From Candidatus Poribacteria bacterium (GTDB lineage Bacteria; Poribacteria; WGA-4E; PCPOR2b): a stretch of 64,000 nucleotides of DNA. Positions 1-64,000 of this stretch are shown here, in pieces (position 1 is the first letter of the stretch; every line of letters starts with the position of its first letter). The stretch covers positions 3,151,720 through 3,215,719 of the forward strand of contig OZ245030.1 of assembly GCA_965223985.1 (NCBI GenBank), in the 5' to 3' direction. A model generated the notes under the pieces. The model had not been told where the DNA came from. It saw nothing but the letters and a program-made list of their open reading frames with translations, and searched no databases. A program made the position numbers and the translations under genes.

Positions 1-12
1 CGTAGTAAAACA

Positions 13-960
13 TTGGTTGAAGGATATATGAATGAAGGGACGGAAGCGCATATTGACAGTGAAGAAGAATGGATAACCGCGCTAGCAGCCGATGAATCGA
101 AGTGCACTCAGATTGATGCGCTAAGCAACTGGCTGCGTCAGGTGTCACATCATGAACTCCTATCCCGGGAAGAGGAAATAGCGCTTGCCAAACGAATTGA
201 ACAAGCGGATGAGTCCGCTCGTAGTGAGTTGATTGAGGCGAACCTACGTTTAGTGGTTTCCGTAGCATCGAAATACCAAGGTCACAATGTTCCGCTGGAA
301 GATCTCATCCAAGAGGGCAATATCGGATTAATGAGAGCGGTGAATAAATTCGACTACCGCAGAGGCTTTAAGTTTAGCACATACGCCATTTGGTGGATTA
401 GACAAGCCATTTTGAGAACGTTAGACAACTGTTCACGTTCAATCCGGTTGCCTGCCTATATCGTTGCAAGAGTCAATAAAATTGACTCGACTTATGCGAA
501 CCTGAGTCAGGATTTGCAACGGGAGCCAACGGTTGAGGAGGTGTCCGAAACGCTCGAACTAACGGTCAAACAGGTCGAAGAAATTCTAGCATTCAACTCT
601 GCGATTCTTTCGTTAGAGTTGCCTTTGAGCGGTGAAAAAGACGCGAATAGCTTAGGAGATTTGATTGAAGATTCGGACGCGAACCCAGAAGTTGGATTGA
701 TTCCAGAGCTGATTGAACACGAACTGGTAGATTCGCTGCTAGGCAAATTAAAGGAAAGAGAGCGAGAAGTTATCCGGATGCGGTTTGGTCTTGGAGATGG
801 TGAAGAAAGGACTTTACGCGAAATCGGAGAGAAACTCAACGTTACAAGAGAGCGTATCCGCCAATTGGAAATGGAAGCAATCGCCCGACTTCAGCGTTTG
901 TATGACGAAAATGCCGAACTTCGTTCGCTGTCCAAACCTGCGAATAGGTCTGCGGCGTAG
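13..960 (+). CDS. RNA polymerase sigma-70 family factor (RpoD/RpoS-like)
   Basis: 315-aa ORF. Region 2 motif [37 protein letters not shown] and region 4 [30 protein letters not shown] are diagnostic of sigma-70 proteins. Confidence 0.85.
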
Positions 961-975
961 CGGTTCAGCCGTCAA

Positions 976-1012
976 AAGGAGGCGAATTTCTCGGCGGAAA
1001 TTCGCCTCCTCG
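976..1012 (+). terminator. Candidate intrinsic terminator after the sigma factor gene
   Basis: Perfect 14-bp inverted repeat aggaggcgaatttc / gaaattcgcctcct with a 6-nt loop, 16 nt after the stop codon, followed by a T-rich stretch (ttttctattt). Confidence 0.5.
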
Positions 1013-1086
1013 TCACGACAAGTTTTCTATTTGACCTCCCTTACATCGAAAGGAGACAGCGTTCTTTACGGAATGTTGCAAAGACA

Positions 1087-1719
1087 ATGAAGAATCTGCT
1101 TAACAAGCTAAGAATGAAACAACCCGAGGTAGGAGACGGTGAATTTTCTATTACAGTCACCGACGCTGCCAAGCAAAAGGTAAGATCCATTATTGACAGT
1201 CAAGACGTAGAAGTGGAAGGGCTTCGAATCAGAATTGAGGGACGTACAGCATCTGCATTCCAGTATGGGCTTGGGCTTGAGGAAACGGCAGCTCCGAACG
1301 ATGTCGTCATTGACTGCGGCGACTTCAAGGTCTTGATCGATCCAGATAGTGCTGAAGATCTAAAAGGCGCGACCGTCGACTATGTGGAAAACCTGAATTC
1401 GAGCGGATTTAATGTTGAGAACCCCAACACACCAACTTGGGATAACTCCAAAGCTCAAAAGATTCAGGAACTGATTGACGAACAGATTAATCCCGCTGTG
1501 GCGGGGCACGGTGGACATATTGACCTTCTGGACGTTAAAGATGATACAATCTACATACACATGGGCGGAGGATGTCAGGGCTGCGGCATGGCGAGTGTCA
1601 CTTTGAAGCACGGCATTGAATCTATGATCAAGGACGTATTCCCGGAGATTACTCAAATCATTGATAGCACGGATCACGCGGCAGGTACAAATCCCTACTA
1701 CGAACCGAGTAAAGGGTAA
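1087..1719 (+). CDS. nfuA: NfuA-like Fe-S cluster biogenesis protein (degenerate A-type carrier domain fused to an Nfu/NifU C-terminal domain)
   Basis: The N-terminal half resembles HesB/IscA (ITVTDAAKQKV...GLRIRIEG...DCGDFKVLID) but lacks the three carrier cysteines. The C-terminal half carries the Nfu motif HGGHIDLLDVKDDTIYIHMGGGCQGCGMASVTLKHGIESMI with a CxxC. Start may be the internal ATG at 1114. Confidence 0.7.
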   Translation: MKNLLNKLRMKQPEVGDGEFSITVTDAAKQKVRSIIDSQDVEVEGLRIRIEGRTASAFQYGLGLEETAAPNDVVIDCGDFKVLIDPDSAEDLKGATVDYVENLNSSGFNVENPNTPTWDNSKAQKIQELIDEQINPAVAGHGGHIDLLDVKDDTIYIHMGGGCQGCGMASVTLKHGIESMIKDVFPEITQIIDSTDHAAGTNPYYEPSKG

Positions 1720-2073
1720 CCTGTTAGAGTGGAAAATTTGTAACAGGACGACACACCAGCTTCACTCACAATTCTCCCCATCCATCCTATTTCTTCGCTC
1801 AACCGTTCATTACCGTCACGGCGGGACTGATAGCAGAGCGTCCACCGGGCTTCTTCAAGTTTTGCTCTTGCTCAGAAGGCGTCGTCAAATATCAGACCGC
1901 TATCGATCGGTAAATCCAACCCTTCTCTGCATCATGAGCCCACTCAATCGTTCGGAGCCGTAAACCGTCAATTTCTAACCGCGGCTATTCCTCCATTCCC
2001 CGATTACTGCAGAATCGTATCTCTTCCTACATCTCGTGTTACGAGATAAACAGAACACCGCAGAGGTTTGCTT

Positions 2074-2102
2074 GACATCCCTCAGAAGGTATATTATTAT
2101 TT
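2074..2102 (+). promoter_or_regulatory. Candidate sigma-70 promoter for the 2159 gene
   Basis: TTGACA, 17-nt spacer, TATTAT (cttgacatccctcagaaggtatattattat). Confidence 0.4.
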
Positions 2103-2158
2103 CAATTATGTTGTGTTGAGATAGCCTTATGAATGAACCAGGTTCGGGAGGGCTTGAC

Positions 2159-2989
2159 ATGAAAAGTGTGAGTGCTTTAGTTACGATTGGGATTGTGTTA
2201 TTGGTATCTGTTGGAGGGATTGGTTGCCTTTCGCAAATCATGCAAAAGGGTGCGGGCAGCAAGAAACTACTCGACTACGCCACCGCTGAAAACGGCGCCA
2301 CAGTCAGAGCTTCAATGGCGACGCCAGGGCATGAGGTCCGAGCCATAATCGATTCCACTCACGACTACGTCGAATCAGTCTTAACTTCAATGTCTACTCC
2401 AGGGCATGACGCTGAATCGACTATCAACGGTATCACGTCCTCAGGATACTGGGATAAGGGAGAAGGTTGGGAAGTTCAATTTGAACGGTTACACGCCGGC
2501 CAGATGTTCTTGAATCCTTTCGATGACCAGATACCCGGGGAAACACGCGGGTGTGCTTGGATTGAAGTGCATTTCTCCAAACCAGAACGGGTCAATCGAA
2601 TTGTGATACACACCCTAGATTCGTCCGAGTATCCCGCTTCAAGGTATGGCATTTATTCGGGAGTTCTCCGCGTTTGGCGCGAAAAACGGTGGGAAACCCT
2701 AGGCCGAATTAAGAACGGAAAGATAGAGTATACGACTCAGGCATCCTACGGAAAACCGGCTGGCGGCAAGATTGAGTTCAGGTTTTCCCCAATGACAATC
2801 ACTAAGGTTCAATTCGTCGTGTACCGCAGCAATGACCGAAGGGTTGTGGAAAGGACTTTTGGAGGGGTGATAGAAATGAGTACCGCCCGAATCGTCGAAA
2901 TCGAAGCAACTGGGTATGAATCTGTCGACGCAATCGCTGAAGCGCCGGGGCTCCCTGGTTTTGACGATGAGGTAAATCCACTTTTTTAG
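2159..2989 (+). CDS. Hypothetical membrane-anchored or secreted protein with a discoidin (F5/8 type C)-like jelly-roll region
   Basis: ATG at 2159 lies 6 nt after a GGGAGGG RBS and opens a hydrophobic N-terminus (MKSVSALVTIGIVLLVSVGGIGC). The C-terminal half has a discoidin-like pattern (IEVHFSKPERVNRIVIHTLDSSEYPASRYGIYSG...). The ORF track starts 30 nt earlier. Confidence 0.5.
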   Translation: MKSVSALVTIGIVLLVSVGGIGCLSQIMQKGAGSKKLLDYATAENGATVRASMATPGHEVRAIIDSTHDYVESVLTSMSTPGHDAESTINGITSSGYWDKGEGWEVQFERLHAGQMFLNPFDDQIPGETRGCAWIEVHFSKPERVNRIVIHTLDSSEYPASRYGIYSGVLRVWREKRWETLGRIKNGKIEYTTQASYGKPAGGKIEFRFSPMTITKVQFVVYRSNDRRVVERTFGGVIEMSTARIVEIEATGYESVDAIAEAPGLPGFDDEVNPLF

Positions 2990-3058
2990 GGCGGTACCCT
3001 TCCATTCTCTTCGCAGATTATCACGACTGCGTTTGAACGGTTTCTACTAAGCTCACCG

Positions 3059-3691
3059 TTATAGCAGTTCTTTTATCTTCTGCTCCATTGGCACTTCGGC
3101 ACCGGGACCAAAGCCATTCTCACGATAGCGTACAATGCCCTCCTTGTCAATATAATAGGTGCAAGGGATACTTTGGACGCCGTATGCCTGAAATTGTGCG
3201 CCTCCGTTAAAGAGGAGCGTATACGCGATTGGCGACTGCTCCACAAAACTTTTCAACTTGGAGTCCGTCTCATCGCTCACACCAATGACTACTAGCCCTT
3301 GCTCGTTGTATTTCTGGTAAAGCCTGTTTAGGTGCGGAACCTCCACACGACATGAGCCTCACCAAGTCGCCCAGAAATTCAGGACCACTGGCTTGCCCTT
3401 GAAATCTGCTAGGCTCACCTGATTGCCGTTTAAATCCTGCAGTGTGAAGGATGGAGCGGGTTGATTGGCGAGCGAAGCTTTTACGGTTTGGGAACTTGAT
3501 GGCGGATTTTGTTGAGCGAGCTTGCCCTTAATTCTCTCATTTCTCCGCTGTTGTGCCTGTTCTAGGGCTTCGCAGCCGATGAGCGAGAATACAATTACGA
3601 ACAAGACAGATTCAAGCATCCAATTCTTGTGAGGCCAGTTTCGCTTTTTCACTGTTTCTTTCTCCTTTTGGGTAAGATTGTTACGCGGCAA
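3059..3691 (-). CDS. Putative selenoprotein: TlpA/ResA-like thiol:disulfide oxidoreductase with a UxxC active site (in-frame TGA at 3359-3361 read as Sec)
   Basis: Two ORFs in the same frame are separated only by TGA. Joined, they read ...[40 protein letters not shown]..., which matches the TlpA/redoxin core WATWCxPCRxE(M)PxL...Y...G(V/L)VV(L/I)GVS with TGA at the first Cys of CxxC. The N-terminus has a TM/lipoprotein-like segment. Confidence 0.55.
3320..3358 (-). promoter_or_regulatory. Candidate bacterial SECIS hairpin immediately 3' of the in-frame UGA
   Basis: On the mRNA: UGA ggcucauguc GUGUGG-AGGUU-CCGCAC. A 6-bp stem (one G-U pair) with a 5-nt apical loop containing GGU starts 10 nt after UGA, the position expected for SelB-dependent SECIS elements. 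Confidence 0.35.
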
Positions 3692-3996
3692 AATATTCCA
3701 ATTAGTCTTGAAAAAAAATTCAAGCGATTTAGGTCAATATCTTGGACGTTTCGGCTAAAAGACTGTTTAGTAATGAGATTATTTTTTTTCAAGGAGAATC
3801 TGTGCTAAAATAGTTGAGAATTGGTCTTTACAAAATTTTGCGTACCTTTTCCTGTTTACGATTCATCTTAAATGGAGGAAGAGGAAACGCCCACATTCAA
3901 GATAAAAAGCATTCCAAACTGTTGACATACATCATACATACGCTCATCAAATATCAGAGGTTCGCCGAATAAAACCGTTGAAAGAAGGTCAAGGAC

Positions 3997-5724
3997 ATGC
4001 GTGCACCAGCAACCATACCAATCACTGAAGGGGTTTATGAGATTCGGGTAGTTCCTGACACACTCGATTTGGCGCACCGAGCCGAACTCGCGCTTAACGC
4101 CATCACGCGCAGCGTCAATCCACGACGGAATTACGACACATATTTTCGTGGCAATATCATTGTGAACCCGCCGCGAATCAGCCACACATGGGAGTCGGCA
4201 CAAGGGAAACTCGCGGAGCCGCTCGTGCTGAACCGACTGATGACAGGCAATCTAGCCAACATGGATGTTGATGCGGCGTGGATCGAATGGCTTCACGCAC
4301 TTCGGGACGGTATTGAACATCTGCACCCGGTGTATATGGGTCGCAGTCTATGCGCTATTGCTCTCCATTACCGACTCACGGGTGATCCAGCATGGCTGGA
4401 GACTGGAAAGCGCGTTGTCGAACGGCTTGACGCGATTTGTCCTCGGATAGATGATTACGCTTATATCCCTGCGAAATACGACTTGAATTATCGTCCAGCG
4501 ACACAATCGGGGAGACGCCCGGACTACATGGGCGTTGAACAAGCGAAAGGCTGGTCCGCGCGACACAGTGTCTATCTGCTTCAAGGGCTGTGCGCCTTCG
4601 TCCGGGAGACGAGCGATGACTCCGCATCGCATCTTGCCGGACGGCTTGCCCGGTTCATACGGCACCATGCGGAGTATTTCGACGAAGATGGTCGATTTCT
4701 AGCGCGCCACGAGGGCTACTTGGGTCCAAAATCTGCCATCCATTTCTACTGCCACGCAAATGGACTGCTCGTTCTCTCCGAATACGCCCTCGTTTCGGGC
4801 GAGCGAGCGTTCGCAGAGTTCGCGCGCAAGGGCTACGAATATGCCAGGACACACGGTACCCCAGAGATTGGTTTCTTCCCGGAGTATCTTGTGTGGCCGC
4901 AAGACCGCGGCGGCGTCATCAACTGCGAGGCGTGCGACACGGCAGCTATGACGGGGACCGCGCTTAAGCTGACTGAGGCGGGAATCGGCGACTATTGGGA
5001 GCACGTAGATTGTTACGTGCGAAATATGCTTACCGAGTGCCAGTTGACGAGTTCCCGATGGATAGAGGAAGCACTGGAATCCGTTCCAAGGTCGCCGATT
5101 GACCCGGAGGTGGATGAGATACATGAGGTTCCCGAACGGCTCGTCGGCAATTTTGCGGCTTGGGCAAGCCCCAACGAGTTCCGCGTCTGGAATCCGGGCA
5201 TCACTCAGTGCTGCGTTGCAAATTCGTCGCGTGCCCTCTACTTCGTTTGGTGTCGTATGCTTCACGAGGAACCGAGCCGCGTCACGGTCGAGCTGCTGTT
5301 GAACCGGGCGTCCGACTCAGCGGATGTAGCGAGTGACCTTCCATACGCGGGCAGGGTCAGAATCTCCATCAAGAAGCAGGTAAGCGTCCGCGTTCGGCGA
5401 CCGTCGTGGCTAGATCCCGGAACGTTGACAATCACGTCCCGATTGTCTGGCGAAAAGGTGGCTTTCAATCATGACGGGCCGTATGTATCTATTCCAAAGC
5501 CGTCAGTGGGGGATGAACTTCAGTTGACCTTCGATTTGCCCGAGCGGACGGTGCCGATGCGGGTGGGGCACATGGACGCGACTGTGACCTTCCGGGGCAA
5601 CGAGGTTGTGGACTTCGACCCGCCCGGAAAGGTCGGGCCGATGTGGCAAGACAAGCCGGTTCAAAACGGTGTATCGGAAGTCGTCCGGACCTATTTCATT
5701 CCGAATAAAGTGGTCCGCTGGTAG
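3997..5724 (+). CDS. Hypothetical protein (575 aa), possibly alpha/alpha-toroid glycosidase-like
   Basis: Long ORF with coding-like composition and no recognisable catalytic motif. The toroid-like assignment is weak. Confidence 0.55.
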   Translation: MRAPATIPITEGVYEIRVVPDTLDLAHRAELALNAITRSVNPRRNYDTYFRGNIIVNPPRISHTWESAQGKLAEPLVLNRLMTGNLANMDVDAAWIEWLHALRDGIEHLHPVYMGRSLCAIALHYRLTGDPAWLETGKRVVERLDAICPRIDDYAYIPAKYDLNYRPATQSGRRPDYMGVEQAKGWSARHSVYLLQGLCAFVRETSDDSASHLAGRLARFIRHHAEYFDEDGRFLARHEGYLGPKSAIHFYCHANGLLVLSEYALVSGERAFAEFARKGYEYARTHGTPEIGFFPEYLVWPQDRGGVINCEACDTAAMTGTALKLTEAGIGDYWEHVDCYVRNMLTECQLTSSRWIEEALESVPRSPIDPEVDEIHEVPERLVGNFAAWASPNEFRVWNPGITQCCVANSSRALYFVWCRMLHEEPSRVTVELLLNRASDSADVASDLPYAGRVRISIKKQVSVRVRRPSWLDPGTLTITSRLSGEKVAFNHDGPYVSIPKPSVGDELQLTFDLPERTVPMRVGHMDATVTFRGNEVVDFDPPGKVGPMWQDKPVQNGVSEVVRTYFIPNKVVRW

Positions 5725-5744
5725 ACTGGTCTTGGGGAGAATCT

Positions 5745-6860
5745 ATGTCAGACAAGCTCAGAGTCGGTATTATTGGAACAGGGCTCGTCGGCAGACGCCA
5801 TATTCATCGCTATCAATCAATGCATGACGATGTTGAGATTGTCGCTGTGGCGGATATCAATGTGGCTGACGCTCAGCGTATCGGTCAGGAAAACGGTATC
5901 CCCTACGTATTCTCGAATTACCGCGACCTGCTCAACATTGGCGCGATTGACAGCGTTGATGTCTGTCTCCCCAACTTCTTGCACGCGCCGGTTACGATTG
6001 CAGCCCTAGAAACTGGCAAGCATGTCTACTGCGAGAAGCCGATGGCGCCCACTTCTGCGGAAGCGCAAACGATGTATGACACCGCCCAGCGGACGGGAAA
6101 AAAACTGGCGGTACAACTGAGAACGCTCTTTAGTAAAGAGACGCGAACGGCAAAATATTTAATCGAGGAAGGCGCGCTGGGTCGAACGTACTATGCCAAG
6201 ACGAGTCGCTATCTCCGCCGCGCGCGGGTGTATGTGGATGGCTACGCCACTCCTCATTTTGTGCAGAAGGAGAAATCCGGCGGTGGCGCGCTGATAGACG
6301 TTGGGGTCTACCAGATAGCGAGAATGGTTTACCTGCTAGATAATCCTGAGATTGAGACTGTGACCGCGTCGACGTTTCAGTTGCTGGACATGGACGAAAA
6401 ACGCCGTCGAGAGAGCGGCTATAATGTAGAGGAGCTTGGCGCCGGCTTGGTCCGCTTCAAAGGCGACATCACAATGTTTGTAGAGACGGCATGGGCAGTG
6501 AATCTGGATGGCGGCGACGGAGATTGCATCATGGGATCTAAGGGAGGCCTGAGGTTAGAACCGTTGGCGTTCTACGTAGATACCAAGTCGGATGAAACTG
6601 CGCAGAAGCCGTTCACACTCTATACAGATGTTTACGGCATTGAGGCGGATGTGCACTTCAATATCGAAGCTTACGAAAGGCGGATGCGTTTACTCGGGTA
6701 TATGGGCGAGGGCTACGACGACCCGCAGCAGCATTTTGTTTGGGGGGTGTTGGGTCGGATTAAAATGATTGATACCGGCGCGATTGGTTTGACCGTGGTT
6801 AGTATAATAGAGGCGATGTATCGCTCTGCAGAAGAGCGGAGAGAAATTAATTTACGTTAA
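5745..6860 (+). CDS. Gfo/Idh/MocA family NAD(P)-dependent oxidoreductase
   Basis: N-terminal Rossmann signature LRVGIIGTGLVGRRH and the ...CLPNFLHAP...HVYCEKPMA motif typical of the family. Confidence 0.85.
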   Translation: MSDKLRVGIIGTGLVGRRHIHRYQSMHDDVEIVAVADINVADAQRIGQENGIPYVFSNYRDLLNIGAIDSVDVCLPNFLHAPVTIAALETGKHVYCEKPMAPTSAEAQTMYDTAQRTGKKLAVQLRTLFSKETRTAKYLIEEGALGRTYYAKTSRYLRRARVYVDGYATPHFVQKEKSGGGALIDVGVYQIARMVYLLDNPEIETVTASTFQLLDMDEKRRRESGYNVEELGAGLVRFKGDITMFVETAWAVNLDGGDGDCIMGSKGGLRLEPLAFYVDTKSDETAQKPFTLYTDVYGIEADVHFNIEAYERRMRLLGYMGEGYDDPQQHFVWGVLGRIKMIDTGAIGLTVVSIIEAMYRSAEERREINLR

Positions 6861-6867
6861 GTCTACA

Positions 6868-7302
6868 CTATTTGAGTTGCACGAACTCAATAAGGATTCC
6901 ATCGGGCGCCTTCACACAAGCCACTACAGCCTCTGGTGCGTCGACAGGGTCAGCCACAAGCTCCACTCCCTTCTGCTTCAATTCTTTCACGGTTTCGGCA
7001 ATGTCCTCAATGAGAATAGTGAACCAGCCCAATCCGGTGTCAAAGCCGTGATCGGCGGGCGGCGGCGGCGATTCAATATCCATCAGTTTAATCAGCGTGT
7101 TTCCCGCTTTCAAGCGGACTTGATGGAACCCGCGGGGCGCAAGTCCAATGTTTTTTGCCAATTCGTGCGAGGTGTCAACCTCCGTCACAATCTCGAATCC
7201 CAAGAGTTCATGGTAGAAGCGAAGCGACTCGTTGAAATTGCTGCAAGTTATCGCAATATCAACGATGGGGCGTGTCATTTTCAGCATCGTCATTAAACCC
7301 AA
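6868..7302 (-). CDS. VOC (glyoxalase/bleomycin-resistance/dioxygenase) family protein
   Basis: 144 aa with IVDIAITCSNFNESLRFYHELLGFEIV and C-terminal ...GVELVADP...PDGILIEFVQ, the paired beta-alpha-beta-beta-beta modules of the VOC fold. Confidence 0.75.
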   Translation of the reverse strand: MGLMTMLKMTRPIVDIAITCSNFNESLRFYHELLGFEIVTEVDTSHELAKNIGLAPRGFHQVRLKAGNTLIKLMDIESPPPPADHGFDTGLGWFTILIEDIAETVKELKQKGVELVADPVDAPEAVVACVKAPDGILIEFVQLK

Positions 7303-7350
7303 TTTGCAATTCGACTGGTTTTACGTTATAGCTTCGTAGTTTGACGTGTG

Positions 7351-7387
7351 AGCCCCGAAAGGTATTGGATGCCCTTCGGGGCTCAAA
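7351..7387. other. Perfect 11-bp inverted repeat hairpin between two minus-strand genes
   Basis: tgagccccgaa-(15 nt)-ttcggggctca; no adjacent U-tract. Confidence 0.4.
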
Positions 7388-7439
7388 GGGGAGAGACGGG
7401 GACCGAAGCCGTGTAACGCTTCGTCTTGAGAGCCTGCGC

Positions 7440-8219
7440 TCAAGGTCTTGTTTTCAGCGACGCCCATGCGGTTGCCAATTTCGCTTCTGGGGAGACAGCG
7501 AGAATACTTTGTATTCCCTGTTCGGCGATTTCTTCAATCTCCTTGACAGATAACGGGCGTGTCCAAAAAGCGACTTCGTCCAGAATGCCATCGAACCGCT
7601 GTTCTTTACCGAATTGCTGCCAGGGCATCCGGGTTCCGAAATACATGGGTCGACCGGTAACTGGCACAGGCCCATCTGGCCCCCCACCAACTTTTTCGCC
7701 GTTAAGATACACTTTACTGTCGCCCGGCTCGTGTGACCATGTCAAGTAAATCCATTTCCCCACCTGACCGAGTCCAGGGGCGAACCCAAAGGTGTTACCT
7801 ATCCCCCAATGGAGGCGTGTGTCATCGAGCAAGAACCATTGAATCCGCGCGCCATCGTTATCGGATTTATCCATCATAGCGCCGCGCCCCCGCTGTTTTG
7901 CCCAGTGCGCAATTGTGAACCCGTCGGGCAATTCATCTATGTCCTCTATGTGTTCGATGATTACAGATGAGTCTTTTTTCGGCGAGAAATCCAGCGCTGT
8001 TCCTTCCATGGCATCATCTGTCCAAGTAGCGCCGTCGATTTCTCCATGATGCTCCCCGATGGAATCTCCAGCCATTTTCCCTTCGCCTTCATCAAAGGTC
8101 CAGAAAGCTACTAGCCCATCTAGAATGTCAGCAGGGGCACTTAGATGAATGACTAGCGAACAAATGGCAATTGCGGTCAAATAAAACATCGGTTTCATCG
8201 TGAATAACCTCCTCATCAA
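7440..8219 (-). CDS. Secreted LamG/concanavalin-like domain protein (paralog 1 of 3)
   Basis: Signal peptide MKPMFYLTAIAICSLVIHLSAPA. Body has the LamG jelly-roll pattern (GLVAFWTFDEG ... ILDEVAFWTRPLSVKEIEEI). C-terminal tail is KLATAWASLKTRP. Confidence 0.7.
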   Translation of the reverse strand: MMRRLFTMKPMFYLTAIAICSLVIHLSAPADILDGLVAFWTFDEGEGKMAGDSIGEHHGEIDGATWTDDAMEGTALDFSPKKDSSVIIEHIEDIDELPDGFTIAHWAKQRGRGAMMDKSDNDGARIQWFLLDDTRLHWGIGNTFGFAPGLGQVGKWIYLTWSHEPGDSKVYLNGEKVGGGPDGPVPVTGRPMYFGTRMPWQQFGKEQRFDGILDEVAFWTRPLSVKEIEEIAEQGIQSILAVSPEAKLATAWASLKTRP

Positions 8220-8236
8220 ATTAGAAGCTCGGTAGA

Positions 8237-9073
8237 CTAAGGACGCTGCGCCTTGAGTTTGCCCCAGGTGATGGCGAGTTTGTTCTTCGGTTCGACTGCG
8301 ACAACCTCGCCCCGCATGACTTGGTTGACTTCATCTTCAGAGAGCGCGCGGTCCCACAGCATCACTTCATCAACGAGGCCGTTAAGGTAAGTCTTAGTGT
8401 CTAGGTTGTTATTTAGCCCTTGACTCATTCCCATGCGAATGGGCTGATCAGGGAAGAGCGCGTAGGGTGCGGCGAGAGTCTGCGGAACTTTACCGACACC
8501 GGCAGCACCGAGCCAAGTTTCGCCCGCGTGAGGCACTTCAACGAGTTCACCGTTAAAATAGGAGCGGAGTTCTTTACCGTCGGCGATTTGCGCCACGTGA
8601 ACCCAAGTTTGCAGATGGGGGTGTAGGGAATGATACCATCCTTCGGTATCTGCAGTACATGCTCCCCAGCCCATCAATTCCGGGTTCCTGTTTGCGAGGC
8701 TTACGATTTCAAACGTAAATCCAGCTGCCCAGCCAACTTGCCTTCCCTTCCAGACAATACCCACGAAATTGCCGGGCTCCCGGAAGAAGGCCCAGGCGGA
8801 GACGCTGAAAGCATTTTCGAGACCGTTCATTGAATCGCTGTGGGGAACTTCGACAAAGGCATCGACTCCGTTGAGATCGACCGCTTTGCCGCTCTGACCG
8901 TCCGAGAACGCCGCGTCACCCCTAAGTATGCCATCGTTACGACCAAGCGCGTCATTTGCGGATTCGTCGTCAAAGTTCCAGACTGAAACCAAGCCATCGG
9001 TAAGCGCGGCTGAAGCGAGGCTCGGCATGACCAAAAAGGCAATGACCATTATGATTGTGAAAAAACGAAACAT
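8237..9073 (-). CDS. Secreted LamG/concanavalin-like domain protein (paralog 2 of 3)
   Basis: ATG at 9073 is preceded by a GGAGG RBS and encodes signal peptide MFRFFTIIMVIAFLVMPSLASA. Body has LVSVWNFDDES ... VDEVMLWDRALSEDEVNQV. C-terminal tail is KLAITWGKLKAQRP. The ORF track extends further upstream. Confidence 0.75.
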   Translation of the reverse strand: MFRFFTIIMVIAFLVMPSLASAALTDGLVSVWNFDDESANDALGRNDGILRGDAAFSDGQSGKAVDLNGVDAFVEVPHSDSMNGLENAFSVSAWAFFREPGNFVGIVWKGRQVGWAAGFTFEIVSLANRNPELMGWGACTADTEGWYHSLHPHLQTWVHVAQIADGKELRSYFNGELVEVPHAGETWLGAAGVGKVPQTLAAPYALFPDQPIRMGMSQGLNNNLDTKTYLNGLVDEVMLWDRALSEDEVNQVMRGEVVAVEPKNKLAITWGKLKAQRP

Positions 9074-9297
9074 TGGAAACCTCCTTTTTTGCGAACTAGG
9101 TTCAATCGCAATGAGAGTCGATACGGTTTCTCGCCAACAATCTGGATTACGATTTCGGCTGAGAATCCGATACATTGAGGACAGATTCTAACATGGTGTT
9201 AGCCAATGGTAATTTAGATGCACAAGCGGAAGCCTATCAAAGCGGAAGTCAGAAATTATGTCAAGCAGTCATTCCTGTATGCCTAATATGCCAAAAC

Positions 9298-10239
9298 TCA
9301 GCGGCTAATCGATAAAGCCGCCTGTTCCCCGGCGTGGTAAGAGCTTCGCACCAGCGGGCCCGACTCAACATGGCGGTATCCCATGTCCATTCCCGCCGCC
9401 TTAAACGCATTGAATTCCTCCGGGGTGTAATACCGTTTAATCGGAAGGTGTCGTGTGGTTGGTGCTAGGTACTGTCCAATGGTCAAGATGTCACAATTGG
9501 CGTGGCGAATATTCTGCATGGTTTGCAATAACTCGGTATCGGTTTCGCCCAAGCCAACCATCAATCCTGATTTGGTGAGGATTGTTTTATCAACCTCTTT
9601 GCTGATGCGCAAGAGGTCTAAGGAGCGTTGATAGTCAGCCTGGGGACGCGCTCGGCGATAGAGGCGCGGTACCGTTTCAGTGTTATGATTGAGCACATCG
9701 GGTTTCGCCTGCACGATTACGGCTAATGCGTCCCAATTGCCTTCGAGGTCTGGGATAAGCACTTCAACGGTGCAATCGGGGTTATTGGCGCGCGCCTCTC
9801 GGATGCAAGCGGCGAAGATACTGGCACCTCCGTCCTCCTGATCGTCACGGTTGACTGAGGTGATGACGACATGCTTAAGTTTCAGATACGCGACTGCCTC
9901 CCCAATCCGGCGGGGTTCATCAAGGTCTACTCCCGTCGGTTTCCCTTTGGTGACCGCGCAAAACATACAGCGACGGGTGCAGACATCCCCCAAAATCATG
10001 AAGGTTGCAGTTCGATTTTCCCAGCATTCACCGATATTTGGACACCGTGCTTCCTCGCACACTGAGTGGAGCTCTAGGCCGCTCATCATCGCCTTGAGAT
10101 CTGCATAGTTTGGTCCCGCTGGAATCCGTGCTCGAATCCAAGGTGGATGGCGCTGTTTGGACGAGTACCGGACGGACGATTTACCTGTCGCACATGCCGA
10201 TTCATCGTCGCTTTCATATAAAGGAAGGGATTGAATCAT
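9298..10239 (-). CDS. lipA: Lipoyl synthase
   Basis: CEEARCPNIGECW plus the radical-SAM motif CTRRCMFCAV and the conserved C-terminal VESGPLVRSSYHA. Confidence 0.9.
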   Translation of the reverse strand: MIQSLPLYESDDESACATGKSSVRYSSKQRHPPWIRARIPAGPNYADLKAMMSGLELHSVCEEARCPNIGECWENRTATFMILGDVCTRRCMFCAVTKGKPTGVDLDEPRRIGEAVAYLKLKHVVITSVNRDDQEDGGASIFAACIREARANNPDCTVEVLIPDLEGNWDALAVIVQAKPDVLNHNTETVPRLYRRARPQADYQRSLDLLRISKEVDKTILTKSGLMVGLGETDTELLQTMQNIRHANCDILTIGQYLAPTTRHLPIKRYYTPEEFNAFKAAGMDMGYRHVESGPLVRSSYHAGEQAALSISR

Positions 10240-10448
10240 TCTGCATCAACCTCAATTATTTGTTGGGATACGTTATTCTAAGGCTTCCAATTGACGCAAG
10301 GAAAATCAGGAAACGCCCATCTAACCTCTGCGCAGCACCCCTTATTACTCCCCTTTACTGAGGTGGAGAGTCCTCGTATGGCGGGGAGGAGGGGCGCTGA
10401 CTGAAATTAAGGGAAAAGGCACCATCGACGCAAGTTGCAGTTTAACGA

Positions 10449-11417
10449 CTATCGTCGGCTTTGTATCCCACTTTTCTTGAGATACCTGAAGAGATCGCTA
10501 TCGGTCGACAAGAAGAGCGTGGTGTTCTCAGTAGTTGTTGTGCGGTAGGTATCCAAGGTCTGGAGAAATGCATAAAACTCAGAATCTCTGCCGTGTGCCT
10601 GCGCATAAATTTGTATGGCTTCGGCATCGGCGTTTCCTTTAAGCTCTTCAGCCTTCTTATAGGCTTCAGACTGAATGCGCTCCAGTTCTTTCTGTTTTTG
10701 ACCGTTGATATTCGCGGCTTCTCCTTCGCCTTCCGATCGATACTTTGCGGCGATTCGCTTCCGTTCGGAAATCATGCGGCCAAAGACTTTCTCTTGGACT
10801 TCCTTTACATAGTTAATCCGCTTAATCCGCACATCAATGAGTTCGATGCCGAATTTATCGGGTAAGCCCTGCTGCGCTTTCTCAAGGATCATTTGCGCAA
10901 CTTTTTCCCTTCCAACCACAATTGACTCTAGAGGTTCAGCAGTACCACCGCCCTCTTCTGCGTCCTGTTCTTCAAGATCCATTTCGATGACACGATTCGA
11001 ATCGCGCACAACTTCAATTAACAGTTGCCCCGTCACCAAATCACGGGCAGCCGAATCGATAATGTCGTCCAGACGGGATTGAGCGGAGTCTTCTGTGCCG
11101 AGGGCTTGGTAAAATGCGAGCGCATCATTGATGCGCCACCGCGCTGTGGTATCCAGCCTGATGAATCTTTTGTCCTTGGTCGTGATCTGGTTCGGTGAGC
11201 CGTCCCATTTGAGGATACGTCTCTGGAAACGGTGGACTTCCTGAATGAATGGGGTTTTCATTTTTAGACCAGCGCGGAAAATGGGTTCACCAATCGGACG
11301 ACCGAATTCAGTAATCACTGCCTGTTCACCTTCTTGGACAATATAGAACATTGATGGGGCGACTACAATTGCAATTACAGCGACTATGATTAGCGGTATC
11401 AAAAGTTTTACATTCAT
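10449..11417 (-). CDS. hflC: HflC (SPFH/band-7 protease modulator)
   Basis: N-terminal TM, SPFH domain (FYIVQEGEQAVITEFGRP...) and coiled-coil C-terminus. It lies immediately downstream of hflK on the same strand. Confidence 0.8.
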   Translation of the reverse strand: MNVKLLIPLIIVAVIAIVVAPSMFYIVQEGEQAVITEFGRPIGEPIFRAGLKMKTPFIQEVHRFQRRILKWDGSPNQITTKDKRFIRLDTTARWRINDALAFYQALGTEDSAQSRLDDIIDSAARDLVTGQLLIEVVRDSNRVIEMDLEEQDAEEGGGTAEPLESIVVGREKVAQMILEKAQQGLPDKFGIELIDVRIKRINYVKEVQEKVFGRMISERKRIAAKYRSEGEGEAANINGQKQKELERIQSEAYKKAEELKGNADAEAIQIYAQAHGRDSEFYAFLQTLDTYRTTTTENTTLFLSTDSDLFRYLKKSGIQSRR

Positions 11418-11500
11418 TGTGAAATTCCTTTCGTGAATTGTGTCGTGTGGCTGAGAATCAAATCGTGAAGATTATTGCGAATTTCAATCTTCTGATTTTC

Positions 11501-12475
11501 TCATTTCCCTGATTGTCCCAGTTGCAGAATGGGAATGGGGCTGTTCGTTTCATCATCAATGATATAAATCTCTTTGACTTTCGGCAGAATCTCGCTCATC
11601 GTTTCGAGGTAGAGTCTGCGTCGGGTCACATTTTTAGCACTTTGATATTCCTGTCGAATCGAGTTGAATCGATCCGCGTCCCCTGTTGCCTCATTCACAC
11701 GTTTCAGGGCATAACCCTCTGCCTCGGAAATCTGTTGTCGTGCGAGCCCGTTGGCTCTGGGAACGGATTCGTTGTAATCACGCAAGGCTTCGTTAATCAA
11801 CCGCTCCTTCTCTTGCTTCGCCTCATTGACTTCATTAAAAGCGGGTTTCACGGTTTCCGGCGGATTCACATCTTGCAAGGTGACGTTTTCAATGTATAAA
11901 CCGGTTTTGTAAAGGTCCAACAACTCTTGTAGATTTTTTTTGACGCCCATTGCGATCTCTTGGCGTCCGACGGTAAGCACCTCTGTGACAGTGCGGTCAC
12001 CGACAACAATGCTCATAACAGCTTCAGAGAGATCGCGCAAGGCTTGTTTCGCGTCACGGATTTCAAACAGGAATTTTTGGGGTTCAGCAATTCGATATTG
12101 AACCACCCATTCGACATCGGCAATATTGAGATCACCCGTTAACAGAACAGATTCGTGCGAATAATCTCGGGAATCATATTGAGTTCGGACGCCTGCTCGA
12201 AGCGTACGAAACCCGAATTCCTCTTTGAAAACTTTCCGCACCCGGACACCGGTTGCTTTTTCAATTCCGAACGGCGCCTTGAAGTGCAGTCCCGGCGGGA
12301 CAGATCTGACGTACTCTCCAAACCGGAGCACGACACCTTCCTCATCGGCTTCAACGGTGTAGAAACTCGTTGCGGCTGCAACGACGGCGATCAAAATAAG
12401 AACGAGCCAAAAAACACGTTTAGCGGTGATGAGCCGCATATACGGCTGCAAATCATCCCACGATTGCTGTTGCAT
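11501..12475 (-). CDS. hflK: HflK (SPFH/band-7 protease modulator)
   Basis: TM segment then SPFH domain (VVLRFGEYVRSVPPGLHFKAPFGIEK...). Sits in the canonical hflK-hflC arrangement. Confidence 0.8.
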   Translation of the reverse strand: MQQQSWDDLQPYMRLITAKRVFWLVLILIAVVAAATSFYTVEADEEGVVLRFGEYVRSVPPGLHFKAPFGIEKATGVRVRKVFKEEFGFRTLRAGVRTQYDSRDYSHESVLLTGDLNIADVEWVVQYRIAEPQKFLFEIRDAKQALRDLSEAVMSIVVGDRTVTEVLTVGRQEIAMGVKKNLQELLDLYKTGLYIENVTLQDVNPPETVKPAFNEVNEAKQEKERLINEALRDYNESVPRANGLARQQISEAEGYALKRVNEATGDADRFNSIRQEYQSAKNVTRRRLYLETMSEILPKVKEIYIIDDETNSPIPILQLGQSGK

Positions 12476-12536
12476 TGAACTTACTCCTTTCGGTGAACCG
12501 AATAAGAACTTCGGTAAAGTGTGGGGTTAATTGTGA

Positions 12537-14879
12537 CTAAAGCAAAAACAGCGAAATTCCGATATTTGTTCGTTTTTCCGAGCCGCCGACGGGTTCAAGA
12601 AAGCTTTGAATTGCGTAGTCGGAAGCGATTAAGAGCCCCATCTTCTGTCCGAAGACATCTCCCTGCAGCACAAGCTCCAAGAATCCGACGGTGCGGTTAA
12701 AATTATTCTGAGAATCGTTGAGGTCGCGCCACGTGAGAAACTGCGCACCGGCGCTTAATTGCAATTGTGCCGCAACTTGATGGGTTAAGGTCAAGATGTA
12801 GGCATTTCGGATGAAATCGACCGTCGATAGTTTGTCAAACGGGACGGTGTAACTAATTGTCCGGTCGCTCCGGAAAGCGGGTGCGACCGTGAGATCGTCG
12901 CGCACTTTATAGTCGTATCGAATCTGGTTAATCAAGGCGGTATCAATAACGTGCTGCCGACTGTGAAACAGCGCGTCACGCTGATATTTGAATTTACTGA
13001 CGATTGTGAGATTTTCGATGTTCTGGTAATCCACAATCATCGTGAAGATATTGCTCAGATAATTTTGGAGCGCCAAATTGTCCTCAATCTGCTCGCCTGT
13101 GCTGCGAATGACAACGTCATCGGTAATAATGTCGCGCGAGCGACGAAGCGTATGTCGGAACTTGACCGTTCCGAAGTGACGAATCCGATTCGGCGTGTAT
13201 GCAACTATATTATACCATCCTCTTGCACTCTTATGTTCGAGAATCAGATGTTTCGCATAATATCCGGGGATAACAGATAAACTTTCGGTGAATGGCAGAT
13301 CTACCTTAAAATAGGTGTGATGTCCGTAAGAGCCTCTGTCATAATCGTAGCGGTAGTTGGGTTTGTCGTCGTCTTCGAGATTATCCGGCTCGCCGTTGTT
13401 ATTAAAATCGATGGATTCACGATTGAGCCCTAAGCGGAATCTCGGCGGGTCTGCAAAGAAGAGCAGAAAATCGTCATCCCAATCTTTAATGCGATCGCCG
13501 TCGAGATCGTCCTTTGTATTTCCTGAAATCAATATCTCAGGTTCGCGCGAATCTGCGAATGGGTTATCATCGTCGTTGTCGTCCACGAAGTTATCCGCCG
13601 TATAAAAGGGATTAATCCGTGTATATTCGCTGCGCCAAGTCAGTGGCCCAAAGTTTCGATTGACATCAATGAACCATGCGCCGGCTGTTCGCTGTGTGCT
13701 TTGCCCACTCAGAATCGGATACTGCTTCGTCTGTGAATACCATGCACGCTCCGCCTCAATGGAGAAACCGAACAGTGTTGTGTGGAGATCGAAACCCATT
13801 GTCGTTTCATCTGTCAATACCCCGTAGTAAAATCTGTGTACCTGACGGTTCGATTCGTCTTTGACGTTGCCTGGGGCGCTGAGTTCCAATTGAAAGTCGC
13901 GATTGTTCGGTGACAATTCAACGCGATAGTCGTTGGCAATATCGACCTCAAAGCGCACGTTGTTGATGTCCTGTGAGTTGAACAGGAGAAATCGATACGT
14001 GAATGTCCCTTCGCCATCCGCCCTGCGTGACTCATGATCCCGCCGGCTCTTATGAGGTAGGAGCAGAACGCCCGGCGGCTCTCGCCCGCCGACAATCTCA
14101 TGCTCTAGGGCGCCGTCAATGTAGACGCGCACATGGAAAACTTTCGCGCCGCCGGGGTTTTCGGGCGAAGCGTCACTGAAACGGAGAAACAGCTCCGGCG
14201 GCGGATTAGCGATGGTGACCCCTCGAAACGGGTTGGTTGTACGAGTGAGGTCGTAGTTGGTAAAAAACCGATTGACATAGTTGATTCCGAGGCGAGGCAG
14301 AGGTAACGTAAATTCTGGCAACGTCCCCAGTCGGACGCCATGCGCCCCGAGATTCGCCTCCGCTCGGAACCCTGCCATGAACCAATCGGCGGTACTCGTA
14401 ATATCAATGTTTTCGATTGGTGAGGTGCGCTCTCCCAATATCTCAAAGGTGTTGTTGGTCACCCGTCCGATAAACGCTGAAACTCCTCCGTGTGCTTTAG
14501 GAATGGATATATTCCAGCGTGCGGCGTCGAACAGTTCCTTATTCAACGTAAAGCTGGAAAATTTTGTCGGAAAATTGCCGACAGTCAACTGATGACGGAC
14601 GTTCTCGCTGGGGATGTTGAAAGTGAAAAAGTTTCGATTGCTTGTCTTTTTCCGAAATTCCGAATCACGGCGCAGCGTCGAATCGCCTCCTAATACGCCA
14701 AAGGTTGCCTGAATTCTATAGAGCTCTTTTCCGCTCTTATCAAAGACGGGATTGCCCAGCGGATCCACCCGTTGCGCAAGCGCCGAACCCAGAAAGCGGT
14801 CAGAGATTAACAGGTACAAAATCATCAGGTGTAATGCGCAATGGATTAAGCGTGAAGCGTGAAGCGTGAATGCTCTCAT
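12537..14879 (-). CDS. Hypothetical large outer-membrane/secreted protein (about 780 aa) with an acidic Asp-rich segment
   Basis: ATG at 14879 lies 14 nt after an AAGGAG RBS. Signal-like N-terminus MRAFTLHASRLIHCALHLMILYLLISDRFLGSALAQ. Asp-rich calcium-binding-like region (DDNDDDNPFAD...DDLDGDRIKDWDDD). Last gene of the T9SS-cargo / PorV-like cluster. Confidence 0.5.
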   Translation of the reverse strand: MRAFTLHASRLIHCALHLMILYLLISDRFLGSALAQRVDPLGNPVFDKSGKELYRIQATFGVLGGDSTLRRDSEFRKKTSNRNFFTFNIPSENVRHQLTVGNFPTKFSSFTLNKELFDAARWNISIPKAHGGVSAFIGRVTNNTFEILGERTSPIENIDITSTADWFMAGFRAEANLGAHGVRLGTLPEFTLPLPRLGINYVNRFFTNYDLTRTTNPFRGVTIANPPPELFLRFSDASPENPGGAKVFHVRVYIDGALEHEIVGGREPPGVLLLPHKSRRDHESRRADGEGTFTYRFLLFNSQDINNVRFEVDIANDYRVELSPNNRDFQLELSAPGNVKDESNRQVHRFYYGVLTDETTMGFDLHTTLFGFSIEAERAWYSQTKQYPILSGQSTQRTAGAWFIDVNRNFGPLTWRSEYTRINPFYTADNFVDDNDDDNPFADSREPEILISGNTKDDLDGDRIKDWDDDFLLFFADPPRFRLGLNRESIDFNNNGEPDNLEDDDKPNYRYDYDRGSYGHHTYFKVDLPFTESLSVIPGYYAKHLILEHKSARGWYNIVAYTPNRIRHFGTVKFRHTLRRSRDIITDDVVIRSTGEQIEDNLALQNYLSNIFTMIVDYQNIENLTIVSKFKYQRDALFHSRQHVIDTALINQIRYDYKVRDDLTVAPAFRSDRTISYTVPFDKLSTVDFIRNAYILTLTHQVAAQLQLSAGAQFLTWRDLNDSQNNFNRTVGFLELVLQGDVFGQKMGLLIASDYAIQSFLEPVGGSEKRTNIGISLFLL

Positions 14880-14948
14880 CCTTATTTTCCGCTCCTTCTT
14901 TATATGTCCCAACCACGCATTCCACCCGACGTCCACCGCTCGGTTATA

Positions 14949-15905
14949 TCATAAATCATACACGATGCTGACTCGATGGCTGCCGTAGGTGTCTACAATG
15001 CCACCGATCGGAAAAGCGGAGCCGTAATCCATTCGGACGCTATTGCTCAAGCGATATCCTCCGCCGAGTGTCAGATTTGTGCCCCATGCGAGATTTTCCA
15101 ACCGAAACCCGCCGCGCAGCAGTACCTTCCCATCATGAAATTGATGTTCAATCCCAATCTTGACATCAGTTTGGTTACCGATAAAAACGAGGTCCATCCC
15201 CCATGTAGACCGCTCCCCCAAAATGCCGATGCCGAGCGTCACCTGCAGCGGCAACTCCTCCGTTATCTTCGAGGATTTCGAAGCGATGTTGGGGGTATTG
15301 ATATTCTGGACCGACAGCGCGATCGGAATATTCGCAGACGGCCGAAAAACCACGCCAGCGTCTAGGCTAAACCGACTGGAACCTGGCAAGTCCTCTACAA
15401 TCCCACCGTCTGTCCCAATTGTGGGTGCTGTATCCCAATTCAGCAGCTTGAACCCCGTTCCGACTGACAAGCGGCGTTCCTCTTCAGTTCCAAATGCGAA
15501 CCCTTTGCTAAACCCAACGACCAAGTAATTCTCCGAATACAGTTGGCTGACGTTCAACCGCTTCCAGAGCAACCCGAGCGAGCTTCTGAGAGGACCTGGG
15601 TTGGTATAGCTAATCAGGTGCTGTGCGATTGAAGTCTCGTCGGTCAAGCCGAGGTGAAGTCTTGCCATTGTTGCGGACAACTGCCGCGGGGTCGAAAGAT
15701 TTGAGATTGACGCCGGATTAACGAGCAGACCGTCGGATTCATTCGCAATAGCTGCGAACGCGCCTCCCATAGCGTATGCACGTGCGCCTGCGAACTGATC
15801 GTCGAATGCCGCGTGCGTCCGAGGAGAAAAACTGACCGCCCCCAAGCCAAATAAGAAGAGTAGGAGTGTGAATGGGTGGGCTGGCGCGAAGGAGTCAGTC
15901 TTCAT
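14949..15905 (-). CDS. FadL-family outer-membrane beta-barrel protein, PorV/PorQ-like (T9SS-associated)
   Basis: Signal peptide, then the FadL/PorV N-terminal hatch motif GARAYAMGGAFAAIANESDGLLVNPA, then beta-rich alternating sequence. Its start overlaps the stop of the upstream CTD-cargo gene by 4 nt. Confidence 0.6.
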   Translation of the reverse strand: MKTDSFAPAHPFTLLLFLFGLGAVSFSPRTHAAFDDQFAGARAYAMGGAFAAIANESDGLLVNPASISNLSTPRQLSATMARLHLGLTDETSIAQHLISYTNPGPLRSSLGLLWKRLNVSQLYSENYLVVGFSKGFAFGTEEERRLSVGTGFKLLNWDTAPTIGTDGGIVEDLPGSSRFSLDAGVVFRPSANIPIALSVQNINTPNIASKSSKITEELPLQVTLGIGILGERSTWGMDLVFIGNQTDVKIGIEHQFHDGKVLLRGGFRLENLAWGTNLTLGGGYRLSNSVRMDYGSAFPIGGIVDTYGSHRVSIVYDL

Positions 15906-17833
15906 TTTCCCACCACGATCACTCCGTTTCGGACGTCAGTCTGGGCATCGGATTGGAGTTGAATCTGATAGATATACGGTCCAATATCTACAATCCGCCC
16001 CGATCCGTCCCGACCGTCCCATTCGACACTCATGGCGTTCGAATTCATGACGGTCCGATTCATCAACGTTCTCACCAGTCTGTTGTTGAGATTAAAGATT
16101 TCAACGATGAGTTCGGTCTGTCCGAGCTGTGAAGTGCCGGGGTTAATTATTGTGAGTCGTGTTACGTCTGCGATACCGTTTCCGTCGGGTGAAAACGGGT
16201 TAAAATTCCATGTCGTCTGAATTTTAGATGTAACACCTTGGAACAACGCAAATTGGGCAAAATAGTTGAGTTCTAGACTAACGGTCTGGCGATCTAGGTC
16301 GATATCTCCACCTGCTAATTGCCACTCCTTGGCGAGTACGTCCCATGCGAAAATTCTAAGGTCGGCTTCTCGGCGTATATTCGCCGCGAGCAGATCGGAC
16401 GCGGTGTAACTCAATTCTAGAAGCGCCGGACGCTCAAGCAGAAACCGATCAGCTGCGACAAGCGGCACAAGCTTTGAGTCGGAAGCGTCAAAAAATTCGA
16501 CCTCGTTGATTTGAATGTTATTTTCCTGTTTGCTCTCCGTAATTTCGAGTCGGACATACCGGGCAGACGGTTGAGAAGGCAGCTCGATCGCGGTGGTTTT
16601 ATCGTCAAATGGCGAATATTCAAAGAGCTCAATGAAGCTCGTGCCATCATTGGACGCGAGTATTTTCGCCCTTTGCGGTCCAAAAGAACCGTTCTCGGCG
16701 ACATTTGAATGGACGACAATCCGGCTCAGCGCGTGAACCTCGCCGAGATCGACAGTAAGCGCGATAGGAAACGGGACTAACCCTGCGACCCATGTCGAAG
16801 GGGAATCCAGAATGCCGTCAACTGCGAGCGTCGGCGGCTGATCGCGTAGGAAGCTAGTCGCCTCCGCCGCGAATATGCCCTGCCTCAGCGTTTCAAATCG
16901 GTACACGACAACGGGAGCTGTGCCTTCAACAATCTGCGCGTTCCCTGAATAGGACAGAGAATCCAACTGCTCCCGCGGAACTGAATAGAACTGTAGTTTT
17001 TTAATTTTCTCATCGAAGGCGTCAACCGGAACCACTACCGTCGCGCGATCGCCATCGCTCAAGGTGTAATATCCCGCATCGGCGGCATCCGGCCGCAATT
17101 CTGAAATATAAAACAGTGTAATTGACGCCCGATCCGCAGTTTCAAACCGAACCTCGTCTGGCGGCGAGAGTGCGCTGGCGAACAGCGAGAGTCGATTCTC
17201 TCCCGCCTTGAGCAGCACCTGAATCGAAAACGGCGCCCGATTCTGATCCGTGAGATCTAACAGGATTGAAATGGACTCGATGCGGGCTTGTATAATCCGA
17301 TCGTTTATATCTAGGAATTCAACGGATTCGACGGCAATTCTATCCAGTTGCCAGCCTTCAAGCATCACAATCTGAACGAACCGTGCAGAAACGTCTATTG
17401 AAAAATCAACCACAGTCTGATTGAAGATTTTATCTACGCTGGAGGGTACATTTAGGCGTTGCCCATCGGAGAAGTCCGCGCCATCGTGCGCGAAATCCAT
17501 CTGCACCGTTCTCGGTCCCAACGGGAACTCAAGGTCAGGGACGGCACGAATTAAAGCCGCTTTGAGCTGGTGTGAACTTCCTAGGTCAAGAACAATAGCG
17601 TGGAGGGAATGCGCCAACTGCCCCAAATCAGGAACACCGGCGGGCGTGTTGGTCGAGACTACAACTTTTGTTGGAAATGAGGATTCAACAATTCCCTCAA
17701 TCGGTAACACCTGATTGTTTGTTGTAAAATCTGTCCGTGGACGTACAATCGACAGGTCAATTACGGCAAACAATCCCTTGGGGCTAATAACGAAAAACGT
17801 GATGGCGAGCGATATTACGATACGGAATAGCAT
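15902..17833 (-). CDS. Secreted discoidin-domain protein with T9SS-type C-terminal sorting domain
   Basis: Signal peptide MLFRIVISLAITFFVISPKGLFA. F5/8-type C domain (...RIVVHSNVAENGSFGPQRAKILASNDGTSFIELFEY...RYVRLEI). The C-terminal ~90 aa match the FlgD-Ig-like T9SS CTD (NPFSPDGNG...IFNLNNRLVRTL...WDGRDGSGRIVDIGPYIYQIQ...VVGK). Confidence 0.75.
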   Translation of the reverse strand: MLFRIVISLAITFFVISPKGLFAVIDLSIVRPRTDFTTNNQVLPIEGIVESSFPTKVVVSTNTPAGVPDLGQLAHSLHAIVLDLGSSHQLKAALIRAVPDLEFPLGPRTVQMDFAHDGADFSDGQRLNVPSSVDKIFNQTVVDFSIDVSARFVQIVMLEGWQLDRIAVESVEFLDINDRIIQARIESISILLDLTDQNRAPFSIQVLLKAGENRLSLFASALSPPDEVRFETADRASITLFYISELRPDAADAGYYTLSDGDRATVVVPVDAFDEKIKKLQFYSVPREQLDSLSYSGNAQIVEGTAPVVVYRFETLRQGIFAAEATSFLRDQPPTLAVDGILDSPSTWVAGLVPFPIALTVDLGEVHALSRIVVHSNVAENGSFGPQRAKILASNDGTSFIELFEYSPFDDKTTAIELPSQPSARYVRLEITESKQENNIQINEVEFFDASDSKLVPLVAADRFLLERPALLELSYTASDLLAANIRREADLRIFAWDVLAKEWQLAGGDIDLDRQTVSLELNYFAQFALFQGVTSKIQTTWNFNPFSPDGNGIADVTRLTIINPGTSQLGQTELIVEIFNLNNRLVRTLMNRTVMNSNAMSVEWDGRDGSGRIVDIGPYIYQIQLQSDAQTDVRNGVIVVGK

Positions 17834-18012
17834 GGATCACCACGGTACTATTTAGGCAAAGCGGAGCGTCGATCCGAGATGGGGAAGTTTAGCACATGCG
17901 TGGTGAGTCTGCAAGCGAAATGACGGCTAGTTCCCTGATATTAACAGGTGCGATGCACGCCGTACCGAGATGCAATCCGTGAGTTGTAGGTTGGGAAACA
18001 CATTTAAGACGA

Positions 18013-18402
18013 TTAGTCGTGACTTGCGCGAACGACCGTCTTCAGTCCGCCGCGAATATTGAAATCCCCCTCAACTTCAATATGGCGCGGTTTGCAAGCA
18101 GCCACAAAATCGTCCATGACCTTGTTGACGAGATGCTCGTGAAAGATTCCCACGTCACGAAAAGAGAGAAAATACTCCTTTAAGGACTTGAGTTCAACGC
18201 AGCATTCGTCCGGAACATAGGTAATTCGGATGGACGCATAATCGGGAAGTCCAGTCTTTGGGCAGATTGCCGTAAATTCTAGGATTGTAATTTCAATAGT
18301 GTAATCTCTGTCGCCGTATTCGTTCTTCCAAGTTTCGATTTTCGGTGTTTCCATCTGCCGGATATGGCATTGTAATCCATCGTAGGCGGATCGATTGCCC
18401 AT
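18013..18402 (-). CDS. queF: NADPH-dependent 7-cyano-7-deazaguanine reductase
   Basis: Type I QueF: catalytic Cys in EFTAICPKTGLPDYA and the QueF motif ELKSLKEYFLSFRD. Start may be the internal ATG at 18354. Confidence 0.85.
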   Translation of the reverse strand: MGNRSAYDGLQCHIRQMETPKIETWKNEYGDRDYTIEITILEFTAICPKTGLPDYASIRITYVPDECCVELKSLKEYFLSFRDVGIFHEHLVNKVMDDFVAACKPRHIEVEGDFNIRGGLKTVVRASHD

Positions 18403-18540
18403 TTAGACATCCTTCAGAGCGGTTAACATTCGGTTCTAATTCGGGTGTTAAAGCGTGTGCAACCGCGGATACGTGTTCTGTACGGTTGTTCTTAGGGTTG
18501 TGAGAGAGCCCAAAATCCGACACTGTGGACGGGGCGTGAA

Positions 18541-19818
18541 TTAAAGCAGTTCTTTGAGGGATTTAGAATAGACTGGATGGCGGAATTTGCGGAGGACTTC
18601 TTCTTGAATCTGGCGGACACGCTCACGGCTAATTCCCAATTCTCGTCCAATTTCAGCCAGCGTATATTCTGTGCCGTCAGTCAAACCAAAGCGGAGCTGA
18701 ATCACAACTTTTTCACGCCAAGTTAATGTGTCGAGCACCTTATCTAGCGACTCTCTCGCAGTGACATTAAGCACCTCCCTCTCGGGAGTAACGCTTGATT
18801 CGTCTGCTATCGTATCGGAAACGGTTGTGTCATTTGAATCAAACATTGGCGAATCGAGTGAAACGGTCCCTCTGCCACTTTGCAGAATTTCGACGACACG
18901 ACTTTCCGCCATATCCATCGCCAGCGATATCTCTTTGATGGTGGGTTCGCGATCGAGTTCTTTGTTGAGTCGGGCTTGGGCATCGGCGATCGATTGTCGT
19001 ATGGTTCCAATATAACATGGCAGCCGAATGGTACGGCTTTGCTGAGCTAAGGCACGCTGAACCGCTTGCATAATCCACCAATAAGCGTAAGTGCTAAATT
19101 TGCACTTCTTTCGAAGGTCGAACTTTTCGACGGCTTTCATCAAACCGATATTGCCCTCCTGCATCAAATCCAGCTGGGAGATTGACGCGGTGAAAGCGCG
19201 GTACTGCATCACCACGCTGGCAACGAGCAGCAGGTTTGCGCGTAAAATCTTCTCTCGTACGGTCGTCATCTCGTTGACCGCAGCGGTCAACTGATTCCAG
19301 ATCGTTTCCAAATCGTCTCGTTCGCCGGGGATTTCTTCGGTGTGCCCGTTCCGATACGCGGTAATCTCAGTCGAGATTAGCTCCAAGATTCCGCCAATCT
19401 CCATCGGCGTCCACCACCGGCGTACGAACTTCGATTTTGACTTCCGTCTACTCTGCGCTTGAGATTTGACGCATTCCAGTACCGAAGGCGGGAGTTTGTT
19501 GAATAGTTCTTCAACCCGCTGAGTATTGGCTGAAAACTGTTCAAAGAGTTGGGTTTCCTCGACGGGTGTGAGCAGGGGTGTTTTCGAAATTTGCCGCAGA
19601 TAAGGAGCCATACCATCCTCGACAGGGAAATCCGCATCAGCACTGGATCTAGCGGCGGGGATGAAACCCTCATCCTCGGCAAGAGGCAGTTGCTCTCCTT
19701 TATCTTCGCTGAATTCCTTAGTGGGTTCCCTTTGCAACGCTGCTTCGTCCGGATCTTCAACGTCACCTGTGAACTCGCCTTGAACCAAGTGATTTAGGAA
19801 TTGAAATCCATCGCTCAC
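18541..19818 (-). CDS. RNA polymerase sigma-70 family factor with an extended acidic N-terminus
   Basis: Region 2 [40 protein letters not shown] and region 4 TLAEIGRELGISRERVRQIQEEVLRKFRHP. This is the second sigma-70 paralog in the window. Confidence 0.8.
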   Translation of the reverse strand: MSDGFQFLNHLVQGEFTGDVEDPDEAALQREPTKEFSEDKGEQLPLAEDEGFIPAARSSADADFPVEDGMAPYLRQISKTPLLTPVEETQLFEQFSANTQRVEELFNKLPPSVLECVKSQAQSRRKSKSKFVRRWWTPMEIGGILELISTEITAYRNGHTEEIPGERDDLETIWNQLTAAVNEMTTVREKILRANLLLVASVVMQYRAFTASISQLDLMQEGNIGLMKAVEKFDLRKKCKFSTYAYWWIMQAVQRALAQQSRTIRLPCYIGTIRQSIADAQARLNKELDREPTIKEISLAMDMAESRVVEILQSGRGTVSLDSPMFDSNDTTVSDTIADESSVTPEREVLNVTARESLDKVLDTLTWREKVVIQLRFGLTDGTEYTLAEIGRELGISRERVRQIQEEVLRKFRHPVYSKSLKELL

Positions 19819-20008
19819 GTTTTTTTCCTCATTGTTAACGATGAAGTACTAATGATTTGGCGTCATTGCGCCAGCTTTTGTTCTGCTTCTAACGCGAACG
19901 GGCGATGTCGCCTGTTGACGGGCGAAGCCCCCCGCATCATAACAAGAGCGCCGATTCATAGTGCGGAATCGGCGCTCGACAAGTTAATTGATGGTCAAAC
20001 CGTGCGCG

Positions 20009-20302
20009 CTACCAACTGTTAAATCCGCCCCGTTGACGGTCTCTAGATTGATTTCGTTTCGGTTTTGGACGTGCCTCGTTCACTTTCAAAGTACGTCCCA
20101 TGAAATCGGTACCATCCAGTTCTTGTATGGCTTTTTTGCCTTCGTCTTGGTTTGGCATTTCGACGAATCCGAACCCTTTGGATCGCCCGTCGTACGTGTC
20201 GCGAATCACATTCACCGATTCTACAGTACCGGATTTTTCAAAAGCCTTCTGCAATTCGTCATCGGTGGCATCATACGACAAATTACCGACGTAAATATTC
20301 AT
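20009..20302 (-). CDS. RRM-type RNA-binding protein
   Basis: RNP-2 IYVGNL and RNP-1 KGFGFVEM with a Gly/Arg-rich tail. The likely start is MNIYVGNL; the ORF track starts 5 codons earlier. Confidence 0.85.
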   Translation of the reverse strand: MNIYVGNLSYDATDDELQKAFEKSGTVESVNVIRDTYDGRSKGFGFVEMPNQDEGKKAIQELDGTDFMGRTLKVNEARPKPKRNQSRDRQRGGFNSW

Positions 20303-20755
20303 TAAAATCTCCTTCAAATACTAAAATGTTTCGCACATCGCGGCATAAGTTGAGTCGGCAAACGACAGTCGCGCCATTCAATCGGCTGCGATGTAACTAC
20401 GGGTTGTCACCCGCCCGTCCGCCGCGAAAGCGGCGGAAAGACAGGCTAATATAATACCATAAAACGGGAGGTTTTGCCAGTTTGTGACAAGAAAATCTTC
20501 GGTGCGGTCGAATTTTCTGCAAGATAAAAGAGCAAACGACAAGCCCTCCTTACACGAGAGAAGCACCGTAATCTCATTTCTGAGTTTTTGGTTCTGTATA
20601 TTTGTGTGAATCAAATCGAATTTTACTCATCGCTTCGTGGATATGGTATAATTACCGCTCATGATTAGCGATTGTGTCGAACCGCGCGAGGAGAGAAAAC
20701 GACATTTTGCCAAAAAACTCTGTTTCCGCCAAGCGAGTAATCTTGAGGTAGTCTT

Positions 20756-22006
20756 ATGCAGAGAATAACGGGGGCGACGGTCAAAGCCTCTCATATCCGT
20801 CCTAACAGATTCCGGCGGCGCCGTGGCGTTATCCGCTACCTTTTAATTTGGCTGCTTCTGTGGTTGGGGTACAGTTTTCGGCACCTTCTGATCGATACAA
20901 CACCGCCTTCGCTTTATCTGACCGGGGTTGAAGTCGGGAAAACCTATCGCGGCAGCGTACCCGTCAATATCTCTGGAATCGACGATAGTTCGGTGCTCGG
21001 CACGCTCACGGTCCAAATCAATGATGACATTCCCGAACACCTTGGTCTTGATAAGGATGGCGAGAATCGTACCATCTGGACTCTGGATACGACAGTGCTG
21101 CCTGACGGCGAACACACGGTTACGGTTGCCGCGGCGGATGGGTCGTTTTGGAAAAATGCAAATCGGCATGAGTTGACGTTCTCCGTCGATAATACCCCGC
21201 CTCAAATCGAGCTCTCTCCGGAAATTCTAGACGTTCGGCAAGGCAAAACGTTGGGAATTTTTGTCCAGTCCGATGGACTTCTCGCTGAATTAGAGGGCAA
21301 AATTTTTAATCGGACTGTTCGGTTCTATCCGTTTAGATCGAAAAACGTGTACAGAGGTTTAATTGGTGTGAGTGTAACGCAGCCGGCAAAGCACTATGCG
21401 CTGGCGTTAGAGGCGAAGGATTCGGTTGGGCAGAAGACGAATCGGACCTTTCGTGTCACAGTGGGCAGGACGAAATTTGCGCAGGGCGGGCACATCGTGC
21501 TTTCGCCCAACAGACAGAAGGTTATGCGTGATAAATCTAAATCGCAGGAAGACAATGCGAAGCGCGTAAAAGCCTATCGGAACAGCGGGTCGACTCAGCT
21601 TTGGAAGGGGACGTTCGTCCAGCCGGCGGAGGGGCTGCTCACCTCACCGTTTGGCAAGTACCGAGAATATAACACCGGGGTTCGGCGCCACCACCTCGGC
21701 ACGGATATCGCGAATGACGTGGGTACACCCATTGATGCGGGCAACGATGGTGTTGTGACACTTGCCGAAAGGCTTCATCTTTACGGGAATGCCATCATCA
21801 TCGGTCATGGACAGGGTGTCTCGACAAGCTACAATCATCTCAGCGAAATCGGCGTGAACGTGGGCGACACGGTCAAAAAAGGACAACGCATCGGGCTGAT
21901 GGGTGCAACCGGTCAGGCCACGGGATCGCATCTTCACTGGGGCATGGTGGTCAACGGGTTTGCAGTCGATCCAGAGGAGTGGACGGAATCGGATTTCTCC
22001 CGCTAG
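20756..22006 (+). CDS. M23 family metallopeptidase (LytM-like)
   Basis: C-terminal M23 motifs HLGTDIA...GTPI ... GHGQGVSTSYNHLS ... ATGSHLHWG. N-terminal TM anchor. Confidence 0.8.
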   Translation: MQRITGATVKASHIRPNRFRRRRGVIRYLLIWLLLWLGYSFRHLLIDTTPPSLYLTGVEVGKTYRGSVPVNISGIDDSSVLGTLTVQINDDIPEHLGLDKDGENRTIWTLDTTVLPDGEHTVTVAAADGSFWKNANRHELTFSVDNTPPQIELSPEILDVRQGKTLGIFVQSDGLLAELEGKIFNRTVRFYPFRSKNVYRGLIGVSVTQPAKHYALALEAKDSVGQKTNRTFRVTVGRTKFAQGGHIVLSPNRQKVMRDKSKSQEDNAKRVKAYRNSGSTQLWKGTFVQPAEGLLTSPFGKYREYNTGVRRHHLGTDIANDVGTPIDAGNDGVVTLAERLHLYGNAIIIGHGQGVSTSYNHLSEIGVNVGDTVKKGQRIGLMGATGQATGSHLHWGMVVNGFAVDPEEWTESDFSR

Positions 22007-22048
22007 GTTGAGGATTATATTCCAGAGAAAACCAACGTGAGATGATTC

Positions 22049-23995
22049 ATGAATCAAACGAGCCCCATTGAAAACCCCAAGCGAGGCGGTGTCCGCCTTA
22101 GAGTTGTTGTCATCGGTCTAATATTGATGGCGCTCAATGCCTATTGGGTCGCAATCAATGATATCATCGTGGGACCGTTGCACAACTACATGTCGCTGTT
22201 CAGCAACGCGGTCTTTACGCTGTTTGCTCTGATTCTGCTGAACCTGATTGTCAAGAGACTGCTGCCGCGCGCATCGCTCAACAGATCCGACCTGTTCGTT
22301 ATCTATGTCATGGTCGTCACGGTGACAACCGTATCGGGACATCCGAGCATGAGCCATGTGGTCGGAATTCTCGCGCACCCGTACTGGTTCGCCACGCCGG
22401 AGAATGACTGGCGAAATCTGTTCTGGGGATATATCCCCGACTGGTTCACCACCCGCGACACAAACGCGCTCAGCGGTTTTTTCCTCGGCGAGACCTCCTT
22501 CTTCAGCCCGCAGTACGTCATACCTTGGCTGGCGCCGATTCTCTATTGGTCCGCGTTTATGTTCGTGCTCTACTTCGTTCTCATCTGTATCAACGTTATT
22601 CTGAGAAAGCAGTTCACCGAGCACGAACGGCTCACCTACCCTATCACGTGGATGCCCCTAGAGATGGGGCGAGACATCTCCGGCTTCCTGAGGAACAGGT
22701 TAATGTGGGCGGGCTTTGGGATTGCGGCGGGCATCAGTCTGCTGAATGGCTTGCATACCTTATACCCTTTCGTCCCCGCTGTGCCCGTGTGGTGGCAACG
22801 GGTCAGCTTCGTGGAAAAACCGTGGAGCTACGCGGGCGGCGTGCTGGTCTCCTTCCAGCCGTTTGTGATTGGGCTCTCATTTTTCATGCCGTTGGATCTG
22901 GCGTTTTCCGCTTGGTTCTTCTACATGCTACAGCTTCTGATACGGATACTGCTGGGCGCGGGGATGGGTATACGCAACCCGTACTTCGATGAACAGGCAC
23001 AGGGGGGTTGGATCGGGTTGGGGATTCTTGCGCTCTGGGTCGGTCGCCGACATCTCAAGCGCGTGTTCGTCCACACGTTCAGCGGCAAGGGCGGAATTGA
23101 CGACACGAGCGAGCCGATGCGGTATCGGACCGCAATCTTGGGAATTGTCGCAGGGCTGCTGTTCTTGCTTGGGTTTGCGTACAAAGCCGGGCTTGATGCA
23201 TGGGTGCTGATCGTGTTCTTGGCGTTATACTGTGCGATTGCGATCGGGGTGGCAAAACTCAGGGCGAGCTTGGGGGTGTCGATCCATCACATCATCTGGG
23301 TAGACCCGCAACGCACGATGGTGACTGCCTTCGGAACACGCGCCTTCGGAGCGCGGAACCTGACGGTGCTGACCTTTCTTTTTTGGCTGAATCGAGAGTT
23401 GGTCGCGCATCCGATGCCGAACCAGCTCGAAGCCTTCCGAATCGCCGAACAGACGGGTACGAACTATCGAAGAGTGTTGTGGGCGATGCTGATAACGCTA
23501 ATCGTCGGGATACCGGTGACCTTTGTGATATACCTCAGCCTTACGTATCACCACGGAGCCGGTAATTCCGCGTCACACATCGTGGGGATGGGGACGGACT
23601 ACTTCACACGTCGTCTCCAACCGTGGTTGAGCAATCCGCTCGAACCGGATTACCTGACAATGAGCATGATTGGTCTCGGGTTTGGGATAATGACCGTTCT
23701 GCTAGTCATGAAGATGCGGTTTCTGTGGTGGCAATTCCATCCGGTGGGGTACGTCATGGGAATTAGCCCGTCGGAGATGAGTTATATCTGGTGCCCGATG
23801 CTTGTTAGTTGGTTTCTCAAGTTCATCGTCTTACGGTATGGCGGATTGAAGGGGTATCGACGCGCCATACCATTTTTTGCGGGCTTGGTGCTCGGAGATT
23901 ACACGATGGGCTGCATTTGGAGCATCATTAGTGCGACCTTCAACGTCGTCACGTATAACATGGGGTGGCACGGACGTCCTAACATGATTCCCTAA
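22049..23995 (+). CDS. Polytopic membrane protein of unknown function (about 13 TM; paralog 1 of 3)
   Basis: 648 aa, highly hydrophobic, with conserved blocks NAYWVAINDIIVGPLHNYMSLFSNAVFTLF, HPYWFATPENDWRNLFW and ERLTYPITWMPLEM shared with ORFs at 60913 and 63626. Confidence 0.75.
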   Translation: MNQTSPIENPKRGGVRLRVVVIGLILMALNAYWVAINDIIVGPLHNYMSLFSNAVFTLFALILLNLIVKRLLPRASLNRSDLFVIYVMVVTVTTVSGHPSMSHVVGILAHPYWFATPENDWRNLFWGYIPDWFTTRDTNALSGFFLGETSFFSPQYVIPWLAPILYWSAFMFVLYFVLICINVILRKQFTEHERLTYPITWMPLEMGRDISGFLRNRLMWAGFGIAAGISLLNGLHTLYPFVPAVPVWWQRVSFVEKPWSYAGGVLVSFQPFVIGLSFFMPLDLAFSAWFFYMLQLLIRILLGAGMGIRNPYFDEQAQGGWIGLGILALWVGRRHLKRVFVHTFSGKGGIDDTSEPMRYRTAILGIVAGLLFLLGFAYKAGLDAWVLIVFLALYCAIAIGVAKLRASLGVSIHHIIWVDPQRTMVTAFGTRAFGARNLTVLTFLFWLNRELVAHPMPNQLEAFRIAEQTGTNYRRVLWAMLITLIVGIPVTFVIYLSLTYHHGAGNSASHIVGMGTDYFTRRLQPWLSNPLEPDYLTMSMIGLGFGIMTVLLVMKMRFLWWQFHPVGYVMGISPSEMSYIWCPMLVSWFLKFIVLRYGGLKGYRRAIPFFAGLVLGDYTMGCIWSIISATFNVVTYNMGWHGRPNMIP

Positions 23996-24252
23996 CCCCT
24001 TCGCGCCTAGACCCAATTCGCCGCGCAGCACACGAGCGGTGAAACGCGAATGGGCTTGATTCGACGGAGTAGGTGTGTTATGCTGTCTTCTTCTTAAGGT
24101 TTGCTGGGTTTCGCCGTGCGGCTCAACGTAACTGTCATAAATGCCTCCCCTGTTTTGGATACCGTGTAATGCTCGATATGCAGTAGCATTTATACAAAAC
24201 CTTTTAACGGATTTCAACGAAAAACTTGCGTTCGTCCAATGGGTGGTACCCG

Positions 24253-24951
24253 ATGGGGCATAAGCTCTCTATTGTGATTCCCGTTTATAATGAGGTCGGC
24301 ACGCTGGAAGAGATTCTCAGGCAGGTCCAAGCGGTAGAGATTGGGATTGAAAAAGAGATTGTCTTAGTGGACGATTGCTCAACTGATGGAGCGCGTGAGC
24401 TTCTCCAGCGGATTGAAGCGTCCGGCGACGCATCCATCCGTGTCTTCTACCACGACGTGAATCGCGGCAAAGGGGCAGCGCTGCGAACCGGGTTTCAGCA
24501 TGTGGACGGCGATATGACCCTCGTTCAGGATTCCGATCTGGAGTATGATCCGCGTGACTATCCCAAATTGATCGGTCCGATTCTGAGCGGCGCGGCGGAC
24601 GCGGTTTACGGCTCGCGCTTCAAAACGGGACGGGGTGATGCGCTGCTGTCGAGTTACGCCGCCAATCGGTTTCTGACCTCGTTCTCCAATCTGGTCACCG
24701 GCTTGAACCTGACGGATATTGAGACCTGCTATAAGGTGATAAAAACTTCGATTCTGCGGGAGATTCCGCTGCGGTCGGATCGATTCGGATTCGAGCCGGA
24801 GATTACCGCGAAGCTCGCCAAGCGGAAGTGCCGAATCTGCGAGGTGCCGATAACCTATCGCGGACGCGACTACCACGAGGGCAAGAAAGTGGGTTGGAAG
24901 GACGGGCTTGCCGCGATGTGTCATATTGTCCGTTTTCGATTCATGGACTGA
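24253..24951 (+). CDS. Family 2 glycosyltransferase (polyprenyl-phosphate sugar transferase-like)
   Basis: LSIVIPVYNEVGTLEEIL...VLVDDCSTDG...DLEYDP motifs of GT2 (DXD-type). The ORF track starts at a TTG at 24226. Confidence 0.8.
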   Translation: MGHKLSIVIPVYNEVGTLEEILRQVQAVEIGIEKEIVLVDDCSTDGARELLQRIEASGDASIRVFYHDVNRGKGAALRTGFQHVDGDMTLVQDSDLEYDPRDYPKLIGPILSGAADAVYGSRFKTGRGDALLSSYAANRFLTSFSNLVTGLNLTDIETCYKVIKTSILREIPLRSDRFGFEPEITAKLAKRKCRICEVPITYRGRDYHEGKKVGWKDGLAAMCHIVRFRFMD

Positions 24952-25027
24952 TGCGGCGCGGAATATCCCCGCCGCACGGAGTGCGCTAGCTGCTCCGACC
25001 GCTAGCCGGTTGCAATACGGCGTGATT

Positions 25028-26809
<1,782 letters not shown>

Positions 26810-26819
26810 AATAATACCC

Positions 26820-27015
26820 CCATGCCCCCTTGGTAAGGGGGGATGCTAGTAGAGTTTTCCCTCTTGATAAGGGGGAGGCGCTAATGGAGTTCTCCCTCTC
26901 GTTAAGGGTGGAGGAAAATAGGATTCGCGCCTTACTAAGGGGGCGCCGCCCAAATTTCTCCGGCTTTCTAAGGGGCACCCCGCACATTCTTCCTCTTGCC
27001 AAGGGGGAGTTAGAG
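26820..27015. repeat. Tandem array of about six ~35-bp units, each containing a short G/C-clamped hairpin (CCyTC-TTGNTAA-GGGGG)
   Basis: ccccttggtaagggggg (26826), ccctcttgataagggggagg (26859), ccctctcgttaagggtggagg (26894), gccttactaagggggcgcc (26929), ctttctaaggggcaccc (26964), cctcttgccaagggggag (26992). Single copies of the same hairpin occur at 46188-46215 and 34340-34380. Confidence 0.5.
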
Positions 27016-27059
27016 GGAGTCGAATTTTGGCGGCTATTGAAGAAGGGAGGACGTAAACA

Positions 27060-27776
27060 ATGACAAAGACAGCAGTTATTGCCGGTGTCGGCGCCGGTTT
27101 GGGCGCATCGCTGGCGAAGAAATTCGCGCAGGAAGGTTGCCGTGTGGGGCTTCTCGCGCGTTCGCCCAATTACATCAATACGCTGGCGGCGGAGCTGCGC
27201 CAAGCGGGCGCCATCAGTCTCGCTGTGCCCACGGACATCACCGACGCGCAGCAAATTGCGGGCAGTTTCTCGGCGGTGCGTGAGACGTTGGGACCGGTCG
27301 ATATTTTGGTCAACCACGCGGGAAATGCGGCGTGGGGCGATTTTTCTGAGTTGACGCCCGAGGCGTTTGAGCATTCTTGGCGAGTCTGCACGTTAGGGGC
27401 GTTCCTGTGCTCTAAGGAAGCGGTTCCCGATATGATAGGTCAGGGCGGCGGGACCATCCTCTTCACCGGCGCGACGTCTGCGATTCGCGGTCGAGCGGGG
27501 GCAATCGCGTTTAGCAGCGCCAAGTTTGCCGTGCGCGGTCTGGCGTGGGCGCTCGCACGCGAGGTCGGACGCAAAGGGATTCATGTCGCGCATATCATTG
27601 TCGATGGTATCATTGACACGCCGGATGTGCGTGCCCGATACCAACTGGACGACGATGAGCCGACCCTCGATCCGGACGAGATTGCCGAGACGTATTGGAG
27701 TCTCGTGCAGCAACCGCGCAGTTCATGGACCTTTGAGTTGGATGTCCGTCCGCATGATGAGGAGTTCTTTACGTAG
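27060..27776 (+). CDS. Short-chain dehydrogenase/reductase (SDR) family oxidoreductase
   Basis: N-terminal Rossmann motif TAVIAGVGAGLGASLAKKF...VGLLAR and NHAGNAAWG. Length is typical of classical SDRs. Confidence 0.8.
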   Translation: MTKTAVIAGVGAGLGASLAKKFAQEGCRVGLLARSPNYINTLAAELRQAGAISLAVPTDITDAQQIAGSFSAVRETLGPVDILVNHAGNAAWGDFSELTPEAFEHSWRVCTLGAFLCSKEAVPDMIGQGGGTILFTGATSAIRGRAGAIAFSSAKFAVRGLAWALAREVGRKGIHVAHIIVDGIIDTPDVRARYQLDDDEPTLDPDEIAETYWSLVQQPRSSWTFELDVRPHDEEFFT

Positions 27777-27848
27777 CTCAACCCAACCTACGTTGCTGCC
27801 CACCGTTTTTGTGGATGATTTTTCCGGTCTTATGCTACAATTTTGTAT

Positions 27849-28199
27849 ATGGGTTTACAACAGATAAAAATATATCGTACGCCGGAAAATCGTGAGCCCT
27901 TTACGGATTGGTTAAAGTCAATACGAAATCAGGAAACACGAAAACGAATTCTAGTCCGACTTGATCGGCTTCGGCATAGTAATTTTGGCGATTGCAAATC
28001 CGTTGGAGATAATGTCTTTGAACTCCGTCTCCAATTTGGTTCTGGTTATCGTATCTACTTTGGAAGAATAGCAGAAAACATTGTACTGTTACTATGCGGT
28101 GGTGACAAATCCTCGCAGAATAAAGACATTGAAAGTGCAAAATCCTATTGGCAAGAATACAAGGAGGCGAACCATGAGACAATTTCGGGATTATCATGA
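27849..28199 (+). CDS. Type II toxin, RelE/ParE superfamily (HigB-like addiction-module killer protein)
   Basis: Matches the killer-protein family pattern ...FTDWL...RIL.RLDRL...GDCKSVGDNVFELRLQFGSGYRIYFGR..NIVLLLCGGDKSSQNKDIESAK. Overlaps the downstream antidote gene. Confidence 0.7.
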   Translation: MGLQQIKIYRTPENREPFTDWLKSIRNQETRKRILVRLDRLRHSNFGDCKSVGDNVFELRLQFGSGYRIYFGRIAENIVLLLCGGDKSSQNKDIESAKSYWQEYKEANHETISGLS

Positions 28200-28422
28200 T
28201 TACCTCATTGAAGAGGAATTGTCAAATCCGAAGGAGGCATTGCTTTATCTCGAAGTCGCGTTTGAAGAATACCTTAAGGATGGTGACGCCACAGCGTTTA
28301 TGTTAGCACTTCGCAACATTGATGAAGCACAAGGCACCAACCTAAGCAACACTTTGAAGCTATCCGCGAAAGAGCCCCGTAAAATTGCGAAGCTGTTTCA
28401 ACGTGCAGCTTCCCCGCTCTAG
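28174..28422 (+). CDS. Type II antitoxin (HigA-like addiction-module antidote protein)
   Basis: ATG at 28174 lies 6 nt after an AAGGAGG RBS and overlaps the toxin's 3' end. LSNPKEALLYLEVAFEEYLKDGDATAFMLALRNIDEAQG matches the antidote family consensus. Confidence 0.6.
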   Translation: MRQFRDYHDYLIEEELSNPKEALLYLEVAFEEYLKDGDATAFMLALRNIDEAQGTNLSNTLKLSAKEPRKIAKLFQRAASPL

Positions 28423-28430
28423 ATCTAGTT

Positions 28431-28505
28431 TTCGTAGGTTGGGTTTCGGAGAAAACTATCGCCCTCGTTATTCACTCGGTTGATCTCTACCCAACCTACA
28501 AGAGC
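28431..28505. repeat. REP-like element cluster (GTAGGTTGGGT / ACTATCGCC...GTTGATC family)
   Basis: ttcgtaggttgggtttcg...aaactatcgccctcgttattcactcggttgatctctacccaacctacaag; the same words recur more than 50 times in the window. Confidence 0.6.
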
Positions 28506-28510
28506 TACGT

Positions 28511-29023
28511 TCAGAGCCGCCCGAACGGGAATGTGCCGGGCATTACATCTAAGCCTCGGTAGTGATTCGGTTTAATCATCGACGGGAGTCTCAGGTCCGG
28601 CAATTTAATCTCGGTGAGCCGATGGTTCTGTTCGGGTGTGAGCGCCGCTTTAATTTCATTGAGGAGCACGCCAATCTCCTTGAGATAGCCGTTGCGTTGT
28701 GTAATGAACTCCCTAATCTTTGTTCTGAGCGTGTTTCGTGCGCGCGCCGACTGTCGAGACATTCTCCGATTACCTTCGTACGGGCTCAATTGGTCCATCC
28801 GTGCTTCGCTGCGATAGCCCTGGTAGTGCGACTCTAGCACATCCTTGTCAAATTCGTAGTCTTCGACGATGTCCCGAATGATGGAGATTTTGGAGGTAAT
28901 CGTCTCCTGCTGTTCCGGAGAGAGGTTCAACGCGGCTGTGGATGTCGGGATGTCGATTAACTTTACCCCGCCGCAGGCGGAGGTTAATGCGACGTAGAAG
29001 AGGATGATGATGATCCGTATCAT
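28511..29023 (-). CDS. Hypothetical secreted/lipoprotein (170 aa)
   Basis: Signal peptide with a possible lipobox (MIRIIIILFYVALTSACGG); basic, helical protein with no recognised domain. Confidence 0.5.
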   Translation of the reverse strand: MIRIIIILFYVALTSACGGVKLIDIPTSTAALNLSPEQQETITSKISIIRDIVEDYEFDKDVLESHYQGYRSEARMDQLSPYEGNRRMSRQSARARNTLRTKIREFITQRNGYLKEIGVLLNEIKAALTPEQNHRLTEIKLPDLRLPSMIKPNHYRGLDVMPGTFPFGRL

Positions 29024-29434
29024 ATTCTTTCCTTAGTTGTTGAAAGAGACCTACACAAAACGTCGCTTGACCGCCGCTGTTGTGCTGGTGTTCGGCATTT
29101 TTTTGATTGCCAATTTTTAATTATTCCTTGCGGTTCGATTAGGTGAATTGGTTAAATAACGTTATTTGCCGTAGACCCGACTGCGCCGTTGTTGCAGGCT
29201 ACACTTACGGATAAACCCGCACAATCTGAATGAAGTTTCAATAAATATTCCGGTAATTCTACGAAAGATACGGTTCATTCAAGAAATCCATAATCAGCGA
29301 AATCTGTGTAATCCATATAATCCGTGATTCAGACAATTTCGCAGAAACCCGCATTCTGCGCAAGCCTATAGAGGCTTGCGGGACAATGCGAAGCAAACGG
29401 ACGCAGCAGCCCAAGCTTACATAATTAAAAAACC

Positions 29435-30409
29435 TCAACCGAAGGAGACACCTAATTTGACGCTCCGTTCAGGATGATTGTCCATCTCTATATAGGCTTC
29501 GACTGAATCTTCAAACGGCACCACCGGATCAACGACACCTTCACAATCAAATCTACCTTCAACAAGCCACTTCCAGCAGGTATCAACGATACGTCCGAAA
29601 TGCCAGCGCGGATGATCGCGGTTCGGATCGCTGTTGGCACGGGCAAAGATGATGTTCGGGATGTTGACATGCGCGACAGCACCGAGGTCAAGCCCGCCCG
29701 TACACGCTTTTGCGCGTCCAGCGTAGACGATTGTTCCTTCAAAAGCGACACTGCGAATTGCATCATCAAGGGCTTCGTACACTGCACTTGTTTCTACAGC
29801 CACATCAACGCCAAGCCCGCCAGTCGCTTCTTTGAGCACCTCGCCGGTATTAGAGGCAGTGGGATCGATAACAAGCTCCGCCCCCGTTTTTTCAGCGACC
29901 TTCCGCCGTCTTTCGAGCGGGTCTACGGCAGCGACGAAGTCAGCCCCTGCGATCCGTGCCATTTGCACCGTCATCAACCCAATGGCACCAAGCCCAAAGA
30001 CAGCCACCCGCTCACCAACGCGTACCTTTCCATCGCGAATTGCGGACATTGCAAAGTGGGCTGGATCATAGCAGACCGCTTCCTTCCACGTCATACTCTC
30101 AGGCATCCTGAGGACACCAGCCGCACGCCATGTATGCGTCTCCTTGAGGTGCCCGTGACTGGCGACGCGTTCCCCAATCGCGAAACCCTCAACCTCTTCC
30201 CCGATTTCAATAACTTTTCCGACGCACATATTTCCAAGTCCCATCGGAAAAGTTTCGCCGTCATATCCGTAATACGCTGTCAGTTCTGTACCACGCTTGG
30301 GCGCGCCGAATTCGACTTGAACCCGGACACTATCCGCGGGGACGGGACCATCTGCGTACTCTCTCAAGACGGGCTGCCGAAGGGCAACCGCGACCAATTC
30401 TCTTGGCAT
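29435..30409 (-). CDS. Zinc-binding medium-chain dehydrogenase/reductase (alcohol dehydrogenase family)
   Basis: GroES-like N-domain with GLGNMCVGKVIEIGEEV and the Rossmann motif VAVFGLGAIGLMTVQMARIAGA. Confidence 0.8.
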   Translation of the reverse strand: MPRELVAVALRQPVLREYADGPVPADSVRVQVEFGAPKRGTELTAYYGYDGETFPMGLGNMCVGKVIEIGEEVEGFAIGERVASHGHLKETHTWRAAGVLRMPESMTWKEAVCYDPAHFAMSAIRDGKVRVGERVAVFGLGAIGLMTVQMARIAGADFVAAVDPLERRRKVAEKTGAELVIDPTASNTGEVLKEATGGLGVDVAVETSAVYEALDDAIRSVAFEGTIVYAGRAKACTGGLDLGAVAHVNIPNIIFARANSDPNRDHPRWHFGRIVDTCWKWLVEGRFDCEGVVDPVVPFEDSVEAYIEMDNHPERSVKLGVSFG

Positions 30410-30430
30410 CTTTTTCTCCTTAAAGTAGTA

Positions 30431-30512
30431 GGTATACTACAAAAGCTACAGAAGACTATCGCCTTCGCTATCCGCTCAGTTGATCGCTCAGTTGATCGGT
30501 CGCTTGATTCCT
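30431..30512. repeat. REP-like element cluster
   Basis: aagactatcgccttcgctatccgctcagttgatcgctcagttgatcggtcgcttgattcctcgctatc. Confidence 0.55.
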
Positions 30513-30514
30513 CG

Positions 30515-31318
30515 CTATCTTTTAGCTTTGAGGTTGCCCCACGTGGTGGTGAGTTTTCCGTGCGGTTGAACGGCGAGAAATCCTCTCAAACCGCCGTCGA
30601 AGTGGGCTTCAACCTCCTCTTCGCTCAAGGCGCGCTTAACGATGAGGACTTCGTCGATCATACCGTTGAAAAAGAAGGGACCTTCTGACCAGCCGATGTT
30701 TAGCGCGTGGTCAATCTCTTCAGGGATGTTTACCTTGTCATCAACATCTCCGAACGGCTTACCGTCCAGATAATAGGTGTATTTTCTGCCTTCCTTAACA
30801 AGAAGCATCTGATACCACTGCTTCAAATCCGGATCCCACGGGTCGGAGTCGATCCAAGCGACGCCTGCGCCGCCGGCGGTATTGATGTGGAAGTCGATCC
30901 CGTTGCCGGAGTACCACCAAATCCATTTGTTTGTGGGACCGCCGCCCTCATCGTGTCCGAGCAGGGTAAAGCCCGAAGAACCACGGTTCCCCTTCGGCGG
31001 ATCTTCTTCGAAGTAAAGCCATAGTCCGATGGTGAAGTCGGTTTTGTGCAGGCTGAGGCTGTCGTCTTTCTCAATTTCGACTTGGTTCGTTCCATCGAGC
31101 CGAACCGCTTGCCCGAATTTTCCCTTTTCTCGTTTCGCCTTCTGTTCCAGTATGCCGTCGTTACCGTGCGGGGACACGTCCTTGGCGACTAGCCCCTTTT
31201 CTTCGTCAAACGAGATGGCGAGTACGACATCCTTGTCCACTTCGAGCGCCGCCGTATCTCGAAGTGCGAACGCGAGCGTCAAAGCGAAGATTAATGCGAT
31301 GGAAATCGTGTATTTCAT
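30515..31318 (-). CDS. Secreted LamG/concanavalin-like domain protein (paralog 3 of 3)
   Basis: ATG at 31318 with an AGGAG RBS and signal peptide MKYTISIALIFALTLAFALRDTAA. Body has VVLAISFDEEKG...IDEVLIVKRALSEEEVEAH. C-terminal tail KLTTTWGNLKAKR is shared with the 7440 and 8237 paralogs. Confidence 0.7.
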   Translation of the reverse strand: MKYTISIALIFALTLAFALRDTAALEVDKDVVLAISFDEEKGLVAKDVSPHGNDGILEQKAKREKGKFGQAVRLDGTNQVEIEKDDSLSLHKTDFTIGLWLYFEEDPPKGNRGSSGFTLLGHDEGGGPTNKWIWWYSGNGIDFHINTAGGAGVAWIDSDPWDPDLKQWYQMLLVKEGRKYTYYLDGKPFGDVDDKVNIPEEIDHALNIGWSEGPFFFNGMIDEVLIVKRALSEEEVEAHFDGGLRGFLAVQPHGKLTTTWGNLKAKR

Positions 31319-31339
31319 TTTTGTTCTCCTTTTTGGGTT

Positions 31340-31460
31340 TTGAGTTTCAGCCACATTATTATATACGATCAACTGAGCGGATAGCGAAGGCGATAGGTCT
31401 TGTAGGTTGGGTTTCGCTGATGGATTAACCCAACCCACATTCCGCATTACCCATTATACC
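31340..31460. repeat. REP-like element cluster abutting a truncated gene
   Basis: gatcaactgagcggatagcgaaggcgataggtcttgtaggttgggtttcgctgatggattaacccaacccacat. Confidence 0.55.
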
Positions 31461-31931
31461 TCATATATGTTGTATAGGGATACCGATTTTTGCGACAGTT
31501 GCGCCGGTGGCGACCATTGGGTATCCGGGGAAGCATCGGTTCATTTTCATCTGATCGACGGGGCTACAGGCTTGTTTCGCGTGGAATGCGTGGAAGTTGA
31601 CAATCGGGACCGCGATGATTCGACCGTTTAGTGAATCCGGGGAAATTTGGCGCAGCAATTCGTGGACAACGGCGATACCGTTGAGTTCGTCGCCGTCGCT
31701 TATTGATTGTAGGTATAGCGTACGTTTTCCACAGGTTCCGTTGATTAGCACGACGGGCAAACGCACGGGCGTCCCGTCGGGCATGGATCCGACGGTAATG
31801 TAGTCCTCAACCCGTTTTCCGGGTTTTGCGACGAGTGATCCAACGGTGAGGCTGTTGTTATTTATCCACATTTTATCCACATTTATTTGTACGTTAGGGT
31901 TTGTGTCACGGTATGGTTGTATTTGTGGCAT
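31461..31931 (-). pseudogene. Truncated succinylglutamate desuccinylase/aspartoacylase (AstE/AspA) family gene (N-terminal ~155 aa only)
   Basis: Contains the family motifs (...VVLINGTCGKRTLYL..., ...NRCFPG...), but the ORF stops after about half the normal length, exactly where the REP cluster at 31340-31460 begins. Confidence 0.45.
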
Positions 31932-32094
31932 TTTAAACGTCCGGGAAACGGACCGGTGAATGCCAACGCTAAGGACGATTGGAACAAGAAAAGCCGAATG
32001 CGCTATTCGGAAATTGGAGCGGAGTATTGTGTTTGGTTATGTGTTTGGTTGCCGGAGGTTTCAAAAGCGTTGGGTTTCGCTATCTCCAGCGAGT

Positions 32095-32300
32095 GTCGCA
32101 CGCAGTAAACCTACAAAGCGATTCGTTATAATGCACATGTTTCGGCATACCCGCTCTACCCAACCTACAAAGACTACAAAGACTACAAAGACTATCGCAG
32201 TCGCTATTCGCTCCTTTGATCCCTACCCAACCTACAAAGACTATCGCACTCACTATTCGTTCGCTTGATCGCTCAGTTGATCTACCCAACCTACGAAAGC
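32095..32300. repeat. REP-like cluster with a tacaaagac microsatellite
   Basis: ctacccaacctacaaagactacaaagactacaaagactatcgcagtcgctattcgctcctttgatccctacccaacctacaaagactatcgcactcactattcgttcgcttgatcgctcagttgatctacccaacctacg. Confidence 0.6.
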
Positions 32301-32974
32301 TACGAAATACGGGCGACCACGACCGCGACGGGTCCTTGTTGCCAGACGCATTCGGCGTCGAACCCTGCGGCGCGGGCGGCTTCGAGTTCCTCCTCAAGCG
32401 GGAAATACGTGTCTTCCTCCGCCCATTGCGTGAAATATTCCCGTGCACGCGGTTCATCAATTCCACGCGCGACCATATGATCAATCCAGTTTCGCCACGT
32501 TGCCTCGCGTTCAGGGGGCGCCGCTGGCATCGTTGCGTCCGCATTGACGAAGGCGCCGCCAGATCGGAGCGCGTCGTAAATCCGCCGGTAGAGTGCGCGT
32601 TTCGCATCCATTGTCGGTACATGGTGAAGCGCTAATGACGCCGCGACAGCTTTGCACGGCGGCAGCGGCATGTTGAACGACGATTCGGTGAAGCGAACCC
32701 GTCCGTCAAACCGCTCGAGCCGCGTTCGTGCTTGTACTAGCATCTCGGGGTCGATGTCGATGAGTTCCACAGTTCCAGAACCGTCCGCCGAGAGAATCGC
32801 CTCGGAGAGCGCGCCGGTACCCCCGCCGAGGTCGAGGGTCAAGCCCGGCGTTGTGCGGGCAATTTCGCGCGCAGCGACAGCTAGCATCGTCTCGTAGCCC
32901 GGAATGAAGCGGCGAATCGTTTCGTCGTAAGTGCGGATTTCAATGCCGAGGTGACGGTGTACGGAGTGGTTCAT
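32300..32974 (-). CDS. Class I SAM-dependent methyltransferase
   Basis: Motif I LDLGGGTGALSEAIL and downstream acidic motifs. The ATG at 32974 (MNHSVHRHLG...) was chosen because the ORF track's longer ORF reads through from the upstream RAYT remnant. Confidence 0.65.
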   Translation of the reverse strand: MNHSVHRHLGIEIRTYDETIRRFIPGYETMLAVAAREIARTTPGLTLDLGGGTGALSEAILSADGSGTVELIDIDPEMLVQARTRLERFDGRVRFTESSFNMPLPPCKAVAASLALHHVPTMDAKRALYRRIYDALRSGGAFVNADATMPAAPPEREATWRNWIDHMVARGIDEPRAREYFTQWAEEDTYFPLEEELEAARAAGFDAECVWQQGPVAVVVARIS

Positions 32975-33300
32975 GATTATTCGTTGCCGATTTCGGTGGA
33001 AGCTGGAGTGTTCCCAGAATCTGCGTTGCCAGAATGCGCGCTCCTGTTTGGTTTTGCGTGATGTTGCAGCGGCACGTTCAAATGTGGTTTGGCAATTACG
33101 GGTGAAGTAGCTTTTGATTTGCCGCCATCGGGTTGAGAAGTCGTGGTCGTCGTCGGGCAGTAGGACGAAGGCATCGACCTCCATTTTGGACGGCGTTCCA
33201 TCGTGGAGCGGAGTGCTTGGCGTAGGAGTTTCACGTTTTCCGGTTGGCAGAGAAAAGGTTTGCGGTCATGGGTCACGACGGTGAAGAAGTAGGTTGCGCC
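32975..33300 (-). pseudogene. Decayed REP-associated tyrosine transposase (RAYT) copy
   Basis: Near-identical at DNA level to the intact RAYT at 34857-35399, but with a frameshift after ...LRQALRSTMER and a 30-bp deletion that removes the HLHTIWTLPD (HxH) motif. Its reading frame runs directly into the methyltransferase ORF. Confidence 0.7.
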
Positions 33301-33334
33301 ATTGATTTTTGGCGCGGCGGTAGTGCATGGAGGT

Positions 33335-33400
33335 CGCACCATATATATACTGTATGTTTTTCGTTTGTTAGGTTGGGTTAAGATCAACCCAACCTACAAA
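33335..33400. repeat. REP-like elements
   Basis: ttaggttgggttaagatcaacccaacctacaaaacttc. Confidence 0.5.
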
Positions 33401-33404
33401 ACTT

Positions 33405-33686
33405 CTATCTCCGTTTGTTCGATCTCGTGATGGTTACAACGACTGCCGTATCCTTCCGGCGTTCGGCTTCCTGACAACTGATGAACCTACCTGTTTTTGC
33501 ATCGCGCCCGACCTTAATGGTAGTTTCACCATGTTTCCGCCCCGCCTCGCCACCACCGTGCTTGCGAAAAACGACCTTTTCTACAGCCTGTTGAACTTGT
33601 CTTTTTGTGAGCTTCCCACGTTTGGGCGGGTACTTAACGATTCTTTCTCTAGCCACTCTAATCACCTCCCTAGGACCGTGTTTCAA
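33405..33686 (-). CDS. Hypothetical small basic protein (93 aa), second gene of a REP-flanked two-gene cassette
   Basis: Starts 1 nt after the stop of the 208-aa ORF on the same strand. Lys/Arg/Gly-rich (KHGGGEAGRKHGETTIKVGRDAKTGRFIS); no confident family assignment. Confidence 0.5.
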   Translation of the reverse strand: MKHGPREVIRVARERIVKYPPKRGKLTKRQVQQAVEKVVFRKHGGGEAGRKHGETTIKVGRDAKTGRFISCQEAERRKDTAVVVTITRSNKRR

Positions 33687-34313
33687 TCAGCGGCTCGCAT
33701 AAGTCGTCAACCATTCCGCTAGCAAGCAAGTATAATCAAATAAAATCAGCTCTTCAACCGTTAATTGATTCACCTCAGCCAGCTGAGGCAAATCCCTCCT
33801 AAATTCTTGGTAACGTTCCCAAATGATGCTTCCACTTGGAATTTTCTTACGTCTTGATGCGGTGCTCAGCCAATTTCGTACAACTGTTACAACTTCTTCG
33901 GGATTGTTGTTATGAGCCTGAATATCTTGCCCTGCAATATCCGAAATAAATTGTTGATACCGATACCGTTCTTTATCCAGTATGAGACAATTTTTCCTTT
34001 TTTGTTCCTTCAGACCAAATTTCTTTGCGCCAATAAAAACCCCCAATTCCAAAGGCATATTGAATCGAGGAAAACGTGAAGTCTCGTCTAATTCCGTTCG
34101 CGATATATCGTGAATCCCATAACGACAAGCTGCAACAATGTTATAGATTTTATCAATCCGAACTTGGCTGGCGTCTTCTTCTTCGAGGGCACAACGGGCA
34201 ATAAATCCGCAATCGTGTACAGCAAAAACCATTGCATCAAACAAAGGTTTATAGGGCACATCAATGGGACAATTTAGAAAAACATTGTGATTATAGCTTT
34301 TGGGTGAACTCAT
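33687..34313 (-). CDS. Hypothetical protein (208 aa) with a Rossmann-like (possibly TIR/SLOG-like) N-terminal region, first gene of the REP-flanked cassette
   Basis: N-terminal pattern NVFLNCPIDVPYKPLFDAMVFAVHDCGFIARCALEEE...GIHDISRTELDE...MPLELGVFIGA resembles alpha/beta nucleotide-processing folds; the assignment is weak. Confidence 0.55.
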   Translation of the reverse strand: MSSPKSYNHNVFLNCPIDVPYKPLFDAMVFAVHDCGFIARCALEEEDASQVRIDKIYNIVAACRYGIHDISRTELDETSRFPRFNMPLELGVFIGAKKFGLKEQKRKNCLILDKERYRYQQFISDIAGQDIQAHNNNPEEVVTVVRNWLSTASRRKKIPSGSIIWERYQEFRRDLPQLAEVNQLTVEELILFDYTCLLAEWLTTYASR

Positions 34314-34339
34314 GATTTGCTATGTCTGTGTGTTTAAAC

Positions 34340-34800
34340 CCATCTTGCTCCCCCCTTTTTTAAGGCGGGACTGAGGGGGTAGTAGCGTGTGTCGCGATTC
34401 GGAGCAAGTTTTTGTAGGTTGGGTAGAGTCAACGGCGAAACCCAACGTTTTTGAAACGTCCGTTCAGCCGACCGGTTAACGGCAACACGAGAACGATGGG
34501 AACGACAAAAAGGAACAAAAGGCAATGACACTATACGGGATTTGTATGATTGTGTGGAAACGCGACGCGTTTTGGTGTTCGGGAGGTTTCAAAAACGTTG
34601 GGTTTCGCTCTGTCGAACAATTCTCGCACACAATTAACGAACAGACCGATTCGTTATAATGCACATGTTTCGGCATACCCACTCTACACCAACCTACAAG
34701 AACTACAAAGACTATCGCCTTCGCTATTCGCTCCTTTGATCCTAACCCAACCTACAAGAACTGTTTGTTTGATGCCTTCAGCGCAATACGATAAGCATTA
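34340..34800. repeat. Hairpin repeat plus MITE-like and REP-like elements
   Basis: gggactgagggggt hairpin relative; then cgaaacccaacgtttttgaaacgtccg...ccgggaggtttcaaaaacgttgggtttcgct inverted termini and ctacaccaacctacaagaactacaaagactatcgccttcgctattcgctcctttgatc. Confidence 0.6.
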
Positions 34801-34856
34801 TGCGCGGAATATTATGCCATATTTTAAGGACATATACCAACGAAAACCACAAAGAG

Positions 34857-35399
34857 TTATTCTTTGCCGATGTCGGGGTTGATGGGGATTCCTGCGCCTG
34901 TGCTCCAGTTCGCGTCGTATACGCCGGCTTGGACGTAGCGGTGGAAGCTGGAGTGTTCCCAATCCTTTGGGGCGGTAACTAAGCCGTGCTTGACGGGATT
35001 ATAGTGGATGTATTCAACGTGGTTGATATAGTCTTGAGTGTCTTTGACCGTGTGTTCCCAGAATCTGCGTTGCCAGAATGCGCGCTCGTTTTTGGTTTTG
35101 CGCGATGTTGAAGTAGCACGTTCAAATGTGGTTTGGCAGTGACGGGTGAAGTAGCTTTTGATTTGCCGCCATCGGGTTGAGAAGTCGTGGTCGTCGTCGG
35201 GCAGCGTCCAGATGGTGTGGAGGTGGTCGGGTAGCAGGACGAAGGCATCAATCTCGATCGGATGGCGTTCCATCGTGGAGCGGAGCGCTTGGCGTAGGAG
35301 TTTTACGTTTTCCGGTTGGCAGAGAAAAGGTTTGCGGTCATGGGTCACGACCGTGAAGAAGTAGGTTGCGCCATTGATTTTTGCACGGCGGTAGTTCAT
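34857..35399 (-). mobile_element. Intact REP-associated tyrosine transposase (RAYT; IS200/TnpA_REP-like), 180 aa
   Basis: MNYRRAKINGATYFFTVVTHDRKPFL..., the HxH motif LLPDHLHTIW and catalytic Tyr region YINHVEYIHYNPVKHGL. The gene is surrounded by REP sequences. Confidence 0.85.
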
Positions 35400-38260
35400 G
35401 GAGGTCGCACCATTGTATTATTATGTATATTAAGATGTGGGTTTTGTGGTATTCGGAGCATTATGCCATATTATTGGGACATATATCAACGAAAACCAAG
35501 AACAACGGAAGCCAACGATCAGCTGAGCGATCAAGCGAACGAATAGGGAGCGATCAAGGGAGCGAATAGCGACCGCGATAGTCTTCTCCGTTCAGCCGAC
35601 CGGTGAATATCGACACGAGAACGATCGGAACGCGAAAAAGGAACGGGGTTGTTCGGAGTTTGGGGCGGTGTATTGCGTTTGGTATTCATTTGGTGTTCCG
35701 GAGGTTTTAAAAACGTTGGGTTTCGCTCTGTCGAACAATTCTCGCACACAATTAACGAACAGACCGATTCGTTATAATGCACATGTTTCGGCATACCCGC
35801 TTTACACCAACCTACAAAGACTACAAGAACTACCCAACCTACAGAAGCTCTACCCAACCTACGGGTTGCACGGAGGATTTGTTTTTGTAGGTTGGGTAGA
35901 GCGGGTATGGCGAAACACACGCAGTTTATTGCGAGCGATTTATGTGTTGAGGTTGTTTGGTAAATGTTAAGGTGTAGCGAAACCCAACGTTTTTGAGACG
36001 TCCGGACATCAGACCGGTTAACGGCAATACCAAAGCAATCGGAACAAGAAAAAGCAAAGGGGTTGTTCGGAGTTTGGGACGGTGTATTGTGTTTGGTATT
36101 CATTTGGTGTTCCGGAGGTTTTAAAAACGTTGGGTTTCGCTCTGTCGACCAATTCTCGCACACAATTAACGAACAGACCGATTCGTTATAATGCACATGT
36201 TTCGGCATACCCACTCTACACCAACCTACAAAGACTACAAGAACTACCCAACCTACAGAAGCTCTACCCAACCTACGGGTTGCACGGAGGATTTGTTTTT
36301 GTAGGTTGGGTAGAGCGGGTATGGCGAAACACACGCAGTTTATTGCGAGCGATTTATGTGTTGAGGTTGTTTGTGGTAAATGTTAAGGTGTAGCGAAACC
36401 CAACGTTTTTGAGACGTCCGGACATCAGACCGGTTAACGGCAATACCAGAGCGATTGAAACAAGAAAAAGCAAGGGGTTGTTCGGAGTTTGGGACGGTGT
36501 ATTGTGTTTGGTATTCATTTGGTGTTCCGGAGGTTTTAAAAACGTTGGGTTTCGCTCTGTCGAACAATTCTCGCACACAATTAACGAACAGACCGATTCG
36601 TTATAATGCACATGTTTCGGCATACCCGCTCTACCCAACCTACAAAGACTAAGGGGTTGTTCGGAGTTTGGGGCGGTGTATTGCGTTTGGTAATTATTTG
36701 GGTTGCCGGAGGTTTCAAAAACGTTGGGTTTCGCTCTGTCGAACAATTCTCGCACACAATTAACGAACAGACCGATTCGTTATAATGCACATGTTTCGGC
36801 ATACCCACTCTACACCAACCTACAAAGACTACAAGAACTACCCAACCTACAGAAGCTCTACCCAACCTACGGGTTGCACGGAGGATTTGTTTTTGTAGGT
36901 TGGGTAGAGCGGGTATGGCGAAACACACGCAGTTTATTGCGAGCGATTTATGTGTTGAGGTTGTTTGGTAAATGTTAAGGTGTAGCGAAACCCAACGTTT
37001 TTGAGACGTCCGGACATCAGACCGGTTGACGGCAACACCAGAGCGATTGAAACAAGAAAAAGCGTAAGGCGTGGTTCGGAGTTTGGGGCGGTGTATTGTG
37101 TTTGGTAATTATTTGGGTTGCCGGAGGTTTCAAAAACGTTGGGTTTCGCTCTGTCGAACAATTCTCGCACACAATTAACGAACAGACCGATTCGTTATAA
37201 TGCACATGTTTCGGCATACCCACTCTACACCAACCTACAAAGACTACAAGAACTACCCAACCTACGGGTTGCACGGAGGATTTGTTTTTGTAGGTTGGGT
37301 AGAGCGGGTATGGCGAAACACACGCAGTTTATTGCGAGCGATTTATGTGTTGAGGTTGTTTGGTAAATGTTAAGGTGTAGCGAAACCCAACGTTTTTGAG
37401 ACGTCCGGACTCAGACCGGTTGACGGCAACACCAGAGCGATTGAAACAAGAAAAAGCGTAAGGCGTGGTTCGGAGTTTGGGGCGGTGTATTGTGTTTGGT
37501 AATTATTTGGGTTGCCGGAGGTTTCAAAAACGTTGGGTTTCGCTCTGTCGAACAATTCTCGCACACAATTAACGAACAGACCGATTCGTTATAATGCACA
37601 TGTTTCGGCATACCCGCTTTACCCAACCTACAAAGACTATCGCCCTCCCTATTCGGTCGGTTGATCTACCCAACCTACAAAGACTATACGGGATTTGTAT
37701 GATTGCGTGGAAACGCGACGCGTTTTGGTGTTCCGGAGGTTTCAAAAACGTTGGGTTTCGCTCTGTCGAACAATTCTCGCACACAATTAACGAACAGACC
37801 GATTCGTTATAATGCAGATGTTTCGGCATACCCGCTCTACACCAACCTACGGGTTGCACGGAGGATTTGTTTTTGTAGGTTGGGTAGAGCGGGTATGGCG
37901 AAACACACGCAGTTTATTGCGAGCGATTTATGTGTTGAGGTTGTTTGGTAAATGTTAAGGTGTAGCGAAACCCAACGTTTTTGAGACGTCCGGACATCAG
38001 ACCGGTTAACGGCAACACCAGAGCGATTGAAACAAGAAAAAGCTAAGGCGTGGTTCGGAGTTTGGGGCGGTGTATTGTGTTTGGTAATTATTTGGGTTGC
38101 CGGAGGTTTCAAAAACGTTGGGTTTCGCTCTGTCGAACAATTCTCACACACAATTAACGAACAGACCGATTCGTTATAATGCACATGTTTCGGCATACCC
38201 GCTCTACACCAACCTACAAGAACTCAACCCAACCTACAAAGGCAACGAAAATTACAGTTT
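35400..38260. repeat. Higher-order tandem array (at least 5 copies, ~420-580 bp period) of a composite unit: a MITE-like element with ~30-bp inverted termini plus a REP hairpin pair
   Basis: Unit termini are AGCGAAACCCAACGTTTTTGAgACgTCCGGA ... TCCGGAGGTTTtAAAAACGTTGGGTTTCGCT. A perfect REP palindrome ctctacccaacctac-N23-gtaggttgggtagag and a 33-nt REP (TGTTTCGGCATACCCGCTCTACCCAACCTACAA) occur in both orientations. The unit repeats at roughly 35640, 36065, 36470, 36660, 37075, 37490, 37700 and 38040. All ORFs here are repeat translations. Confidence 0.75.
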
Positions 38261-38510
38261 TTACAGTCTATAAAAAAAGGGGTGAATTACGAAACAAGAA
38301 TAATACGTTTTATATGAATTGGGGGAGGATGTCAAGGCGGGGGGATTTTATGATTTTTTTATGAAACCGGATTCGGGGGATTGCGTATTTTTGGGTACGA
38401 TGTCAGGTTTAGGATCTCGTTGTCGATTTCGGCAACTGGGTCATGCAGAGAAACCAAGTTTCTGACAAAAACTCGGTTTCCGGTATTCCGTGAAACCTGC
38501 GAAATAAGCA

Positions 38511-38546
38511 TTGACAGATGTTAAAATCTGTTGTACTATACAGCAG
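38511..38546 (+). promoter_or_regulatory. Near-consensus sigma-70 promoter P1 upstream of giant gene 1
   Basis: TTGACA, 17 nt, TACTAT (ttgacagatgttaaaatctgttgtactat). Confidence 0.5.
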
Positions 38547-38601
38547 GTTTCCGCGATGGATGCCGGGGACGAAAACCGCGAAACATGTCGGAAGAAAAGT
38601 C

Positions 38602-38636
38602 TTGACAAATTGCGGAATCTGTTATATTATGGTATT
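38602..38636 (+). promoter_or_regulatory. Near-consensus sigma-70 promoter P2 upstream of giant gene 1
   Basis: TTGACA, 17 nt, TATTAT (ttgacaaattgcggaatctgttatattat); leaves a ~350-nt leader before the ATG at 38990. Confidence 0.5.
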
Positions 38637-38817
38637 GTGTTGCGGCAGGATTGCGCGGCGAATATGTCTCGCGTTCGGTCTGCCGGCACGACTTACGGCT
38701 TCATTCTAGACAGCTATTCTCTAAGGGGATCAACAAATGAAACCCTCCAGAGACACGTTTTGAGTGAGGACAACATTTCAGTCAGTGTGTGGAGGGTGTT
38801 TCAACCCTCTCGAGTGA

Positions 38818-38860
38818 GTCCCGGAACCCGATGTGAGCGGTTTCGGGGTTTTGTTGATTC
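38818..38860 (+). promoter_or_regulatory. Leader hairpin with a motif shared with the giant gene 2 leader, followed by a U-run (possible attenuator)
   Basis: cccggaacccgatgtgagcggtttcgggg then ttttgttg; the motif CCG(A/G)AACCCG(C)ATGTGAGC(C/G)G also occurs at 46416-46436. Confidence 0.35.
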
Positions 38861-38989
38861 TGTTATGATTTAGGAAAGGAACAACTACCAATTATGGATA
38901 GTTCAACTAAGGCTTGCGAATCTGGCAAGCGAAACAAAATCAAATTCAATCCTTCAACATACAAACATGCAAGGAGGAAACATACAGTC

Positions 38990-41900
38990 ATGTTGAGTAG
39001 AATTTCGAAAATGAGTGTTTTCGGTATCGTTGCGCTCATGCTCGTTCTCGGGCTGGCGTCGGACGATGCGCAGGGACGGGATCCGGCAGCTGGAACATAC
39101 GTGGTAACAATGCAAACAGAACCATCTGTGCTGCGCGCAGCAGACACAGCTACGGTGACGTTTACCCTCACTGTCGACCTTCGGGAAAACAAGTCTACTC
39201 AAGACCCAATCCCGGAGGATCAGGCTAACGCTGATACGGCGGAGCGTACGGTCACCATTAACATTCCGGGAGGGTCGACAGGGTGGTCGCCCAACCCGGT
39301 TGCGTTATCCGGAGAGACTGCGGTGGACCCGGGCGAGGTGAGTTTCGCTAAAACTACTGTTATCACCGACAACACTCTCGCGTGGATTTCCGGGTCTAAC
39401 GCACGGAAGCTGAATATCAAAATTGTCGCAGGAATTGACGGTAATGGTGTATATACCATCGTATACGCAGCGGCGACTGTGCCTAACCGCAAAGGCGATA
39501 GCTACAGATTTTTAATTGACAACGCAGACACCAAAGACATTCCGTATAGCGTTGATTACGCGACGAGCGGATCGGGAACGGTCACGATGAGTCCGTACAG
39601 CCCGTTGGACGCGATTGTTGGCGGCGATGCTGATGATAAAAACGCTTGGAACGGCAAATATGTTTTCAATAGCAAGACGGCGTTAAGACCGTTGAAGTTT
39701 ACTTACAAAGCGGCGGGTTCTATGCCAAAGGATTCAACCGTTTCAATAGTTATGACGGGTGGATTCAGCCTTCATGGAAAGAGCAGTTCCGTAATTTCCG
39801 TGAGCGGTTCCGGTTCTCCAGAACTTTCTACTCCCGTAGATACCGTTGTAGTAGATGAAAGTACTACGGTAGTCGCTACAGTGAAGGCAGAGGGCGGGCT
39901 GGGAGCCGGCCAGTCGATAGCCATAACCATTAGGGAGCTTGTGATGCCGGAGGTCGTAGCGGCAGCCGATGCCCCGGATACGGATAATACCATTACAGTG
40001 ACTTCTACGTCGGGTACTACGAACTTTCAAGACGATGCCCGCCCGGTTGCTATTGACAATGCTGCTGGAGATGTCGACAAAGGTTTATTCGAGTTCTACA
40101 CGACTGCAGCGCCCGGGACCGGTGAAATGACGATTAATTCTGGCGGCGACCCGATTCAAAACATGCGCGTCGTGGAAGGCACTGACCTCGGGACATTGGT
40201 ATTTGGAATTACGGGCACGGACGGTATGGGACCGGACGCCAAATTTCAGATTAAGGTTCCGGGCGCCCCTTGGCCCGAGCCTATTAAGGCGTCCGGCACG
40301 ATTGGCGTTGTTGCCGATTCGGAAGCCGCCGGACACACGGCGAATGCGGAGATTGGCACTGGCGGTGCGGCTCGCACACTCAGCGGAAGCCTTACAACTA
40401 ATACACTTCAATCTGGTACAAATAATCCCGAGGCTAATGCAAATTTGAACGATACTGATAACGGCGGGATTACGTACCGAGCCGGCGCGATATCGGTACA
40501 CGGCAAGCATGAGTTCATGCTTTTGACCAGTTCCGGTCCGCACGGCGCCACATTGAAAGAGAGGACCGGCGGGGACGGGGCTGACGCGTACCCCCGGTAC
40601 ATTGAAGTCACCGCGAAGCACGAAAGCGGTACGTTCGTCGTTAGAGAGGGCGGATCGCCGTTAGTGCAGTCAAAACCCGCGAACGAGCACACGCTCCAGT
40701 TAGTCTTTAAAGCCACTGGCTACATGCCGGCAGGGATGGTTGTGTTTAGGTTCCCGGATAGATGGAAAAGTCCTCGCCGTGACGTCGCTCCGCCGTTTGA
40801 AGTGGGAGAGGTGAGGTTTAGCAATAACGCGACGTTTATTGTCAACACCGACGGGACCATCACTGCGACGGGGGACTGGCGAGATGAGGAAATTGTAGTT
40901 ACCTACAGAGGCATGGTTCCGGGCGAGGCGGGTACCCCGCCCGAGTCACACACTTTTACCGTGGATGCATCATCGTTCGGAGGTGATGCTAGCTTCCCGG
41001 CCCCGGCGGCCCGACCGGCTGCTTATTCCCATACGATTGGTCCCAATCTCGCGGCGGATGGCAGCGGCACACTCGCGATTGAGCCGAAGAATGCGAATGC
41101 CGGCGAGACGATTAATTTGAATATAACTTACACAGCCGCGGGCACGATGGAAGATGGATCAGTTGTTGAGGTTACCATCCCCGAAGGCTGGCCTGATCTT
41201 GATGCGCCTGGCACATCAGTCGAGATCGGCGCAGAGGGCATCGTGGCAACCTTGAATGAGTCGAAGAGGACGCTGACCGCTACAACTGTTGATGATATGG
41301 TCACTGATTCCAAACTCGTGTTCAACGTCACGGGCGTTACAGCGCCGGCTGTCGGCAGAGGTTACCAGTTCACCGCGCAATCAAAATCGCACGGAGAACT
41401 AAAGAGCCTTTCGTCAAGGCAAATCTCCGGTGCAGTCATCAATATCAGCAACGTGGCTGCTGGTTCCGCCCTGCTTACGCTAGTGAGGGAAGACGGAACG
41501 ATGGCGGAATCTGCCGAACCCCTGGATTCGTTTGAAACGGCCAAAATCACTTTTACGGTTGGCTTGGCGATGCAACCCGGGGCGGAGGTTAGGGTCACGG
41601 TTCCGGATGGCTGGACGAATGAACCTTTCCAGGACAACGGCATGCCGCGTACGAGCGGTGAGGTTACGCTTGAAGGGAAGGCGGATCTTAGCGTCGAGGG
41701 AAGCGTGCTGATCGCCAAGGCGAACGCTCAGATTAACCCTGGCGAAACAGTGACGTTCACCTACCATAAGCCGACCGCGCCTGAAGGCGAAACAACATCG
41801 TCTTTCGATACACAGGCGTCAATTGTTGAAGGCGGGGGTTTACTGGCGGTTGCAAATCAGCAAACAACTGTGGTCGTTAGAAGCAAGGTCACCGCGTTGA

Positions 41901-44900
41901 CGCTTACCGCCGAATCGGCGACGAGCGTGTTCGTAGGCGATCCGGTCAAACTCACCGTTAGCTCGGATGCGCGTGCTCCGGTTCGCGGTCTTGCGGTAAC
42001 GTTAGCGACCGATCCGGCTGATACAGGGATGTTCTCCCTGACCGAAGACGGGACAGCCACCACTTCGGTGACGATTGAGGATTCGGCTACTACGATGTCC
42101 ACCACGTTTTATTACATAGGCCCAAGTTCCATTGATACGGCATCTGTCGATGTCGAGTTGACGGCGACGGCTATGGTGGATGGCGAAGCCGTTGCATCTG
42201 ATCCCGTGGAAGTTAATGTCAGGTCCACGATTAGCATGCTGCAGGTTAACGGCATGCATGATGATCCGGAACCGGTGGAGGTTGGTGCCGCAATTACGGT
42301 GACAGCGATCGGTAAAGACGGCAGAGCCACCGTAACGGTAACTGACGCTGAAGAAGAGGCGGTCGAGTCACTAACAAATCTTGGACTTGATGTCGACTCC
42401 GATGCTACTGACGTACCGGCAGGTAGTGTTGCTTACAAGCGTAAAATTGAACTGCCGGACGATCTTGCCGAAGGCGATTACACCGTAACCGTGACTATTG
42501 ACGGCGTTTGGTTGCCAATAGAGATCAGTGTGGTGGCAGCCAGAGCACAGGTTACCGAATTGACGCTCACCGCGTCAGCGGATAATTTCTTCGCGGGCGA
42601 GTCAATCACAGTCACTGTTGCATCGGATGCTCGTGCACCCGTTGACGGTCTTGAGGTGACATTGTCGACAGATCCCGCAGATTCGGGAACGTTCTCCGAT
42701 CCCGAAAGCGAGGAGACCCTCAAGGGAGGGATGGTGACGATTGAGGATGCTGCGGATTCAATGTCTGCAGATGTTAATTACACCAACTCTGCGAGGGGGA
42801 CTTTCATGCTGACGGCGACAGCTATGGTTGATGGCGAGGCCGTTACATCTGACCCGTTGGAAGTTACGGTCAACCCCACGATTACCGTTCAGGTTAACGG
42901 CATGGACGCACCGGAAGCGGTGTTGCCCGGCGCCACAATTAGTGTGACGGCGAGCGGTAAAGCAGGCGGAGGCACCGTAATGGTAACCGACGCTGAAGGC
43001 GAAGCAGTCGAGTCATTAACAGGGCTTGGACTTAATGTCGACGCCGATGCTGCTGACGTTCCCGAAGGCAGCGTTGCCTACATGCGCGACATTGAACTGC
43101 CCGCGGATATTGCTGACGGCACTTACACAGTTACCGTGACAATTGGCAGCGAGTCGGTGCCAGTGATGTTGGAGGTCATGACACCCACAGAACCGGTCAC
43201 CGCTATCGCGATTGTACCGGATCCGACCAGCGTGTTTATCGGCGAGGACATTGCCGTCTCCGTGACGCTGTGGAGCGGTGCCGAAGAAGGGGCTGCCTCG
43301 GCAGCTATGGTCATCAACCTGACGGATGGCGAAGCCGGCGGTAGTTTCACCGATACCGAAGGCAATGCTATCACTTCGGTCACTATAGCCGTTGGAGGTT
43401 TCGACGCGTCTGCGAAATATAGCAATGCCAGCAGAGGCGAAATCACGCTGACCGCGACGGCAGCCGATGAGGCGTTGGAACTTGAGCCGGCAACCGCCGA
43501 TGTCACGGTCAAGCCCTCGATTTACAATTTTGAGGTTAACGGCACGGACGAGCTAGGCCCGCTGACGGCTGGCGTCACAATTACTGTGTCGGCGACCGGA
43601 AAAGAAGGTAAAGCCACCGTAACGGTAACTGACGCGGACGGCGAAGGGGTTGTGCCATCGAAAGGGCTTACAGGACTTGATGAAGAGCCCGATGAAGAGG
43701 GCAACGTTGATTACACGCGTAAATTTGACCTACCGGTCGTTCTTGCCGATGGCATTTACACAGTTACGGTTACCATTGCCGGCGAGACTGCCGCAATGGC
43801 AATCGAAATCATAAACGACCAATCAAAACCGGCGTTGAGCAACCAGAAGGTATTGCCCGACACGGTAGCGAGCGGCAGTGTGATTACGCTTAGAATCGAC
43901 GTGAGTTCTAATGTGCCTAATCCCGAGTTGTCAGTGATGGCGGATGTCAGCGAGATTGATGCCGACCAAGCCGCTGTTCAGTTGACGAAACTGCCCGGGA
44001 CGGAGAGCACCTATGCCAACATCTACGTGGTCAAAAACAGCGACCCGCAAGACGATGGCGAGAAGACCATCACGTTCATGGCGACTGATAGGATTGGCGG
44101 CGCAAGCGAAATGACTGTGTCCACGTCCTTGAAGAACGACGTTACGCCTCCGGTGCTGAGCGATCCGACCGCTATGCCTTCACCAGTGGTGAACGGTATG
44201 GACGTTACCATTTCGGTTAGCAGTGAATCCGGTCTCACGGTCACGGCAGATGCTTCCGAAATCGGCGGCGGCATGGTGACGCTGACCGAGGGTACGGTTG
44301 ACGACGGTATGGATGCCAACGGCAACGGTAATGGTATGGATGCCAACGGCAACGGTAATGGCATGGATGCCAACGGCAACGGTAATGGTATGGATGCCAA
44401 CGGCAACGGTAATGGCATGGATGCCAACGGTAACGGTAATGGCATGGATGAAGATATGGTCGGCACGGGCATGTATAGCAGCGACCCGATCACAGTCGCC
44501 GTTACTGAAGGTGGCGATCAGACCATCACCGTCAAGGCGACCGATGCCTCTGGTAACGAGGCTACCATAGACGTAACCGTCACGGTTGAGGTGCACGAGG
44601 TGACAAGCGTTACTTTCGTTCGCACGGGCGATACGGTTACGGTAACCACGATGGGCACCGCTGGATTGAAAGCGGAGTTCAGCGTCTTCAATGAAGCTAT
44701 GAAGATTATCGGTGAGAAGGCGATGACGGAATCGGATGATGGCGGAAGCTATACAGGCAGTTTCATCATTGTTGTAGACGCCCATCCCGCTGGTGAGTAT
44801 TGGATTTCTAGCAGCGTGGGTACTGCTGCCAGTATGACCGCAGAAGGTGCACTCACGATCGACCACGGGGCGCATTTCACCCTGTCAATCGGCGCGGGTA

Positions 44901-46102
44901 CGCATATAATCCATATCCCGTTAGATGTTAAGCAGATTAACGGCGAAGATGCGTTGATTGACACCGTCGGCGACCTATACGATGCGCTCGGCGAAGCGGT
45001 CAACTACATCATTACGGTCGGCGACGACGGTGGATGGAAGACTTACCTCGGCGATATGAGCGCGGGCACCGCAGCGGACGCGGCAATCGGCGACGATACC
45101 GGTTTGATTGTGGTGATGTCCGACGCTAAGACGCTTGAACTCGTTGGCGATGCGCTAGGTACCGCCGGCGCTTCACAAATTAACATTGACGTGGGGAACA
45201 ACCTCGTCGGTGTACCGCTTGATCCGGTGGTGGATATGATGATTAGCGCCGCGCTGGTCGAAGGTGTTAGTTCAATCTCGGTCTCCAAAGCCGATGGAAT
45301 GGGATTCCACACGATTAGGGAACCCGGCGACGACGGCGACGGTCCTGTCATAGGCGGCGTCGGCTATCTAGTTTCCTACATTGGAGCGGAACCAGCCAGC
45401 ATCCCGATATTCGGTTCAGCATGGGAGAACGACGGATCGGTTTCGGCAGCTCCTGCAATCGCCTTCAGCGGTTCGCAGACGCCGGTGCTGTATGTTGAGG
45501 GCGGCGTTATGGACGAGTTCGACATGTTGTCACGAGTTCCTGAACTCCGTGTCACTGTAAAGAACCTGTCTACAGGCGCTTCGCTCGACACCGTTCTCGG
45601 AACGGAGCAGTCTGCGACAGCGTACAGCGGTACGTTTGTTGAATTGAGCCGCCACGCAGCGAAGGCTGGCGATGTGCTGGAGATAGTAGCGCATTCACCG
45701 AACCCGTACGTTGGTGTTCGACCGGTTCAGCAGATTGTTGTTAGCGCGGAAGAGGTGTTGACGAGCCGTATCAGCTTGCCCGACCTGGAAGTCTACGAGA
45801 TTCCGTCGGAGAGCGAGCTGTTGGCTAACTACCCGAATCCGTTTAACCCTGAAACGTGGATTCCGTACCGGTTAGCGAAAGCTGCCGAAGTGACGTTGGA
45901 TATTTATGACACCAACGGACGCTTGGTACGGACCATTGATATCGGCTTCAAACCAGCCGCTGTGTACGAATCACGTGCATCAGCGATTTACTGGGATGGC
46001 CGCAACAACTACGGTGAACGCGTTGCCAGTGGCACGTACTTCTATCACTTAACTGCGGGCGATGATTATGCATCAACTCGCAGAATGGTGATCCTGAAGT
46101 AA
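38990..46102 (+). CDS. Giant secreted repeat protein (2370 aa) with Ig-like repeat modules and a T9SS-type C-terminal sorting domain
   Basis: AAGGAGG RBS then the ATG at 38990 (12-nt spacing) and signal peptide MLSRISKMSVFGIVALMLVLGLA. Four ~210-aa internal repeat modules (TALTLTAESATSVFVGDPVKLTVSSDARAPV... / TELTLTASADNFFAGESITVTVASDARAPV...). C-terminal CTD NYPNPFNPETWIPYRL...LDIYDTNGRLVRTI...WDGRNNYGERVASGTYFYHLTAG...MVILK. Confidence 0.85.
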   Translation: MLSRISKMSVFGIVALMLVLGLASDDAQGRDPAAGTYVVTMQTEPSVLRAADTATVTFTLTVDLRENKSTQDPIPEDQANADTAERTVTINIPGGSTGWSPNPVALSGETAVDPGEVSFAKTTVITDNTLAWISGSNARKLNIKIVAGIDGNGVYTIVYAAATVPNRKGDSYRFLIDNADTKDIPYSVDYATSGSGTVTMSPYSPLDAIVGGDADDKNAWNGKYVFNSKTALRPLKFTYKAAGSMPKDSTVSIVMTGGFSLHGKSSSVISVSGSGSPELSTPVDTVVVDESTTVVATVKAEGGLGAGQSIAITIRELVMPEVVAAADAPDTDNTITVTSTSGTTNFQDDARPVAIDNAAGDVDKGLFEFYTTAAPGTGEMTINSGGDPIQNMRVVEGTDLGTLVFGITGTDGMGPDAKFQIKVPGAPWPEPIKASGTIGVVADSEAAGHTANAEIGTGGAARTLSGSLTTNTLQSGTNNPEANANLNDTDNGGITYRAGAISVHGKHEFMLLTSSGPHGATLKERTGGDGADAYPRYIEVTAKHESGTFVVREGGSPLVQSKPANEHTLQLVFKATGYMPAGMVVFRFPDRWKSPRRDVAPPFEVGEVRFSNNATFIVNTDGTITATGDWRDEEIVVTYRGMVPGEAGTPPESHTFTVDASSFGGDASFPAPAARPAAYSHTIGPNLAADGSGTLAIEPKNANAGETINLNITYTAAGTMEDGSVVEVTIPEGWPDLDAPGTSVEIGAEGIVATLNESKRTLTATTVDDMVTDSKLVFNVTGVTAPAVGRGYQFTAQSKSHGELKSLSSRQISGAVINISNVAAGSALLTLVREDGTMAESAEPLDSFETAKITFTVGLAMQPGAEVRVTVPDGWTNEPFQDNGMPRTSGEVTLEGKADLSVEGSVLIAKANAQINPGETVTFTYHKPTAPEGETTSSFDTQASIVEGGGLLAVANQQTTVVVRSKVTALTLTAESATSVFVGDPVKLTVSSDARAPVRGLAVTLATDPADTGMFSLTEDGTATTSVTIEDSATTMSTTFYYIGPSSIDTASVDVELTATAMVDGEAVASDPVEVNVRSTISMLQVNGMHDDPEPVEVGAAITVTAIGKDGRATVTVTDAEEEAVESLTNLGLDVDSDATDVPAGSVAYKRKIELPDDLAEGDYTVTVTIDGVWLPIEISVVAARAQVTELTLTASADNFFAGESITVTVASDARAPVDGLEVTLSTDPADSGTFSDPESEETLKGGMVTIEDAADSMSADVNYTNSARGTFMLTATAMVDGEAVTSDPLEVTVNPTITVQVNGMDAPEAVLPGATISVTASGKAGGGTVMVTDAEGEAVESLTGLGLNVDADAADVPEGSVAYMRDIELPADIADGTYTVTVTIGSESVPVMLEVMTPTEPVTAIAIVPDPTSVFIGEDIAVSVTLWSGAEEGAASAAMVINLTDGEAGGSFTDTEGNAITSVTIAVGGFDASAKYSNASRGEITLTATAADEALELEPATADVTVKPSIYNFEVNGTDELGPLTAGVTITVSATGKEGKATVTVTDADGEGVVPSKGLTGLDEEPDEEGNVDYTRKFDLPVVLADGIYTVTVTIAGETAAMAIEIINDQSKPALSNQKVLPDTVASGSVITLRIDVSSNVPNPELSVMADVSEIDADQAAVQLTKLPGTESTYANIYVVKNSDPQDDGEKTITFMATDRIGGASEMTVSTSLKNDVTPPVLSDPTAMPSPVVNGMDVTISVSSESGLTVTADASEIGGGMVTLTEGTVDDGMDANGNGNGMDANGNGNGMDANGNGNGMDANGNGNGMDANGNGNGMDEDMVGTGMYSSDPITVAVTEGGDQTITVKATDASGNEATIDVTVTVEVHEVTSVTFVRTGDTVTVTTMGTAGLKAEFSVFNEAMKIIGEKAMTESDDGGSYTGSFIIVVDAHPAGEYWISSSVGTAASMTAEGALTIDHGAHFTLSIGAGTHIIHIPLDVKQINGEDALIDTVGDLYDALGEAVNYIITVGDDGGWKTYLGDMSAGTAADAAIGDDTGLIVVMSDAKTLELVGDALGTAGASQINIDVGNNLVGVPLDPVVDMMISAALVEGVSSISVSKADGMGFHTIREPGDDGDGPVIGGVGYLVSYIGAEPASIPIFGSAWENDGSVSAAPAIAFSGSQTPVLYVEGGVMDEFDMLSRVPELRVTVKNLSTGASLDTVLGTEQSATAYSGTFVELSRHAAKAGDVLEIVAHSPNPYVGVRPVQQIVVSAEEVLTSRISLPDLEVYEIPSESELLANYPNPFNPETWIPYRLAKAAEVTLDIYDTNGRLVRTIDIGFKPAAVYESRASAIYWDGRNNYGERVASGTYFYHLTAGDDYASTRRMVILK
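44306..44440 (+). repeat. Five near-identical tandem copies of a 27-bp unit (third-position T/C alternation) inside giant gene 1, encoding (MDANGNGNG)x5
   Basis: gg(t/c)atggatgccaacggcaacggtaat x5, in frame. Confidence 0.8.
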
Positions 46103-46116
46103 ATGTTCGCCGCAGA

Positions 46117-46165
46117 TTCACCCTTTAGCTGCTAGGCGGGCTCTGTACTGCTTAGCAGCTAATTT
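46117..46165 (+). terminator. Candidate intrinsic terminator of giant gene 1
   Basis: agctgctag-(15 nt)-cttagcagct stem followed by aattttttgtttt. Confidence 0.5.
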
Positions 46166-46187
46166 TTTGTTTTAGTTTGAAATCACC

Positions 46188-46215
46188 CCCCTCAGTCCCC
46201 CCTTGGTAAGGGGGG
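46188..46215. repeat. Copy of the CCCCCTTGGTAAGGGGGG hairpin repeat
   Basis: cccctcagtccccccttggtaaggggggagg; same family as the 26820-27015 array. Confidence 0.5.
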
Positions 46216-46269
46216 AGGAGAACAACAGTTCCAACTATTTAAAAAATTGCGGTACGAGAGAATAAACAA

Positions 46270-46305
46270 CTTTCAAACTGGTTGTTACTTGTGTTATAAT
46301 AGATA
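46270..46305 (+). promoter_or_regulatory. Candidate extended -10 promoter for giant gene 2
   Basis: tttcaaa ... TGtTATAAT (ctggttgttacttgtgttataatag). Confidence 0.4.
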
Positions 46306-46469
46306 TGTTTCGACGGCTTTATAAAACATAATTGGTCTGGTGTAAAATTTTTTGTTGTTTGTTTCATGAATTTGCTTTATGAAGTGTTTTGATTGGTCTT
46401 GGTCGGGCTCACTTTCCGAAACCCGCATGTGAGCCGAATTGATGAGCGAAATTTTTGGGAGGTTGAATA

Positions 46470-49400
46470 GTGTTTAACATCATGAGTAAGGGAAAACTCG
46501 TTTGGTTTCTGATTTTGGTTACACTTGCGAGTGGTTTGATGATGAGCGTAGCGCAGTCGGTCCACGCCCAATCGGTGAGCTTGTTCATATTGAATGGTAC
46601 GCTCACGGATGCGGATGGCGTTGCGCTGGTAGGGTACACCGTGGAGGCGCCAATTGCTGAAGAAAGCACATTTGGGAGCGGCGTATCTATAACAGACGAA
46701 CAAGGAAATTACTCGATCGAGTATAACGACTTGAGCGGAAGAGTCAGCGTTGGCGACTCAATTGAGGTAATTATCAAAGACCCTGACGGGAACGTTGTAG
46801 GGGAAACGTCGTATACCGTTACTTCTGCGGATATATCGCCTCGAATTGGACGGGCGACGCACGATATCGCAATTCAGATGTCAGGGCTGACGCTTGATTT
46901 GATTAACGTTCAGTTGCCTGCGGATGGCGAATCGACGGCGGAAATAACCGTTTCGATCGAGTCGGGCGATGGGCCGGTCATCGGTGACACGGTGACAATA
47001 ACGGCTGACATGGGCAGCGTCGGCGAGGTTACGGATAACGGCGACGGGACGTATACGGCTGTGTATACGGCGCCCGCGTTGGTTATTAATGAACCGGCGA
47101 CGGATACGATTACGGTGAGTTCTGACACAACAGGCGATTCGGTAACCGCGGTAATAACGTTGGAGCCGGTTCCGACGGACATTAGAGTATCGGTCGAGCC
47201 GAGCGCATTTATAGCGGGCTCGGGCGAGACTGGCGCCGTTTCGATTACAGTGAACCGCGGCGGCAACGCTGTGGTGGACGCAGACATTTCATTGGTAGTG
47301 AGACGCGCGGATGGCGGTGCCGACAGCGGCGCGGCTACTGATGTGACGAACAACGGTGACGGCACGTACAGCGCGACATTTACGGCTCCGAACACCGCGG
47401 GACAGATTGATTTTTCCGCAACGGACGCAGTTTCCGGCGCGAGCGGGATGGCGTCAGTTAATGTGAAGGCGGGACCTGCGGCGGCAATTTCGGTGACGGC
47501 AGCGCCCACGTCAGTTTCGAGCAACGGACGCGCAGTAATCACTGCAGCGGTCGCGGATGCATCGGGTAACGGTGTCGGCGGATTGACGCTTAGCCGTACG
47601 GCAGAGAGCGGCACGGTCGGCGAATTCAGCGAAGGGTCTACAGTTGGGAGTTACAGCGCGGCATATACCGCGGGTACGGTTGAGGCGGAAGGAGGGGATA
47701 CCGTAACCGTTAGCGTCGACGACCTATCCGGTCAGGTGACGATTAACCTTACACCGGTTCCGCCGAAGGCAGTAGAAATTCTTGTAATCACAGGCACAGT
47801 GAACAAGCAAGACGGTACGGGACCCGTCAGCGGGGTGAATGTAGAGGTTACAGTCGGCGACATGACGCAGCCACCGGCGCAGACGGACAGCAATGGAAAC
47901 TACACCGTCACCTTCTTCACTCCGGGCGGCGTTGCGGCACGCGAAGGCGAAAGCGTTACTGTTGTTGTCACGGACGACGCCGGCGAGGAACGCGGACGGG
48001 ACGAATCGGTATTGACGCGAGAGGAGCTAGGCGAGGGGAATTCCGCGGATATTGAGCGCAATGTGAATACCGATATTTTGGCGAGAACCACGTCGTTGGT
48101 GGTGACCGGTTCGGTGTTCCGCGAAGAGAGCGAGGTGCCGATTGACGACGTGTTTGAGATTACAGTGATGAACACGACGCGCGGGACGGAAATGTCCGGT
48201 ATGACGGACGAGAACGGAATGTATGTTCTCACCTTCTTCGGCACAGACGTTGTTGCTGAGACGGGAGACGAGATAGTAGTGACGGCTTCGAGAGAGGGAA
48301 GCGAATGGAGCAGTCCCCCGCATTCGTTGTCTTCGGAAGACGTTGAAGCGGGCAGAGCGATGGTGAACGTACCGACCGACATCAAGGCGTCAGCCCTAGC
48401 GCTTGTGGTGACGGGTAAGGTTCTCTTTGACGACGGGACCATTGCAGTTGGCGCCGGTGTGACCGTAACTTCGATTAACGATGGACGCGGACTGGAAGCG
48501 ACAGGCGAGACTAATGCAGATGGGATGTATTCCGTGACCTTCTTTACAGGTGATGTCGTTGCGGAAACTGGAGACGTGATTGTCGTCACAGCCGTGCACG
48601 ACGGCGACGCGGTCGGCAGCACGGAACGTACGCTCTCATCGGCTGAAGTGGACGCACAGCGCGCGGAAGGCGTGGATGTGGTTACCAGTATAAAAGCGTC
48701 AACGACGACGTTAGCGGTGACTGGTACGGCGTACTACGAAGGCAGCATGATCCCCGTCGGCGGCGGACAAACCGTGACTGTCGTGAACAACATGAACGGG
48801 ATGGAGTCCACCGGGACAACGGAGGAAGACGGTACGTTTGTCGTTACGCTCATAGCCATTGAGGGGGTTGCCGCGGAGACGGGCGACACGCTGACCATCA
48901 CGGTGACAAGCGAAGCGGACGGCAGCGGCAGCATTGAACATACGTTATCGGCGATGCAGATTGATGCGCAGCGCGCTATGGTTGATGTTCCGACGAACAT
49001 TAAGGCGACCTCATCAACGTTCGTTGTGTCAGGTACGGCATACCTTGAAGATGGGGTAAGCGGTGCGCCCCACGATTTGACCGTTAAAGTCATGAACGAA
49101 ACGCAGGGGATCAATGCGGAAGGCGTAACCGTTCCGGGCGGCGGATACATTGTGACGTTCTTGGAGACCGATGCAGCGGCTGTGAAGACTGCGGATGAGT
49201 TGACATTCGACGTGCTTGTAATGGCGGCAGACGAGACGCCCGTCGGGGAAACTTCCGTTACGCTCTCATCGGCTGATGTGGTTGCGCAGCGGATTGACGG
49301 CATAGATATCACGACGAGCCTCAGGGCTGACCCGACCAATGAGTTTGTCGTTTACGGTACGGTTCGAGATCCGTCGGGCAACATCGTTGGGGCGGGAGTA

Positions 49401-52400
49401 AAGGTGCGCGTCACCCTCGGCGAGCAGGCTGCGAGGGAACAGGAAACCGAAGCAGACGGTTCGTATCAGGAGACCTTCTTCATGCCGGGCGAAACGGATG
49501 CGAGCGTTTACGACACCGTGGTAATTCAGGCGGTCGACCGCAGCACCGGCGATTCGGCGTTTGAATCCATGCAGTTGGCTTCGCACCACGTGTTGGCGAA
49601 GCGTCTTATGTTTAACGTGATGCTGGTTCCGGACGATGAACCCCCGGTCGCCGTGGCAGCAGTGAGCCAGCGGTTCCTTGACACCGAAGAAGTCTCGACG
49701 TTCGACGCGAGCGGTTCAACCGACAACGTCTTTATTGACACGTACGTATGGGATTACGGAGACGGCACGAGCGGCAGCGGCGCGAAAACGACGCACGCTT
49801 ACGACCGAGCGGGACTGTATGTTGTAACGCTTACGGTTACCGACCTTGCCCGAAACGCGACTACGGTCTCACGCGAAATCTTTGTGAGCACGGTACGGCT
49901 CGGCGGAATTTCAATCAACACCCGGCACGCGCGAGAGGTTCTTGACCAAATCATCGGCTTGGCAATCGCTAAGACCGACCTTGCTCAGCAGATGGGAACG
50001 GAAGCGCTCTTGCAGATGATGCGCGCTAATCCGGCGATTCAAGCGGCTGTGGCTGAAGCGATTGGCGGGGCATTACCGCCCGGCTTAATACCTATGCAGC
50101 TACTCAGGGAAAATCTGCCGCTGATTTTCGAGCAGTACGAAAACATTGACTTGGAAAACTTCGGCAACGCAGTGACCGCACGTGTCGACGCGAGCGGCGG
50201 TATCCTGGGATCAGCAACTCCGGGATTCGGCAGAGTCGTGACCGGCGAGAAGTTGGACCTCTACCTTGCGACACCGCGTGCAGATGTTGGCAGTGTCACG
50301 TTTAGGTTCGACGAAGCTACAACCGATGCGGACGAGGTCATCGACAGTCTGCCGCACACGTTCCAGTTGGAAGAGGAGCAAGCGATTCTACTGCTGCCCT
50401 CATGGCCCGGCGTGCGGGATGGAATGGACGGCGTGTTCTCAACGGTGACGTTGATGTTGGCGTCTGAAGAGTTGCCGTCGGCATACCACAATCTAATTTC
50501 GAGAAATGCCTGGTCATACCGCGAAACGAGCGATTATCAGGCTGCGTCCATGAGTCCAAGGACGATTAACGGAAAGATTGTATGGGATGTCCAAGCGGAC
50601 ATTGAACCCGGAAAGATATATTACTACTATTACGCAGTCGAACTCGCGTATCCCGTCACACTGAATTTGGGCGAGGGTCAGGAGAGCATGGAACTCTCGC
50701 AGTACGCATTGCCAGACCCGCGCAACCTTCAAATTCAGGATCGCGGCATAGCTGAGGCGGTATTCACACCCGAGCTTCAGGAAGCGATTGCACCGCTGCT
50801 GAACCCGATACTTGCGGGCATTATCAGTGGACAAGCTGTTACGTTCGAGGATGTTATCGCGAGCGTGACGCCCGAAGCGTGGGTGAACCTGTTGGGCGCA
50901 GCATTGAATTCAGCAACTCCGCTTCTTGAAGAGATTTCAATGACGATGGATACGCAGATGATTTCCGTGTTCACCGTTCCGCTGGTGAACGAAGCGCAGT
51001 CGCTCTGGCACACGAGTATTGATTTATCAGTGTTCCCGGACGGCGTTCACACAATTGATGCGAACGCGTTTGATTCGCTTGGAATTCAGATAGATAACCG
51101 ACCGGTTTTCGGTAAGACCTTCACGTTGGATCGGACTGCACCAGTTTACGATGTGTCGGCTGCACCGGCTCAGAATTCGTCGATGTATATGCGCGACGAC
51201 GGCGTATTGATTGCGACAGGATTGCCGCCCGCTGGCGAGGGCAGCCCGATGGCGACGCTTCAACTGATGTCAAGCCCGAACGGCGATGTGAGCGATGCGG
51301 CTGAAGGGTTGTACCAGATTATTCGGCACAGCGATGACGCCGTTGAACAAGCGTCACAAACTTGGGTCAACATTTTCGCGAGCGAATTGGCACCGATGTT
51401 CCAAGGGCTAACGCCTGAAGACATCACCGCATTCTTGGTTACGTTCCCGAATCTAGCGACGTTGAACGCGCCTCTGAGTTTGGACGCGCCTGGGATTGAG
51501 ACGTTCCTTCCGGAACAGATGGAGATGTTGATTCGCGGTGCTAACAGCCAGCCCGAACTGATTGTCGGAGAATACGGGCTGCGTTTCATCGCACGGGATT
51601 CCGTATTTAATATGTCAACGGATACCGCGCCGATACGGTTGAACATTGTTCCACCGGATGCGGATACCGCGATGGTTGTGCGGATATCGCTCGGCGATTG
51701 TAACGGCGACGGCGACTCAGACGACCTGTATGAGACAGGCGCTCCTGCGGACATGATTCTGTTCTCGGACACGCCGAATGTGGTGTTGACCGCAGAGATT
51801 ATGAAACAGGTTCACCCGATAACCTCAATCCTGTTCCAGTATAGGATGGGGGATGAAGGCGAATGGATGGATGTCGGTACACTTGACGCAGATATGGTCG
51901 CCGGCGCTGCTGTCGGCTCACAGTATGATGCGGCTTGGAGCATTGACAACTTGGGCGCGATGATTCAGGCAGGTATGCCGGTAATGGTTCGCGCGGTTGT
52001 CACGAATGCACTCTCCATTTCTGATACTGAGGCTGGCGAAGCTGCAATAGCGGTGAAAGACCATCCGTGCCCGATCGAAACTGAAGTTCACGACCTTGCA
52101 CACAGCGTTACCGACCGTAACCCCGACAGCAACGCGCCGCTGGGCGCGATTATGCTTCAGGCAATCACCCGCGAGCTAACCTCACCTCCTTCGATGAGCG
52201 TAGTTTTTGAGGCGCGCCGTATGCAAGGTGAGGAGTGGATGTCAGTCGGCGAAACGGCGATAGCGGATAGCGTTGTCGAAGAGTCTATCACCGATGCACT
52301 TGAAGAGGTGTTGGAGGAGGTTATCGACGGCGAGCAGACCGCAGTGTTAGTTCCGACGCGGCGTGTATGGTCGTTTGAACTTGATAGCACAACACTAGAA

Positions 52401-55400
52401 GACACAATTGCGGTGGGAGACCCCGCTGAACGCGACGTGACGTTGGACGAGAACCCTTACGTGCTTCGTGCAGCCGCAGTTGACGAGAATGGCACACGAT
52501 ACGAATCGGTGGAGGCGCTCTCGCAGAGTTTCTCGGTCGATAACATTGACGATGTACCGCCGCTCACAGGAACGGCGATTCTTCAAGTTGCGGATGCCGC
52601 AGGCGTTATTGAGGCAATCGAGAGCATCTTTACCGTCGGCGGTATCGTTGACGAGAGCGTAGATGCGCCAGTTGCGATGGTGATGTCAATGCCAATTGCG
52701 GATCCGAACACGTACAGTCGGGTCGATTTGCTGATTAACCGCCGCAATGACGACGGCAGCCTGGGAGACTCTGTGGTTGAGACGGCGTTCGAGATGGGTG
52801 AGGAGAATTACACCACCACGGCTGATGTCTCAACGCTAGAGAACGGCGCGTATCTCTTCCAAGCACTGGCAATGGACGAGGTTGGGAATCAAGAGGTACG
52901 AGATCTCGTGTTAGCGATTTCGGTTGATGTTGCGAACTTCATTCCGCCGCCCGATATCGACCTCAATGGTCAGACGGTTGAGGCAGTCACGGAAGCGTAT
53001 CCGGACGGGTTCCCAATCGCTCGGACGTACGAGCTCGCTGTGACTGGCATTGCGCTTAACGCAGGAGACATCGACGTTCTCGTTGATGGGCGTTCCGCGA
53101 ACGAATTGGGCGCACTCACGGTTACTACGGTTGAGGAAGGGGCGTCGAGCACGTTCGGGCTGGCGATTGACACTACGCTGCTTGAGGAGGGCTTGCACGC
53201 ACTGGATCTACAGGTTACGAAACGCAACGGCAGCATCACGTTTGTTCTGGCGCCGCTGTTTGTAGATAACATCGCGCCCGAGTTGGCAGTGGCTTCGCCG
53301 ATAGCGAACGACGAGGTAAGCGCGTTGCCTTCGATTCATGCAGTATATAATGACGGCGCTGGTGCGGGCATTGAGCTCTCGACAGTGTTGATGAGCATGG
53401 TTCGACTGACGCCGCCGGATATGTCGGCGGTCGAGATTGATGTGAGCCAAGTTATGACAGATTTGACCGACCTGGTCCATACCCGCCGCGATATGCTGCC
53501 GGCTGGCGTATATCGGGTGAGCGTAACGGTGTCCGATATCGTAGACAACGTTAGCAACATGTCGGTTGACTTTACGGTCGTTACGACGTTGCCGTCAGTC
53601 TCAATCCTGTCACCGATGCCGGGTCAAATCCTTGACGTATCGTCGCCGTACATCAGCGCGGTTTACACAGGCATAGGCGCAACCATCACATCGTTCACGC
53701 TTGACGGAGCTGAAGTCGATGATGCGACGATGAGCGACAATCGTTTGGAGTATACGCCTGACGCCTTGGCGGATGGCGACCATACGGCAGCGATTGCAAT
53801 CACGGATGACGAAGGCAATACGATGAGCGACACTGTGAAATTCACGGTAAGGACAGCAGATACGACGCCGCCGCTGATAACGGAGGCGAGTCCGCAAGGA
53901 GTTGTGAAATCTGCGTCCGCTACGCTGTCCGTCGCAGCCTCCGATGAAGAATCCGGGATTGGTAGCGTGTCATACGCCATTGATGACGGTGCAGCGGTTG
54001 ACGGAACGACTCGAAACGTTAGCGGTTTGGCTCCAGGAACTCACACCGTTGCTGCGGTTGTGACAAATGGCGCCGGTCTGTCGAGCACGTTCAATTGGAC
54101 GTTCACCGTTGAATTGGATACGACGCCACCTGTGATTTCGACTGTTGCGCCGCAGGGCGTTATCAAAGAAGCCTCTACCACGGTTTCAGCCGCGGTCGGC
54201 GATGAACAATCGAGTGTCACGCGAGTCACCATGTCGGTAGACGGTGCTGCGGCTAGAACCGCGTCACTACGGGATGGGCGTGTAAGCCGCGTGGTGAGCG
54301 GACTTACCCCTGGAACGCACAATATTACCGTTTCTGCGACGAGCGCTGGCGGTACTGCGACGCATACTTGGAGATTTACGGTTGAACTGGATACCACACC
54401 GCCTGTGATTACCCGTGCTAGACCGCAAGGCGTTATCACGTCAACTTCTGTAACAATTGCGGCAGTGGTGACAGATGAGGAATCTAATGTCACAAGTGTT
54501 ACGATTGCCCTTGACGGCGGCAGAGCTACAGACGTGACACCAGCAGCGAACGGCCCGGTGAACCGTAGGGTGACAGACCTGAATCCCGGTCTGCACGGCA
54601 TAGAACTCGTCGCAACAAGCGCTGGCGGCACCGCGACGCATACTTGGACGTTTAATGTTGACTTGGATACGACCCCGCCGGAGGTTTCGAGTACATCTCC
54701 GCACGGCATTGTGCGCGTGGAACAGCCGCAAATCTCTGTGGCAGCGAGCGATGACCGCGGCGGTATCCTTGCAATCGACATCACCCTTAAAGACAGCGAT
54801 GGTAAAGAGCTCAGCGGTCGAACCGCAGCAAGTTCTGACACAACTTCAGCGACCTTTACACCGTCGGGACGCCTGACGGGGGGGACGTACTCAGTTGATG
54901 CCACCGTGAAAGATAGAAGTCAGAATACGGCATCCGCGAGTTGGAGTTTTACCGTCGAGTTCGATACGGTGCCACCCAGCATCACGGTTGTCGCGCCGCA
55001 GGGCGAGTCCCGGATCGGCGAGGAACGCAGACCGATAATTACGGCGAGCTACACTGATAATGCAGCCGGTGTTGACGCGGATTCCGTGGTACTGATGCTT
55101 GACGGAAACCCGGTCGTTCCGACGGCAGTGTCCACGAGTCAGGTAGTTTACACGCCGCCCGCGGACCTCGATTTCGGTCGGCACACCGTTCGGTTGGAGG
55201 TCTCCGACCTCGCAGCGCCGAACGTGAATACGGCGATGCACGAATGGAGTTTCGTCCTTGAGGACGGTAAGGGACCTGTGTTCCGCGGCGTGCTGCGGAA
55301 TTACCCGAATCCGTTCAAGGATAAAACGAGCGTTTCCTTCACCCTTGCACGTGAATCGACAGTATCCATCGAGATTTACGACATCACGGGTCGGCTTGTC

Positions 55401-55571
55401 AGGGTCTTGGCGCAAGACGAGGTTCGAGAAGCCGGTGGTAATGAATTTCCGTGGGATGGGAAGACATCGACAGGCGAGGTGCTGGCTCGCGGCGTTTACT
55501 TCGGTCAGATAATGGTGACTAGCGAACCGACGCCAGAGTTTATTGTGGTGAGAATGGCGCTGTTGCGCTAG
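46470..55571 (+). CDS. Giant secreted repeat protein (3033 aa): Big-1-like, Cna-B/transthyretin-like, PKD and Ig-like repeats, T9SS-type C-terminal sorting domain
   Basis: GGGAGG RBS then GTG at 46470 and signal peptide. Invasin-like Ig repeats (ADGESTAEITVSIESGDG...DNGDGTYTAVYTAP). About 8 repeats of GTV..DG..V.GV.V.V..........TD.NG.Y.VTFF. A PKD domain (FDASGSTDNVFIDTYVWDYGDGTSGSG...YVVTLTVTD). Six ~95-aa Ig-like repeats (DTTPPVI...PQGVI...). C-terminal CTD NYPNPFKDKTSVSFTL...IEIYDITGRLVRVL...WDGKTSTGEVLARGVYFGQI. Confidence 0.85.
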   Translation: MFNIMSKGKLVWFLILVTLASGLMMSVAQSVHAQSVSLFILNGTLTDADGVALVGYTVEAPIAEESTFGSGVSITDEQGNYSIEYNDLSGRVSVGDSIEVIIKDPDGNVVGETSYTVTSADISPRIGRATHDIAIQMSGLTLDLINVQLPADGESTAEITVSIESGDGPVIGDTVTITADMGSVGEVTDNGDGTYTAVYTAPALVINEPATDTITVSSDTTGDSVTAVITLEPVPTDIRVSVEPSAFIAGSGETGAVSITVNRGGNAVVDADISLVVRRADGGADSGAATDVTNNGDGTYSATFTAPNTAGQIDFSATDAVSGASGMASVNVKAGPAAAISVTAAPTSVSSNGRAVITAAVADASGNGVGGLTLSRTAESGTVGEFSEGSTVGSYSAAYTAGTVEAEGGDTVTVSVDDLSGQVTINLTPVPPKAVEILVITGTVNKQDGTGPVSGVNVEVTVGDMTQPPAQTDSNGNYTVTFFTPGGVAAREGESVTVVVTDDAGEERGRDESVLTREELGEGNSADIERNVNTDILARTTSLVVTGSVFREESEVPIDDVFEITVMNTTRGTEMSGMTDENGMYVLTFFGTDVVAETGDEIVVTASREGSEWSSPPHSLSSEDVEAGRAMVNVPTDIKASALALVVTGKVLFDDGTIAVGAGVTVTSINDGRGLEATGETNADGMYSVTFFTGDVVAETGDVIVVTAVHDGDAVGSTERTLSSAEVDAQRAEGVDVVTSIKASTTTLAVTGTAYYEGSMIPVGGGQTVTVVNNMNGMESTGTTEEDGTFVVTLIAIEGVAAETGDTLTITVTSEADGSGSIEHTLSAMQIDAQRAMVDVPTNIKATSSTFVVSGTAYLEDGVSGAPHDLTVKVMNETQGINAEGVTVPGGGYIVTFLETDAAAVKTADELTFDVLVMAADETPVGETSVTLSSADVVAQRIDGIDITTSLRADPTNEFVVYGTVRDPSGNIVGAGVKVRVTLGEQAAREQETEADGSYQETFFMPGETDASVYDTVVIQAVDRSTGDSAFESMQLASHHVLAKRLMFNVMLVPDDEPPVAVAAVSQRFLDTEEVSTFDASGSTDNVFIDTYVWDYGDGTSGSGAKTTHAYDRAGLYVVTLTVTDLARNATTVSREIFVSTVRLGGISINTRHAREVLDQIIGLAIAKTDLAQQMGTEALLQMMRANPAIQAAVAEAIGGALPPGLIPMQLLRENLPLIFEQYENIDLENFGNAVTARVDASGGILGSATPGFGRVVTGEKLDLYLATPRADVGSVTFRFDEATTDADEVIDSLPHTFQLEEEQAILLLPSWPGVRDGMDGVFSTVTLMLASEELPSAYHNLISRNAWSYRETSDYQAASMSPRTINGKIVWDVQADIEPGKIYYYYYAVELAYPVTLNLGEGQESMELSQYALPDPRNLQIQDRGIAEAVFTPELQEAIAPLLNPILAGIISGQAVTFEDVIASVTPEAWVNLLGAALNSATPLLEEISMTMDTQMISVFTVPLVNEAQSLWHTSIDLSVFPDGVHTIDANAFDSLGIQIDNRPVFGKTFTLDRTAPVYDVSAAPAQNSSMYMRDDGVLIATGLPPAGEGSPMATLQLMSSPNGDVSDAAEGLYQIIRHSDDAVEQASQTWVNIFASELAPMFQGLTPEDITAFLVTFPNLATLNAPLSLDAPGIETFLPEQMEMLIRGANSQPELIVGEYGLRFIARDSVFNMSTDTAPIRLNIVPPDADTAMVVRISLGDCNGDGDSDDLYETGAPADMILFSDTPNVVLTAEIMKQVHPITSILFQYRMGDEGEWMDVGTLDADMVAGAAVGSQYDAAWSIDNLGAMIQAGMPVMVRAVVTNALSISDTEAGEAAIAVKDHPCPIETEVHDLAHSVTDRNPDSNAPLGAIMLQAITRELTSPPSMSVVFEARRMQGEEWMSVGETAIADSVVEESITDALEEVLEEVIDGEQTAVLVPTRRVWSFELDSTTLEDTIAVGDPAERDVTLDENPYVLRAAAVDENGTRYESVEALSQSFSVDNIDDVPPLTGTAILQVADAAGVIEAIESIFTVGGIVDESVDAPVAMVMSMPIADPNTYSRVDLLINRRNDDGSLGDSVVETAFEMGEENYTTTADVSTLENGAYLFQALAMDEVGNQEVRDLVLAISVDVANFIPPPDIDLNGQTVEAVTEAYPDGFPIARTYELAVTGIALNAGDIDVLVDGRSANELGALTVTTVEEGASSTFGLAIDTTLLEEGLHALDLQVTKRNGSITFVLAPLFVDNIAPELAVASPIANDEVSALPSIHAVYNDGAGAGIELSTVLMSMVRLTPPDMSAVEIDVSQVMTDLTDLVHTRRDMLPAGVYRVSVTVSDIVDNVSNMSVDFTVVTTLPSVSILSPMPGQILDVSSPYISAVYTGIGATITSFTLDGAEVDDATMSDNRLEYTPDALADGDHTAAIAITDDEGNTMSDTVKFTVRTADTTPPLITEASPQGVVKSASATLSVAASDEESGIGSVSYAIDDGAAVDGTTRNVSGLAPGTHTVAAVVTNGAGLSSTFNWTFTVELDTTPPVISTVAPQGVIKEASTTVSAAVGDEQSSVTRVTMSVDGAAARTASLRDGRVSRVVSGLTPGTHNITVSATSAGGTATHTWRFTVELDTTPPVITRARPQGVITSTSVTIAAVVTDEESNVTSVTIALDGGRATDVTPAANGPVNRRVTDLNPGLHGIELVATSAGGTATHTWTFNVDLDTTPPEVSSTSPHGIVRVEQPQISVAASDDRGGILAIDITLKDSDGKELSGRTAASSDTTSATFTPSGRLTGGTYSVDATVKDRSQNTASASWSFTVEFDTVPPSITVVAPQGESRIGEERRPIITASYTDNAAGVDADSVVLMLDGNPVVPTAVSTSQVVYTPPADLDFGRHTVRLEVSDLAAPNVNTAMHEWSFVLEDGKGPVFRGVLRNYPNPFKDKTSVSFTLARESTVSIEIYDITGRLVRVLAQDEVREAGGNEFPWDGKTSTGEVLARGVYFGQIMVTSEPTPEFIVVRMALLR

Positions 55572-55671
55572 TAATCCGAAAGGATTCGTTGGTGATTATG
55601 GGAATGGGTAGATGCCATTCCCGTAATCACCATAATGAACAGTAGATACGCAATACGTTAAGGAGGAGAAC

Positions 55672-56610
55672 ATGTTTCAAGGGAAGCACAAGTTGTTTTA
55701 TAGCGGAGTAGCGTTTATGGCGCTCTTACTCGCCATAGCGCCGATGTGTCTCGCTAGCGGCAACGCCGCCCCATATCTACGCGATGGCGTTGGCGCACGG
55801 TCGATCGGTCTAGGCGGCGCTTTCACAGCCATCGCCGACGATGCAACCTCCACAATCTGGAATCCTGCGGGCTTACCGGCGACTGAGACTCTAGATTTCA
55901 CACTGTCACGGGTGCCTATGGCGTTCGATAGCACAAAGAACTTCATGGCGATCGTAAAAGGGTTAGGCGAGAAAAGCTCGATAGGTTTTTCGTGGATGAA
56001 TGTTGGCGTTGACGATATCATGGAGGTCAGCGCGGACAACGACATCACGGGTAGACGCTTTAACTACGATTCGAATGCGTTGGCGTTATCGTTCGGACAT
56101 GCGCTGGAGAGTTTTAATCTTGGGGCGAGTGTGCGCGTGCTATCCGATGCGGTTGGACTGGATGCCTTCGATGGTGTGACGAGTTTTGGCGGCGTGGATG
56201 TGGGTATGTTGGCGCGACCCGGTACATCGTTGAGCTACGGCTTGGCGGTAAGAAATATCGGCGGTACGGTCGGTGACGAGAGCGTTCCCATAATCGTGGG
56301 TGCTGGCGTTGCGTACCATCTGTTGCAAGGGGACCGTGCGACGGTTGCAGTTGATATCGAGCACGAAATCGGCATTTTGGATGAGAGTCCGACAAGCGTT
56401 CGTATGGGTACGGAATATCGAATTGCGCGAACCTTCGCGGTACGCGGCGGTACACAGGTGTCCAAAGATCGTCAAGCTCTGTTTGTTGGGTTTGGAGTTG
56501 ACGTTGGCGCGCTCCAGCTTGATTATGCGCTAAAAGCGGGCGAACGTGCGACTCGCAGCTTGCAAGACGCCGGCGAAACGCATTATATTTCACTGTCTTA
56601 CGGTTATTAA
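55672..56610 (+). CDS. FadL-family outer-membrane beta-barrel protein, PorV/PorQ-like (T9SS-associated), paralog of the 14949-15905 gene
   Basis: Signal peptide, hatch motif GARSIGLGGAFTAIADDATSTIWNPAGL, beta-strand-rich body ending with an aromatic residue (SLSYGY). Encoded 100 nt downstream of the giant CTD cargo gene. Confidence 0.65.
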   Translation: MFQGKHKLFYSGVAFMALLLAIAPMCLASGNAAPYLRDGVGARSIGLGGAFTAIADDATSTIWNPAGLPATETLDFTLSRVPMAFDSTKNFMAIVKGLGEKSSIGFSWMNVGVDDIMEVSADNDITGRRFNYDSNALALSFGHALESFNLGASVRVLSDAVGLDAFDGVTSFGGVDVGMLARPGTSLSYGLAVRNIGGTVGDESVPIIVGAGVAYHLLQGDRATVAVDIEHEIGILDESPTSVRMGTEYRIARTFAVRGGTQVSKDRQALFVGFGVDVGALQLDYALKAGERATRSLQDAGETHYISLSYGY

Positions 56611-56717
56611 ATCATTATTAGACGCAAGCGAATTTCATCGCAACTCGGCGTGAAAGGCGAGCTTACGTTTTTATATAACAAATCATTCAATGTATTCAAG
56701 CAAGAGGAGAAAGCCCG

Positions 56718-57614
56718 ATGAAGATGATGAGATCCACCTTTAGCTTGGCGCTTATTCTTTATCTTTGTGTTTTTTTGACGGGTGCGCCGTTCGTACTGAC
56801 CGCTACCGCAAAGATGACGCCGATAGACGTGGATGAAGCAACGATGATGTACGAGATTAAAAAGGGCGATACGCTCTGGCATCTCGCCAAGAATTATCGA
56901 AATGATGCGCTGTTGTGGATGGAATTTAAGAAATATAACATCTTTACTAATCCGGATCTGATTTATCCGAAAGAAATGCTGCAGGTTAAGAGCGGTTGGG
57001 GGTTCCCCGGCGACGAGCCGCCAATGATGGAAGAGGAGGAGACGGCAATGATGGAGGAGATGCCGTCCGAAATGGACCTCCTCAAGATGAGCATGGATGA
57101 GAAATTGGATTCATTGTCAAAGATGGTCATGAAACTCAAGCATAAGGCAGGTGAGTCGGACAAACATCACAAGATGGTTGGTGATAAGGTCAGTAAAATC
57201 AAGGGTATGCTTAAAGCGCATAACAAAGCGCATGACAAAGCGCTTAAAGGACTTAACGGCGCTATGATGTCGCACGCCGAAGAGACCAAGATGGGGCTGT
57301 CTAAGGTGAAGGGCAAAATTAAGGACTTGAACAAGGACCTGAACGCAAGGGCAGACAGGTTGCACGAGCACCAGGAAAAGACGATGAAGATGCTCGGTGA
57401 GACCACAGAAGCCATGAACAGCGAATTCGCAAAGAATGAAAAGCGAGTCAACGACCTCCAAGCGGGCGTGGATAAAATCGACTCGGAACTTCAGCAACGG
57501 AGTGGTGAATACAGGGATTCGACTAAGGCAGAGCGGACGTTGGGCGCACTAGCCGTCTTGGTTGGCGGGATAGCAGTGTTTACGCTGAATTCGCTCGGTG
57601 GGTCATTAGACTAA
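56718..57614 (+). CDS. LysM-domain coiled-coil protein with a C-terminal TM anchor
   Basis: Signal/TM, then a LysM motif (YEIKKGDTLWHLAKNYRNDALLWMEFKKYNIFTNPDLIYPKEMLQV), a Met/Glu-rich linker, a long Lys-rich coiled coil, and a terminal hydrophobic helix LGALAVLVGGIAVFTL. Confidence 0.65.
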   Translation: MKMMRSTFSLALILYLCVFLTGAPFVLTATAKMTPIDVDEATMMYEIKKGDTLWHLAKNYRNDALLWMEFKKYNIFTNPDLIYPKEMLQVKSGWGFPGDEPPMMEEEETAMMEEMPSEMDLLKMSMDEKLDSLSKMVMKLKHKAGESDKHHKMVGDKVSKIKGMLKAHNKAHDKALKGLNGAMMSHAEETKMGLSKVKGKIKDLNKDLNARADRLHEHQEKTMKMLGETTEAMNSEFAKNEKRVNDLQAGVDKIDSELQQRSGEYRDSTKAERTLGALAVLVGGIAVFTLNSLGGSLD

Positions 57615-57741
57615 AACGGAACCATTAAACCAGTTATAATAGGCAGGGACGGCGCACGAGAAATCCGTTATTGGATTTGTTCGGGCGCATTGTCCCTGCT
57701 TTTTTTTACCTATTGCGCGGCTCCAAGGTGAGAACGAAGCG

Positions 57742-58332
57742 ATGGATTCAGCAGGGATGCAGCGGACTATTGGCAAGTTTATCGAGCTCTACGGCGACCG
57801 CACGGGCAAGATGGGCGATGGGATTCACGGGGGGTTCGCGTGGGTGCGCGACGCAAAGTTCGTGTTGCTGGCGTCGCGCGGTACTGACGTCGGAAATGCG
57901 GGGGATTGGCGGCGACTCTCCCGGCTAGTGGGACTTGCCGGTCACCTTCACCGTCCGGTGCTTCTGTGGGATCTACCGCTCCAGATTGCCGCGTCGAAAT
58001 TGGAGCCCGATGCGTTGGAGATTAACGAGGCAATCCACAGCGGAAAATTGATGTTGTTAAAGGTGCGATTGCCCATCATTAGCGTGTTTGAAAGCCGTTT
58101 TCCGGTTCTACTCCAATCTGAGTTGGCGTTGGTGGAGGGTGCGGTAATTGTGTCTGACAATCCAGCTATTATTCCATCCATGGGGAATCCTCTGTCACCG
58201 ATCGCGGCTGTAAAGTCAGGGACGCATGACCTTAGCAAAACGATTTTGGCACTTCTTGACAGGGCTTCGCAAATCGCCGCCGACAATTTTGAACAGCGGC
58301 GCATTGAGCGAAGTCGGCAGATTACTATGTAA
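57742..58332 (+). CDS. Carboxyltransferase (AccA)-like domain protein, short and probably degenerate
   Basis: FIELYGDRTGKMGDGIHGGFAWVRDAKFVLLASRG parallels the AccA motif F.ELHGDR...DD.AIVGG.ARL.GRPV. At 196 aa it is shorter than AccA and no GGSGGAL-type oxyanion motif was found. Confidence 0.4.
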   Translation: MDSAGMQRTIGKFIELYGDRTGKMGDGIHGGFAWVRDAKFVLLASRGTDVGNAGDWRRLSRLVGLAGHLHRPVLLWDLPLQIAASKLEPDALEINEAIHSGKLMLLKVRLPIISVFESRFPVLLQSELALVEGAVIVSDNPAIIPSMGNPLSPIAAVKSGTHDLSKTILALLDRASQIAADNFEQRRIERSRQITM

Positions 58333-58428
58333 ATTGATTGATTTCCGGGGTCGTTTCTGTTACTCTAGTTGGCGAACTTCGAGCGACGTATACGAAATTG
58401 TAAAGGCGATGATGGTGGAATACCTCTC

Positions 58429-59064
58429 ATGCTAGAACGTAAGTTCCGAGGAAAGTTCAGCGCGTTTCTTGCGCTCGTTGCGCGGAAGTTGGTTTCGATC
58501 GGCGTTACGGCGAATATGATGACCTTGATTGGGTTTTGCGTTAATGTGGTTGCGGCAGTGTTTCTGGCGACTGGACGGTTGGTGCTGGCTGGGGTGCTTA
58601 TCCTGTTGGGCGGTATATTCGATATGATGGATGGCGCTGTGGCCCGCGTGGCGCCGAAGTCTAACGCGTCGGGCGCGTTGCTGGATTCGGTCATCGACCG
58701 CTACTCAGAGGGCGCGGTCTTTTTAGGGGCACTCATCTATTTTTATACCCACAGCAATTTATTTGGGGTTATCCTCGTCTTCGCCGCGATGATAGGTTCC
58801 ATCCTCGTGAGTTACGTCCGCGCCCGTGCGGAAGGGCTGCGAATCGAATGCAAGGTCGGATTCATGCAGCGACCTGAGCGGATTGCGCTCTTGGCGTTCG
58901 GTACGCTATTGCAGGGTGTGCTCAGCGTACATTTCGCCGTTGTCCAGTCTACCGCGTTGGTTCTCACCGGTGTTATTGCAATTCTCGCCATTACCTCCCA
59001 CATCACCGCCGTCCATCGGCTCGTTTTCTCTCTTTACGAATTGAGTAATCGTTCGCGCTTGTAG
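58429..59064 (+). CDS. CDP-alcohol phosphatidyltransferase family protein
   Basis: Signature D-G-x2-A-R-x8-G-x3-D-x3-D present as DMMDGAVARVAPKSNASGALLDSVIDRYSE; multiple TM helices. Confidence 0.75.
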   Translation: MLERKFRGKFSAFLALVARKLVSIGVTANMMTLIGFCVNVVAAVFLATGRLVLAGVLILLGGIFDMMDGAVARVAPKSNASGALLDSVIDRYSEGAVFLGALIYFYTHSNLFGVILVFAAMIGSILVSYVRARAEGLRIECKVGFMQRPERIALLAFGTLLQGVLSVHFAVVQSTALVLTGVIAILAITSHITAVHRLVFSLYELSNRSRL

Positions 59065-60900
59065 GTTTGGGCTGAGGGATGAATCCAGGGACTATCGCCT
59101 AACATCCCTATCGAGGTCGCTATCGTGCTCCCTTGATCTATTCGCTACTTTGATCCCTACCCAACCTACAAGTACTATGCACGCATCCCGGGCGGCGGAC
59201 CGAACAATCAGCGGTTGAATGTTTTTGAGATGTCCCGGGAGCCAATCGGCGAACATCAACAACAGAGCGATTGAAACATGAAAAGGCAAGTTTAGGATTT
59301 GGAACCGTGCAATGGTGTCAGAATTTGTTGGGAATGCGGGAGGTTTCAAAAACTACAAAAGCTACCCAACCTACAGTAACTTTATGAATTGAGAAATCGT
59401 TCACGCTTGGACATTGGGTGAAGCGGAGAAAGGAGGGACTATCGCCTTCGTTATTCACTCAGTTGATCCCTACCCAACCTACAAATACAAGAGGAGTGAC
59501 GGTGAAGAAGATAGGTCGAGTTATTGTAGGTTGGGTAGAGCGGATTTGATGTAATACAGGAAGTGTTTTGGAGCGGTCAGTGTGTTGACTTTGTTTGGTA
59601 AATGTTATGATGCAGCGAAACCCAACGTTTTTGAAAGGTCCGGACAGCCAACCGGCTCTAATGAACCCCACCAGCGTGGAAAACAAGAACAAAAGCCAAT
59701 AACAGCGGTTTATTGCGATTGGTATGTATTTGGATTGCGGGAGTGTTTTGTAGTTTTCGTTGAGGGATGAATCCAGGGACTATCGCCTAACATCGGTATG
59801 CAGAACTACAAAGACTATCGCAGTCGCTATTCGCTCCCTTGATCGCTCAGTTGTTCGTTGGCTTAACCCAACCTACACGAACTTTATGAATTGAGAAATC
59901 GTTAGCGCTTGTAGGTTTGGGTTGATGGATGAATCCAGGGACTATCGCCTTCGCTCATTGCTCAGTTGATCGCTCTACCCAACCTACAAGTACTATGCAC
60001 GCATCCCGGACGGCGGACCGAACAATCAGCGGTTGAATGTTTTTGAGATGTCCCGGGAGCCAATCGGCGAACATCAACAACAGAGCGATTGAAACATGAA
60101 AAGGCAAGTTTAGGATTTGGAACCGTGCAATGGTGTCAGAATTTGTTGGGAATGCGGGAGGTTTCAAAAACGTTGGGTTTCGCTCCGTGAACATTGCCAA
60201 GGTCATCGCTCGGAAATTAGGACGGTGTATGGGGACAGGAACGGTTTTGGAATTATCCGCTCTACCCAACCTACAAATACAAGAGGAGTGACGGTGAAGA
60301 AGATTGGTGGAGTTATTGTAGGTTGGGTAGAGCGGATTTGATGTAACACAGGAAGTGTTTTGAAGCGGTCAGTGTGTTGAATTTGTTTGGTAAATGTTAT
60401 GATGCAGCGAAACCCAACGTTTTTGAAAGGTCCGGACAGCCAACCGGCTCTAATGAACCCCACCAGCGTGGAAAACAAGAACAAAAGCCAATAAAAGCGG
60501 TTTATTGCGATTGGTATGTATTTGGATTGCGGGAGGTTGCAAAAGCGTTGGGTTTCGCTCCGCGAACATTGCCAAGGTCATCGCTCGGAAATTAGGACGG
60601 TGTAAGGGGGCAGGAACGGTTTTGGAATTATCCGCTCTACCCAACCTACAAAAGCTACCCAACCTACAGTAACTTTATGAATTGAGTAATTGTTCACGCT
60701 TGGACATTGGGTGAAGCGGAGAAAGCAGGGACTATCGCCTAACATCGGTATGCAGAATTACAAAGACTATCGCAGTCGCTATTCGCTCCCTTGATCCCTC
60801 GCTATTCGCTCAGTTGATCGCTACACAAACTACAAGAACTGCTTAACCCAACCTACAAAAGCTATAAAAGCTAAGTTGATTTTAACCCAAACTATGCAGC
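59065..60900. repeat. REP/MITE-like repeat cluster with a ~870-bp internal duplication, immediately upstream of membrane-protein paralog 2
   Basis: Repeated blocks ggatgaatccagggactatcgcc..., ctacccaacctacaagtactatgcacgcatcccgg...cgggaggtttcaaaaacgttgggtttcgct, gcagcgaaacccaacgtttttgaaaggtccgga...; 59083-59590 and 59950-60460 are near-identical. Confidence 0.7.
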
Positions 60901-60912
60901 GGGGCATTTTTT

Positions 60913-62847
60913 GTGAGTAAGTTTACGCCGACGACAAACAGGAAGCCCAGCGGGATTTCGATACGAACCTTGGCGTTCGGCATGTTCTTTGCTCTGGTTA
61001 ATGCCTATTGGGTATCGACAAACGATTTGCTGATCGGCTTAGTACACAATTACATGTCGCTGTTCAGCAACGCGGTTTTCACGCTGTTCCTGCTAGTTTT
61101 ACTGAATTTTCTTCTCAAGAAGTACGTTCCGACACTTGCGTTCACCGCCTCCGACCTATTGGTCATTTATGTGATGACCGTGATGGTTACGACCTTTTCG
61201 GGGAATCGAATGAATCGATTTGTCGGACTGCTCTCCCATCCCTATTGGTTTGCCACTCCCGAAAATGACTGGCGGAATCTGTTCTGGCGGTATATCCCGG
61301 CGTGGTTTACGGTCAACGACGAGAACGCACTGAGCGCCCTCTATCACGGCGAGACGACGTTTTTCAGCGGTGCGAATTTTTTGCCTTGGCTGCGCCCGAT
61401 ACTCTGCTGGTCGGCGTTTCTGTTTGTGCTGTACGTCGTCCTGCTTTGCATCAATACGGTGATACGTAAGCAATTCACGGAGCATGAGAGACTGACCTAC
61501 CCGATTACTTGGCTACCGCTGGAGATGGCGAAGGATATAACGGTTTTCTTGACGAATAGGCTGATGTGGGTCGGTTTTGGGATTGCTGCGGCGATAGGTC
61601 TTCTGAACGGTTTGAGCGTTTTATATCCGTCCATACCGGATATTCCGGTAGGGTGGACGTCGATTAACTTCCGAGACAAACCGTGGAGCTATATGGGCGG
61701 GACCCGGATTTCGTTCCAGCCGTTTGTGATTGGGCTCTCGTATTTCATGCCGCTAGACCTTGCGTTTTCGGCGTGGTTCTTCTATTTCTTGAAGAAATTC
61801 ACGCAATTGACGCTGGGAGCGACGATGGGCTGGCGTAACCTTTACTTCCCCGAACAGGCTCAAGGCGCATGGAGCGGCTTGGGAATCCTTGCGCTCTGGG
61901 TCGGACGCAGACATCTGAAACGGGTCTTCACACAGGTATTCACGGGTAAGCGGGTAATTGATGACTCGAAAGAACCGATGTCGTATCGGACCGCGATTAT
62001 TGGGATTGCCGCGGGTCTGATTTTTCTCCTTTTTTTCGCTCATAAAGCCGGGCTTTCGCTGTGGATTATTTTGGTGTTTTTTGTCATCTATGTTTGCAGC
62101 GCCATCGGTGTGAACAAGATTAGGGCGGGGCTTGGCGTTGCGGTGCATGAGTTGCTTTGGGTCGACCCCGGCGAGACGATGGTTACTTCAATGGGAACCC
62201 GGATGTTTGGCGCGCGAAACTTGACCGTACTTTCGTTCCTGTTTGTGCTGAATCGCGATCAGCCCGGTCATCCGATGCCGAACCAGCTGGAAGCTTTTCG
62301 GATAGGGGAGCAGGCGAATATTCACGCGAGAAAATTGGCTTGGGCGATGGTTCTGACGTTCGCCATCGGTATACCGGTGACCTTTGTGATATTCTTCAAC
62401 CATCTGTATCAACAAGGGGCTGAAAATTCGGGGACGATTTTCATGCCAATCGGACGGGAAGGGTTTTCGGGGCGGCTGCAGATATGGCTAACGAATCCGA
62501 CGGGGCGTGATTATACGGCGATGGGATTCATGGGGTTTGGTTTCGCCATGACTGGGTTTCTGTTAGTCATGAAGATGCGGTTTCTGTGGTGGCCGTTTCA
62601 CCCCGTCGGTTATGTGCTGGGCTCGAGTCCAGCGGAGATGATATATATTTGGGTGCCGGTGCTCATTAGTTGGTGTCTAAAGTTCGGCATCCTGCGGTAT
62701 GGCGGATTGCGGGCATACCGTACCGCGTTGCCGTTTTTTGTGGGGTTGATATTGGGTGATTATACGTTGGGATGCCTTTGGAGCATTATTGGGGCGGTGT
62801 TCAGGGTTCCGGTGTATAATATGGGTTGGCACCCTGTGACGTCTTGA
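60913..62847 (+). CDS. Polytopic membrane protein of unknown function (paralog 2 of 3; 644 aa)
   Basis: GTG start. Shares blocks NAYWVSTNDLLIGLVHNYMSLFSNAVFTLF, HPYWFATPENDWRNLFW and ERLTYPITWLPLEM and the same length with the 22049 gene. Confidence 0.75.
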   Translation: MSKFTPTTNRKPSGISIRTLAFGMFFALVNAYWVSTNDLLIGLVHNYMSLFSNAVFTLFLLVLLNFLLKKYVPTLAFTASDLLVIYVMTVMVTTFSGNRMNRFVGLLSHPYWFATPENDWRNLFWRYIPAWFTVNDENALSALYHGETTFFSGANFLPWLRPILCWSAFLFVLYVVLLCINTVIRKQFTEHERLTYPITWLPLEMAKDITVFLTNRLMWVGFGIAAAIGLLNGLSVLYPSIPDIPVGWTSINFRDKPWSYMGGTRISFQPFVIGLSYFMPLDLAFSAWFFYFLKKFTQLTLGATMGWRNLYFPEQAQGAWSGLGILALWVGRRHLKRVFTQVFTGKRVIDDSKEPMSYRTAIIGIAAGLIFLLFFAHKAGLSLWIILVFFVIYVCSAIGVNKIRAGLGVAVHELLWVDPGETMVTSMGTRMFGARNLTVLSFLFVLNRDQPGHPMPNQLEAFRIGEQANIHARKLAWAMVLTFAIGIPVTFVIFFNHLYQQGAENSGTIFMPIGREGFSGRLQIWLTNPTGRDYTAMGFMGFGFAMTGFLLVMKMRFLWWPFHPVGYVLGSSPAEMIYIWVPVLISWCLKFGILRYGGLRAYRTALPFFVGLILGDYTLGCLWSIIGAVFRVPVYNMGWHPVTS

Positions 62848-62849
62848 CC

Positions 62850-63620
62850 GTTTTTGTATGTTGGGTTGGGATCGAGCCATCGAAACGAGAAAAGGCAATG
62901 ATATCGTTTAGAATGTGGAACGGAGTGTTGAGTTTGGTATGTATTTGGTTTGACAGAGAAAACTATCGCCTAACATCGGTATGAAGAACCACGAAGACTA
63001 TCGCCTAACATCGGTGTGAATAACTACAAAGACTATCGCCTAACATCGGTATGAGGAACTACAAAGACTATCGCCTCACATCGGTATGAGGAACTACGAA
63101 GACTATCGCCTCACATCGGTGTGAAGAACTACAAAGACTATCGCCTAACATCGGTGTGAGGAACTACAAAGACTATCGCCTAACATCGGTGTGAAGAACT
63201 ACAAAGACTATCGCCTAACATCGGTATGAAGAACTACGAAGACTATCGCCTAACATCGGTATGAGGAACTACAAAGACTATCGCCTCACATCGGTATGAG
63301 GAACTACGAAGACTATCGCCTCACATCGGTGTGAAGAACTACAAAGACTATCGCCTAACATCGGTGTGAGGAACTACAAAGACTATCGCCTAACATCGGT
63401 GTGAAGAACTACAAAGACTATCGCCTCACATCGGTATGAAGAACTACGAAGACTATCGCCTAACATCGGTGTGAAGAACTACGAAGACTATCGCCTAACA
63501 TCGGTGTGAGGAACTACAAAGACTATCGCCTTCGCTATTCGCTCAGTTGATCGCTCAGTTGATCCTAACCCAACCTACAAGACCGTGATCTCAACCCAAC
63601 CTACAAAGACTGCTAGGGAT
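62850..63620. repeat. REP-like cluster containing a 35-bp tandem array (about 16 units, 62950-63530) with higher-order duplication
   Basis: Unit gactatcgcct(a/c)acatcggt(a/g)tga(a/g)gaactac(a/g)aa x about 16 without unique spacers; units 3-8 are re-duplicated as units 9-14. Ends in ...ctatcgccttcgctattcgctcagttgatcgctcagttgatcctaacccaacctacaag. Confidence 0.8.
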
Positions 63621-63625
63621 TACCT

Positions 63626-64000
63626 GTGAATCAATCCACCTCCATCGAAAACGGCAAGTCAAGTGGGATTCCTCTCAGAACCTTGGTCATTGGACTCATT
63701 GTGGTCTTCGTAAATGCCTATTGGGTTTCCGTCAATGAGTTTATAATCGGCCCAATTCACAACTATGTCTCACTGTTCAGTAATGCCGTTTTCACCCTGT
63801 TTGTGCTGGTTCTGCTCAATCTCCTTTTGGAGAAACTACTACCGAAATTGGCGTTGAAGACCGCCGACCTTTTGGTCATCTACGCTATGGTCGTCATGGT
63901 GACGACGGTGGCTGGATACCCAATGAACAGACTGGTCGGAACGCTCGCTCACCCATTCTGGTTCGCCACGGCGGAAAATGACTGGCGGAATTTATTTTGG
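63626..64000 (+). CDS. Polytopic membrane protein of unknown function (paralog 3 of 3), 5' partial at the window edge
   Basis: GTG start; VNQSTSIENGKSSGIPLRTLVIGLIVVFVNAYWVSVNEFIIGPIHNYVSLFSNAVFTLF...HPFWFATAENDWRNLFW is collinear with paralogs 1 and 2; the ORF runs off the end of the window. Confidence 0.6.
   Translation, partial: MNQSTSIENGKSSGIPLRTLVIGLIVVFVNAYWVSVNEFIIGPIHNYVSLFSNAVFTLFVLVLLNLLLEKLLPKLALKTADLLVIYAMVVMVTTVAGYPMNRLVGTLAHPFWFATAENDWRNLFW

Follow-up and report, generated by a model that had tools for sequence, protein, structure and literature searches.

The window, i.e. the whole stretch of 64,000 nucleotides of Candidatus Poribacteria DNA that was analysed, carries on its minus strand two neighbouring open reading frames in the same frame, which are separated by a single TGA codon. 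This arrangement had already been described in the first-pass annotation and is borne out by the ORF list and the sequence, which give an upstream frame at 3691/3652-3359 (110 aa when counted from 3691) and a downstream frame at 3346-3059 (95 aa). Across the junction, the minus strand reads ...AAT TTC TGG GCG ACT TGG TGA GGC TCA TGT CGT GTG GAG GTT CCG CAC..., with the TGA occupying positions 3361-3359. The features of the joined gene are listed below.

3059-3652, minus strand: complete redoxin gene of 197 codons plus a TAA stop codon, coding for a TlpA/ResA-like thiol-disulfide oxidoreductase with selenocysteine (Sec) proposed at codon 98.
3662-3667, minus strand: AAGGAG, a Shine-Dalgarno-like sequence 9 nt 5' of the GTG start codon (3652-3650), as read from the sequence.
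3572-3652, minus strand: predicted lipoprotein signal peptide, recognized by sequence inspection from a basic segment (KKR..K), a hydrophobic segment (SVLFVIVFS) and a lipobox (L-I-G-C).
3359-3361, minus strand: in-frame TGA (codon 98), the proposed Sec codon, located where the CxxC motif has its N-terminal nucleophile (W-U-G-S-C).
3350-3352, minus strand: TGT codon of Cys101, the resolving Cys of the UxxC motif, located downstream of the TGA and ahead of the first potential restart codon, and exchanged synonymously (TGT/TGC) in orthologs.
3332-3348, minus strand: candidate apical SECIS hairpin, consisting of GUGUGGA (3348-3342), the loop GGU (3341-3339) and UCCGCAC (3338-3332).
3317-3362, minus strand: extended SECIS region, whose lower stem GUGAGG../..CUUUAC contains the UGA and shows lower conservation than the apical one.
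3164-3166, minus strand: CCT codon of Pro163 in the loop SIPCTYYID, the counterpart of the ...PLPTSFLID loop in the alignment with ResA (4nmu).

The span initially assigned to the locus (3059-3691) would begin at the TTG codon at 3691. The GTG at 3652 should be regarded as the likelier start, because it follows the AAGGAG sequence and because the orthologs contain ATG or GTG at that codon. In each of five fully compared orthologs the gene is exactly 594 nt long and collinear with that of the window, with neither indels nor further stop codons, and the public gene calls that were inspected show the redoxin gene split in two. The gene is monocistronic and is arranged convergently with orf286 (2129-2989) and divergently from orf575 (3997-5724). 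A scan for promoters and terminators around it yielded no terminator-like site, and the promoter-like matches were at background level.

Profile and structure comparisons were run on the joined protein with Cys substituted for the stop codon. The protein matches AhpC-TSA (PF00578) with an E-value of 1.1e-32 over residues 63-176, as one domain extending across the join, and Redoxin (PF08534), likewise across the join, with an E-value of 2.4e-27. Together with the alignment to the solved structure of ResA (4nmu, E = 9e-28), these matches confirm the earlier proposal that the joined product aligns with TlpA/ResA proteins right through the join. The TGA stands opposite the first Cys of the WCKPC motif in the ResA alignment, and the residues W97-U98-G-S-C101, E104, and P163 align with WCKPC, the Glu and the PLP loop of ResA, the UGA codon replacing the first Cys. 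Pro163 presumably represents the cis-proline of the thioredoxin fold. The lipobox Cys of the predicted signal peptide is residue 27 (3574-3572); all five full-length orthologs have a lipobox, and the respective stretches of two further relatives read LIGC (L027) and YIGC (L032). The best relatives among the NCBIfam models are ResA, TlpA, and DsbE (NF002854, NF047696, and TIGR00385), with scores of 107.7 against a cut-off of 170, 66.7 against 230, and 72.3 against 123, respectively. Because these scores stay under the curated cut-offs, the protein should be regarded as a family-level relative rather than an equivalog of any named enzyme.

A CxxC motif is found at the position of the TGA in 118 of the 120 best homologs, and the remaining two are truncated calls that stop at this very codon. 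As also indicated by the ResA alignment, the TGA thus falls exactly on the first Cys of the redoxin CxxC motif, where the first-pass annotation had placed it. The two cut calls, P0038 and P0039 (approximately 80% identical), end exactly at ...NFWTTW, and their contigs (L001 and L002) contain a TGA at the same codon, after which the frame continues. TGA occupies the identical codon in all 14 assemblies recovered (the window, L001-L004, L017, L023, L024, and L027-L032), 12 of which have distinct sequences in the SECIS region. Two of these assemblies, L023 and L024, represent the species of the window from other samples and are approximately 99% identical to it, with an identical TGA, which in the case of L023 is located on a 4.72-Mb contig. 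The TGA is also kept in L001, L002, and L027 at amino acid identities of 80-84%, and at 75% identity in L003 and L004. The latter are complete chromosomes of Candidatus Poribacteria from a sister species, OZ242351.1 and OZ242326.1, and were obtained from a scan of species-representative genomes. The gene neighbourhood in these chromosomes is fully syntenic with the window, comprising sigma-70, NifU, orf286, the redoxin, orf575, GFO/IDH, glyoxalase, two LamG genes, LipA, and SPFH.

The other assemblies (L017, L028, L029, L030, L031, and L032) show identities of approximately 50-66% over the C-terminal part, and some of them differ in their domain architectures. LamG, cohesin, and CarboxypepD_reg domains precede the redoxin in L028 and L031, L017 contains HEAT and TPR repeats, a TPR-like sequence is seen in the short part of L029 that was recovered, and L032 codes for a short lipoprotein. 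When the 95-aa C-terminal ORF was used as the query of a protein search, 17 short fragment calls were among the matches, and the six contigs fetched on this basis all have TGA where the first Cys of the motif would be (W-U-G-[S/P/A]-C); a metagenome scan with the joined protein yielded only six loci, one of which was useful (L017, same TGA). Two objections had been raised at the outset, namely that close homologs might be naturally split at this site and that the TGA might be a miscalled TGC or TGT. The relatives with a stop codon here are not split in this sense, since they have TGA at the same codon, a frame continuing after it (under purifying selection in the five collinear orthologs), and the hairpin. 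A base-call error is excluded, because the TGA recurs in 11 more diverged contigs and is shared by three assemblies of the window's species that were made independently and are approximately 99% identical.

The dN/dS values among the five collinear orthologs are 0.12-0.32 downstream of the TGA and 0.09-0.32 upstream of it, at dS values of up to 0.8-1.0, and the differences between the sequences are concentrated at third codon positions. Synonymous changes of Gly and Cys codons also occur within the four codons from the TGA to the next possible start. As judged from these substitution patterns, the downstream half is translated in the same frame as the upstream half. The conservation of the TGA, together with the purifying selection downstream, excludes a sequencing error or a decaying pseudogene and renders a simple stop and restart unlikely. 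Elsewhere in the window TGA acts as a genuine stop codon, as had been noted before for recQ (24908-26809): 18 of 47 other long ORFs, including recQ, end with it, and in-frame TGA is absent from two ORFs of 2402 and 3033 codons, which use TGG 15 and 19 times, respectively.

A 6-bp stem with an AGGUU loop had been recognized previously as a candidate SECIS beginning 10 nt past the UGA. This hairpin was recovered and gains a closing A-U pair, resulting in a stem of 7 bp with a GGU loop and a UGA-to-loop spacing of 17 nt. The apical hairpin alone has a folding energy of -9.1 kcal/mol, and its 65-nt context one of -22.4 kcal/mol (z = -2.7). The published model of bacterial SECIS elements specifies a loop of 3-9 nt, an upper stem of 4-16 bp, a G in the first two loop positions, a UGA-to-loop distance of 16-37 nt, and an MFE of -7.5 kcal/mol or lower (PMC13188914, Fig. 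2). The candidate agrees with all four published criteria of this model, and its A-GGU-U sequence fits the loop pattern N1-G[G|U]-N-N2. Note that approximately 7% of the TGA triplets found throughout the window are followed by chance by a continuous stem of 7 bp or more in a loose SECIS geometry, and therefore such a hairpin in one sequence is weak evidence when taken alone.

The comparison of the 12 Sec-forms is more informative in this respect. The apical hairpin is present in all of them, with 98.8% of the cells paired, and the lower helix is 86.5% paired in the 12 sequences, with register shifts in some. One apical pair occurs as U-A in five, as C-G in four and as U-G in three sequences, but never as C-A, and a second apical pair shows one change from G-C to G-U. 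The covariation score of this set was matched by only 5 of 500 shuffles, pairing falls to 33-58% if the partner columns are slid by 1-3 positions, and RNAalifold returns the same apical helix independently. Covariation was not significant with the first five sequences, whose score was reached by 178 of 500 shuffles, and improved once more diverged Sec-forms had come from the search with the C-terminal fragment. Since it rests essentially on one apical pair among related sequences, and sequence relatedness inflates such statistics, we rate the covariation as supportive rather than conclusive. In seven Cys-form Poribacteria genes, the homologous segment of 19 nt reaches only 0 to -4.8 kcal/mol, and this also applies to L006, which encodes the same RVEVPH peptide. 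Moreover, third positions are variable in 6 of 19 codons of the SECIS zone, compared to 70 of 119 codons elsewhere (Fisher p = 0.045). An Rfam scan of positions 3000-3750 with E-values of up to 10 returned only two chance-level matches to unrelated families, so that no curated SECIS model applies to this region, as was to be expected.

Pfam analysis of approximately 38 ORFs revealed no selA, selB, or selD gene in the 64-kb window, and no tRNA-Sec gene was found there either, ARAGORN reporting zero tRNA genes; a tRNA scan of the related loci detected only tRNA-Met and tRNA-Leu. The selenocysteine trait exists in the phylum Poribacteria: the genomes bin44, bin70, and WGA-3G contain 4, 2, and 2 SelA COG hits, one SelB hit each, and 2, 1, and 1 SelD hits, respectively (PMC5649159, Table S4), and Sec-containing group 4 hydrogenases have been reported from this phylum (PMC13582414). 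For the organism of the window, these findings support the Sec machinery indirectly. No second selenoprotein gene with a redox motif was apparent in the window when TGA-separated frames were joined and ORFs were extended past TGA. The same-frame pair 14949-15905 / 12537-14936, the sole further case of two long frames separated by TGA, reads as two adjacent genes.

The stretch 3652-3059 on the minus strand very probably represents a single gene, coding for an exported and probably lipid-anchored TlpA/ResA-type reductase with Sec at U98 of the motif U98-G-S-C101. The interpretation as a Sec-containing UxxC redoxin, which had been put forward in the first-pass annotation, is supported by the conserved UGA at the catalytic position, the selected downstream frame and a SECIS-type hairpin confined to the UGA forms. 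During translation, the hairpin 10 nt past the UGA, with its GGU loop 17 nt from this codon, would act as a bacterial SECIS and recruit SelB-GTP-Sec-tRNA(Sec), and the UGA codon 98 would be read as Sec instead of as a stop. The full-length protein would then be exported and may reduce disulfides in extracytoplasmic client proteins via a selenenylsulfide intermediate with Cys101. The dependence on SelB, the insertion of selenium, the export and lipidation of the protein, and the identity of its clients are the parts of this scheme that we infer.

The same SECIS/SelB route might also recode the UGA for Cys, inserted by an allo-tRNA of the tRNA-ReC (SelC*) type, which would result in an ordinary CxxC protein. 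One study reports that tRNA-ReC decodes UGA as Cys if a SECIS is located downstream, and that tRNAs of this type occur in approximately 13-17% of the genomes surveyed (PMC13582414). The conserved UGA, the SECIS and the downstream selection would fit the insertion of Cys equally well. Nevertheless, we consider this quite improbable, because tRNA-ReC was enriched in UXXU-type genomes and rare (approximately 2.3%) in other Sec-type genomes of the same survey (PMC13582414), because neither such a tRNA nor any other tRNA is encoded in the window, and because canonical SelA, SelB, and SelD are present in the surveyed Poribacteria genomes (PMC5649159). Furthermore, keeping a costly UGA plus SECIS over a dS of approximately 1 in order to insert Cys would bring no obvious gain over TGC or TGT, which are used by the sister clades. 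It appears even less probable that translation stops at the TGA and restarts four codons on at the in-frame GTG (3346-3344), which would give rise to two polypeptides forming either a split redoxin or a non-functional product. The sequence U-GAGG-CUCAUGUC-GUG indeed provides an SD-like GAGG, overlapping the TGA and located 8 nt before the GTG, and exactly these two ORFs are predicted by the gene callers in the public records inspected. However, a restart at this GTG would leave G-S/P/A-C-R untranslated, including the resolving Cys, which is unlikely for a stretch with an invariant Cys encoded by TGT or TGC and a Gly changing synonymously between GGC, GGT, and GGG. In L028 and L032, the start that is called next after the TGA is a more distal ATG (MPHL... 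and MNSE...), and the called start of L031 is likewise more distal (MVIGIN...); the stop is still the same-codon TGA in all these cases. In addition, a redoxin without both active-site residues has no known function, and neither TAA nor TAG ever occurs at this site in the recovered assemblies, which would be unexpected for a plain stop.

One base change is sufficient to turn TGC or TGT into TGA, and the window sequence taken alone would be compatible with a sequencing or assembly error of these codons or with a pseudogene created by a nonsense mutation. We regard these explanations as very improbable, given that the same TGA recurs in 14 independent assemblies from differing samples and sequencing platforms, and that dN/dS downstream of it stays at 0.12-0.32 at dS values of up to approximately 1 in five collinear orthologs free of indels and further stops. 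An altered genetic code with TGA as a sense codon for Trp or Gly is hardly credible at all: nothing beyond the in-frame TGA itself speaks for it, and it disagrees with the 18 of 47 other long ORFs ending in TGA and with the ORFs of 2402 and 3033 codons that are devoid of it. The redoxin gene is also the sole TGA-interrupted frame beside a redox motif in the window.

Sec-containing UxxC redoxins of the TlpA-like and Prx-like types have been catalogued since 2004-2005. The prediction of the TlpA-like UxxC selenoprotein goes back to the Sargasso Sea selenoproteome (PMC1088965, Tables 1-3), and this selenoprotein is included in a 2026 review (PMC13188914, Table 1). The Sargasso Sea study also lists a "Prx-like protein" and a "thiol-disulfide isomerase-like protein" (PMC1088965), the GOS study a "Prx-like 1" family (pfam00578, UxxC, 225 sequences; PMC2398784, Table 2), and the name "Prx-like thiol:disulfide oxidoreductase" is used in PMC13188914. 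With the TlpA-like UxxC selenoprotein, the window protein has in common the thioredoxin fold, Sec as the first residue of UxxC, widespread Cys homologs, and the pairing of Cys with TGA together with a SECIS. The likeness to the published representatives is one by description, and the Poribacteria clade is distinguished by its lipoprotein signal and by relatives fused to LamG/cohesin or HEAT/TPR modules. Three papers mention both Poribacteria and selenocysteine, and none of them contains a description of this clade. The Prx-like UxxC selenoprotein belongs to PF00578, which is also the best Pfam match here (AhpC-TSA, 1e-32), but the NCBIfam and PDB matches place the window protein closest to the reductases of the ResA/TlpA/DsbE type.

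Membership in NF041054 ("ResA-like WAxxUGC motif-containing protein", the UGC-containing selenoprotein of the TlpA family) is ruled out in spite of a common ResA-like fold and a W-A-x-x-U motif, as the match is weak, with 62 bits against a cut-off of 300 bits, the motif is U-G-S-C instead of U-G-C, and the protein comprises 197 residues compared to the 354 positions of the model. The "UGSC-containing protein" (NF041046; PMC2398784) shares the tetrapeptide U-G-S-C and probably a thioredoxin-like fold, but the likeness is limited to this motif, which is replaced by UGPC or UGAC in orthologs of the window protein. NF041046 should be regarded as a different family, since it is absent from the 20 NCBIfam matches with E-values of 1e-3 or better. 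Bacillus ResA and Bradyrhizobium TlpA (4nmu, 1st9, and 1jfu; E-values of 9e-28 to 7e-13) agree with the window protein in their fold, the W-C/U-x-x-C motif, a Glu three residues past the second Cys and the cis-Pro loop, as well as in a membrane or periplasmic location, which is predicted for the window protein. They differ from it by a Cys instead of the proposed Sec as nucleophile, and the scores of the window protein stay under the respective equivalog cut-offs. In further contrast to ResA and TlpA, the window gene does not adjoin genes for cytochrome c maturation or Sco proteins.

The data therefore support a selenoprotein of an already known kind, of which the window gene is a new, unannotated and mis-annotated instance, leaving selenocysteine biology as it is known unchanged. 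The reconstruction corrects an annotation error, because in the public records inspected, including long and closed-looking Candidatus Poribacteria contigs, the gene appears as two separate calls of approximately 95-110 aa each, or else a larger protein is called without its redoxin domain. None of the curated NCBIfam selenoprotein models attains its cut-off with the window protein. The reconstruction also adds an extracytoplasmic thiol-disulfide reductase, as predicted, to the predicted selenoproteins of the Poribacteria, a mostly uncultured phylum. Finally, the alignment of 12 bacterial SECIS elements that overlap a conserved peptide-coding segment, together with matched Cys-form controls, could help to train or test selenoprotein predictors.

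Regarding the gene context, no link to cytochrome c maturation, Sco or copper chaperone genes was found at the neighbours of the redoxin gene in the window. The client proteins cannot be deduced from this context, since the gene is monocistronic and its neighbours show only weak matches, which are discoidin-like for orf286 and GH127-like for orf575. A homolog of orf286 adjoins the redoxin gene in Cys-form genomes as well, and the Cys-forms therefore appear to be positional relatives. In a neighbour-joining tree, computed without bootstrap support, the five lipoprotein Sec-forms constitute one clade, which is nested among Cys-form redoxins of the Poribacteria type. The Sec form is distributed over four architectures, represented by the lipoprotein, the short lipoprotein, the LamG/cohesin fusion, and the HEAT/TPR fusion. 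A non-canonical decoding of UGA (e.g., as Cys via a tRNA-ReC-type allo-tRNA), or, as a milder version, a repeated switching from Cys to Sec eased by a "pre-adapted" SECIS, is improbable in our opinion. The codons that form the hairpin encode the conserved peptide R-V-E-V-P-H, and this peptide is encoded by Cys-forms as well.

Much larger proteins, encoded on four diverged contigs, also contain the redoxin domain of the selenocysteine type, with its in-frame TGA and hairpin, as their C-terminal module:

L028, 46-1647: larger protein with LamG, cohesin and CarboxypepD_reg domains
L031, 1-1731: larger protein of the same architecture
L017, 2-1873: larger protein with HEAT and TPR repeats
L029, 3-772: larger protein, TPR-like in the short part recovered

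The called genes of L028, L029 and L031 end at the TGA, so that the remainder of the redoxin domain is lost from them.

A second pair of long ORFs in the same frame, separated by a single TGA, occurs elsewhere in the window:

12537-15905, minus strand: ORFs of 318 aa and 799 aa, with the junction reading ...VSIVYDL*YNRAVD...

Neither of the two ORFs gave a Pfam match. Because a redox motif is lacking and the TGA is soon followed by a start codon, the pair is read as two putative adjacent genes.

The gene convergent with that of the redoxin, orf286 (2129-2989), also has a counterpart in the Poribacteria genomes carrying the CxxC form, where a homolog of about 48% identity directly adjoins the redoxin gene (L005, L008, L009 and L011, at about 8.6-9.6 kb). 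The adjacency is conserved, albeit with the two genes arranged in tandem in these genomes, whereas they are convergent in the window; no functional link between them is evident. Within orf286, a segment of 555 bp (2245-2799) is missing in L023 and L024, both of them further assemblies of this species with about 99% identity to the window, and only a short remnant of the gene is left there; at least part of the segment is retained in L026. The difference represents an indel at the strain level in a gene predicted to encode a discoidin-like lipoprotein.

The remainder of the window contains two adjacent giant ORFs and a protein family, DUF6785/DUF6784, represented by three copies within the 64 kb:

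38894-46102: ORF of 2402 aa
46470-55571: ORF of 3033 aa
22049-23995: DUF6785/DUF6784 protein
60913-62847: DUF6785/DUF6784 protein
63626-64000: DUF6785/DUF6784 protein, cut by the window end

The products of the giant ORFs, which combine Ig-like, PKD and invasin domains with sorting domains of the Por_Secre_tail / FlgD_ig types at the C-terminus, are probably secreted surface proteins. Finally, the region from about 27800 to 38500, which harbors many short ORFs without family matches, may represent a mobile or degraded island and includes the following features:

27843-28199: Gp49/HigB-like toxin gene
31461-31931: truncated AstE/AspA-like fragment
34857-35399: IS200-type Y1 transposase

Follow-up and report, generated by a model that had tools for sequence, protein, structure and literature searches.

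Three small secreted proteins encoded in this 64,000-nucleotide stretch of a poribacterial genome (hereafter the window) end in nearly the same peptide, which raises the question of whether that ending is only the last strand of a shared lectin-like fold or a sorting or anchoring tag, as an earlier note on this DNA had supposed. Poribacteria are dominant, uncultivated symbionts of sponges. The three open reading frames are present on the minus strand as had been described: gene 1 (7440..8219; 259 aa), gene 2 (8237..9073; 278 aa) and gene 3 (30515..31318; 267 aa), with gene 2 followed by gene 1 after 17 nt. The longest ORFs extend up to 9175 for gene 2 and up to 31447 for gene 3; the starts at 9073 and 31318 yield classical signal peptides, and all three proteins display classical n-, h- and c-regions with AxA-like sites. 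Their last 13 residues, KLATAWASLKTRP, KLAITWGKLKAQRP and KLTTTWGNLKAKR for genes 1, 2 and 3, agree letter for letter with those given earlier, and the shared tail proved larger than had been noted, these residues being part of a tag of approximately 19 residues. On the minus strand, this tag reads AVSPEAKLATAWASLKTRP in gene 1 (7443..7499, the 19 aa before the stop codon), AVEPKNKLAITWGKLKAQRP in gene 2 (8240..8299) and AVQPHGKLTTTWGNLKAKR in gene 3 (30518..30574), and the gene 1 copy matches a profile of the tail. When all window ORFs were checked, none besides these three carried it.

Using Pfam we assigned a Laminin_G_3 (LamG) domain (PF13385) to the products of genes 1, 2 and 3, with E-values of 1.4e-15, 8.8e-16 and 2.4e-18 and scores of 58.1, 58.8 and 67.2 bits, above the gathering cut-off of 27.6 bits. 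The match covers residues 85-228 of the gene 1 protein and 76-236 of the gene 3 protein, and in all three it stops around 30 residues short of the C-terminus. The remaining extension, a helix plus the tag, lies past profile position 150 of 151 and hence outside the family model; apart from it, the three are ordinary stand-alone Laminin_G_3/ConA-like lectins. A match to the TafC family fimbrial protein model (NF052521) was rejected, since it reached 17-37 bits against a curated cut-off of 410 and reflects the shared LamG-like region only. The paralogs are 26-30% identical overall, and the last 18 or so columns of their alignment include 8 invariant positions, with the common ending AV.P..KL...W..LK. 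Gene 3 has an ortholog on the poribacterial chromosome OZ240245.1 (L094).

We then considered where the tail lies relative to the folded domain. The AlphaFold2 model of the gene 3 protein (mean pLDDT 83, core around 90) has a strand core up to approximately residue 227 and a confident helix at 233-250, followed by a tail, residues 254-267, with pLDDT below 50. Foldseek places this fold among ConA-like domains with a probability of 1.00, a beta-sandwich jelly roll with clostridial neurotoxin binding domains, AbnA domain 4 and a trans-sialidase lectin domain among its relatives. In the model of an unrelated alpha/beta protein of the DUF4960 type that carries the same tag, the core closes with a helix at 243-261 and the tail, residues 268-284, again has pLDDT below 50. 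In both models the domain thus ends before the tail, which is not a buried last beta-strand, and the tag is predicted to lie outside the folded domain.

Scanning 185,579 species genomes with the motif pattern, we obtained at least 134 matches, and all 134 of the matches listed are in frame with a stop codon 1-12 residues after the motif, indicating that none is a chance hit. The full motif can be written as [AP]-V-[ED]-[PA]-x-[GD]-K-L-[ATS]-T-T-W-[GA]-x-[LI]-K, with 1-6 further residues before the stop codon. The K, L, T, T, W, G, L/I and K positions and the upstream [AP]V[ED][PA] are nearly invariant. V(-5) is kept in 128 of 132 poribacterial tails, and conservation extends to positions -6, -4, -3 and -1, which the search pattern did not include. 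Residues beyond LK are Arg-rich, and among the matches listed the final residue is R, K or Q in 78 of 134 tails and F, W or Y in 19. The tail is charged (median 25% of residues) and non-hydrophobic, the maximum 15-residue Kyte-Doolittle mean over the last 35 aa always being below 1.6 (132 tails). A tail-only profile scores family members at 33-56 bits, enough for significance even in a search space of 5.8 billion sequences. Neither Pfam nor NCBIfam holds a model covering the tag (the three tail peptides matched no NCBIfam family at E up to 10), and the literature searched makes no mention of it.

The tag is conserved as a peptide. Third codon positions within it carry approximately 0 bits and there is no conservation past the stop codon in the 132 poribacterial tails, which places selection at the level of the peptide and not of the DNA; likewise, Leu codons differ between the window copies (e.g., TTG vs CTC). 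LamG homologs at 25-86% identity keep the tail in 20 of 21 cases, and a relaxed motif is found in 110 of the 120 DUF4960-type orthologs listed. Of the ten exceptions, seven are full length and depart from the motif by a single I or M within it, and three are truncated gene calls. The claim that each gene is followed by a REP element or a hairpin holds for two of the three. A hairpin with a 14-bp stem, outside the tag, lies 3' of gene 1 on the minus strand (approximately 7345..7385; fold z = -3.1) and is likely the end of the transcript, and one copy of a REP-like element (repeat family D9; 30452..30517) that is dispersed across the window abuts the stop codon of gene 3, with no significant fold at that copy; gene 2 has neither, gene 1 following it directly. 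The tail genes have no special claim on such elements.

The tag is not confined to the LamG paralogs. Its carriers represent ten or more unrelated domain types, including LamG, Kelch, DUF4960, esterase, PD40, HAF, CBM_4_9, CBM9_1, 3-keto-disaccharide hydrolase (DUF1080) and F5/8-C domains, a He_PIG+LTD giant and unknown domains. Among the matches listed, BLAST groups the cores of the 115 complete ORFs into 26 clusters, LamG accounting for 67 of the ORFs (58%), and the median carrier length is 259 aa. An exhaustive search of 1.84 billion proteins with the tail returned 348 clusters at 50% identity, with the match at the extreme C-terminus in nearly all of those listed. Signal-peptide-like N-termini are present in 129 of 139 tail ORFs (93%) compared with 123 of 312 background ORFs (odds ratio 20, p = 2e-29), an approximately 20-fold enrichment in line with the expected association with secreted proteins, and a lipobox occurs in 3 of 115. 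Many small, unrelated proteins exported by Sec end in the tag, and most of them are single-domain carbohydrate binders that bear neither a lipobox nor another anchor. So far the tag has been found almost exclusively in Poribacteria, a label borne by 112 of 120 loci among the matches listed. The source genomes are mostly those of sponge symbionts, with named homologs from a Geodia barretti assembly; the tag also occurs in the MAGs OC6_3000m, KW1-S08 and Arabian9, for which deep water or sediment is suggested by the names alone.

These properties invite comparison with known C-terminal signals. Like LPXTG, PEP-CTERM, GlyGly-CTERM, PGF-CTERM and MYXO-CTERM, the tag sits at the extreme C-terminus of signal-peptide carriers and has a short Pro-containing motif (V-E/D-P), and like sortase, exosortase and rhombosortase tags it is lineage-restricted and its carriers are homologous in the tag only (PMC3237569). 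Sortase-type tags consist of a signature motif, a transmembrane helix and then a basic cluster (PMC3237569), whereas the present tag has its motif and some basic residues but neither a transmembrane segment nor a basic cluster after a hydrophobic one, and matches no NCBIfam tag model; we thus rejected assignment to this class. The cognate sortase, rhombosortase or other processing enzyme that the earlier note envisaged was not found in the window or beside the tail genes in 120 8-kb loci, and every neighbor family is limited to 15 of these loci or fewer.

The T9SS C-terminal domain (CTD; TIGR04183/PF18962) is likewise a C-terminal signal on Sec-exported proteins with varied N-terminal cargo, and it occurs in the same genome. 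In agreement with the earlier note, Pfam finds no such domain on the three tail proteins and does find it on other secreted proteins of the window, two giant ORFs of 2402 aa (38894-46102) and 3033 aa (46470-55571; Por_Secre_tail/FlgD_ig in both). T9SS CTDs are beta-sandwiches of 70-100 aa, in contrast to a tag of about 19 aa that is unstructured in both models, and in those encountered here ...MVILK or ...MALLR forms the extreme C-terminus. The five CTD-like ORFs found were 168-2402 aa long, against a median of roughly 260 aa for tag carriers, and no protein in the sample had both signals. On these grounds the tag is not a T9SS CTD.

Other systems resemble the tag in part. Dockerins, which in cellulosomes bind the cohesins of a common scaffold, are also portable C-terminal modules on carbohydrate-active or carbohydrate-binding proteins, and dockerin-cohesin docking is the functional analogy we favor. 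A dockerin is, though, a duplicated F-hand calcium-binding module of around 70 aa, and we rejected that identity, as Pfam scans of the tail proteins gave no dockerin or cohesin match and a scaffold was not identified. Encapsulin cargo-loading and BMC encapsulation peptides are, like the tag, short and conserved and sit at the ends of small cargo proteins unrelated to one another; the low-confidence helix seen here is a further point in common, and Poribacteria encode BMC shell proteins (PMC3909097). Their cargo is cytosolic, in contrast to the exported lectin and CBM domains found here, which are not typical compartment enzymes, and we set this assignment aside given the frequency of signal-peptide-like N-termini; no BMC shell gene appeared among the recurrent neighbor families of the 120 listed 8-kb loci, as judged from the make-up of those families. 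Type 1 secretion signals, used for one-step export of proteins that have no N-terminal signal peptide, were discarded for the same reason. The beta-signal of outer-membrane proteins, in which a beta-barrel protein ends on an aromatic residue, does not fit either, given how few of the listed tails end in F, W or Y and that the carriers are soluble globular domains.

Taken together, portability and association with export support the earlier suggestion of a sorting or anchoring tag, a putative role that goes beyond these two findings. We give a probability of about one half to the tail being a portable, lineage-specific C-terminal targeting tag that would serve docking or export through a shared envelope factor. 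C-terminus-only homology with many copies per lineage is the pattern by which the known sorting tags were first recognized (PMC3237569). Once Sec has exported the protein and its signal peptide has been removed, the tail would be left exposed and could be bound by one poribacterial receptor, translocon or processing enzyme, many tags perhaps serving one machinery as in the known C-terminal sorting systems. The near-complete positional conservation suggests a sequence-specific protein-peptide contact, probably made by the tail as a short hairpin or strand, a binding mode that has no support from any model since AlphaFold2 draws the tail as a helix, at low confidence, in both. The factor would localize its cargo, most likely for surface display or docking of lectin-like modules, or else for outer-membrane export. 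On the other side, stand-alone periplasmic binding proteins would need no surface anchoring, and every architectural hallmark of characterized sorting signals is absent.

Two other readings are unlikely but deserve consideration. In the first, the tail would be an amphipathic helix, flanked by Lys/Arg, that turns L2, W6 and L9 to the same side and, with no protein partner, holds its carrier as a peripheral protein on the periplasmic side of either the inner or the outer membrane. C-terminal helices act as peripheral membrane tethers in PBP5 and PBP6. The helical tail in both models, the Arg-rich stretch past LK, the lack of a linked partner gene at the 120 listed loci and the near-identical string KIATTWGNLK, which a phage tape-measure-like protein has within a helical repeat, are consistent with it. 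However, lipid-binding helices vary widely in sequence and the tag is nearly invariant, Thr-Thr-Thr and Gly disfavor helix formation, the length allows only about three turns, and the tail models have low pLDDT. In the second, which we also hold improbable, tails of different cargo would associate with one another as a foldon-like hairpin oligomer, or donate a strand to the incomplete fold of a scaffold, and by analogy with cellulosomes the outcome would be multivalent lectin assemblies instead of sorting. Most cargo consists of stand-alone carbohydrate-binding modules, for which multivalency brings avidity, the putative strand is conserved on both faces, and AV.P.GKL weakly resembles strand-turn-strand segments of designed propellers. 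Against this, a cohesin-like or incomplete-fold partner was not identified, and the reading overlaps with the docking version of the targeting tag.

It is considerably less probable that a sponge receptor reads the tag, for recognition, evasion of phagocytosis or uptake of lectin-like effectors. The preponderance of sponge symbionts, the Geodia barretti homologs and the eukaryote-like adhesion domains of carriers (LamG, Kelch, discoidin, LTD) agree with such a host-directed role, but the MAGs whose names point to deep water or sediment carry the tag too, enzyme-like carriers (esterase, DUF4960-type) keep it, and a route across the outer membrane would be required first. Finally, that the tail is only the last structural element of one LamG family, or a translated DNA repeat or recombination element, gains from the LamG majority among carriers and from the abundance of dispersed REP-like repeats in the genome, one of them next to gene 3, but is ruled out by the varied carriers, the free synonymous positions, differing codons and unconserved downstream DNA, and the tail lying outside the fold in two models, including the DUF4960-type one.

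Returning to the targeting tag, its broader form, a phylum-specific sorting or surface-display system in which one envelope machine reads a non-hydrophobic peptide of about 19 residues on dozens of small Sec-exported lectin-like proteins, is a tentative proposal, to which we lean somewhat less than to the tag itself, as is a putative export or anchoring mechanism for it with an architecture unlike those of sortase, exosortase, rhombosortase and T9SS. We know of no account of how Poribacteria display adhesins and glycan-binding proteins. Exosortase and rhombosortase were discovered through phylogenetic profiling, and the tag supplies such a profile for seeking its cognate machinery. T9SS-type CTDs have been described in Poribacteria, with the Por machinery undetectable (Kamke et al., 2014; PMC3909097). 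A model of the tag would fill an annotation gap, and one short profile extracts a coherent secreted lectin-like repertoire from any poribacterial genome; in addition, L[AT]TTWG.LK is a diagnostic tryptic peptide for metaproteomics. Should the tail prove to be a sorting signal, it would represent a new class of C-terminal tag, one that contains no membrane-spanning segment and no folded CTD.

The three window proteins that share a C-terminal ending are encoded on the minus strand by gene 1 (7440-8219, 259 aa), gene 2 (8237-9073, 278 aa from the ATG compatible with a signal peptide) and gene 3 (30515-31318, 267 aa), exactly where the earlier note had placed them. All three begin with a classical Sec signal peptide and match Laminin_G_3 (Pfam) well above the gathering score, the match stopping about 30 residues short of the C-terminus. 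At the end of these paralogs, otherwise 26-30% identical, the sequence AV.P..KL...W..LK is invariant, and no further ORF of the window shows the same ending. Over three genes, the window displays 64-73% nucleotide identity to a poribacterial chromosome (OZ240245.1), which makes it very probably poribacterial itself. Other secreted proteins of the window do bear T9SS-type C-terminal domains (CTDs), as had been proposed: Por_Secre_tail/FlgD_ig domains are present on two secreted giants at 38894-46102 (2402 aa) and 46470-55571 (3033 aa), which also harbor Ig-like, PKD, BslA-like and Invasin_D3 domains, and the first of them contains an in-frame 27-nt repeat in 5 copies (44309-44450). An operon-like trio on the minus strand (12537-17833) is predicted from its sequence to encode envelope proteins: a 799-aa protein with a weak SlpA_C beta-barrel match, a 318-aa TraF_2-like protein, possibly an outer-membrane barrel, and a 643-aa F5/8 type C protein.

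The proposal that each of the three genes is followed by a REP element or a hairpin was correct for gene 1, which has a strong hairpin, and for gene 3, which adjoins a REP-like copy; it failed for gene 2, which runs directly to gene 1. The element next to gene 3 is one copy of a family scattered throughout the window, with cores CTACCCAACCTACAAAGACTATCGC and GCTCAGTTGATC and many, often composite, copies; intergenic examples are found at 28438-28510, 30452-30517, 32151-32304, 34694-34766, 59108-59493, 60632-60884 and 63519-63614. The copies within 32151-32304 lie in an AstE/AspA-like succinylglutamate desuccinylase that is seemingly split into two ORFs (31461-31931 and 32080-32622) and may be a disrupted gene. 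At 62962-63531, directly after a DUF6785 gene, the 35-bp unit ACTATCGCCTAACATCGGTGTGAAGAACTACAAAG is repeated in tandem about 16 times (93% matching), and this array is related to the dispersed element. A separate region of about 4 kb (34416-38346) consists of nested tandem and complex repeats with units of 179, 394 and 414 bp that are 95-98% identical, its sole long ORF being 35531-36334.

Considering that a conserved ending could simply be the final strand of the lectin fold, we examined the tail in AlphaFold2 models. The model of gene 3 (mean pLDDT 83) shows a confident jelly roll of the ordinary ConA-like type with its final strand ending at residue 227 and a helix at 233-250, while the tail residues 254-267 fall below a pLDDT of 50. 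In the model of P0154, an unrelated carrier of the tail with an alpha/beta DUF4960-type fold (61-sequence alignment, mean pLDDT 81.6), the core closes with a helix at 243-261 and the tail (268-284) is again below 50. Two models of unrelated folds thus place the tail outside the folded domain, bearing out the suggestion that it is something other than the last beta-strand.

The ending is highly conserved at the peptide level. Homologs of gene 3 in the database number 21, at 25-86% identity; apart from an outlier of 424 aa, they are 197-272 aa long. The ending (A)V.P.GKL[ST]TTWG.[LI]K plus 2-5 variable residues is present in 20 of the 21, and a tail-only profile of 25 columns gave 33-56 bits on these homologs. 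Using a degenerate DNA pattern for KL.TTW[GA].[LI]K we scanned 185,579 species, one genome each, and at least 120 stretches matched. All 134 matches listed are in frame with a stop 1-12 residues past the motif (1-6 residues for 131 of them), so none of these is a chance match. The extended consensus, [AP]-V-[ED]-[PA]-x-[GD]-K-L-[ATS]-T-T-W-[GA]-x-[LI]-K-x(1-6)-stop, has a median of 19 residues, and those following LK are Arg-rich. Across 132 distinct tails, information at the third position is 0.02-0.22 bits for the Leu, Thr, Thr, Gly and Leu/Ile codons, and there is no conservation 3' of the stop codon. The V at -5, present in 128 of the 132, lies outside the search pattern and is independently conserved; [AP] at -6, [ED] at -4, [PA] at -3 and [GD] at -1 are also conserved outside it. 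Selection acts on the peptide rather than on the DNA, and the codon-position analysis rules out a DNA-level or REP element. The reading of the tail as an ordinary last strand or a DNA repeat is refuted.

When 1.84 billion cluster representatives were searched exhaustively with HMMER, 348 matched at E <= 1e-3, and for almost every one of the 150 listed the match is at the extreme C-terminus. This search superseded a biased tail-only word-index protein search, in which no gene call exceeded 77 aa but which helped to spot non-LamG contexts. The Pfam domains found on carriers are Laminin_G_3, Kelch, DUF4960, esterase, PD40, HAF repeat, CBM_4_9, CBM9_1, 3-keto-disaccharide hydrolase/DUF1080 and F5/8 type C, and several carriers lack any Pfam match; in short gene calls found with the tail-only profile, the motif follows Kelch, DUF1080-like, Ig-like or unassignable sequence. 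Every full-length member listed of the DUF4960-type ortholog family (64-100% identity) has the tag or a one-substitution variant. Where the motif was matched away from the C-terminus, it lay in ACP repeats, in a tape-measure helical repeat, in a read-through gene call and in two short gene calls, one with two tag-like copies and the other containing repeats; none of these suggests a partner.

The 115 complete carrier ORFs have a median length of 259 aa (10th-90th percentile 215-277), and LamG proteins account for 67 of them. The expectation that the tail extends beyond the LamG paralogs and is enriched on secreted proteins was supported on both counts: the carrier cores form 26 BLAST clusters that are unrelated to one another, and, with one lenient heuristic applied to tail and background ORFs alike, a signal-peptide-like N-terminus was scored in 129/139 tail ORFs and 123/312 background ORFs (odds ratio about 20, p = 2e-29). 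A lipobox is present in only 3 of the 115 carriers, and no carrier has a T9SS-type CTD together with the tag; CTD proteins are few in this DNA, range from 168 to 2402 aa and are for the most part larger than the tag carriers. The sole large tail-bearing protein seen, a giant He_PIG+LTD adhesin of >1391 aa (OZ241845.1, locus L063, 3-4175), has He_PIG Ig repeats and three Lamin Tail Domain stretches with the tag after the terminal Ig-like module, implying that the tag is not strictly confined to small proteins. Overall, the tail is a portable tag, specific to its lineage and under selection as a peptide, that is appended to small exported proteins lacking any other anchor.

Its occurrence is a solid, phylum-wide observation. 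The 120 loci listed comprise 112 labelled Poribacteria, 6 unlabelled MAGs and 2 short contigs binned to other phyla, and those protein-cluster members that have names either derive from a Geodia barretti (sponge) assembly or bear the label Candidatus Poribacteria. The matches listed strongly suggest that the tag is absent from other phyla. The 64-kb window has three tails, and 157 relaxed-motif tails were counted across loci totalling 911 kb, each of which had been chosen because it carries a tail.

The tag resembles known small C-terminal sorting domains in its extreme C-terminal position, in its restriction to a lineage and in its many carriers, which have signal peptides and are homologous to each other only within the tag. 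LPXTG, PEP-CTERM and GlyGly-CTERM have a tripartite architecture in which a motif is followed by a TM helix and then a basic cluster (PMC3237569). Unlike these sortase-type tags, the tail has no TM helix: the mean Kyte-Doolittle hydropathy stays below 1.6 in every 15-residue window of the last 35 aa, and charged residues make up a quarter of the tail. No NCBIfam model matched it at E up to 10. The tail is not a T9SS CTD either, being much too small, unmatched by the HMM and devoid of a beta-sandwich. A T1SS signal and a BMC or encapsulin peptide are contradicted by the carriers' signal peptides; the tail is not an outer-membrane-protein beta-signal, nor are the tail proteins dockerins or the window proteins TafC members. 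WxL was dropped because it is a domain of around 160 aa from Firmicutes, and a SecM/TnaC-like arrest peptide because such peptides are not known to be attached to exported proteins of dozens of families.

Clustering of 3,267 ORFs from the 120 loci and the window revealed no linked partner gene, no neighbour family being present in >15/120 loci; the recurrent neighbours belong to generic expanded families (PQQ/PD40 propellers, FG-GAP/ASPIC, TPR, WD40, ECF sigma, SUMF1). The window contains no sortase-like gene. One lead is DUF6785/DUF6784, found near tail genes in the window and at loci L094, L071, L077, L096, L101, L031 and L123, often accompanied by a GFO/IDH/MocA oxidoreductase, which in the window lies at 5745-6860; both kinds of neighbour were counted in six or seven loci and noted in the window, L094 and L123. 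The window encodes two full paralogous DUF6785+DUF6784 polytopic membrane proteins on the plus strand (22049-23995 and 60913-62847; Pfam E 1e-147) and a partial one (about 63710-64000). This recurrence could be chance in expanded families or a functional link, and the searched literature has nothing on the family.

From these features we infer a function in sorting or docking, with a probability of about 0.5. One rival is a peripheral-membrane amphipathic helix, whose one line of support is the low-confidence helices in both models. Nearly every position of the tag is constrained, including those on either face of a strand or helix, which argues that its binding partner would probably be a specific protein and not lipid. 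Further alternatives are a motif for oligomerisation or strand complementation and one directed at the host. The cargo consists mainly of stand-alone carbohydrate-binding modules, which are of little use if freely diffusing, so under the sorting or docking reading they would likely be displayed or docked at the cell envelope or passed across the outer membrane.

Neither Pfam nor NCBIfam has a model of the tag, it occurs in no solved structure (a tail-profile search of PDB sequences gave nothing meaningful) and the literature searched for Poribacteria with LamG, CTERM or sorting does not describe it; tail peptide strings retrieved only degenerate DNA primers. For Poribacteria, Kamke et al. (2014; PMC3909097) described only T9SS-type CTDs, with no Por structural genes. 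The C-terminal tag may mark a new sorting system, and it makes the hunt for its machinery directly testable.

Follow-up and report, generated by a model that had tools for sequence, protein, structure and literature searches.

Three DUF6785/DUF6784 paralogs with a predicted YS1-type fold and nearby REP arrays in a Candidatus Poribacteria genome

A 64,000-nucleotide stretch of a Candidatus Poribacteria genome (hereafter the window) encodes three related polytopic membrane proteins, and large repeat arrays lie directly upstream of two of them. Two questions arise at this locus: what these proteins do in the membrane, and whether the arrays control their genes.

Three paralogs of a catalogued family

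Paralog 1 (positions 22049..23995, forward strand) encodes 648 amino acids, and paralog 2 (60913..62847, forward strand) encodes 644 amino acids from a GTG start that is supported by the alignment of its N-terminus with paralog 1 from residue 1. Paralog 3 (63626..64000, forward strand) is represented by its N-terminal 125 amino acids only, since the window edge cuts the ORF. The first-pass annotation had reported three sequence blocks common to these ORFs. Two of them, NAYWV..N....G..HNY(M/V)SLFSNAVFTLF and HP(Y/F)WFAT(P/A)ENDWRNLFW, are present in all three translations, and the ORF boundaries it gave hold. The remaining block, ERLTYPITW(M/L)PLEM, is found in paralogs 1 and 2, and paralog 3 ends at the window edge before the block would be reached, so that this part of the claim stands for two of the three proteins.

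No family could be named for these proteins in that annotation, but Pfam supplies one. All scores lie far above the gathering thresholds of 25 bits for DUF6785 (PF20581) and 26.4 bits for DUF6784 (PF20580). Paralog 1 matches DUF6785 over residues 16-503 (492.8 bits, E = 1e-147) and DUF6784 over residues 540-637 (110.6 bits, E = 5e-32), paralog 2 matches the same two models (484.4 bits, E = 4.5e-145, and 114.7 bits, E = 2.5e-33, respectively), and the fragment of paralog 3 matches DUF6785 (86.6 bits, E = 1.8e-24). Paralogs 1 and 2 are 63% identical over 641 amino acids, and the 125 residues of paralog 3 share 63-64% identity with each of them. We found no further copies in the 64-kb window. We considered and rejected a recent origin of paralogs 2 and 3 by tandem duplication, because at 63-64% identity they are no closer to each other than to paralogs of other genomes. 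The three ORFs are old paralogs in this genome, and they are plain members of DUF6785/DUF6784 that show no departure from the family.

DUF6785/DUF6784 is a large catalogued family without an assigned function. It comprises 5,244 clusters at 50% identity (E<=1e-3), with members in Poribacteria, Armatimonadota, Chthonomonadales and Abditibacteriota. Full-length matches to both domains above the gathering scores occur in 45 of 45 aligned relatives, the NCBI label on relatives is "DUF6785 family protein", and no paper in the literature that we searched mentions either domain. Polar residues conserved across the family include R405, E461 and K591 in predicted helices and E193 and H564 in predicted loops; from the alignment, these five are candidate functional residues only. 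Comparison of the N-terminal and C-terminal halves with hhalign detected no internal repeat.

Predicted fold and genomic context

Structure prediction gives the paralogs a YS1-type fold, with a core domain and a scaffold domain. The fold predicted for them is thus that of YS1, a plant iron-chelate/oligopeptide transporter, and paralog 1 may be described as a predicted OPT/YSL-fold transporter. The reference structure, barley Yellow Stripe 1 (HvYS1; PDB 7WSR/7WST; OPT family TC 2.A.67, PF03169), is a proton-coupled elevator symporter (PMC9691689). OPT/YSL proteins carry out proton-coupled uptake of oligopeptides or metal chelates, and the acidic proton-site residues of HvYS1, Asp446/490/494, lie in the core domain. 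DUF6785 proteins are only 11-13% identical to HvYS1 and occur in other phyla (Poribacteria, Armatimonadota and Abditibacteriota). Searches of 45 members at E<=10 gave no match to the OPT models (PF03169, TIGR00728) with either Pfam or NCBIfam, a family profile searched against PDB sequences did not recover 7WSR/7WST, and among 81 loci there was no OPT gene, only genes for BCCT, Na/H antiporter and PMT_2 proteins. Because sequence searches for OPT were negative throughout, the link to this family comes from predicted structures only.

Paralog 1 is accompanied by two genes on the same strand. An M23 peptidase gene (20756..22006, forward strand; PF01551, E = 4.9e-29) lies 42 bp upstream, and this pairing is kept in a related genome, where the M23 gene ends 8 bp before a 91% ortholog of paralog 1 (protein P0001, locus L214). 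The GT2 glycosyltransferase gene recorded in the first-pass annotation is confirmed 230 bp downstream (24226..24951, forward strand; PF00535, E = 1.3e-31); its product resembles polyprenyl-phosphate sugar transferases, and its best NCBIfam similarities, to AglJ and ArnC-like models, both fall below the cut-off. A gene for a CDP-alcohol phosphatidyltransferase (58369..59064, forward strand; PF01066, E = 2.8e-15) precedes the array upstream of paralog 2, and the last ~30 bp of its 3' end are copied within this downstream repeat mosaic (direct-repeat families D5 and D6). Elsewhere in Poribacteria the contexts vary and are mostly housekeeping or envelope genes, including PPS_PS, LpxL-like acyltransferase, ABC exporter, KdsB-PyrG, MetH/MTHFR and TrpDC. 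Poribacterial contexts indicate no substrate for the three paralogs of the window.

Outside Poribacteria, the DUF6785 gene is found in glycan and sugar-acid catabolic operons. The arrangements are IclR-GH95-DUF6785; DUF6785-GH38-FGGY, adjoining GH43; Eda aldolase-dehydrogenases-DUF6785; and beta-helix/NPCBM-SDR-MR_MLE-DUF4432-DUF6785-DUF6785. These four independent contexts, which carry no background statistic, provide a carbohydrate lead to the substrate. They also set the family apart from YS1 and other OPT proteins, in that genes for glycoside hydrolases and sugar-acid enzymes, and not peptide or siderophore genes, share its operons.

Several other functions must be weighed against nutrient import. 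The earlier suggestion of a transporter or glycan-processing protein is supported in part, the transporter option agreeing with the predicted YS1-type fold. One could also imagine polytopic proteins of ~645 amino acids, of which one adjoins a GT2 gene, to be GT-C glycosyltransferases, ligases or polymerases of O-antigen, or flippases of the MOP type. The checks called for in the first-pass annotation found neither an HMM match nor a fold of the GT-C, Wzy/WaaL or MOP flippase type, and this reading, to which we give hardly any weight, is effectively refuted. It is quite improbable, too, that the proteins are exporters or flippases of envelope biogenesis, in which an OPT-like fold would move lipid-linked sugars or other precursors outward in concert with glycosyl- and phosphatidyl-transferases. 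Such a role would suit the neighbours in the window (the ArnC/AglJ-like GT2, the M23 peptidoglycan peptidase and the CDP-alcohol phosphatidyltransferase), the LpxL-like acyltransferase and MsbA-like ABC exporter that adjoin the gene at 11 loci, and the KdsB, PAP2 (locus L083) and directly upstream PMT_2 GT-C (locus L013) genes found at other loci. However, no envelope gene accompanies the family consistently, the one protein of this fold with a solved structure is an importer, and known flippase folds show no likeness to the paralogs (TM 0.09 in the structure comparison with WzxE). The catabolic operons outside Poribacteria, with their glycoside hydrolases, sugar kinases and IclR regulator, likewise speak against export.

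A further alternative accepts import and assigns the paralogs the canonical OPT substrates, oligopeptides or metal-chelate complexes, with paralog 1 taking up peptides from the adjacent M23 peptidase. The protein whose fold is matched belongs to OPT/YSL, the adjacency of M23 and DUF6785 is retained beside the 91% ortholog, and M28 and M24 peptidases and DPPIV_N/PD40 proteins lie near some homologs. Nonetheless, we consider this alternative unlikely: there is no OPT profile match, the M23 pairing is seen in two close relatives only, and the clearest operonic contexts are those of glycan and sugar-acid operons. M23 enzymes, moreover, are cell-wall endopeptidases and not nutrient-releasing ones.

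REP arrays and a RAYT gene in the window

The intergenic regions 5' of paralogs 2 and 3 are filled with repeats, as had been noted at first pass. The 1.85-kb region upstream of paralog 2 (59065..60912, unstranded) is a REP mosaic in which two ~800-bp segmental duplicates occur together with short composite units, the duplicated units measuring 274, 197, 137, 101, 98 and 69 nt; 1,727 of 1,833 bases have counterparts in other copies within the window. Upstream of paralog 3 (62848..63625, unstranded), 16.3 tandem copies of a 35-bp unit (62962-63531; TRF score 951, 93% matches) are followed by a composite unit of the form GACTATCGCC-TTCGCTATTCGCTCAGTTGATC-...CCCAACCTACAA. Both arrays end with a common composite unit, ~60-110 bp before the start of the respective paralog. 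A CRISPR reading of the 35-bp array was rejected, because the units stand head-to-tail without spacers and have no Rfam match; Rfam searches of the whole window, this array included, and of 14 REP-bearing loci returned nothing relevant.

The likely mobiliser of these repeats is encoded in the same window. A gene for a REP-associated tyrosine transposase (RAYT; 34857..35399, reverse strand; 180 amino acids) scores 201.6 bits against NCBIfam NF047646 (cut-off 80, equivalog-level) and 34.9 bits against Pfam Y1_Tnp (IS200-like transposase; PF01797; cut-off 23), and matches E. coli TnpA_REP (PDB 4er8_A) with E = 3.9e-40. About 410 bp past its 3' end lies a compact GTAG-tagged REP unit (34410..34450, reverse strand), GTAG-GTTGGGT-loop-ACCCAAC, which folds into a hairpin with a stem of 7 bp. 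The opposite flank of the gene, upstream of a 2402-aa ORF, carries further REP arrays (35509..38241, unstranded) with TRF tandem units of 414, 394 and 179 bp and with modules in common with the arrays upstream of paralogs 2 and 3. The window therefore holds a REP/RAYT system (REPtron), with a RAYT gene flanked by high-copy, extragenic imperfect palindromes that bear a GTAG tag, in the layout described for REPtrons, where GTAG REPs flank RAYT genes (PMC3733652). All 33 copies of the 11-mer REP core in the 64 kb lie in or near intergenic DNA. Modules of the arrays are also found in about nine further intergenic regions, including those between 28.4 and 38.2 kb, and thus the repeats are not peculiar to DUF6785 genes.

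The repeats resemble the REP/REPIN elements of RAYT systems and the BIME clusters of E. coli in several ways: a short palindrome follows a 5' GTAG tag, the repeats are high-copy and intergenic, and they occur in both orientations, clustered into mosaics with linker motifs. As with REPINs, doublets from related metagenome contigs form long hairpins, and the doublets are strong (z -9.2), whereas the hairpin of the single unit is weak on its own (z -1.4). The stem of the single unit differs from that of known REPs in being only 7 bp, in this genome often with a loop insertion of ~75 nt. The arrays, at 1.85 kb and 2.7 kb, are unusually large, and a non-palindromic 35-bp minisatellite made of linker motifs is among them. 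A composite REP pattern gave no matches in metagenome contigs, a shorter 19-mer pattern gave at least 120, and searches of the literature for the REP motifs yielded no relevant paper. The arrays are clusters of GTAG-tagged REPs, probably local build-ups of a genome-wide family spread by the RAYT.

Do these arrays nonetheless modulate paralogs 2 and 3, as the first-pass annotation proposed? They could serve as insulators, as mRNA-stabilising elements or, through the 35-bp unit, as a length-variable expression switch, and REPs of other bacteria reportedly influence termination and the stability of mRNA (PMC3733652). The position of both arrays directly 5' of the genes and their shared terminal unit fit such a role, as do the REP modules upstream of one paralog in a related genome (locus L008) and a 114-bp tandem repeat in another (locus L007). 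However, the arrays are not conserved. The upstream gap at 76 homolog loci has a median of 47 bp and none exceeds 862 bp, a 90% ortholog of paralog 2 is preceded by 283 bp that contain no REP modules, and of 50 REP-core matches in the homolog loci only 2 lie upstream. The short gaps and the array-free ortholog leave regulation by the arrays unsupported. In addition, paralog 1 has no array, the same modules separate unrelated genes of either orientation, the 35-bp unit shows no secondary structure, and promoter-like and terminator-like sites in the arrays are not enriched, falling below shuffle expectation. Regulation is therefore very improbable, and the two arrays consist of ordinary, selfish REP elements.

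A candidate importer family

Taken together, it is probable that the paralogs are YS1-fold nutrient importers and that the arrays are REP accumulations from the RAYT, with no dedicated control device. Nutrient import is the most likely role of the paralogs on the basis of the predicted models. They would be inner-membrane secondary transporters with a two-domain, core and scaffold fold; by analogy with YS1, import of small organic nutrients would be ion-coupled, probably to protons, and of the elevator type. Separate paralogs would carry separate substrates, and for the family as a whole our best guess is a substrate class of oligosaccharides derived from glycans or of sugar acids, and failing these of peptides. 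The analysis shows paralogy, family membership, the predicted fold, the REP/RAYT identity and the non-conservation of the arrays, and from there we infer the direction of transport, the coupling ion, the dimer state and what the proteins carry.

In genome annotation, the conspicuous arrays are to be treated as REP/RAYT debris, not as regulatory devices. The YS1/OPT fold has one solved representative, which was without structural neighbours at publication. We tentatively suggest that DUF6785/DUF6784 may be a sequence-orphan, previously unrecognised branch of the YS1/OPT elevator fold, which would act as the uptake part of glycan and sugar-acid catabolic operons in Armatimonadota and Abditibacteriota, with a substrate class new for the fold, and would have undergone multi-paralog expansion in Poribacteria. 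If the fold is common to the whole family, whose sequence clusters in poorly studied phyla number more than 5,000, a large DUF gains a testable function, and the known range of the fold would extend past peptides and metal chelates. The paralogs are candidate nutrient importers for Poribacteria.

Three paralogs of a catalogued membrane-protein family

All three paralogs match the Pfam family DUF6785 (E values of 1e-147, 5e-145 and 2e-24), and the two complete copies also match the C-terminal family DUF6784. They belong to a catalogued DUF as ordinary members, although the first-pass annotation, whose ORFs and shared sequence blocks we found as described, could name no family for them. Paralog 1 (22049-23995) encodes 648 aa, paralog 2 (60913-62847) encodes 644 aa from a GTG start, and paralog 3 (63626-64000) is a 125-aa fragment truncated at the window edge; a tblastn search of the window revealed no others. 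Paralog 1 begins 42 bp after the end of an M23 peptidase gene, and an M23 gene also lies directly upstream of the 91% ortholog of paralog 1, while the GT2 glycosyltransferase gene previously noted after paralog 1 is indeed present 230 bp downstream (PF00535, E 1.3e-31).

Paralogs 1 and 2 share 63% identity over 641 residues, and the paralog 3 fragment is 63-64% identical to both. Paralogs in other genomes are 65-69% identical to those of the window, about as close as the window neighbours are to each other. The expansion is therefore old, and recent duplication is ruled out as the origin of the tandem pair 2/3.

Clustered at 50% identity, the DUF6785/DUF6784 family comprises 5,244 clusters with E≤1e-3 and 1,216 with E≤1e-30. 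Candidatus Poribacteria accounts for every named close relative and for the best 80 genome loci, among which two to four copies on one contig are frequent; distant DUF6785 members occur in Armatimonadota, Chthonomonadales and Abditibacteriota. There is no NCBIfam model for the paralogs, and no paper mentioning DUF6785 or DUF6784 was found in the literature searched.

Repeat arrays and a complete REPtron

As first annotated, the gaps before paralogs 2 and 3 are filled with repeats: a 1.85-kb mosaic of segmental duplicates (59065-60912) precedes paralog 2, and a 35-bp unit repeated 16.3 times (62962-63531) precedes paralog 3. The last ∼30 bp of the preceding CDP-alcohol phosphatidyltransferase gene, with downstream sequence (59032-59100), recur in three extra copies inside the mosaic (59384-59447, 59882-59950 and 60677-60740), which indicates growth by local segmental duplication. 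Two linker-type modules, the 35-bp minisatellite and a ∼55-bp composite unit, lack secondary structure. Window-wide, the 11-mer CCCAACCTACA occurs 33 times and GACTATCGC 30 times, 28 of these on the + strand, where GC skew is also positive.

In the REP core, a short palindrome carries a GTAG tag (GTAG-GTTGGGT-loop-ACCCAAC). The gene for a 180-aa REP-associated tyrosine transposase (RAYT; 34857-35399, - strand) matches NCBIfam NF047646 (201.6 bits; cut-off 80), Pfam Y1_Tnp and E. coli TnpA_REP (4er8, E 3.9e-40). With its flanking GTAG-tagged REP units and large arrays (34410-34450 and 35509-38241), it matches the layout reported for GTAG REPs (PMC3733652) and forms a complete REPtron. RAYT relatives with 61-65% identity occur in cyanobacteria, Anaerolineae, Desulfobacterales and Poribacteria.

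The 19-mer CGCTCTACCCAACCTACAA, comprising a REP arm and the GTAG tag (for example at 32155, 59972 and 60262), has exact matches in at least 120 metagenome contigs (loci L093-L212). Among the matches listed, loci span 33 to 72% GC and the motif lies mostly in REPIN-like doublets beside TGTTGGGTTTCGCT. A RAYT homolog (48-54% identical) is present in 7 of the 120 listed loci, within ∼120 bp of the motif in five, and the repeat thus appears better conserved than the transposase. The motif was absent from the Rfam families and literature searched.

A ∼115-bp REP-associated module (32060-32175, 34590-34700 and 38100-38215) contains GATTCGTTATAATGCAC, including a perfect TATAAT hexamer, and ends with the REP core; it could be a portable promoter. 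One copy lies ∼700 bp upstream of a giant 2402-aa ORF (38894-46102; 27-bp in-frame tandem repeat at 44309-44450). Downstream of this ORF and another of 3033 aa (46470-55571) lies a gene for a PorV/PorQ-family outer-membrane protein (55672-56610; NF033709, 102 bits), which suggests that the giant ORFs may encode type IX secretion cargo. A second palindromic intergenic repeat family, unrelated to REP (CCCCTCCTTACC..AAGGAGGGG / CCCCCTT..AAGGGGGGAGG), is common to the window (26825-26914) and related Poribacteria genomes (L008, 9190-9450; L213, 1335-1375 and 3605-3713).

Modulation of paralog expression by the arrays, as initially proposed, is not supported, and the evidence speaks against dedicated control. 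Paralog 1 has no array, and the repeat modules also occur away from the DUF6785 paralogs: sequences from both arrays match approximately nine other intergenic stretches at 28.4-38.2 kb, including a 2.7-kb array before the unrelated 2402-aa ORF. Modules are absent from positions 1-28000 and dense at 28400-63600. The arrays contain fewer promoter-like and terminator-like sites than shuffling predicts. Nor are array-type gaps conserved, as the upstream comparison that the first-pass annotation called for reveals: across 76 poribacterial homolog loci the upstream gap has a median of 47 bp and a maximum of 862 bp, and only 2 of 50 REP-core matches fall within it. In the 90%-identical ortholog of paralog 2, the upstream gap measures 283 bp and is free of array elements, and the preceding gene is a different one. 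It is conceivable that the arrays affect transcription of paralogs 2 and 3 incidentally.

Fold and substrate context

Predicted structures support assignment of the paralogs as YS1/OPT-fold secondary transporters, the fold being that of barley HvYS1 (PDB 7WSR/7WST). This sharpens the transporter half of the original "transporter or glycan-processing" proposal and leaves the enzyme half unsupported. At the sequence level, DUF6785/DUF6784 lacks a link to OPT (PF03169). Pfam and NCBIfam OPT models gave no match to 45 family members at E≤10, and a family profile search missed HvYS1 among PDB sequences; the family is therefore described as a sequence orphan with a putative YS1/OPT fold, outside PF03169. 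No OPT gene occurs in 81 loci, and no internal sequence repeat was detectable in the family protein. The family-wide conserved polar residues R18, N65, E193, Q316, R405, E461, H564 and K591 are candidate substrate or ion binders.

Outside Poribacteria, DUF6785 gene context points to carbohydrate catabolism. Three contigs carry an IclR regulator, a GH95 fucosidase and DUF6785 with 20-bp gaps, and two Abditibacteriota assemblies carry DUF6785, a GH38 mannosidase and an FGGY kinase beside GH43. Elsewhere, DUF6785 follows a KDPG-type aldolase and three dehydrogenases, or two tandem copies follow a beta-helix/NPCBM protein, SDR, M24, an MR_MLE dehydratase and DUF4432; two more contexts are uninformative.

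Among the 79 poribacterial loci, several syntenic subgroups can be told apart, and their partner genes are unrelated: LpxL-like acyltransferase, PD40 protein, DUF6785 and ABC exporter (11 loci); SDR, GT2, dockerin protein, MetH/MTHFR and DUF6785 (7 loci); TPR, FGE-sulfatase, FG-GAP/ankyrin and DUF6785 (5 loci); and, in the genomes closest to the window, KdsB, PyrG, DUF6785 and SDR. A further subgroup has an overlapping gene of the phosphopantothenate/pantothenate synthetase family PPS_PS (14 loci: L014, L017, L018, L020, L021, L023, L024, L026-L029, L033, L038 and L052; also L001). In most of these loci the overlap with the DUF6785 start is 8-17 bp, and some have a second DUF6785 gene upstream. 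The overlap may hint that the substrate in that subgroup is pantoate, beta-alanine or a pantothenate-type compound.

Neighbours such as GT2, PMT_2, LpxL, PAP2 and CDP-alcohol transferase suggest a minority alternative, in which the proteins export envelope precursors; the catabolic contexts outside Poribacteria point to import. The DUF6785/DUF6784 family has the appearance of a versatile importer, with paralogs that have diverged in substrate. Its fold assignment and its linkage to glycan operons, both absent from the literature searched, are testable.

Follow-up and report, generated by a model that had tools for sequence, protein, structure and literature searches.

The chromosome of Candidatus Poribacteria, a sponge symbiont, carries a genuine REP system with its REP-associated tyrosine transposase (RAYT) in the 64-kb stretch analyzed here (the window), as confirmed by sequence comparison, because an 18-mer core of the repeats is scattered over Poribacteria chromosomes and flanks RAYT homologues elsewhere. 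We consider it highly probable that this is the resident RAYT locus ("REPtron") of the chromosome, together with non-autonomous repeats that its enzyme family recognizes. What is new is that the foot of the Poribacteria REP is split by an insert of about 70 nucleotides (nt) of almost fixed length.

The gene at 34857-35399(-) (ORF list) encodes 180 amino acids (aa) and is identified by its protein matches as a full-length RAYT, which we term domesticated. It matched the NCBIfam model REP_Tyr_transpos (NF047646) over the whole profile (positions 1-146; 201.6 bits; cutoff, 80), scored only 27.1 bits against the NCBIfam IS200 model (below the cutoff of 55), and gave a Pfam Y1_Tnp match (E value, 1.9e-8). 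Alignment with Escherichia coli TnpAREP (PDB 4ER8; E = 3.9e-40) covered both the HUH motif (H59-L60-H61) and the tyrosine, with Y130 aligned to the first Tyr of DYIYINP; the intact RAYT named in a first-pass annotation of the window belongs to the NCBIfam RAYT equivalog and is homologous to TnpAREP. Its homologues number more than 7,965, most of them exactly 180 aa, and the family is present in Poribacteria, cyanobacteria, Anaerolineae, and Desulfobacterales. A 45-nt box (repeat family D14) lies 5' of the gene at 35454..35498(-) and holds TTGATA-18-CATAAT (TG extended; 10/12 consensus matches), which ranked highest among the region's promoter-like matches in a scan that used consensus matching only and whose regional match count was not above the shuffled expectation. 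The second copy of this box (87%; 34805..34849(-); promoter-like TTGGTA-18-CATAAT) lies directly 3' of the RAYT stop, 649 nt away start to start, and probably marks a 649-nt duplication of the RAYT unit.

The 11-mer GTAGGTTGGGT occurs in 39 exact copies in the window (chance expectation for an 11-mer over 2 x 64 kb, about 0.03 by our own arithmetic), all at 27781-38237 and 59159-63604; positions 1-27776 and 38301-59064 are free of it and of the other repeat modules. Between 27.8 and 38.3 kb, 29024-29434 is the one intergenic space that lacks a repeat module, and a second zone spans 59.1 to 63.6 kb, much as first described; the intact RAYT is flanked by REP boxes of alternating orientation. Solo beta-type long REPs (unit map) lie on the minus strand at 32069..32168 (100 nt; between the AstE and methyltransferase genes), 34597..34697 (101 nt; downstream of the intact RAYT), 35715..35815 (101 nt; upstream of it), 36723..36823 (101 nt), and 37750..37850 (101 nt). 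Compact REPs were mapped at 34414..34446(+) (33 nt; GTAGGTTGGGTAGAGTCAACGGCGAAACCCAAC), 31402..31434(+) (33 nt), and 33372..33397(-) (26 nt; between the decayed RAYT and an 83- to 93-aa ORF), and a 62-nt REP at 28438..28499(-) has a linker module (GATCAAC...GGCGATAGT) as its loop. A linker module also lies between the genes for ADH and Laminin_G, accompanied by a 12-nt CGCTCAGTTGAT tandem (30455..30509(+); TRF, map), and a pair of these modules with a 23-nt tandem is found at the array edge nearest the RAYT (35529..35582(+); TRF, map). A mosaic at 32165..32290(+) combines a 9-nt CTACAAAGA tandem (3.3 copies; TRF), two linker modules (ACTATCGC...GATC), and three CTAC-ended half sites (families D4, D7, and D8). 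The first part of the second zone (59091..60860, unstranded; sequence, unit map) contains a gamma long REP at 59526-59626(+), a delta long REP at 60172-60274(-), a gamma-delta doublet at 60318-60649, and linker modules at 59091, 59438, 59814, 59941, and 60766. At 62962..63604(+), a 35-nt tandem array (16.3 copies; 93% matches; TRF) repeats the linker module's 5' part joined to ...CTACAAAG, and a linker module and two CTAC-ended half sites come after it.

In the REP foot, a 5' GTAG tag is combined with a 7-bp stem (GTTGGGT/ACCCAAC), a 3x3 purine internal loop (AGA/GAA), and a 2-bp GC/GC stem. The 18-nt 5' half and 13-nt 3' half of the compact REP of cyanobacteria and proteobacteria are parted by about 70 nt in Poribacteria, where 101/101 units measured 100 to 104 nt, as did the long REPs within the window (n = 20). 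The same foot forms units of 31 to 33 nt in cyanobacteria, Desulfobacterota, Pseudoalteromonas, and Pseudomonas, of 60 to 62 nt in Chloroflexota, and of 66 to 68 nt in Oleiphilus and Oceanospirillum. The "REP-like palindromes" of the first-pass annotation are GTAG-tagged REPs cognate to the RAYT, but most are these long split units and not 30-nt hairpins. Long units are usually paired tail to tail as REPIN-like doublets (332 to 344 nt; up to 386 nt in relatives), including near the RAYT, in keeping with the BIME-like mosaics that had been suggested. Single long units fold modestly at best (mean z, -1.2), with conservation limited to the foot.

Insert sequence varies freely, and its length is held at 69 to 73 nt across 37 to 50 sequence subfamilies, whereas the spacer between doublet arms varies from 30 to 181 nt. 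Inserts also show AA/TT dinucleotides at a periodicity of 10 to 10.5 nt (z of about 6 relative to shuffled sequences; z of about 4 relative to random 71-mers drawn from the same loci, 0/300 of which reached the observed value), a statistic that rests on related, non-independent sequences. Both features would suit repeats that are mainly selected host-functional DNA or RNA elements (curved DNA, nucleoid-protein sites, transcript-end stabilizers, or terminators), with the insert as a functional spacer and the RAYT nothing more than their domesticated maintainer, or without any present role. IHF and gyrase are known to bind E. coli BIMEs (PMC2817692, PMC3479197), and RAYT systems are regarded as domesticated and vertically inherited (PMC5581495). 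We view this explanation as possible but doubtful: a conserved motif or fold was sought in the inserts of the long REPs and none was found, the periodicity is weakened by the relatedness just noted, and the units lie in either orientation relative to genes. It would also allow for RAYT-mediated spread and is partly compatible with a resident RAYT locus.

The decayed RAYT copy lies at ~32977..33328(-) (DNA alignment, tblastn, L117 comparison). It is real at the DNA level, with 92 to 97% identity between 33008-33342 and 35052-35413 (families D9, D11, and D15 plus alignment), and its lesions were read against two sequences of strain L117, its intact RAYT-B and its third remnant. The 30-nt deletion and frameshift originally reported were borne out (the deletion takes out LPDHLHTIW, with the HUH motif, and +1 and +2 indels leave tblastn pieces in two frames), but that list was too short: a Tyr-motif segment of ~90 nt is also gone, and 65 nt are deleted close to the 3' end. 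The old stop (TAA) is 3 nt before the ATG of a SAM-dependent methyltransferase gene (32300..32975(-); 224 aa; Pfam Methyltransf_25/12/11), the orthologs of which (224 to 225 aa) begin MNHSVHRH, placing the real start at the ATG at 32975. By this comparison, the listed 294-aa ORF (32300-33184) is an artefact, a read-through from the RAYT remnant into the methyltransferase caused by the frame-shifting 65-nt deletion, and the suspicion that this fusion was spurious was well founded. The count of one intact and one decayed RAYT is true here, but strains L117 and L118 of the same species (flanks 97 to 99% identical to the window) have two intact RAYTs, with a third remnant preceding the methyltransferase, and they hold about 1 kb of REPs absent from the window.

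Between the two RAYT copies lie a 208-aa ORF (33687..34313(-); ORF list), with zero matches in Pfam, NCBIfam, PADLOC, and PDB searches and more than 7,505 homologues, and an 83- to 93-aa ORF with no function assigned (33405..33686(-); ORF list, strain comparison). The 208-aa ORF holds the same place between the two intact RAYTs of L117 and L118, and those RAYTs are 93% identical (168/181 aligned positions), as would suit a composite mobile unit in which RAYTs flank the gene pair as cargo. The size of the pair family (>7,505 homologues; best 120 at 73 to 83% identity) suggests multiple copies or mobility, and the pair is also near a RAYT in the relative L120. We nevertheless judge such a unit improbable. 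The RAYT-pair-RAYT order was found at one syntenic locus only; the pair was present in 0/116 REP-seeded loci among the matches listed; it lies 2.3 kb from a single RAYT in L120 and adjoins an IS3 element, away from the RAYT, in L124; the substrates of HUH Y1 enzymes are hairpin ends and not flanking gene copies; and the 45-nt direct repeats 649 nt apart fit simple tandem duplication.

The neighboring AstE/AspA-family gene (31464..31871(-); BLASTP, tblastn, blastn) does end near a REP, its native stop being 27 nt from the compact REP at 31402-31434, but the insertion or deletion by repeats that this had suggested is not upheld: the gene was not cut by the repeats, and it retains its native start and stop, its loss being internal and in frame. 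BLASTP against the full-length (326-aa) L120 ortholog aligned residues 1-127 (87% identity) and 305-326; ortholog residues ~117-304 are missing, and the in-frame fusion of 1-116 with 305-326 falls at a Pro-Gly common to both. The deleted allele is also present in two other strains.

Upstream of the intact RAYT, a gene-free composite REP array (35500..38260, unstranded; about 2.7 to 2.8 kb; TRF, families D1-D6, unit map) comprises five alpha-beta doublets and four solo beta units, with repeated junction blocks between. The tail-to-tail doublets (unit map, plus strand) lie at 35887..36229 (343 nt; alpha long REP 35887-35988(+), 140-nt spacer, beta long REP 36129-36229(-)), 36301..36643 (343 nt), 36895..37238 (344 nt), 37290..37631 (342 nt), and 37875..38217 (343 nt). 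Tandem periods are 414, 394, and 179 nt at 95 to 98% identity, junctions included (TRF). En-bloc copies of this kind point to unequal recombination or slippage, not separate transposition events, and the array probably grew via tandem duplication of entire 394- to 414-nt blocks; the earlier description of the local proliferation as RAYT driven is not supported. ORFs inside the array had no Pfam domain above cutoff.

Doublet 35887-36229 folds as one long hairpin as DNA (-80.5 kcal/mol; z = -11.1) and as RNA (z = -10.5 and -10.6 for the two strands). Such strong folding, the TATAAT box carried by beta units, and the suggestion of Di Nocera et al. that many GTAG REPs are transcribed (PMC3733652) could mean that the ~100-nt units or ~340-nt doublets are structured non-coding RNA genes and not DNA-level mobile elements. 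We find this quite unlikely, since the array matched no Rfam family (only sub-threshold generic hairpin [miRNA-precursor] models, at less than half the gathering score and on both strands), RNAalifold on 98 units retained the foot stem alone, the fold is equally good on either strand and as DNA, as a palindrome predicts, and no promoter-like site inside the array passed the promoter scan.

The 18-mer core was found at no fewer than 116 loci, a lower bound; by our own arithmetic, 596 Gb should contain about 17 by chance. At least 67 of the loci listed fall in 29 Poribacteria assemblies, spread along complete chromosomes (from 0.6 to 4.7 Mb in OZ242326.1) and not confined to the window. RAYT homologues with this core on their flanks occur in two other Poribacteria (L120 and L124), in Desulfatiglandaceae L060 (56% identity), and in Pseudoalteromonas L051 (46% identity). 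The L123 RAYT (72% identical) lies between two 101-nt REPs with a compensatory change in the foot (GTCGGGT/ACCCGAC), and AC..GT replaces GC..GC in the upper stem of nine units from 8 assemblies; the seeding of loci with a single exact 18-mer kept the number of variants low. The L120 RAYT (82% identical) has the same gene neighborhood, which argues for vertical inheritance. Array size differs by strain (2.7 kb here, 3.6 kb in L118), and the corresponding site in the relative OZ242326.1 is just 1.6 kb with one doublet. The termini GTAGGTTGGGT...ACCCAACCTAC resemble terminal inverted repeats (TIRs) and DDE or rve transposase IS elements lie nearby in L120 and L124, but MITEs with 11-nt TIRs, mobilized by a DDE transposase with the RAYT as bystander, are scarcely credible here, given that this core is found beside RAYT homologues of three phyla, the foot in L123 changes along with the RAYT variant, the GTAG tag and mismatched hairpin foot are the TnpAREP recognition signature (PMC3479197), no DDE transposase occurs in or beside either repeat zone of the window, and neither target-site duplications at units nor DDE transposase ends with the same TIRs were seen.

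Under the resident-locus reading, the RAYT would be, by homology to E. coli TnpAREP, a HUH/Tyr single-strand DNA nuclease-ligase that binds the REP hairpin foot in single-stranded DNA and cuts and rejoins close by. By the same analogy, it would act on the REPs found here and scatter them, singly or as inverted doublets (REPINs), across intergenic DNA. The locus appears unstable, and we infer that the island was assembled stepwise. The RAYT unit may have duplicated to leave two copies flanking the two-gene cassette, with a third remnant kept in related strains, and REP doublets adjoining the RAYT would then have been amplified en bloc by tandem duplication into the 2.8-kb array. Deletions between short direct repeats in this strain would have wrecked one of the RAYT copies, leaving a remnant fused with the methyltransferase ORF, and a separate deletion presumably took out the middle of the AstE/AspA gene.

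REPs have been defined as 20- to 40-nt palindromes (PMC3733652, PMC3479197), whereas most units here are 2.5 to 3 times longer. RAYT genes have been characterized as single copy (PMC5581495), in contrast to the two to three adjacent copies of this Poribacteria species.

By every sequence criterion, the predicted 180-amino-acid (aa) protein at positions 34857 to 35399 (minus strand) is a REP-associated tyrosine transposase (RAYT), as the first-pass annotation had proposed. It matched NCBIfam NF047646 (REP-associated tyrosine transposase, equivalog) at 201.6 bits (cutoff, 80) over positions 1 to 146 of 146, matched the HUH/Y1 fold family (Pfam Y1_Tnp), and aligned with Escherichia coli TnpAREP (PDB 4ER8) at an E value of 3.9e-40. 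The HUH motif (H59-L60-H61, in LPDHLHTIW) lies opposite LPEHMHCIW of TnpAREP. Y130 lies opposite the first Tyr of DYIYINP (residue 115, counted from the alignment), in a catalytic-Tyr region where VEYIHYNPVKHG is aligned with VDYIYINPVKHG. Exact-sequence look-up returned no identical record, and P0001 (96% identical) was used as a stand-in. The family has more than 7,965 members (E ≤ 1e-20), the majority exactly 180 aa long, from Poribacteria, cyanobacteria, Anaerolineae, and Desulfobacterales. An IS200/IS605 insertion sequence was considered, with which the enzyme shares the HUH/Y1 fold family and the system would share hairpin recognition in single-stranded DNA with a guide tetranucleotide (IS608 TnpA). 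It was rejected: the IS200 NCBIfam model gave 27.1 bits, under its cutoff of 55, the window holds no tnpB, and the gene has no defined left and right ends around it, is syntenic across species, and is not multiplied around the genome.

The minus strand between 31.3 and 38.3 kb also carries a Laminin_G_3 gene (Pfam), a short AstE/AspA-family open reading frame (ORF; 31464 to 31871), a SAM methyltransferase gene (32300 to 32975), a decayed RAYT copy (~32977 to 33328), and two small ORFs of 83 to 93 aa (33405 to 33686) and 208 aa (33687 to 34313). On the other side of the intact RAYT, a gene-free repeat array of 2.8 kb (35.5 to 38.26 kb) precedes two giant plus-strand surface-protein genes (2,402 aa, 38894 to 46102; 3,033 aa, 46470 to 55571). 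The 2,402-aa protein ends in a FlgD_ig/secretion-tail-like C terminus, and a 27-nucleotide (nt) tandem repeat in its gene (44309 to 44450) encodes MDANGNGNG five times. A tRNA scan and an Rfam search at the gathering threshold, over the window and 12 related loci, returned nothing.

The 11-mer GTAGGTTGGGT occurs 39 times in the window, against ~0.03 expected by our own arithmetic, and is restricted to 27.78 to 38.24 kb and 59.16 to 63.60 kb; mapping across the window placed no repeat module outside these two zones. All REP copies of the window are intergenic. Near one edge of the first zone, a Gp49/HigB-like toxin ORF (Pfam PF05973, E value 3.9e-6) overlaps a small ORF that comes after it (27843 to 28422, plus strand), and the two are probably a toxin-antitoxin pair. 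REP half sites lie on either side of it (27781 and 28434 to 28499).

Every REP unit opens with GTAG and continues into the stem GTTGGGT. The element is compact (GTAGGTTGGGTAGAGCGG joined directly to AGCGAAACCCAAC; 31 to 33 nt) in cyanobacteria, Desulfobacterota, Pseudoalteromonas, and Pseudomonas, and in Poribacteria its two halves stand ~70 nt apart. Unit length was 60 to 62 nt in Chloroflexota (L005, L102, and L115), 66 to 68 nt in Oleiphilus and Oceanospirillum (L003, L014, L023, L103, and L114), 100 to 104 nt in all 101 Poribacteria units, and 99 to 104 nt in 8 units of one further metagenome-assembled genome (MAG). Among the lineages measured, no unit had a length between these classes. 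Oceanospirillales and Chloroflexota inserts, like those of Poribacteria, are tightly fixed in size and variable in sequence. The window holds 20 long units with four insert types (beta, 12; alpha, 5; gamma, 2; delta, 2; doublet members counted), three compact REPs of 26 to 33 nt, and one 62-nt REP with the linker module as its loop. Most units therefore fall outside the 20- to 40-nt definition of a REP, the long ones being 2.5 to 3 times longer.

Paired conservation was limited to the 7+2-bp foot. The inserts form 37 to 50 subfamilies with <60% identity between them, and no conserved motif was found in them except a weak A-rich patch. Nor was a conserved insert fold found: RNAalifold on 98 distinct units retained the foot alone, and DNA folds of single units had a mean z of −1.2. 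At E ≤ 1, Rfam matches in 31.3 to 38.4 kb were miRNA-precursor hairpin models only, at less than half the gathering score and on both strands, which we attribute to palindromy and not to family membership. Some alpha-type inserts contain hammerhead-like CTGATGA words, which were discarded as ribozyme candidates because both an in-register GAAA core and an Rfam match were lacking. AA/TT dinucleotides in the inserts recur every 10 to 10.5 nt (z ~6 versus shuffles, ~4 versus random 71-mers of the same loci), a lead only, as the sequences are mutually related. A length quantum of 35.5 nt (31, 67, and 102 nt, and the 35-nt array) was rejected, because the Chloroflexota units (60 to 62 nt) do not fit it and the inserts show no internal duplication. 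One reading, which we hold to be possible and rather doubtful, is that the GTAG/GTTGGGT foot is a portable recognition module (at least five phyla) carrying lineage-specific apical inserts of measured length. The ~70-nt Poribacteria insert would then be a length-selected spacer, free in sequence, for RAYT-mediated mobilization or for a host function of a 100-bp duplex (phased bending, nucleoid-protein wrapping). On this view the giant REPs would form a structural class of their own, new among RAYT-dependent elements, instead of being drifted ordinary REPs.

The intact RAYT is flanked by REPs at 34414 to 34446 and 34597 to 34697 on one side and by one at 35715 to 35815 plus the array on the other. 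To place these repeats in other genomes, the 18-mer core GTAGGTTGGGTAGAGCGG was scanned in one genome per species (596 Gb). It was found at at least 116 loci (~17 expected by chance, by our own arithmetic), 67 of them in 29 Candidatus Poribacteria assemblies, so the repeats extend well beyond the window, as the first-pass annotation had supposed. Elsewhere the core is strewn along whole chromosomes. In OZ242326.1, a related complete Poribacteria chromosome with 82 to 85% identity to the window in coding regions, it occurs at 0.6, 1.6, 1.9, 2.2, 2.9, 3.0, 4.0, 4.2, 4.25, 4.5, and 4.7 Mb. Two ENA metagenome contigs bearing the 96%-identical RAYT match the window coding regions at 97 to 99% identity. 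These matches place the window on a Poribacteria chromosome.

RAYT homologues turned up by chance inside loci seeded with the REP core, in a Desulfatiglandaceae genome (L060; 56% identity) and in Pseudoalteromonas (L051; 46%). In both, and in two other Poribacteria (L120 and L124), GTAGGTTGGGT boxes stand in alternating orientation on both sides of the RAYT. In a third (L123), the RAYT (72% identity) has a 101-nt unit on each side, one 29 nt ahead of its start and the other 11 nt beyond its stop, and both units carry the foot GTCGGGT...ACCCGAC in place of GTTGGGT...ACCCAAC, a compensatory change. A second compensatory pair (AC...GT for GC...GC) was found in 9 units from 8 assemblies; such variants are few because loci were seeded with a single exact 18-mer. 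Taken with the shared tag, these changes define the conserved structure as GTAG, a 7-bp stem, a 3×3 purine internal loop (AGA/GAA), and a 2-bp stem. Few as the sampled variants are, they argue that the hairpin stem is kept by selection. On sequence grounds, the REPs here are cognate to the RAYT. A metagenome scan with the variant core GTAGGTCGGGTTGAACGG, run for covariation and length, gave 52 matches, nearly all in coding sequence of high-GC soil bacteria. In these loci (L126 to L177), the word lies inside protein-coding genes and is apparently a conserved coding word, so REP-core word scans in GC-rich metagenomes yield false positives.

The first-pass annotation had asked whether the repeats form inverted, BIME-like pairs near RAYT genes, and they do. 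Tail-to-tail doublets number six in the window (332 to 344 nt), with eight more in relatives (234 to 386 nt). The two inverted REPs of a doublet fold as a single long hairpin (DNA z, −11.1; RNA z, ~−10.5 on either strand), as in a REPIN. When one insert was shuffled, pairing between the inserts was seen to add to the fold in two of seven doublets, the alpha-beta doublet of the window (z, −3.8) and, weakly, that of L044; the other five had z ~0. It is the conserved boxes that account for doublet pairing. Spacers separating the two arms range from 30 to 181 nt, whereas insert length is fixed, so indels are tolerated in the spacer and not in the inserts. Plus and minus long REPs alternate as in BIMEs, and the linker ACTATCGC...GATC recurs at 14 window sites. 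In relatives, it likewise joins consecutive REPs, e.g., in the arrays of 219-nt period in L079 and L080. In many other Poribacteria (L004, L017, L021, L073, L076, L105, L116, and others), the long REP doublet sits inside a larger element, which has its own inverted ends (TAACGTGAGTTCGATAATAAAA ... TCGAACTCACGTTA) and is inserted in unrelated gene contexts.

Tandem Repeats Finder gave periods of 414, 179, and 394 nt in the array next to the RAYT, at 95 to 98% identity. Copies there (repeat families D1 to D6) are en bloc and include the junctions between units, so the array grew by tandem duplication and not by independent insertions. A second tandem array (62962 to 63531, plus strand) has 16.3 copies of 35 nt with 93% matches. 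Its unit joins the initial portion of the linker module to ...AACTACAAAG and terminates in CTAC (GTAG on the opposite strand), without the REP stem. This array separates paralogous DUF6785/DUF6784 membrane-protein genes (60913 to 62847 and 63630 onward), of which a third paralog lies at 22049 to 23995. CRISPR arrays are direct repeats of one sequence with unique spacers, usually with cas genes. The inserts here, constant in length and variable in sequence between conserved boxes, were not read as such an array: the two boxes are unlike each other and partly inverted, both strands carry units, the same insert families recur (beta 12 times, alpha 5 times), and no cas genes were seen. A DDE-MITE reading was rejected as well.

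In the same-species strains L117 and L118, the 208-aa/83-aa pair is flanked by two intact RAYTs, which agree at 168 of 181 aligned positions, with ~1 kb of REP modules past the second RAYT. In L117, a third RAYT remnant (the C-terminal ~130 nt; 11440 to 11570) ends in a stop 3 nt ahead of the methyltransferase ATG, so at least three RAYT copies have existed at the locus. The second RAYT of the window is missing its HUH segment (30 nt), the deletion recorded in the first-pass annotation. Aligning the copies revealed two more deletions. One takes out everything from ...TTCTGGGAACAC to the remnant's ...TGGGAACAC, including the Tyr motif, the kilobase of REPs, and the beginning of the remnant. The other removes 65 nt, and its frameshift gives rise to the 294-aa RAYT-methyltransferase fusion ORF, which had rightly been called spurious. 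A 45-nt box with the best promoter-like match of the region occurs twice, upstream and directly downstream of the intact RAYT, at a spacing of 649 nt, and this pair is read as a trace of a RAYT-unit duplication. Between the surface-protein gene and the RAYT, the array measures 3.6 kb in L118, versus 2.7 kb in the window. About 260 nt of nonrepeat intergenic DNA (window 29008 to 29358) is kept in L118 and missing from L117, a strain-level indel near the island.

Gene order in the related species L120, whose RAYT is 82% identical, runs surface protein ... 209-aa/83-aa pair ... RAYT, then methyltransferase, an AstE gene of full length (326 aa), Laminin_G, and ADH, which argues that the RAYT is resident in this neighborhood. 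The L124 RAYT (86% identical) lies between the methyltransferase and AstE genes. In OZ242326.1, one 140-aa ORF and one 386-nt doublet are all that lies between the methyltransferase and surface-protein genes. Truncation of the AstE/AspA gene by the repeats, suggested earlier because a REP cluster adjoins its end, is not borne out. Against its 326-aa ortholog, residues 1 to 116 are fused in frame to residues 305 to 326 at a shared Pro-Gly, so that ~188 codons (ortholog residues ~117 to 304) are deleted within the ORF while the native start and stop are retained. The REP 27 nt past the stop occupies normal intergenic space. The deleted allele is also present in L117 and L118, and two related species have the full-length gene. 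The 208-aa ORF has more than 7,505 homologues; the best 120 share 73 to 83% identity and are almost all from Poribacteria-type metagenomes, and a contig may carry several copies. Neither the 208-aa nor the 83- to 93-aa ORF matched Pfam (E ≤ 10), NCBIfam, PADLOC, or a PDB profile search, and an AlphaFold2 model of a cassette ORF (mean pLDDT, 50.5) was too poor for a fold search. Together, the two ORFs may form a mobile or toxin-antitoxin-like pair.

Among transposases that bacteria have retained for millions of years alongside their nonautonomous repeats, those of RAYT/REPIN systems are the best studied. To our knowledge, these systems have been characterized almost only in Proteobacteria, with REPs of 20 to 40 nt, and the literature searched contained no paper linking Poribacteria with REPs, RAYTs, or MITEs. 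This locus adds Poribacteria, which are uncultured sponge symbionts, to the hosts of the system, with one recognition foot common to RAYT clades of several phyla and a hairpin apex whose ~70-nt insert is conserved in length and not in sequence. It is a RAYT/REPIN system with giant, length-constrained REPs that departs from two defining habits, REP length and a single-copy RAYT. If the length rule is mechanistic, it would give a handle on what a monomeric RAYT measures when moving DNA. Such arrays also break short-read assemblies of these symbionts, yield spurious ORFs (the fusion ORF here and 80- to 270-aa "genes" inside arrays), and are hot spots of strain-level rearrangement.

Among described REP families, the compact form (GTAG-GTTGGGT, a 13-nt loop with GC termini and no internal complementarity, and ACCCAAC) fits the text description of GTAG-15, with "large loops (9-15 bp)... 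complementary bases are missing" (PMC3733652), which suggests that it belongs to that family. Scytonema and Brasilonema genomes contain the exact 18-mer core and close RAYT homologues. In the available text of Di Nocera 2013, the largest REP loops are 27 bp, and Poribacteria and a ~70-nt length-constrained insert are absent from its phyla and descriptions (PMC3733652).

The E. coli TnpAREP/REP-BIME "REPtron" (PMC2817692; PMC3479197; PDB 4ER8) has a homologous enzyme, whose HUH motif and Tyr are conserved here. In both systems, a 5′ GTAG tag marks the base of an imperfect hairpin that includes an essential mismatch region, and the GTAG and purine internal loop of the foot parallel the tag and essential mismatch recognized by TnpAREP (PMC3479197). 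REPs likewise alternate in orientation to either side of the gene, and mosaics of REPs and conserved linker motifs resemble BIMEs. E. coli REPs are 35 to 40 nt, whereas those here are mostly 100 to 104 nt with a ~70-nt noncomplementary apical insert; also unlike E. coli are the ~340-nt doublets, the two intact adjacent RAYTs in related strains, and the host, a Poribacteria sponge symbiont and not a proteobacterium.

The REPIN-RAYT systems described in Gammaproteobacteria, among them Pseudomonas fluorescens SBW25 (PMC3116915; PMC5581495), share with this locus inverted REP doublets as the replicating unit (here the presumed one), REPIN clusters adjoining the RAYT, and a RAYT in a conserved neighborhood across related species, which indicates vertical inheritance. 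RAYTs usually occur as one copy per genome per REP family (PMC5581495), whereas in this species the gene is not single copy (one intact copy and a pseudogene in the window, two intact adjacent copies in L117 and L118). Unlike in SBW25-type REPINs, the doublet arms here belong to different insert families with mostly noncomplementary inserts, and a single arm measures ~100 nt, the overall length of an SBW25-type REPIN.
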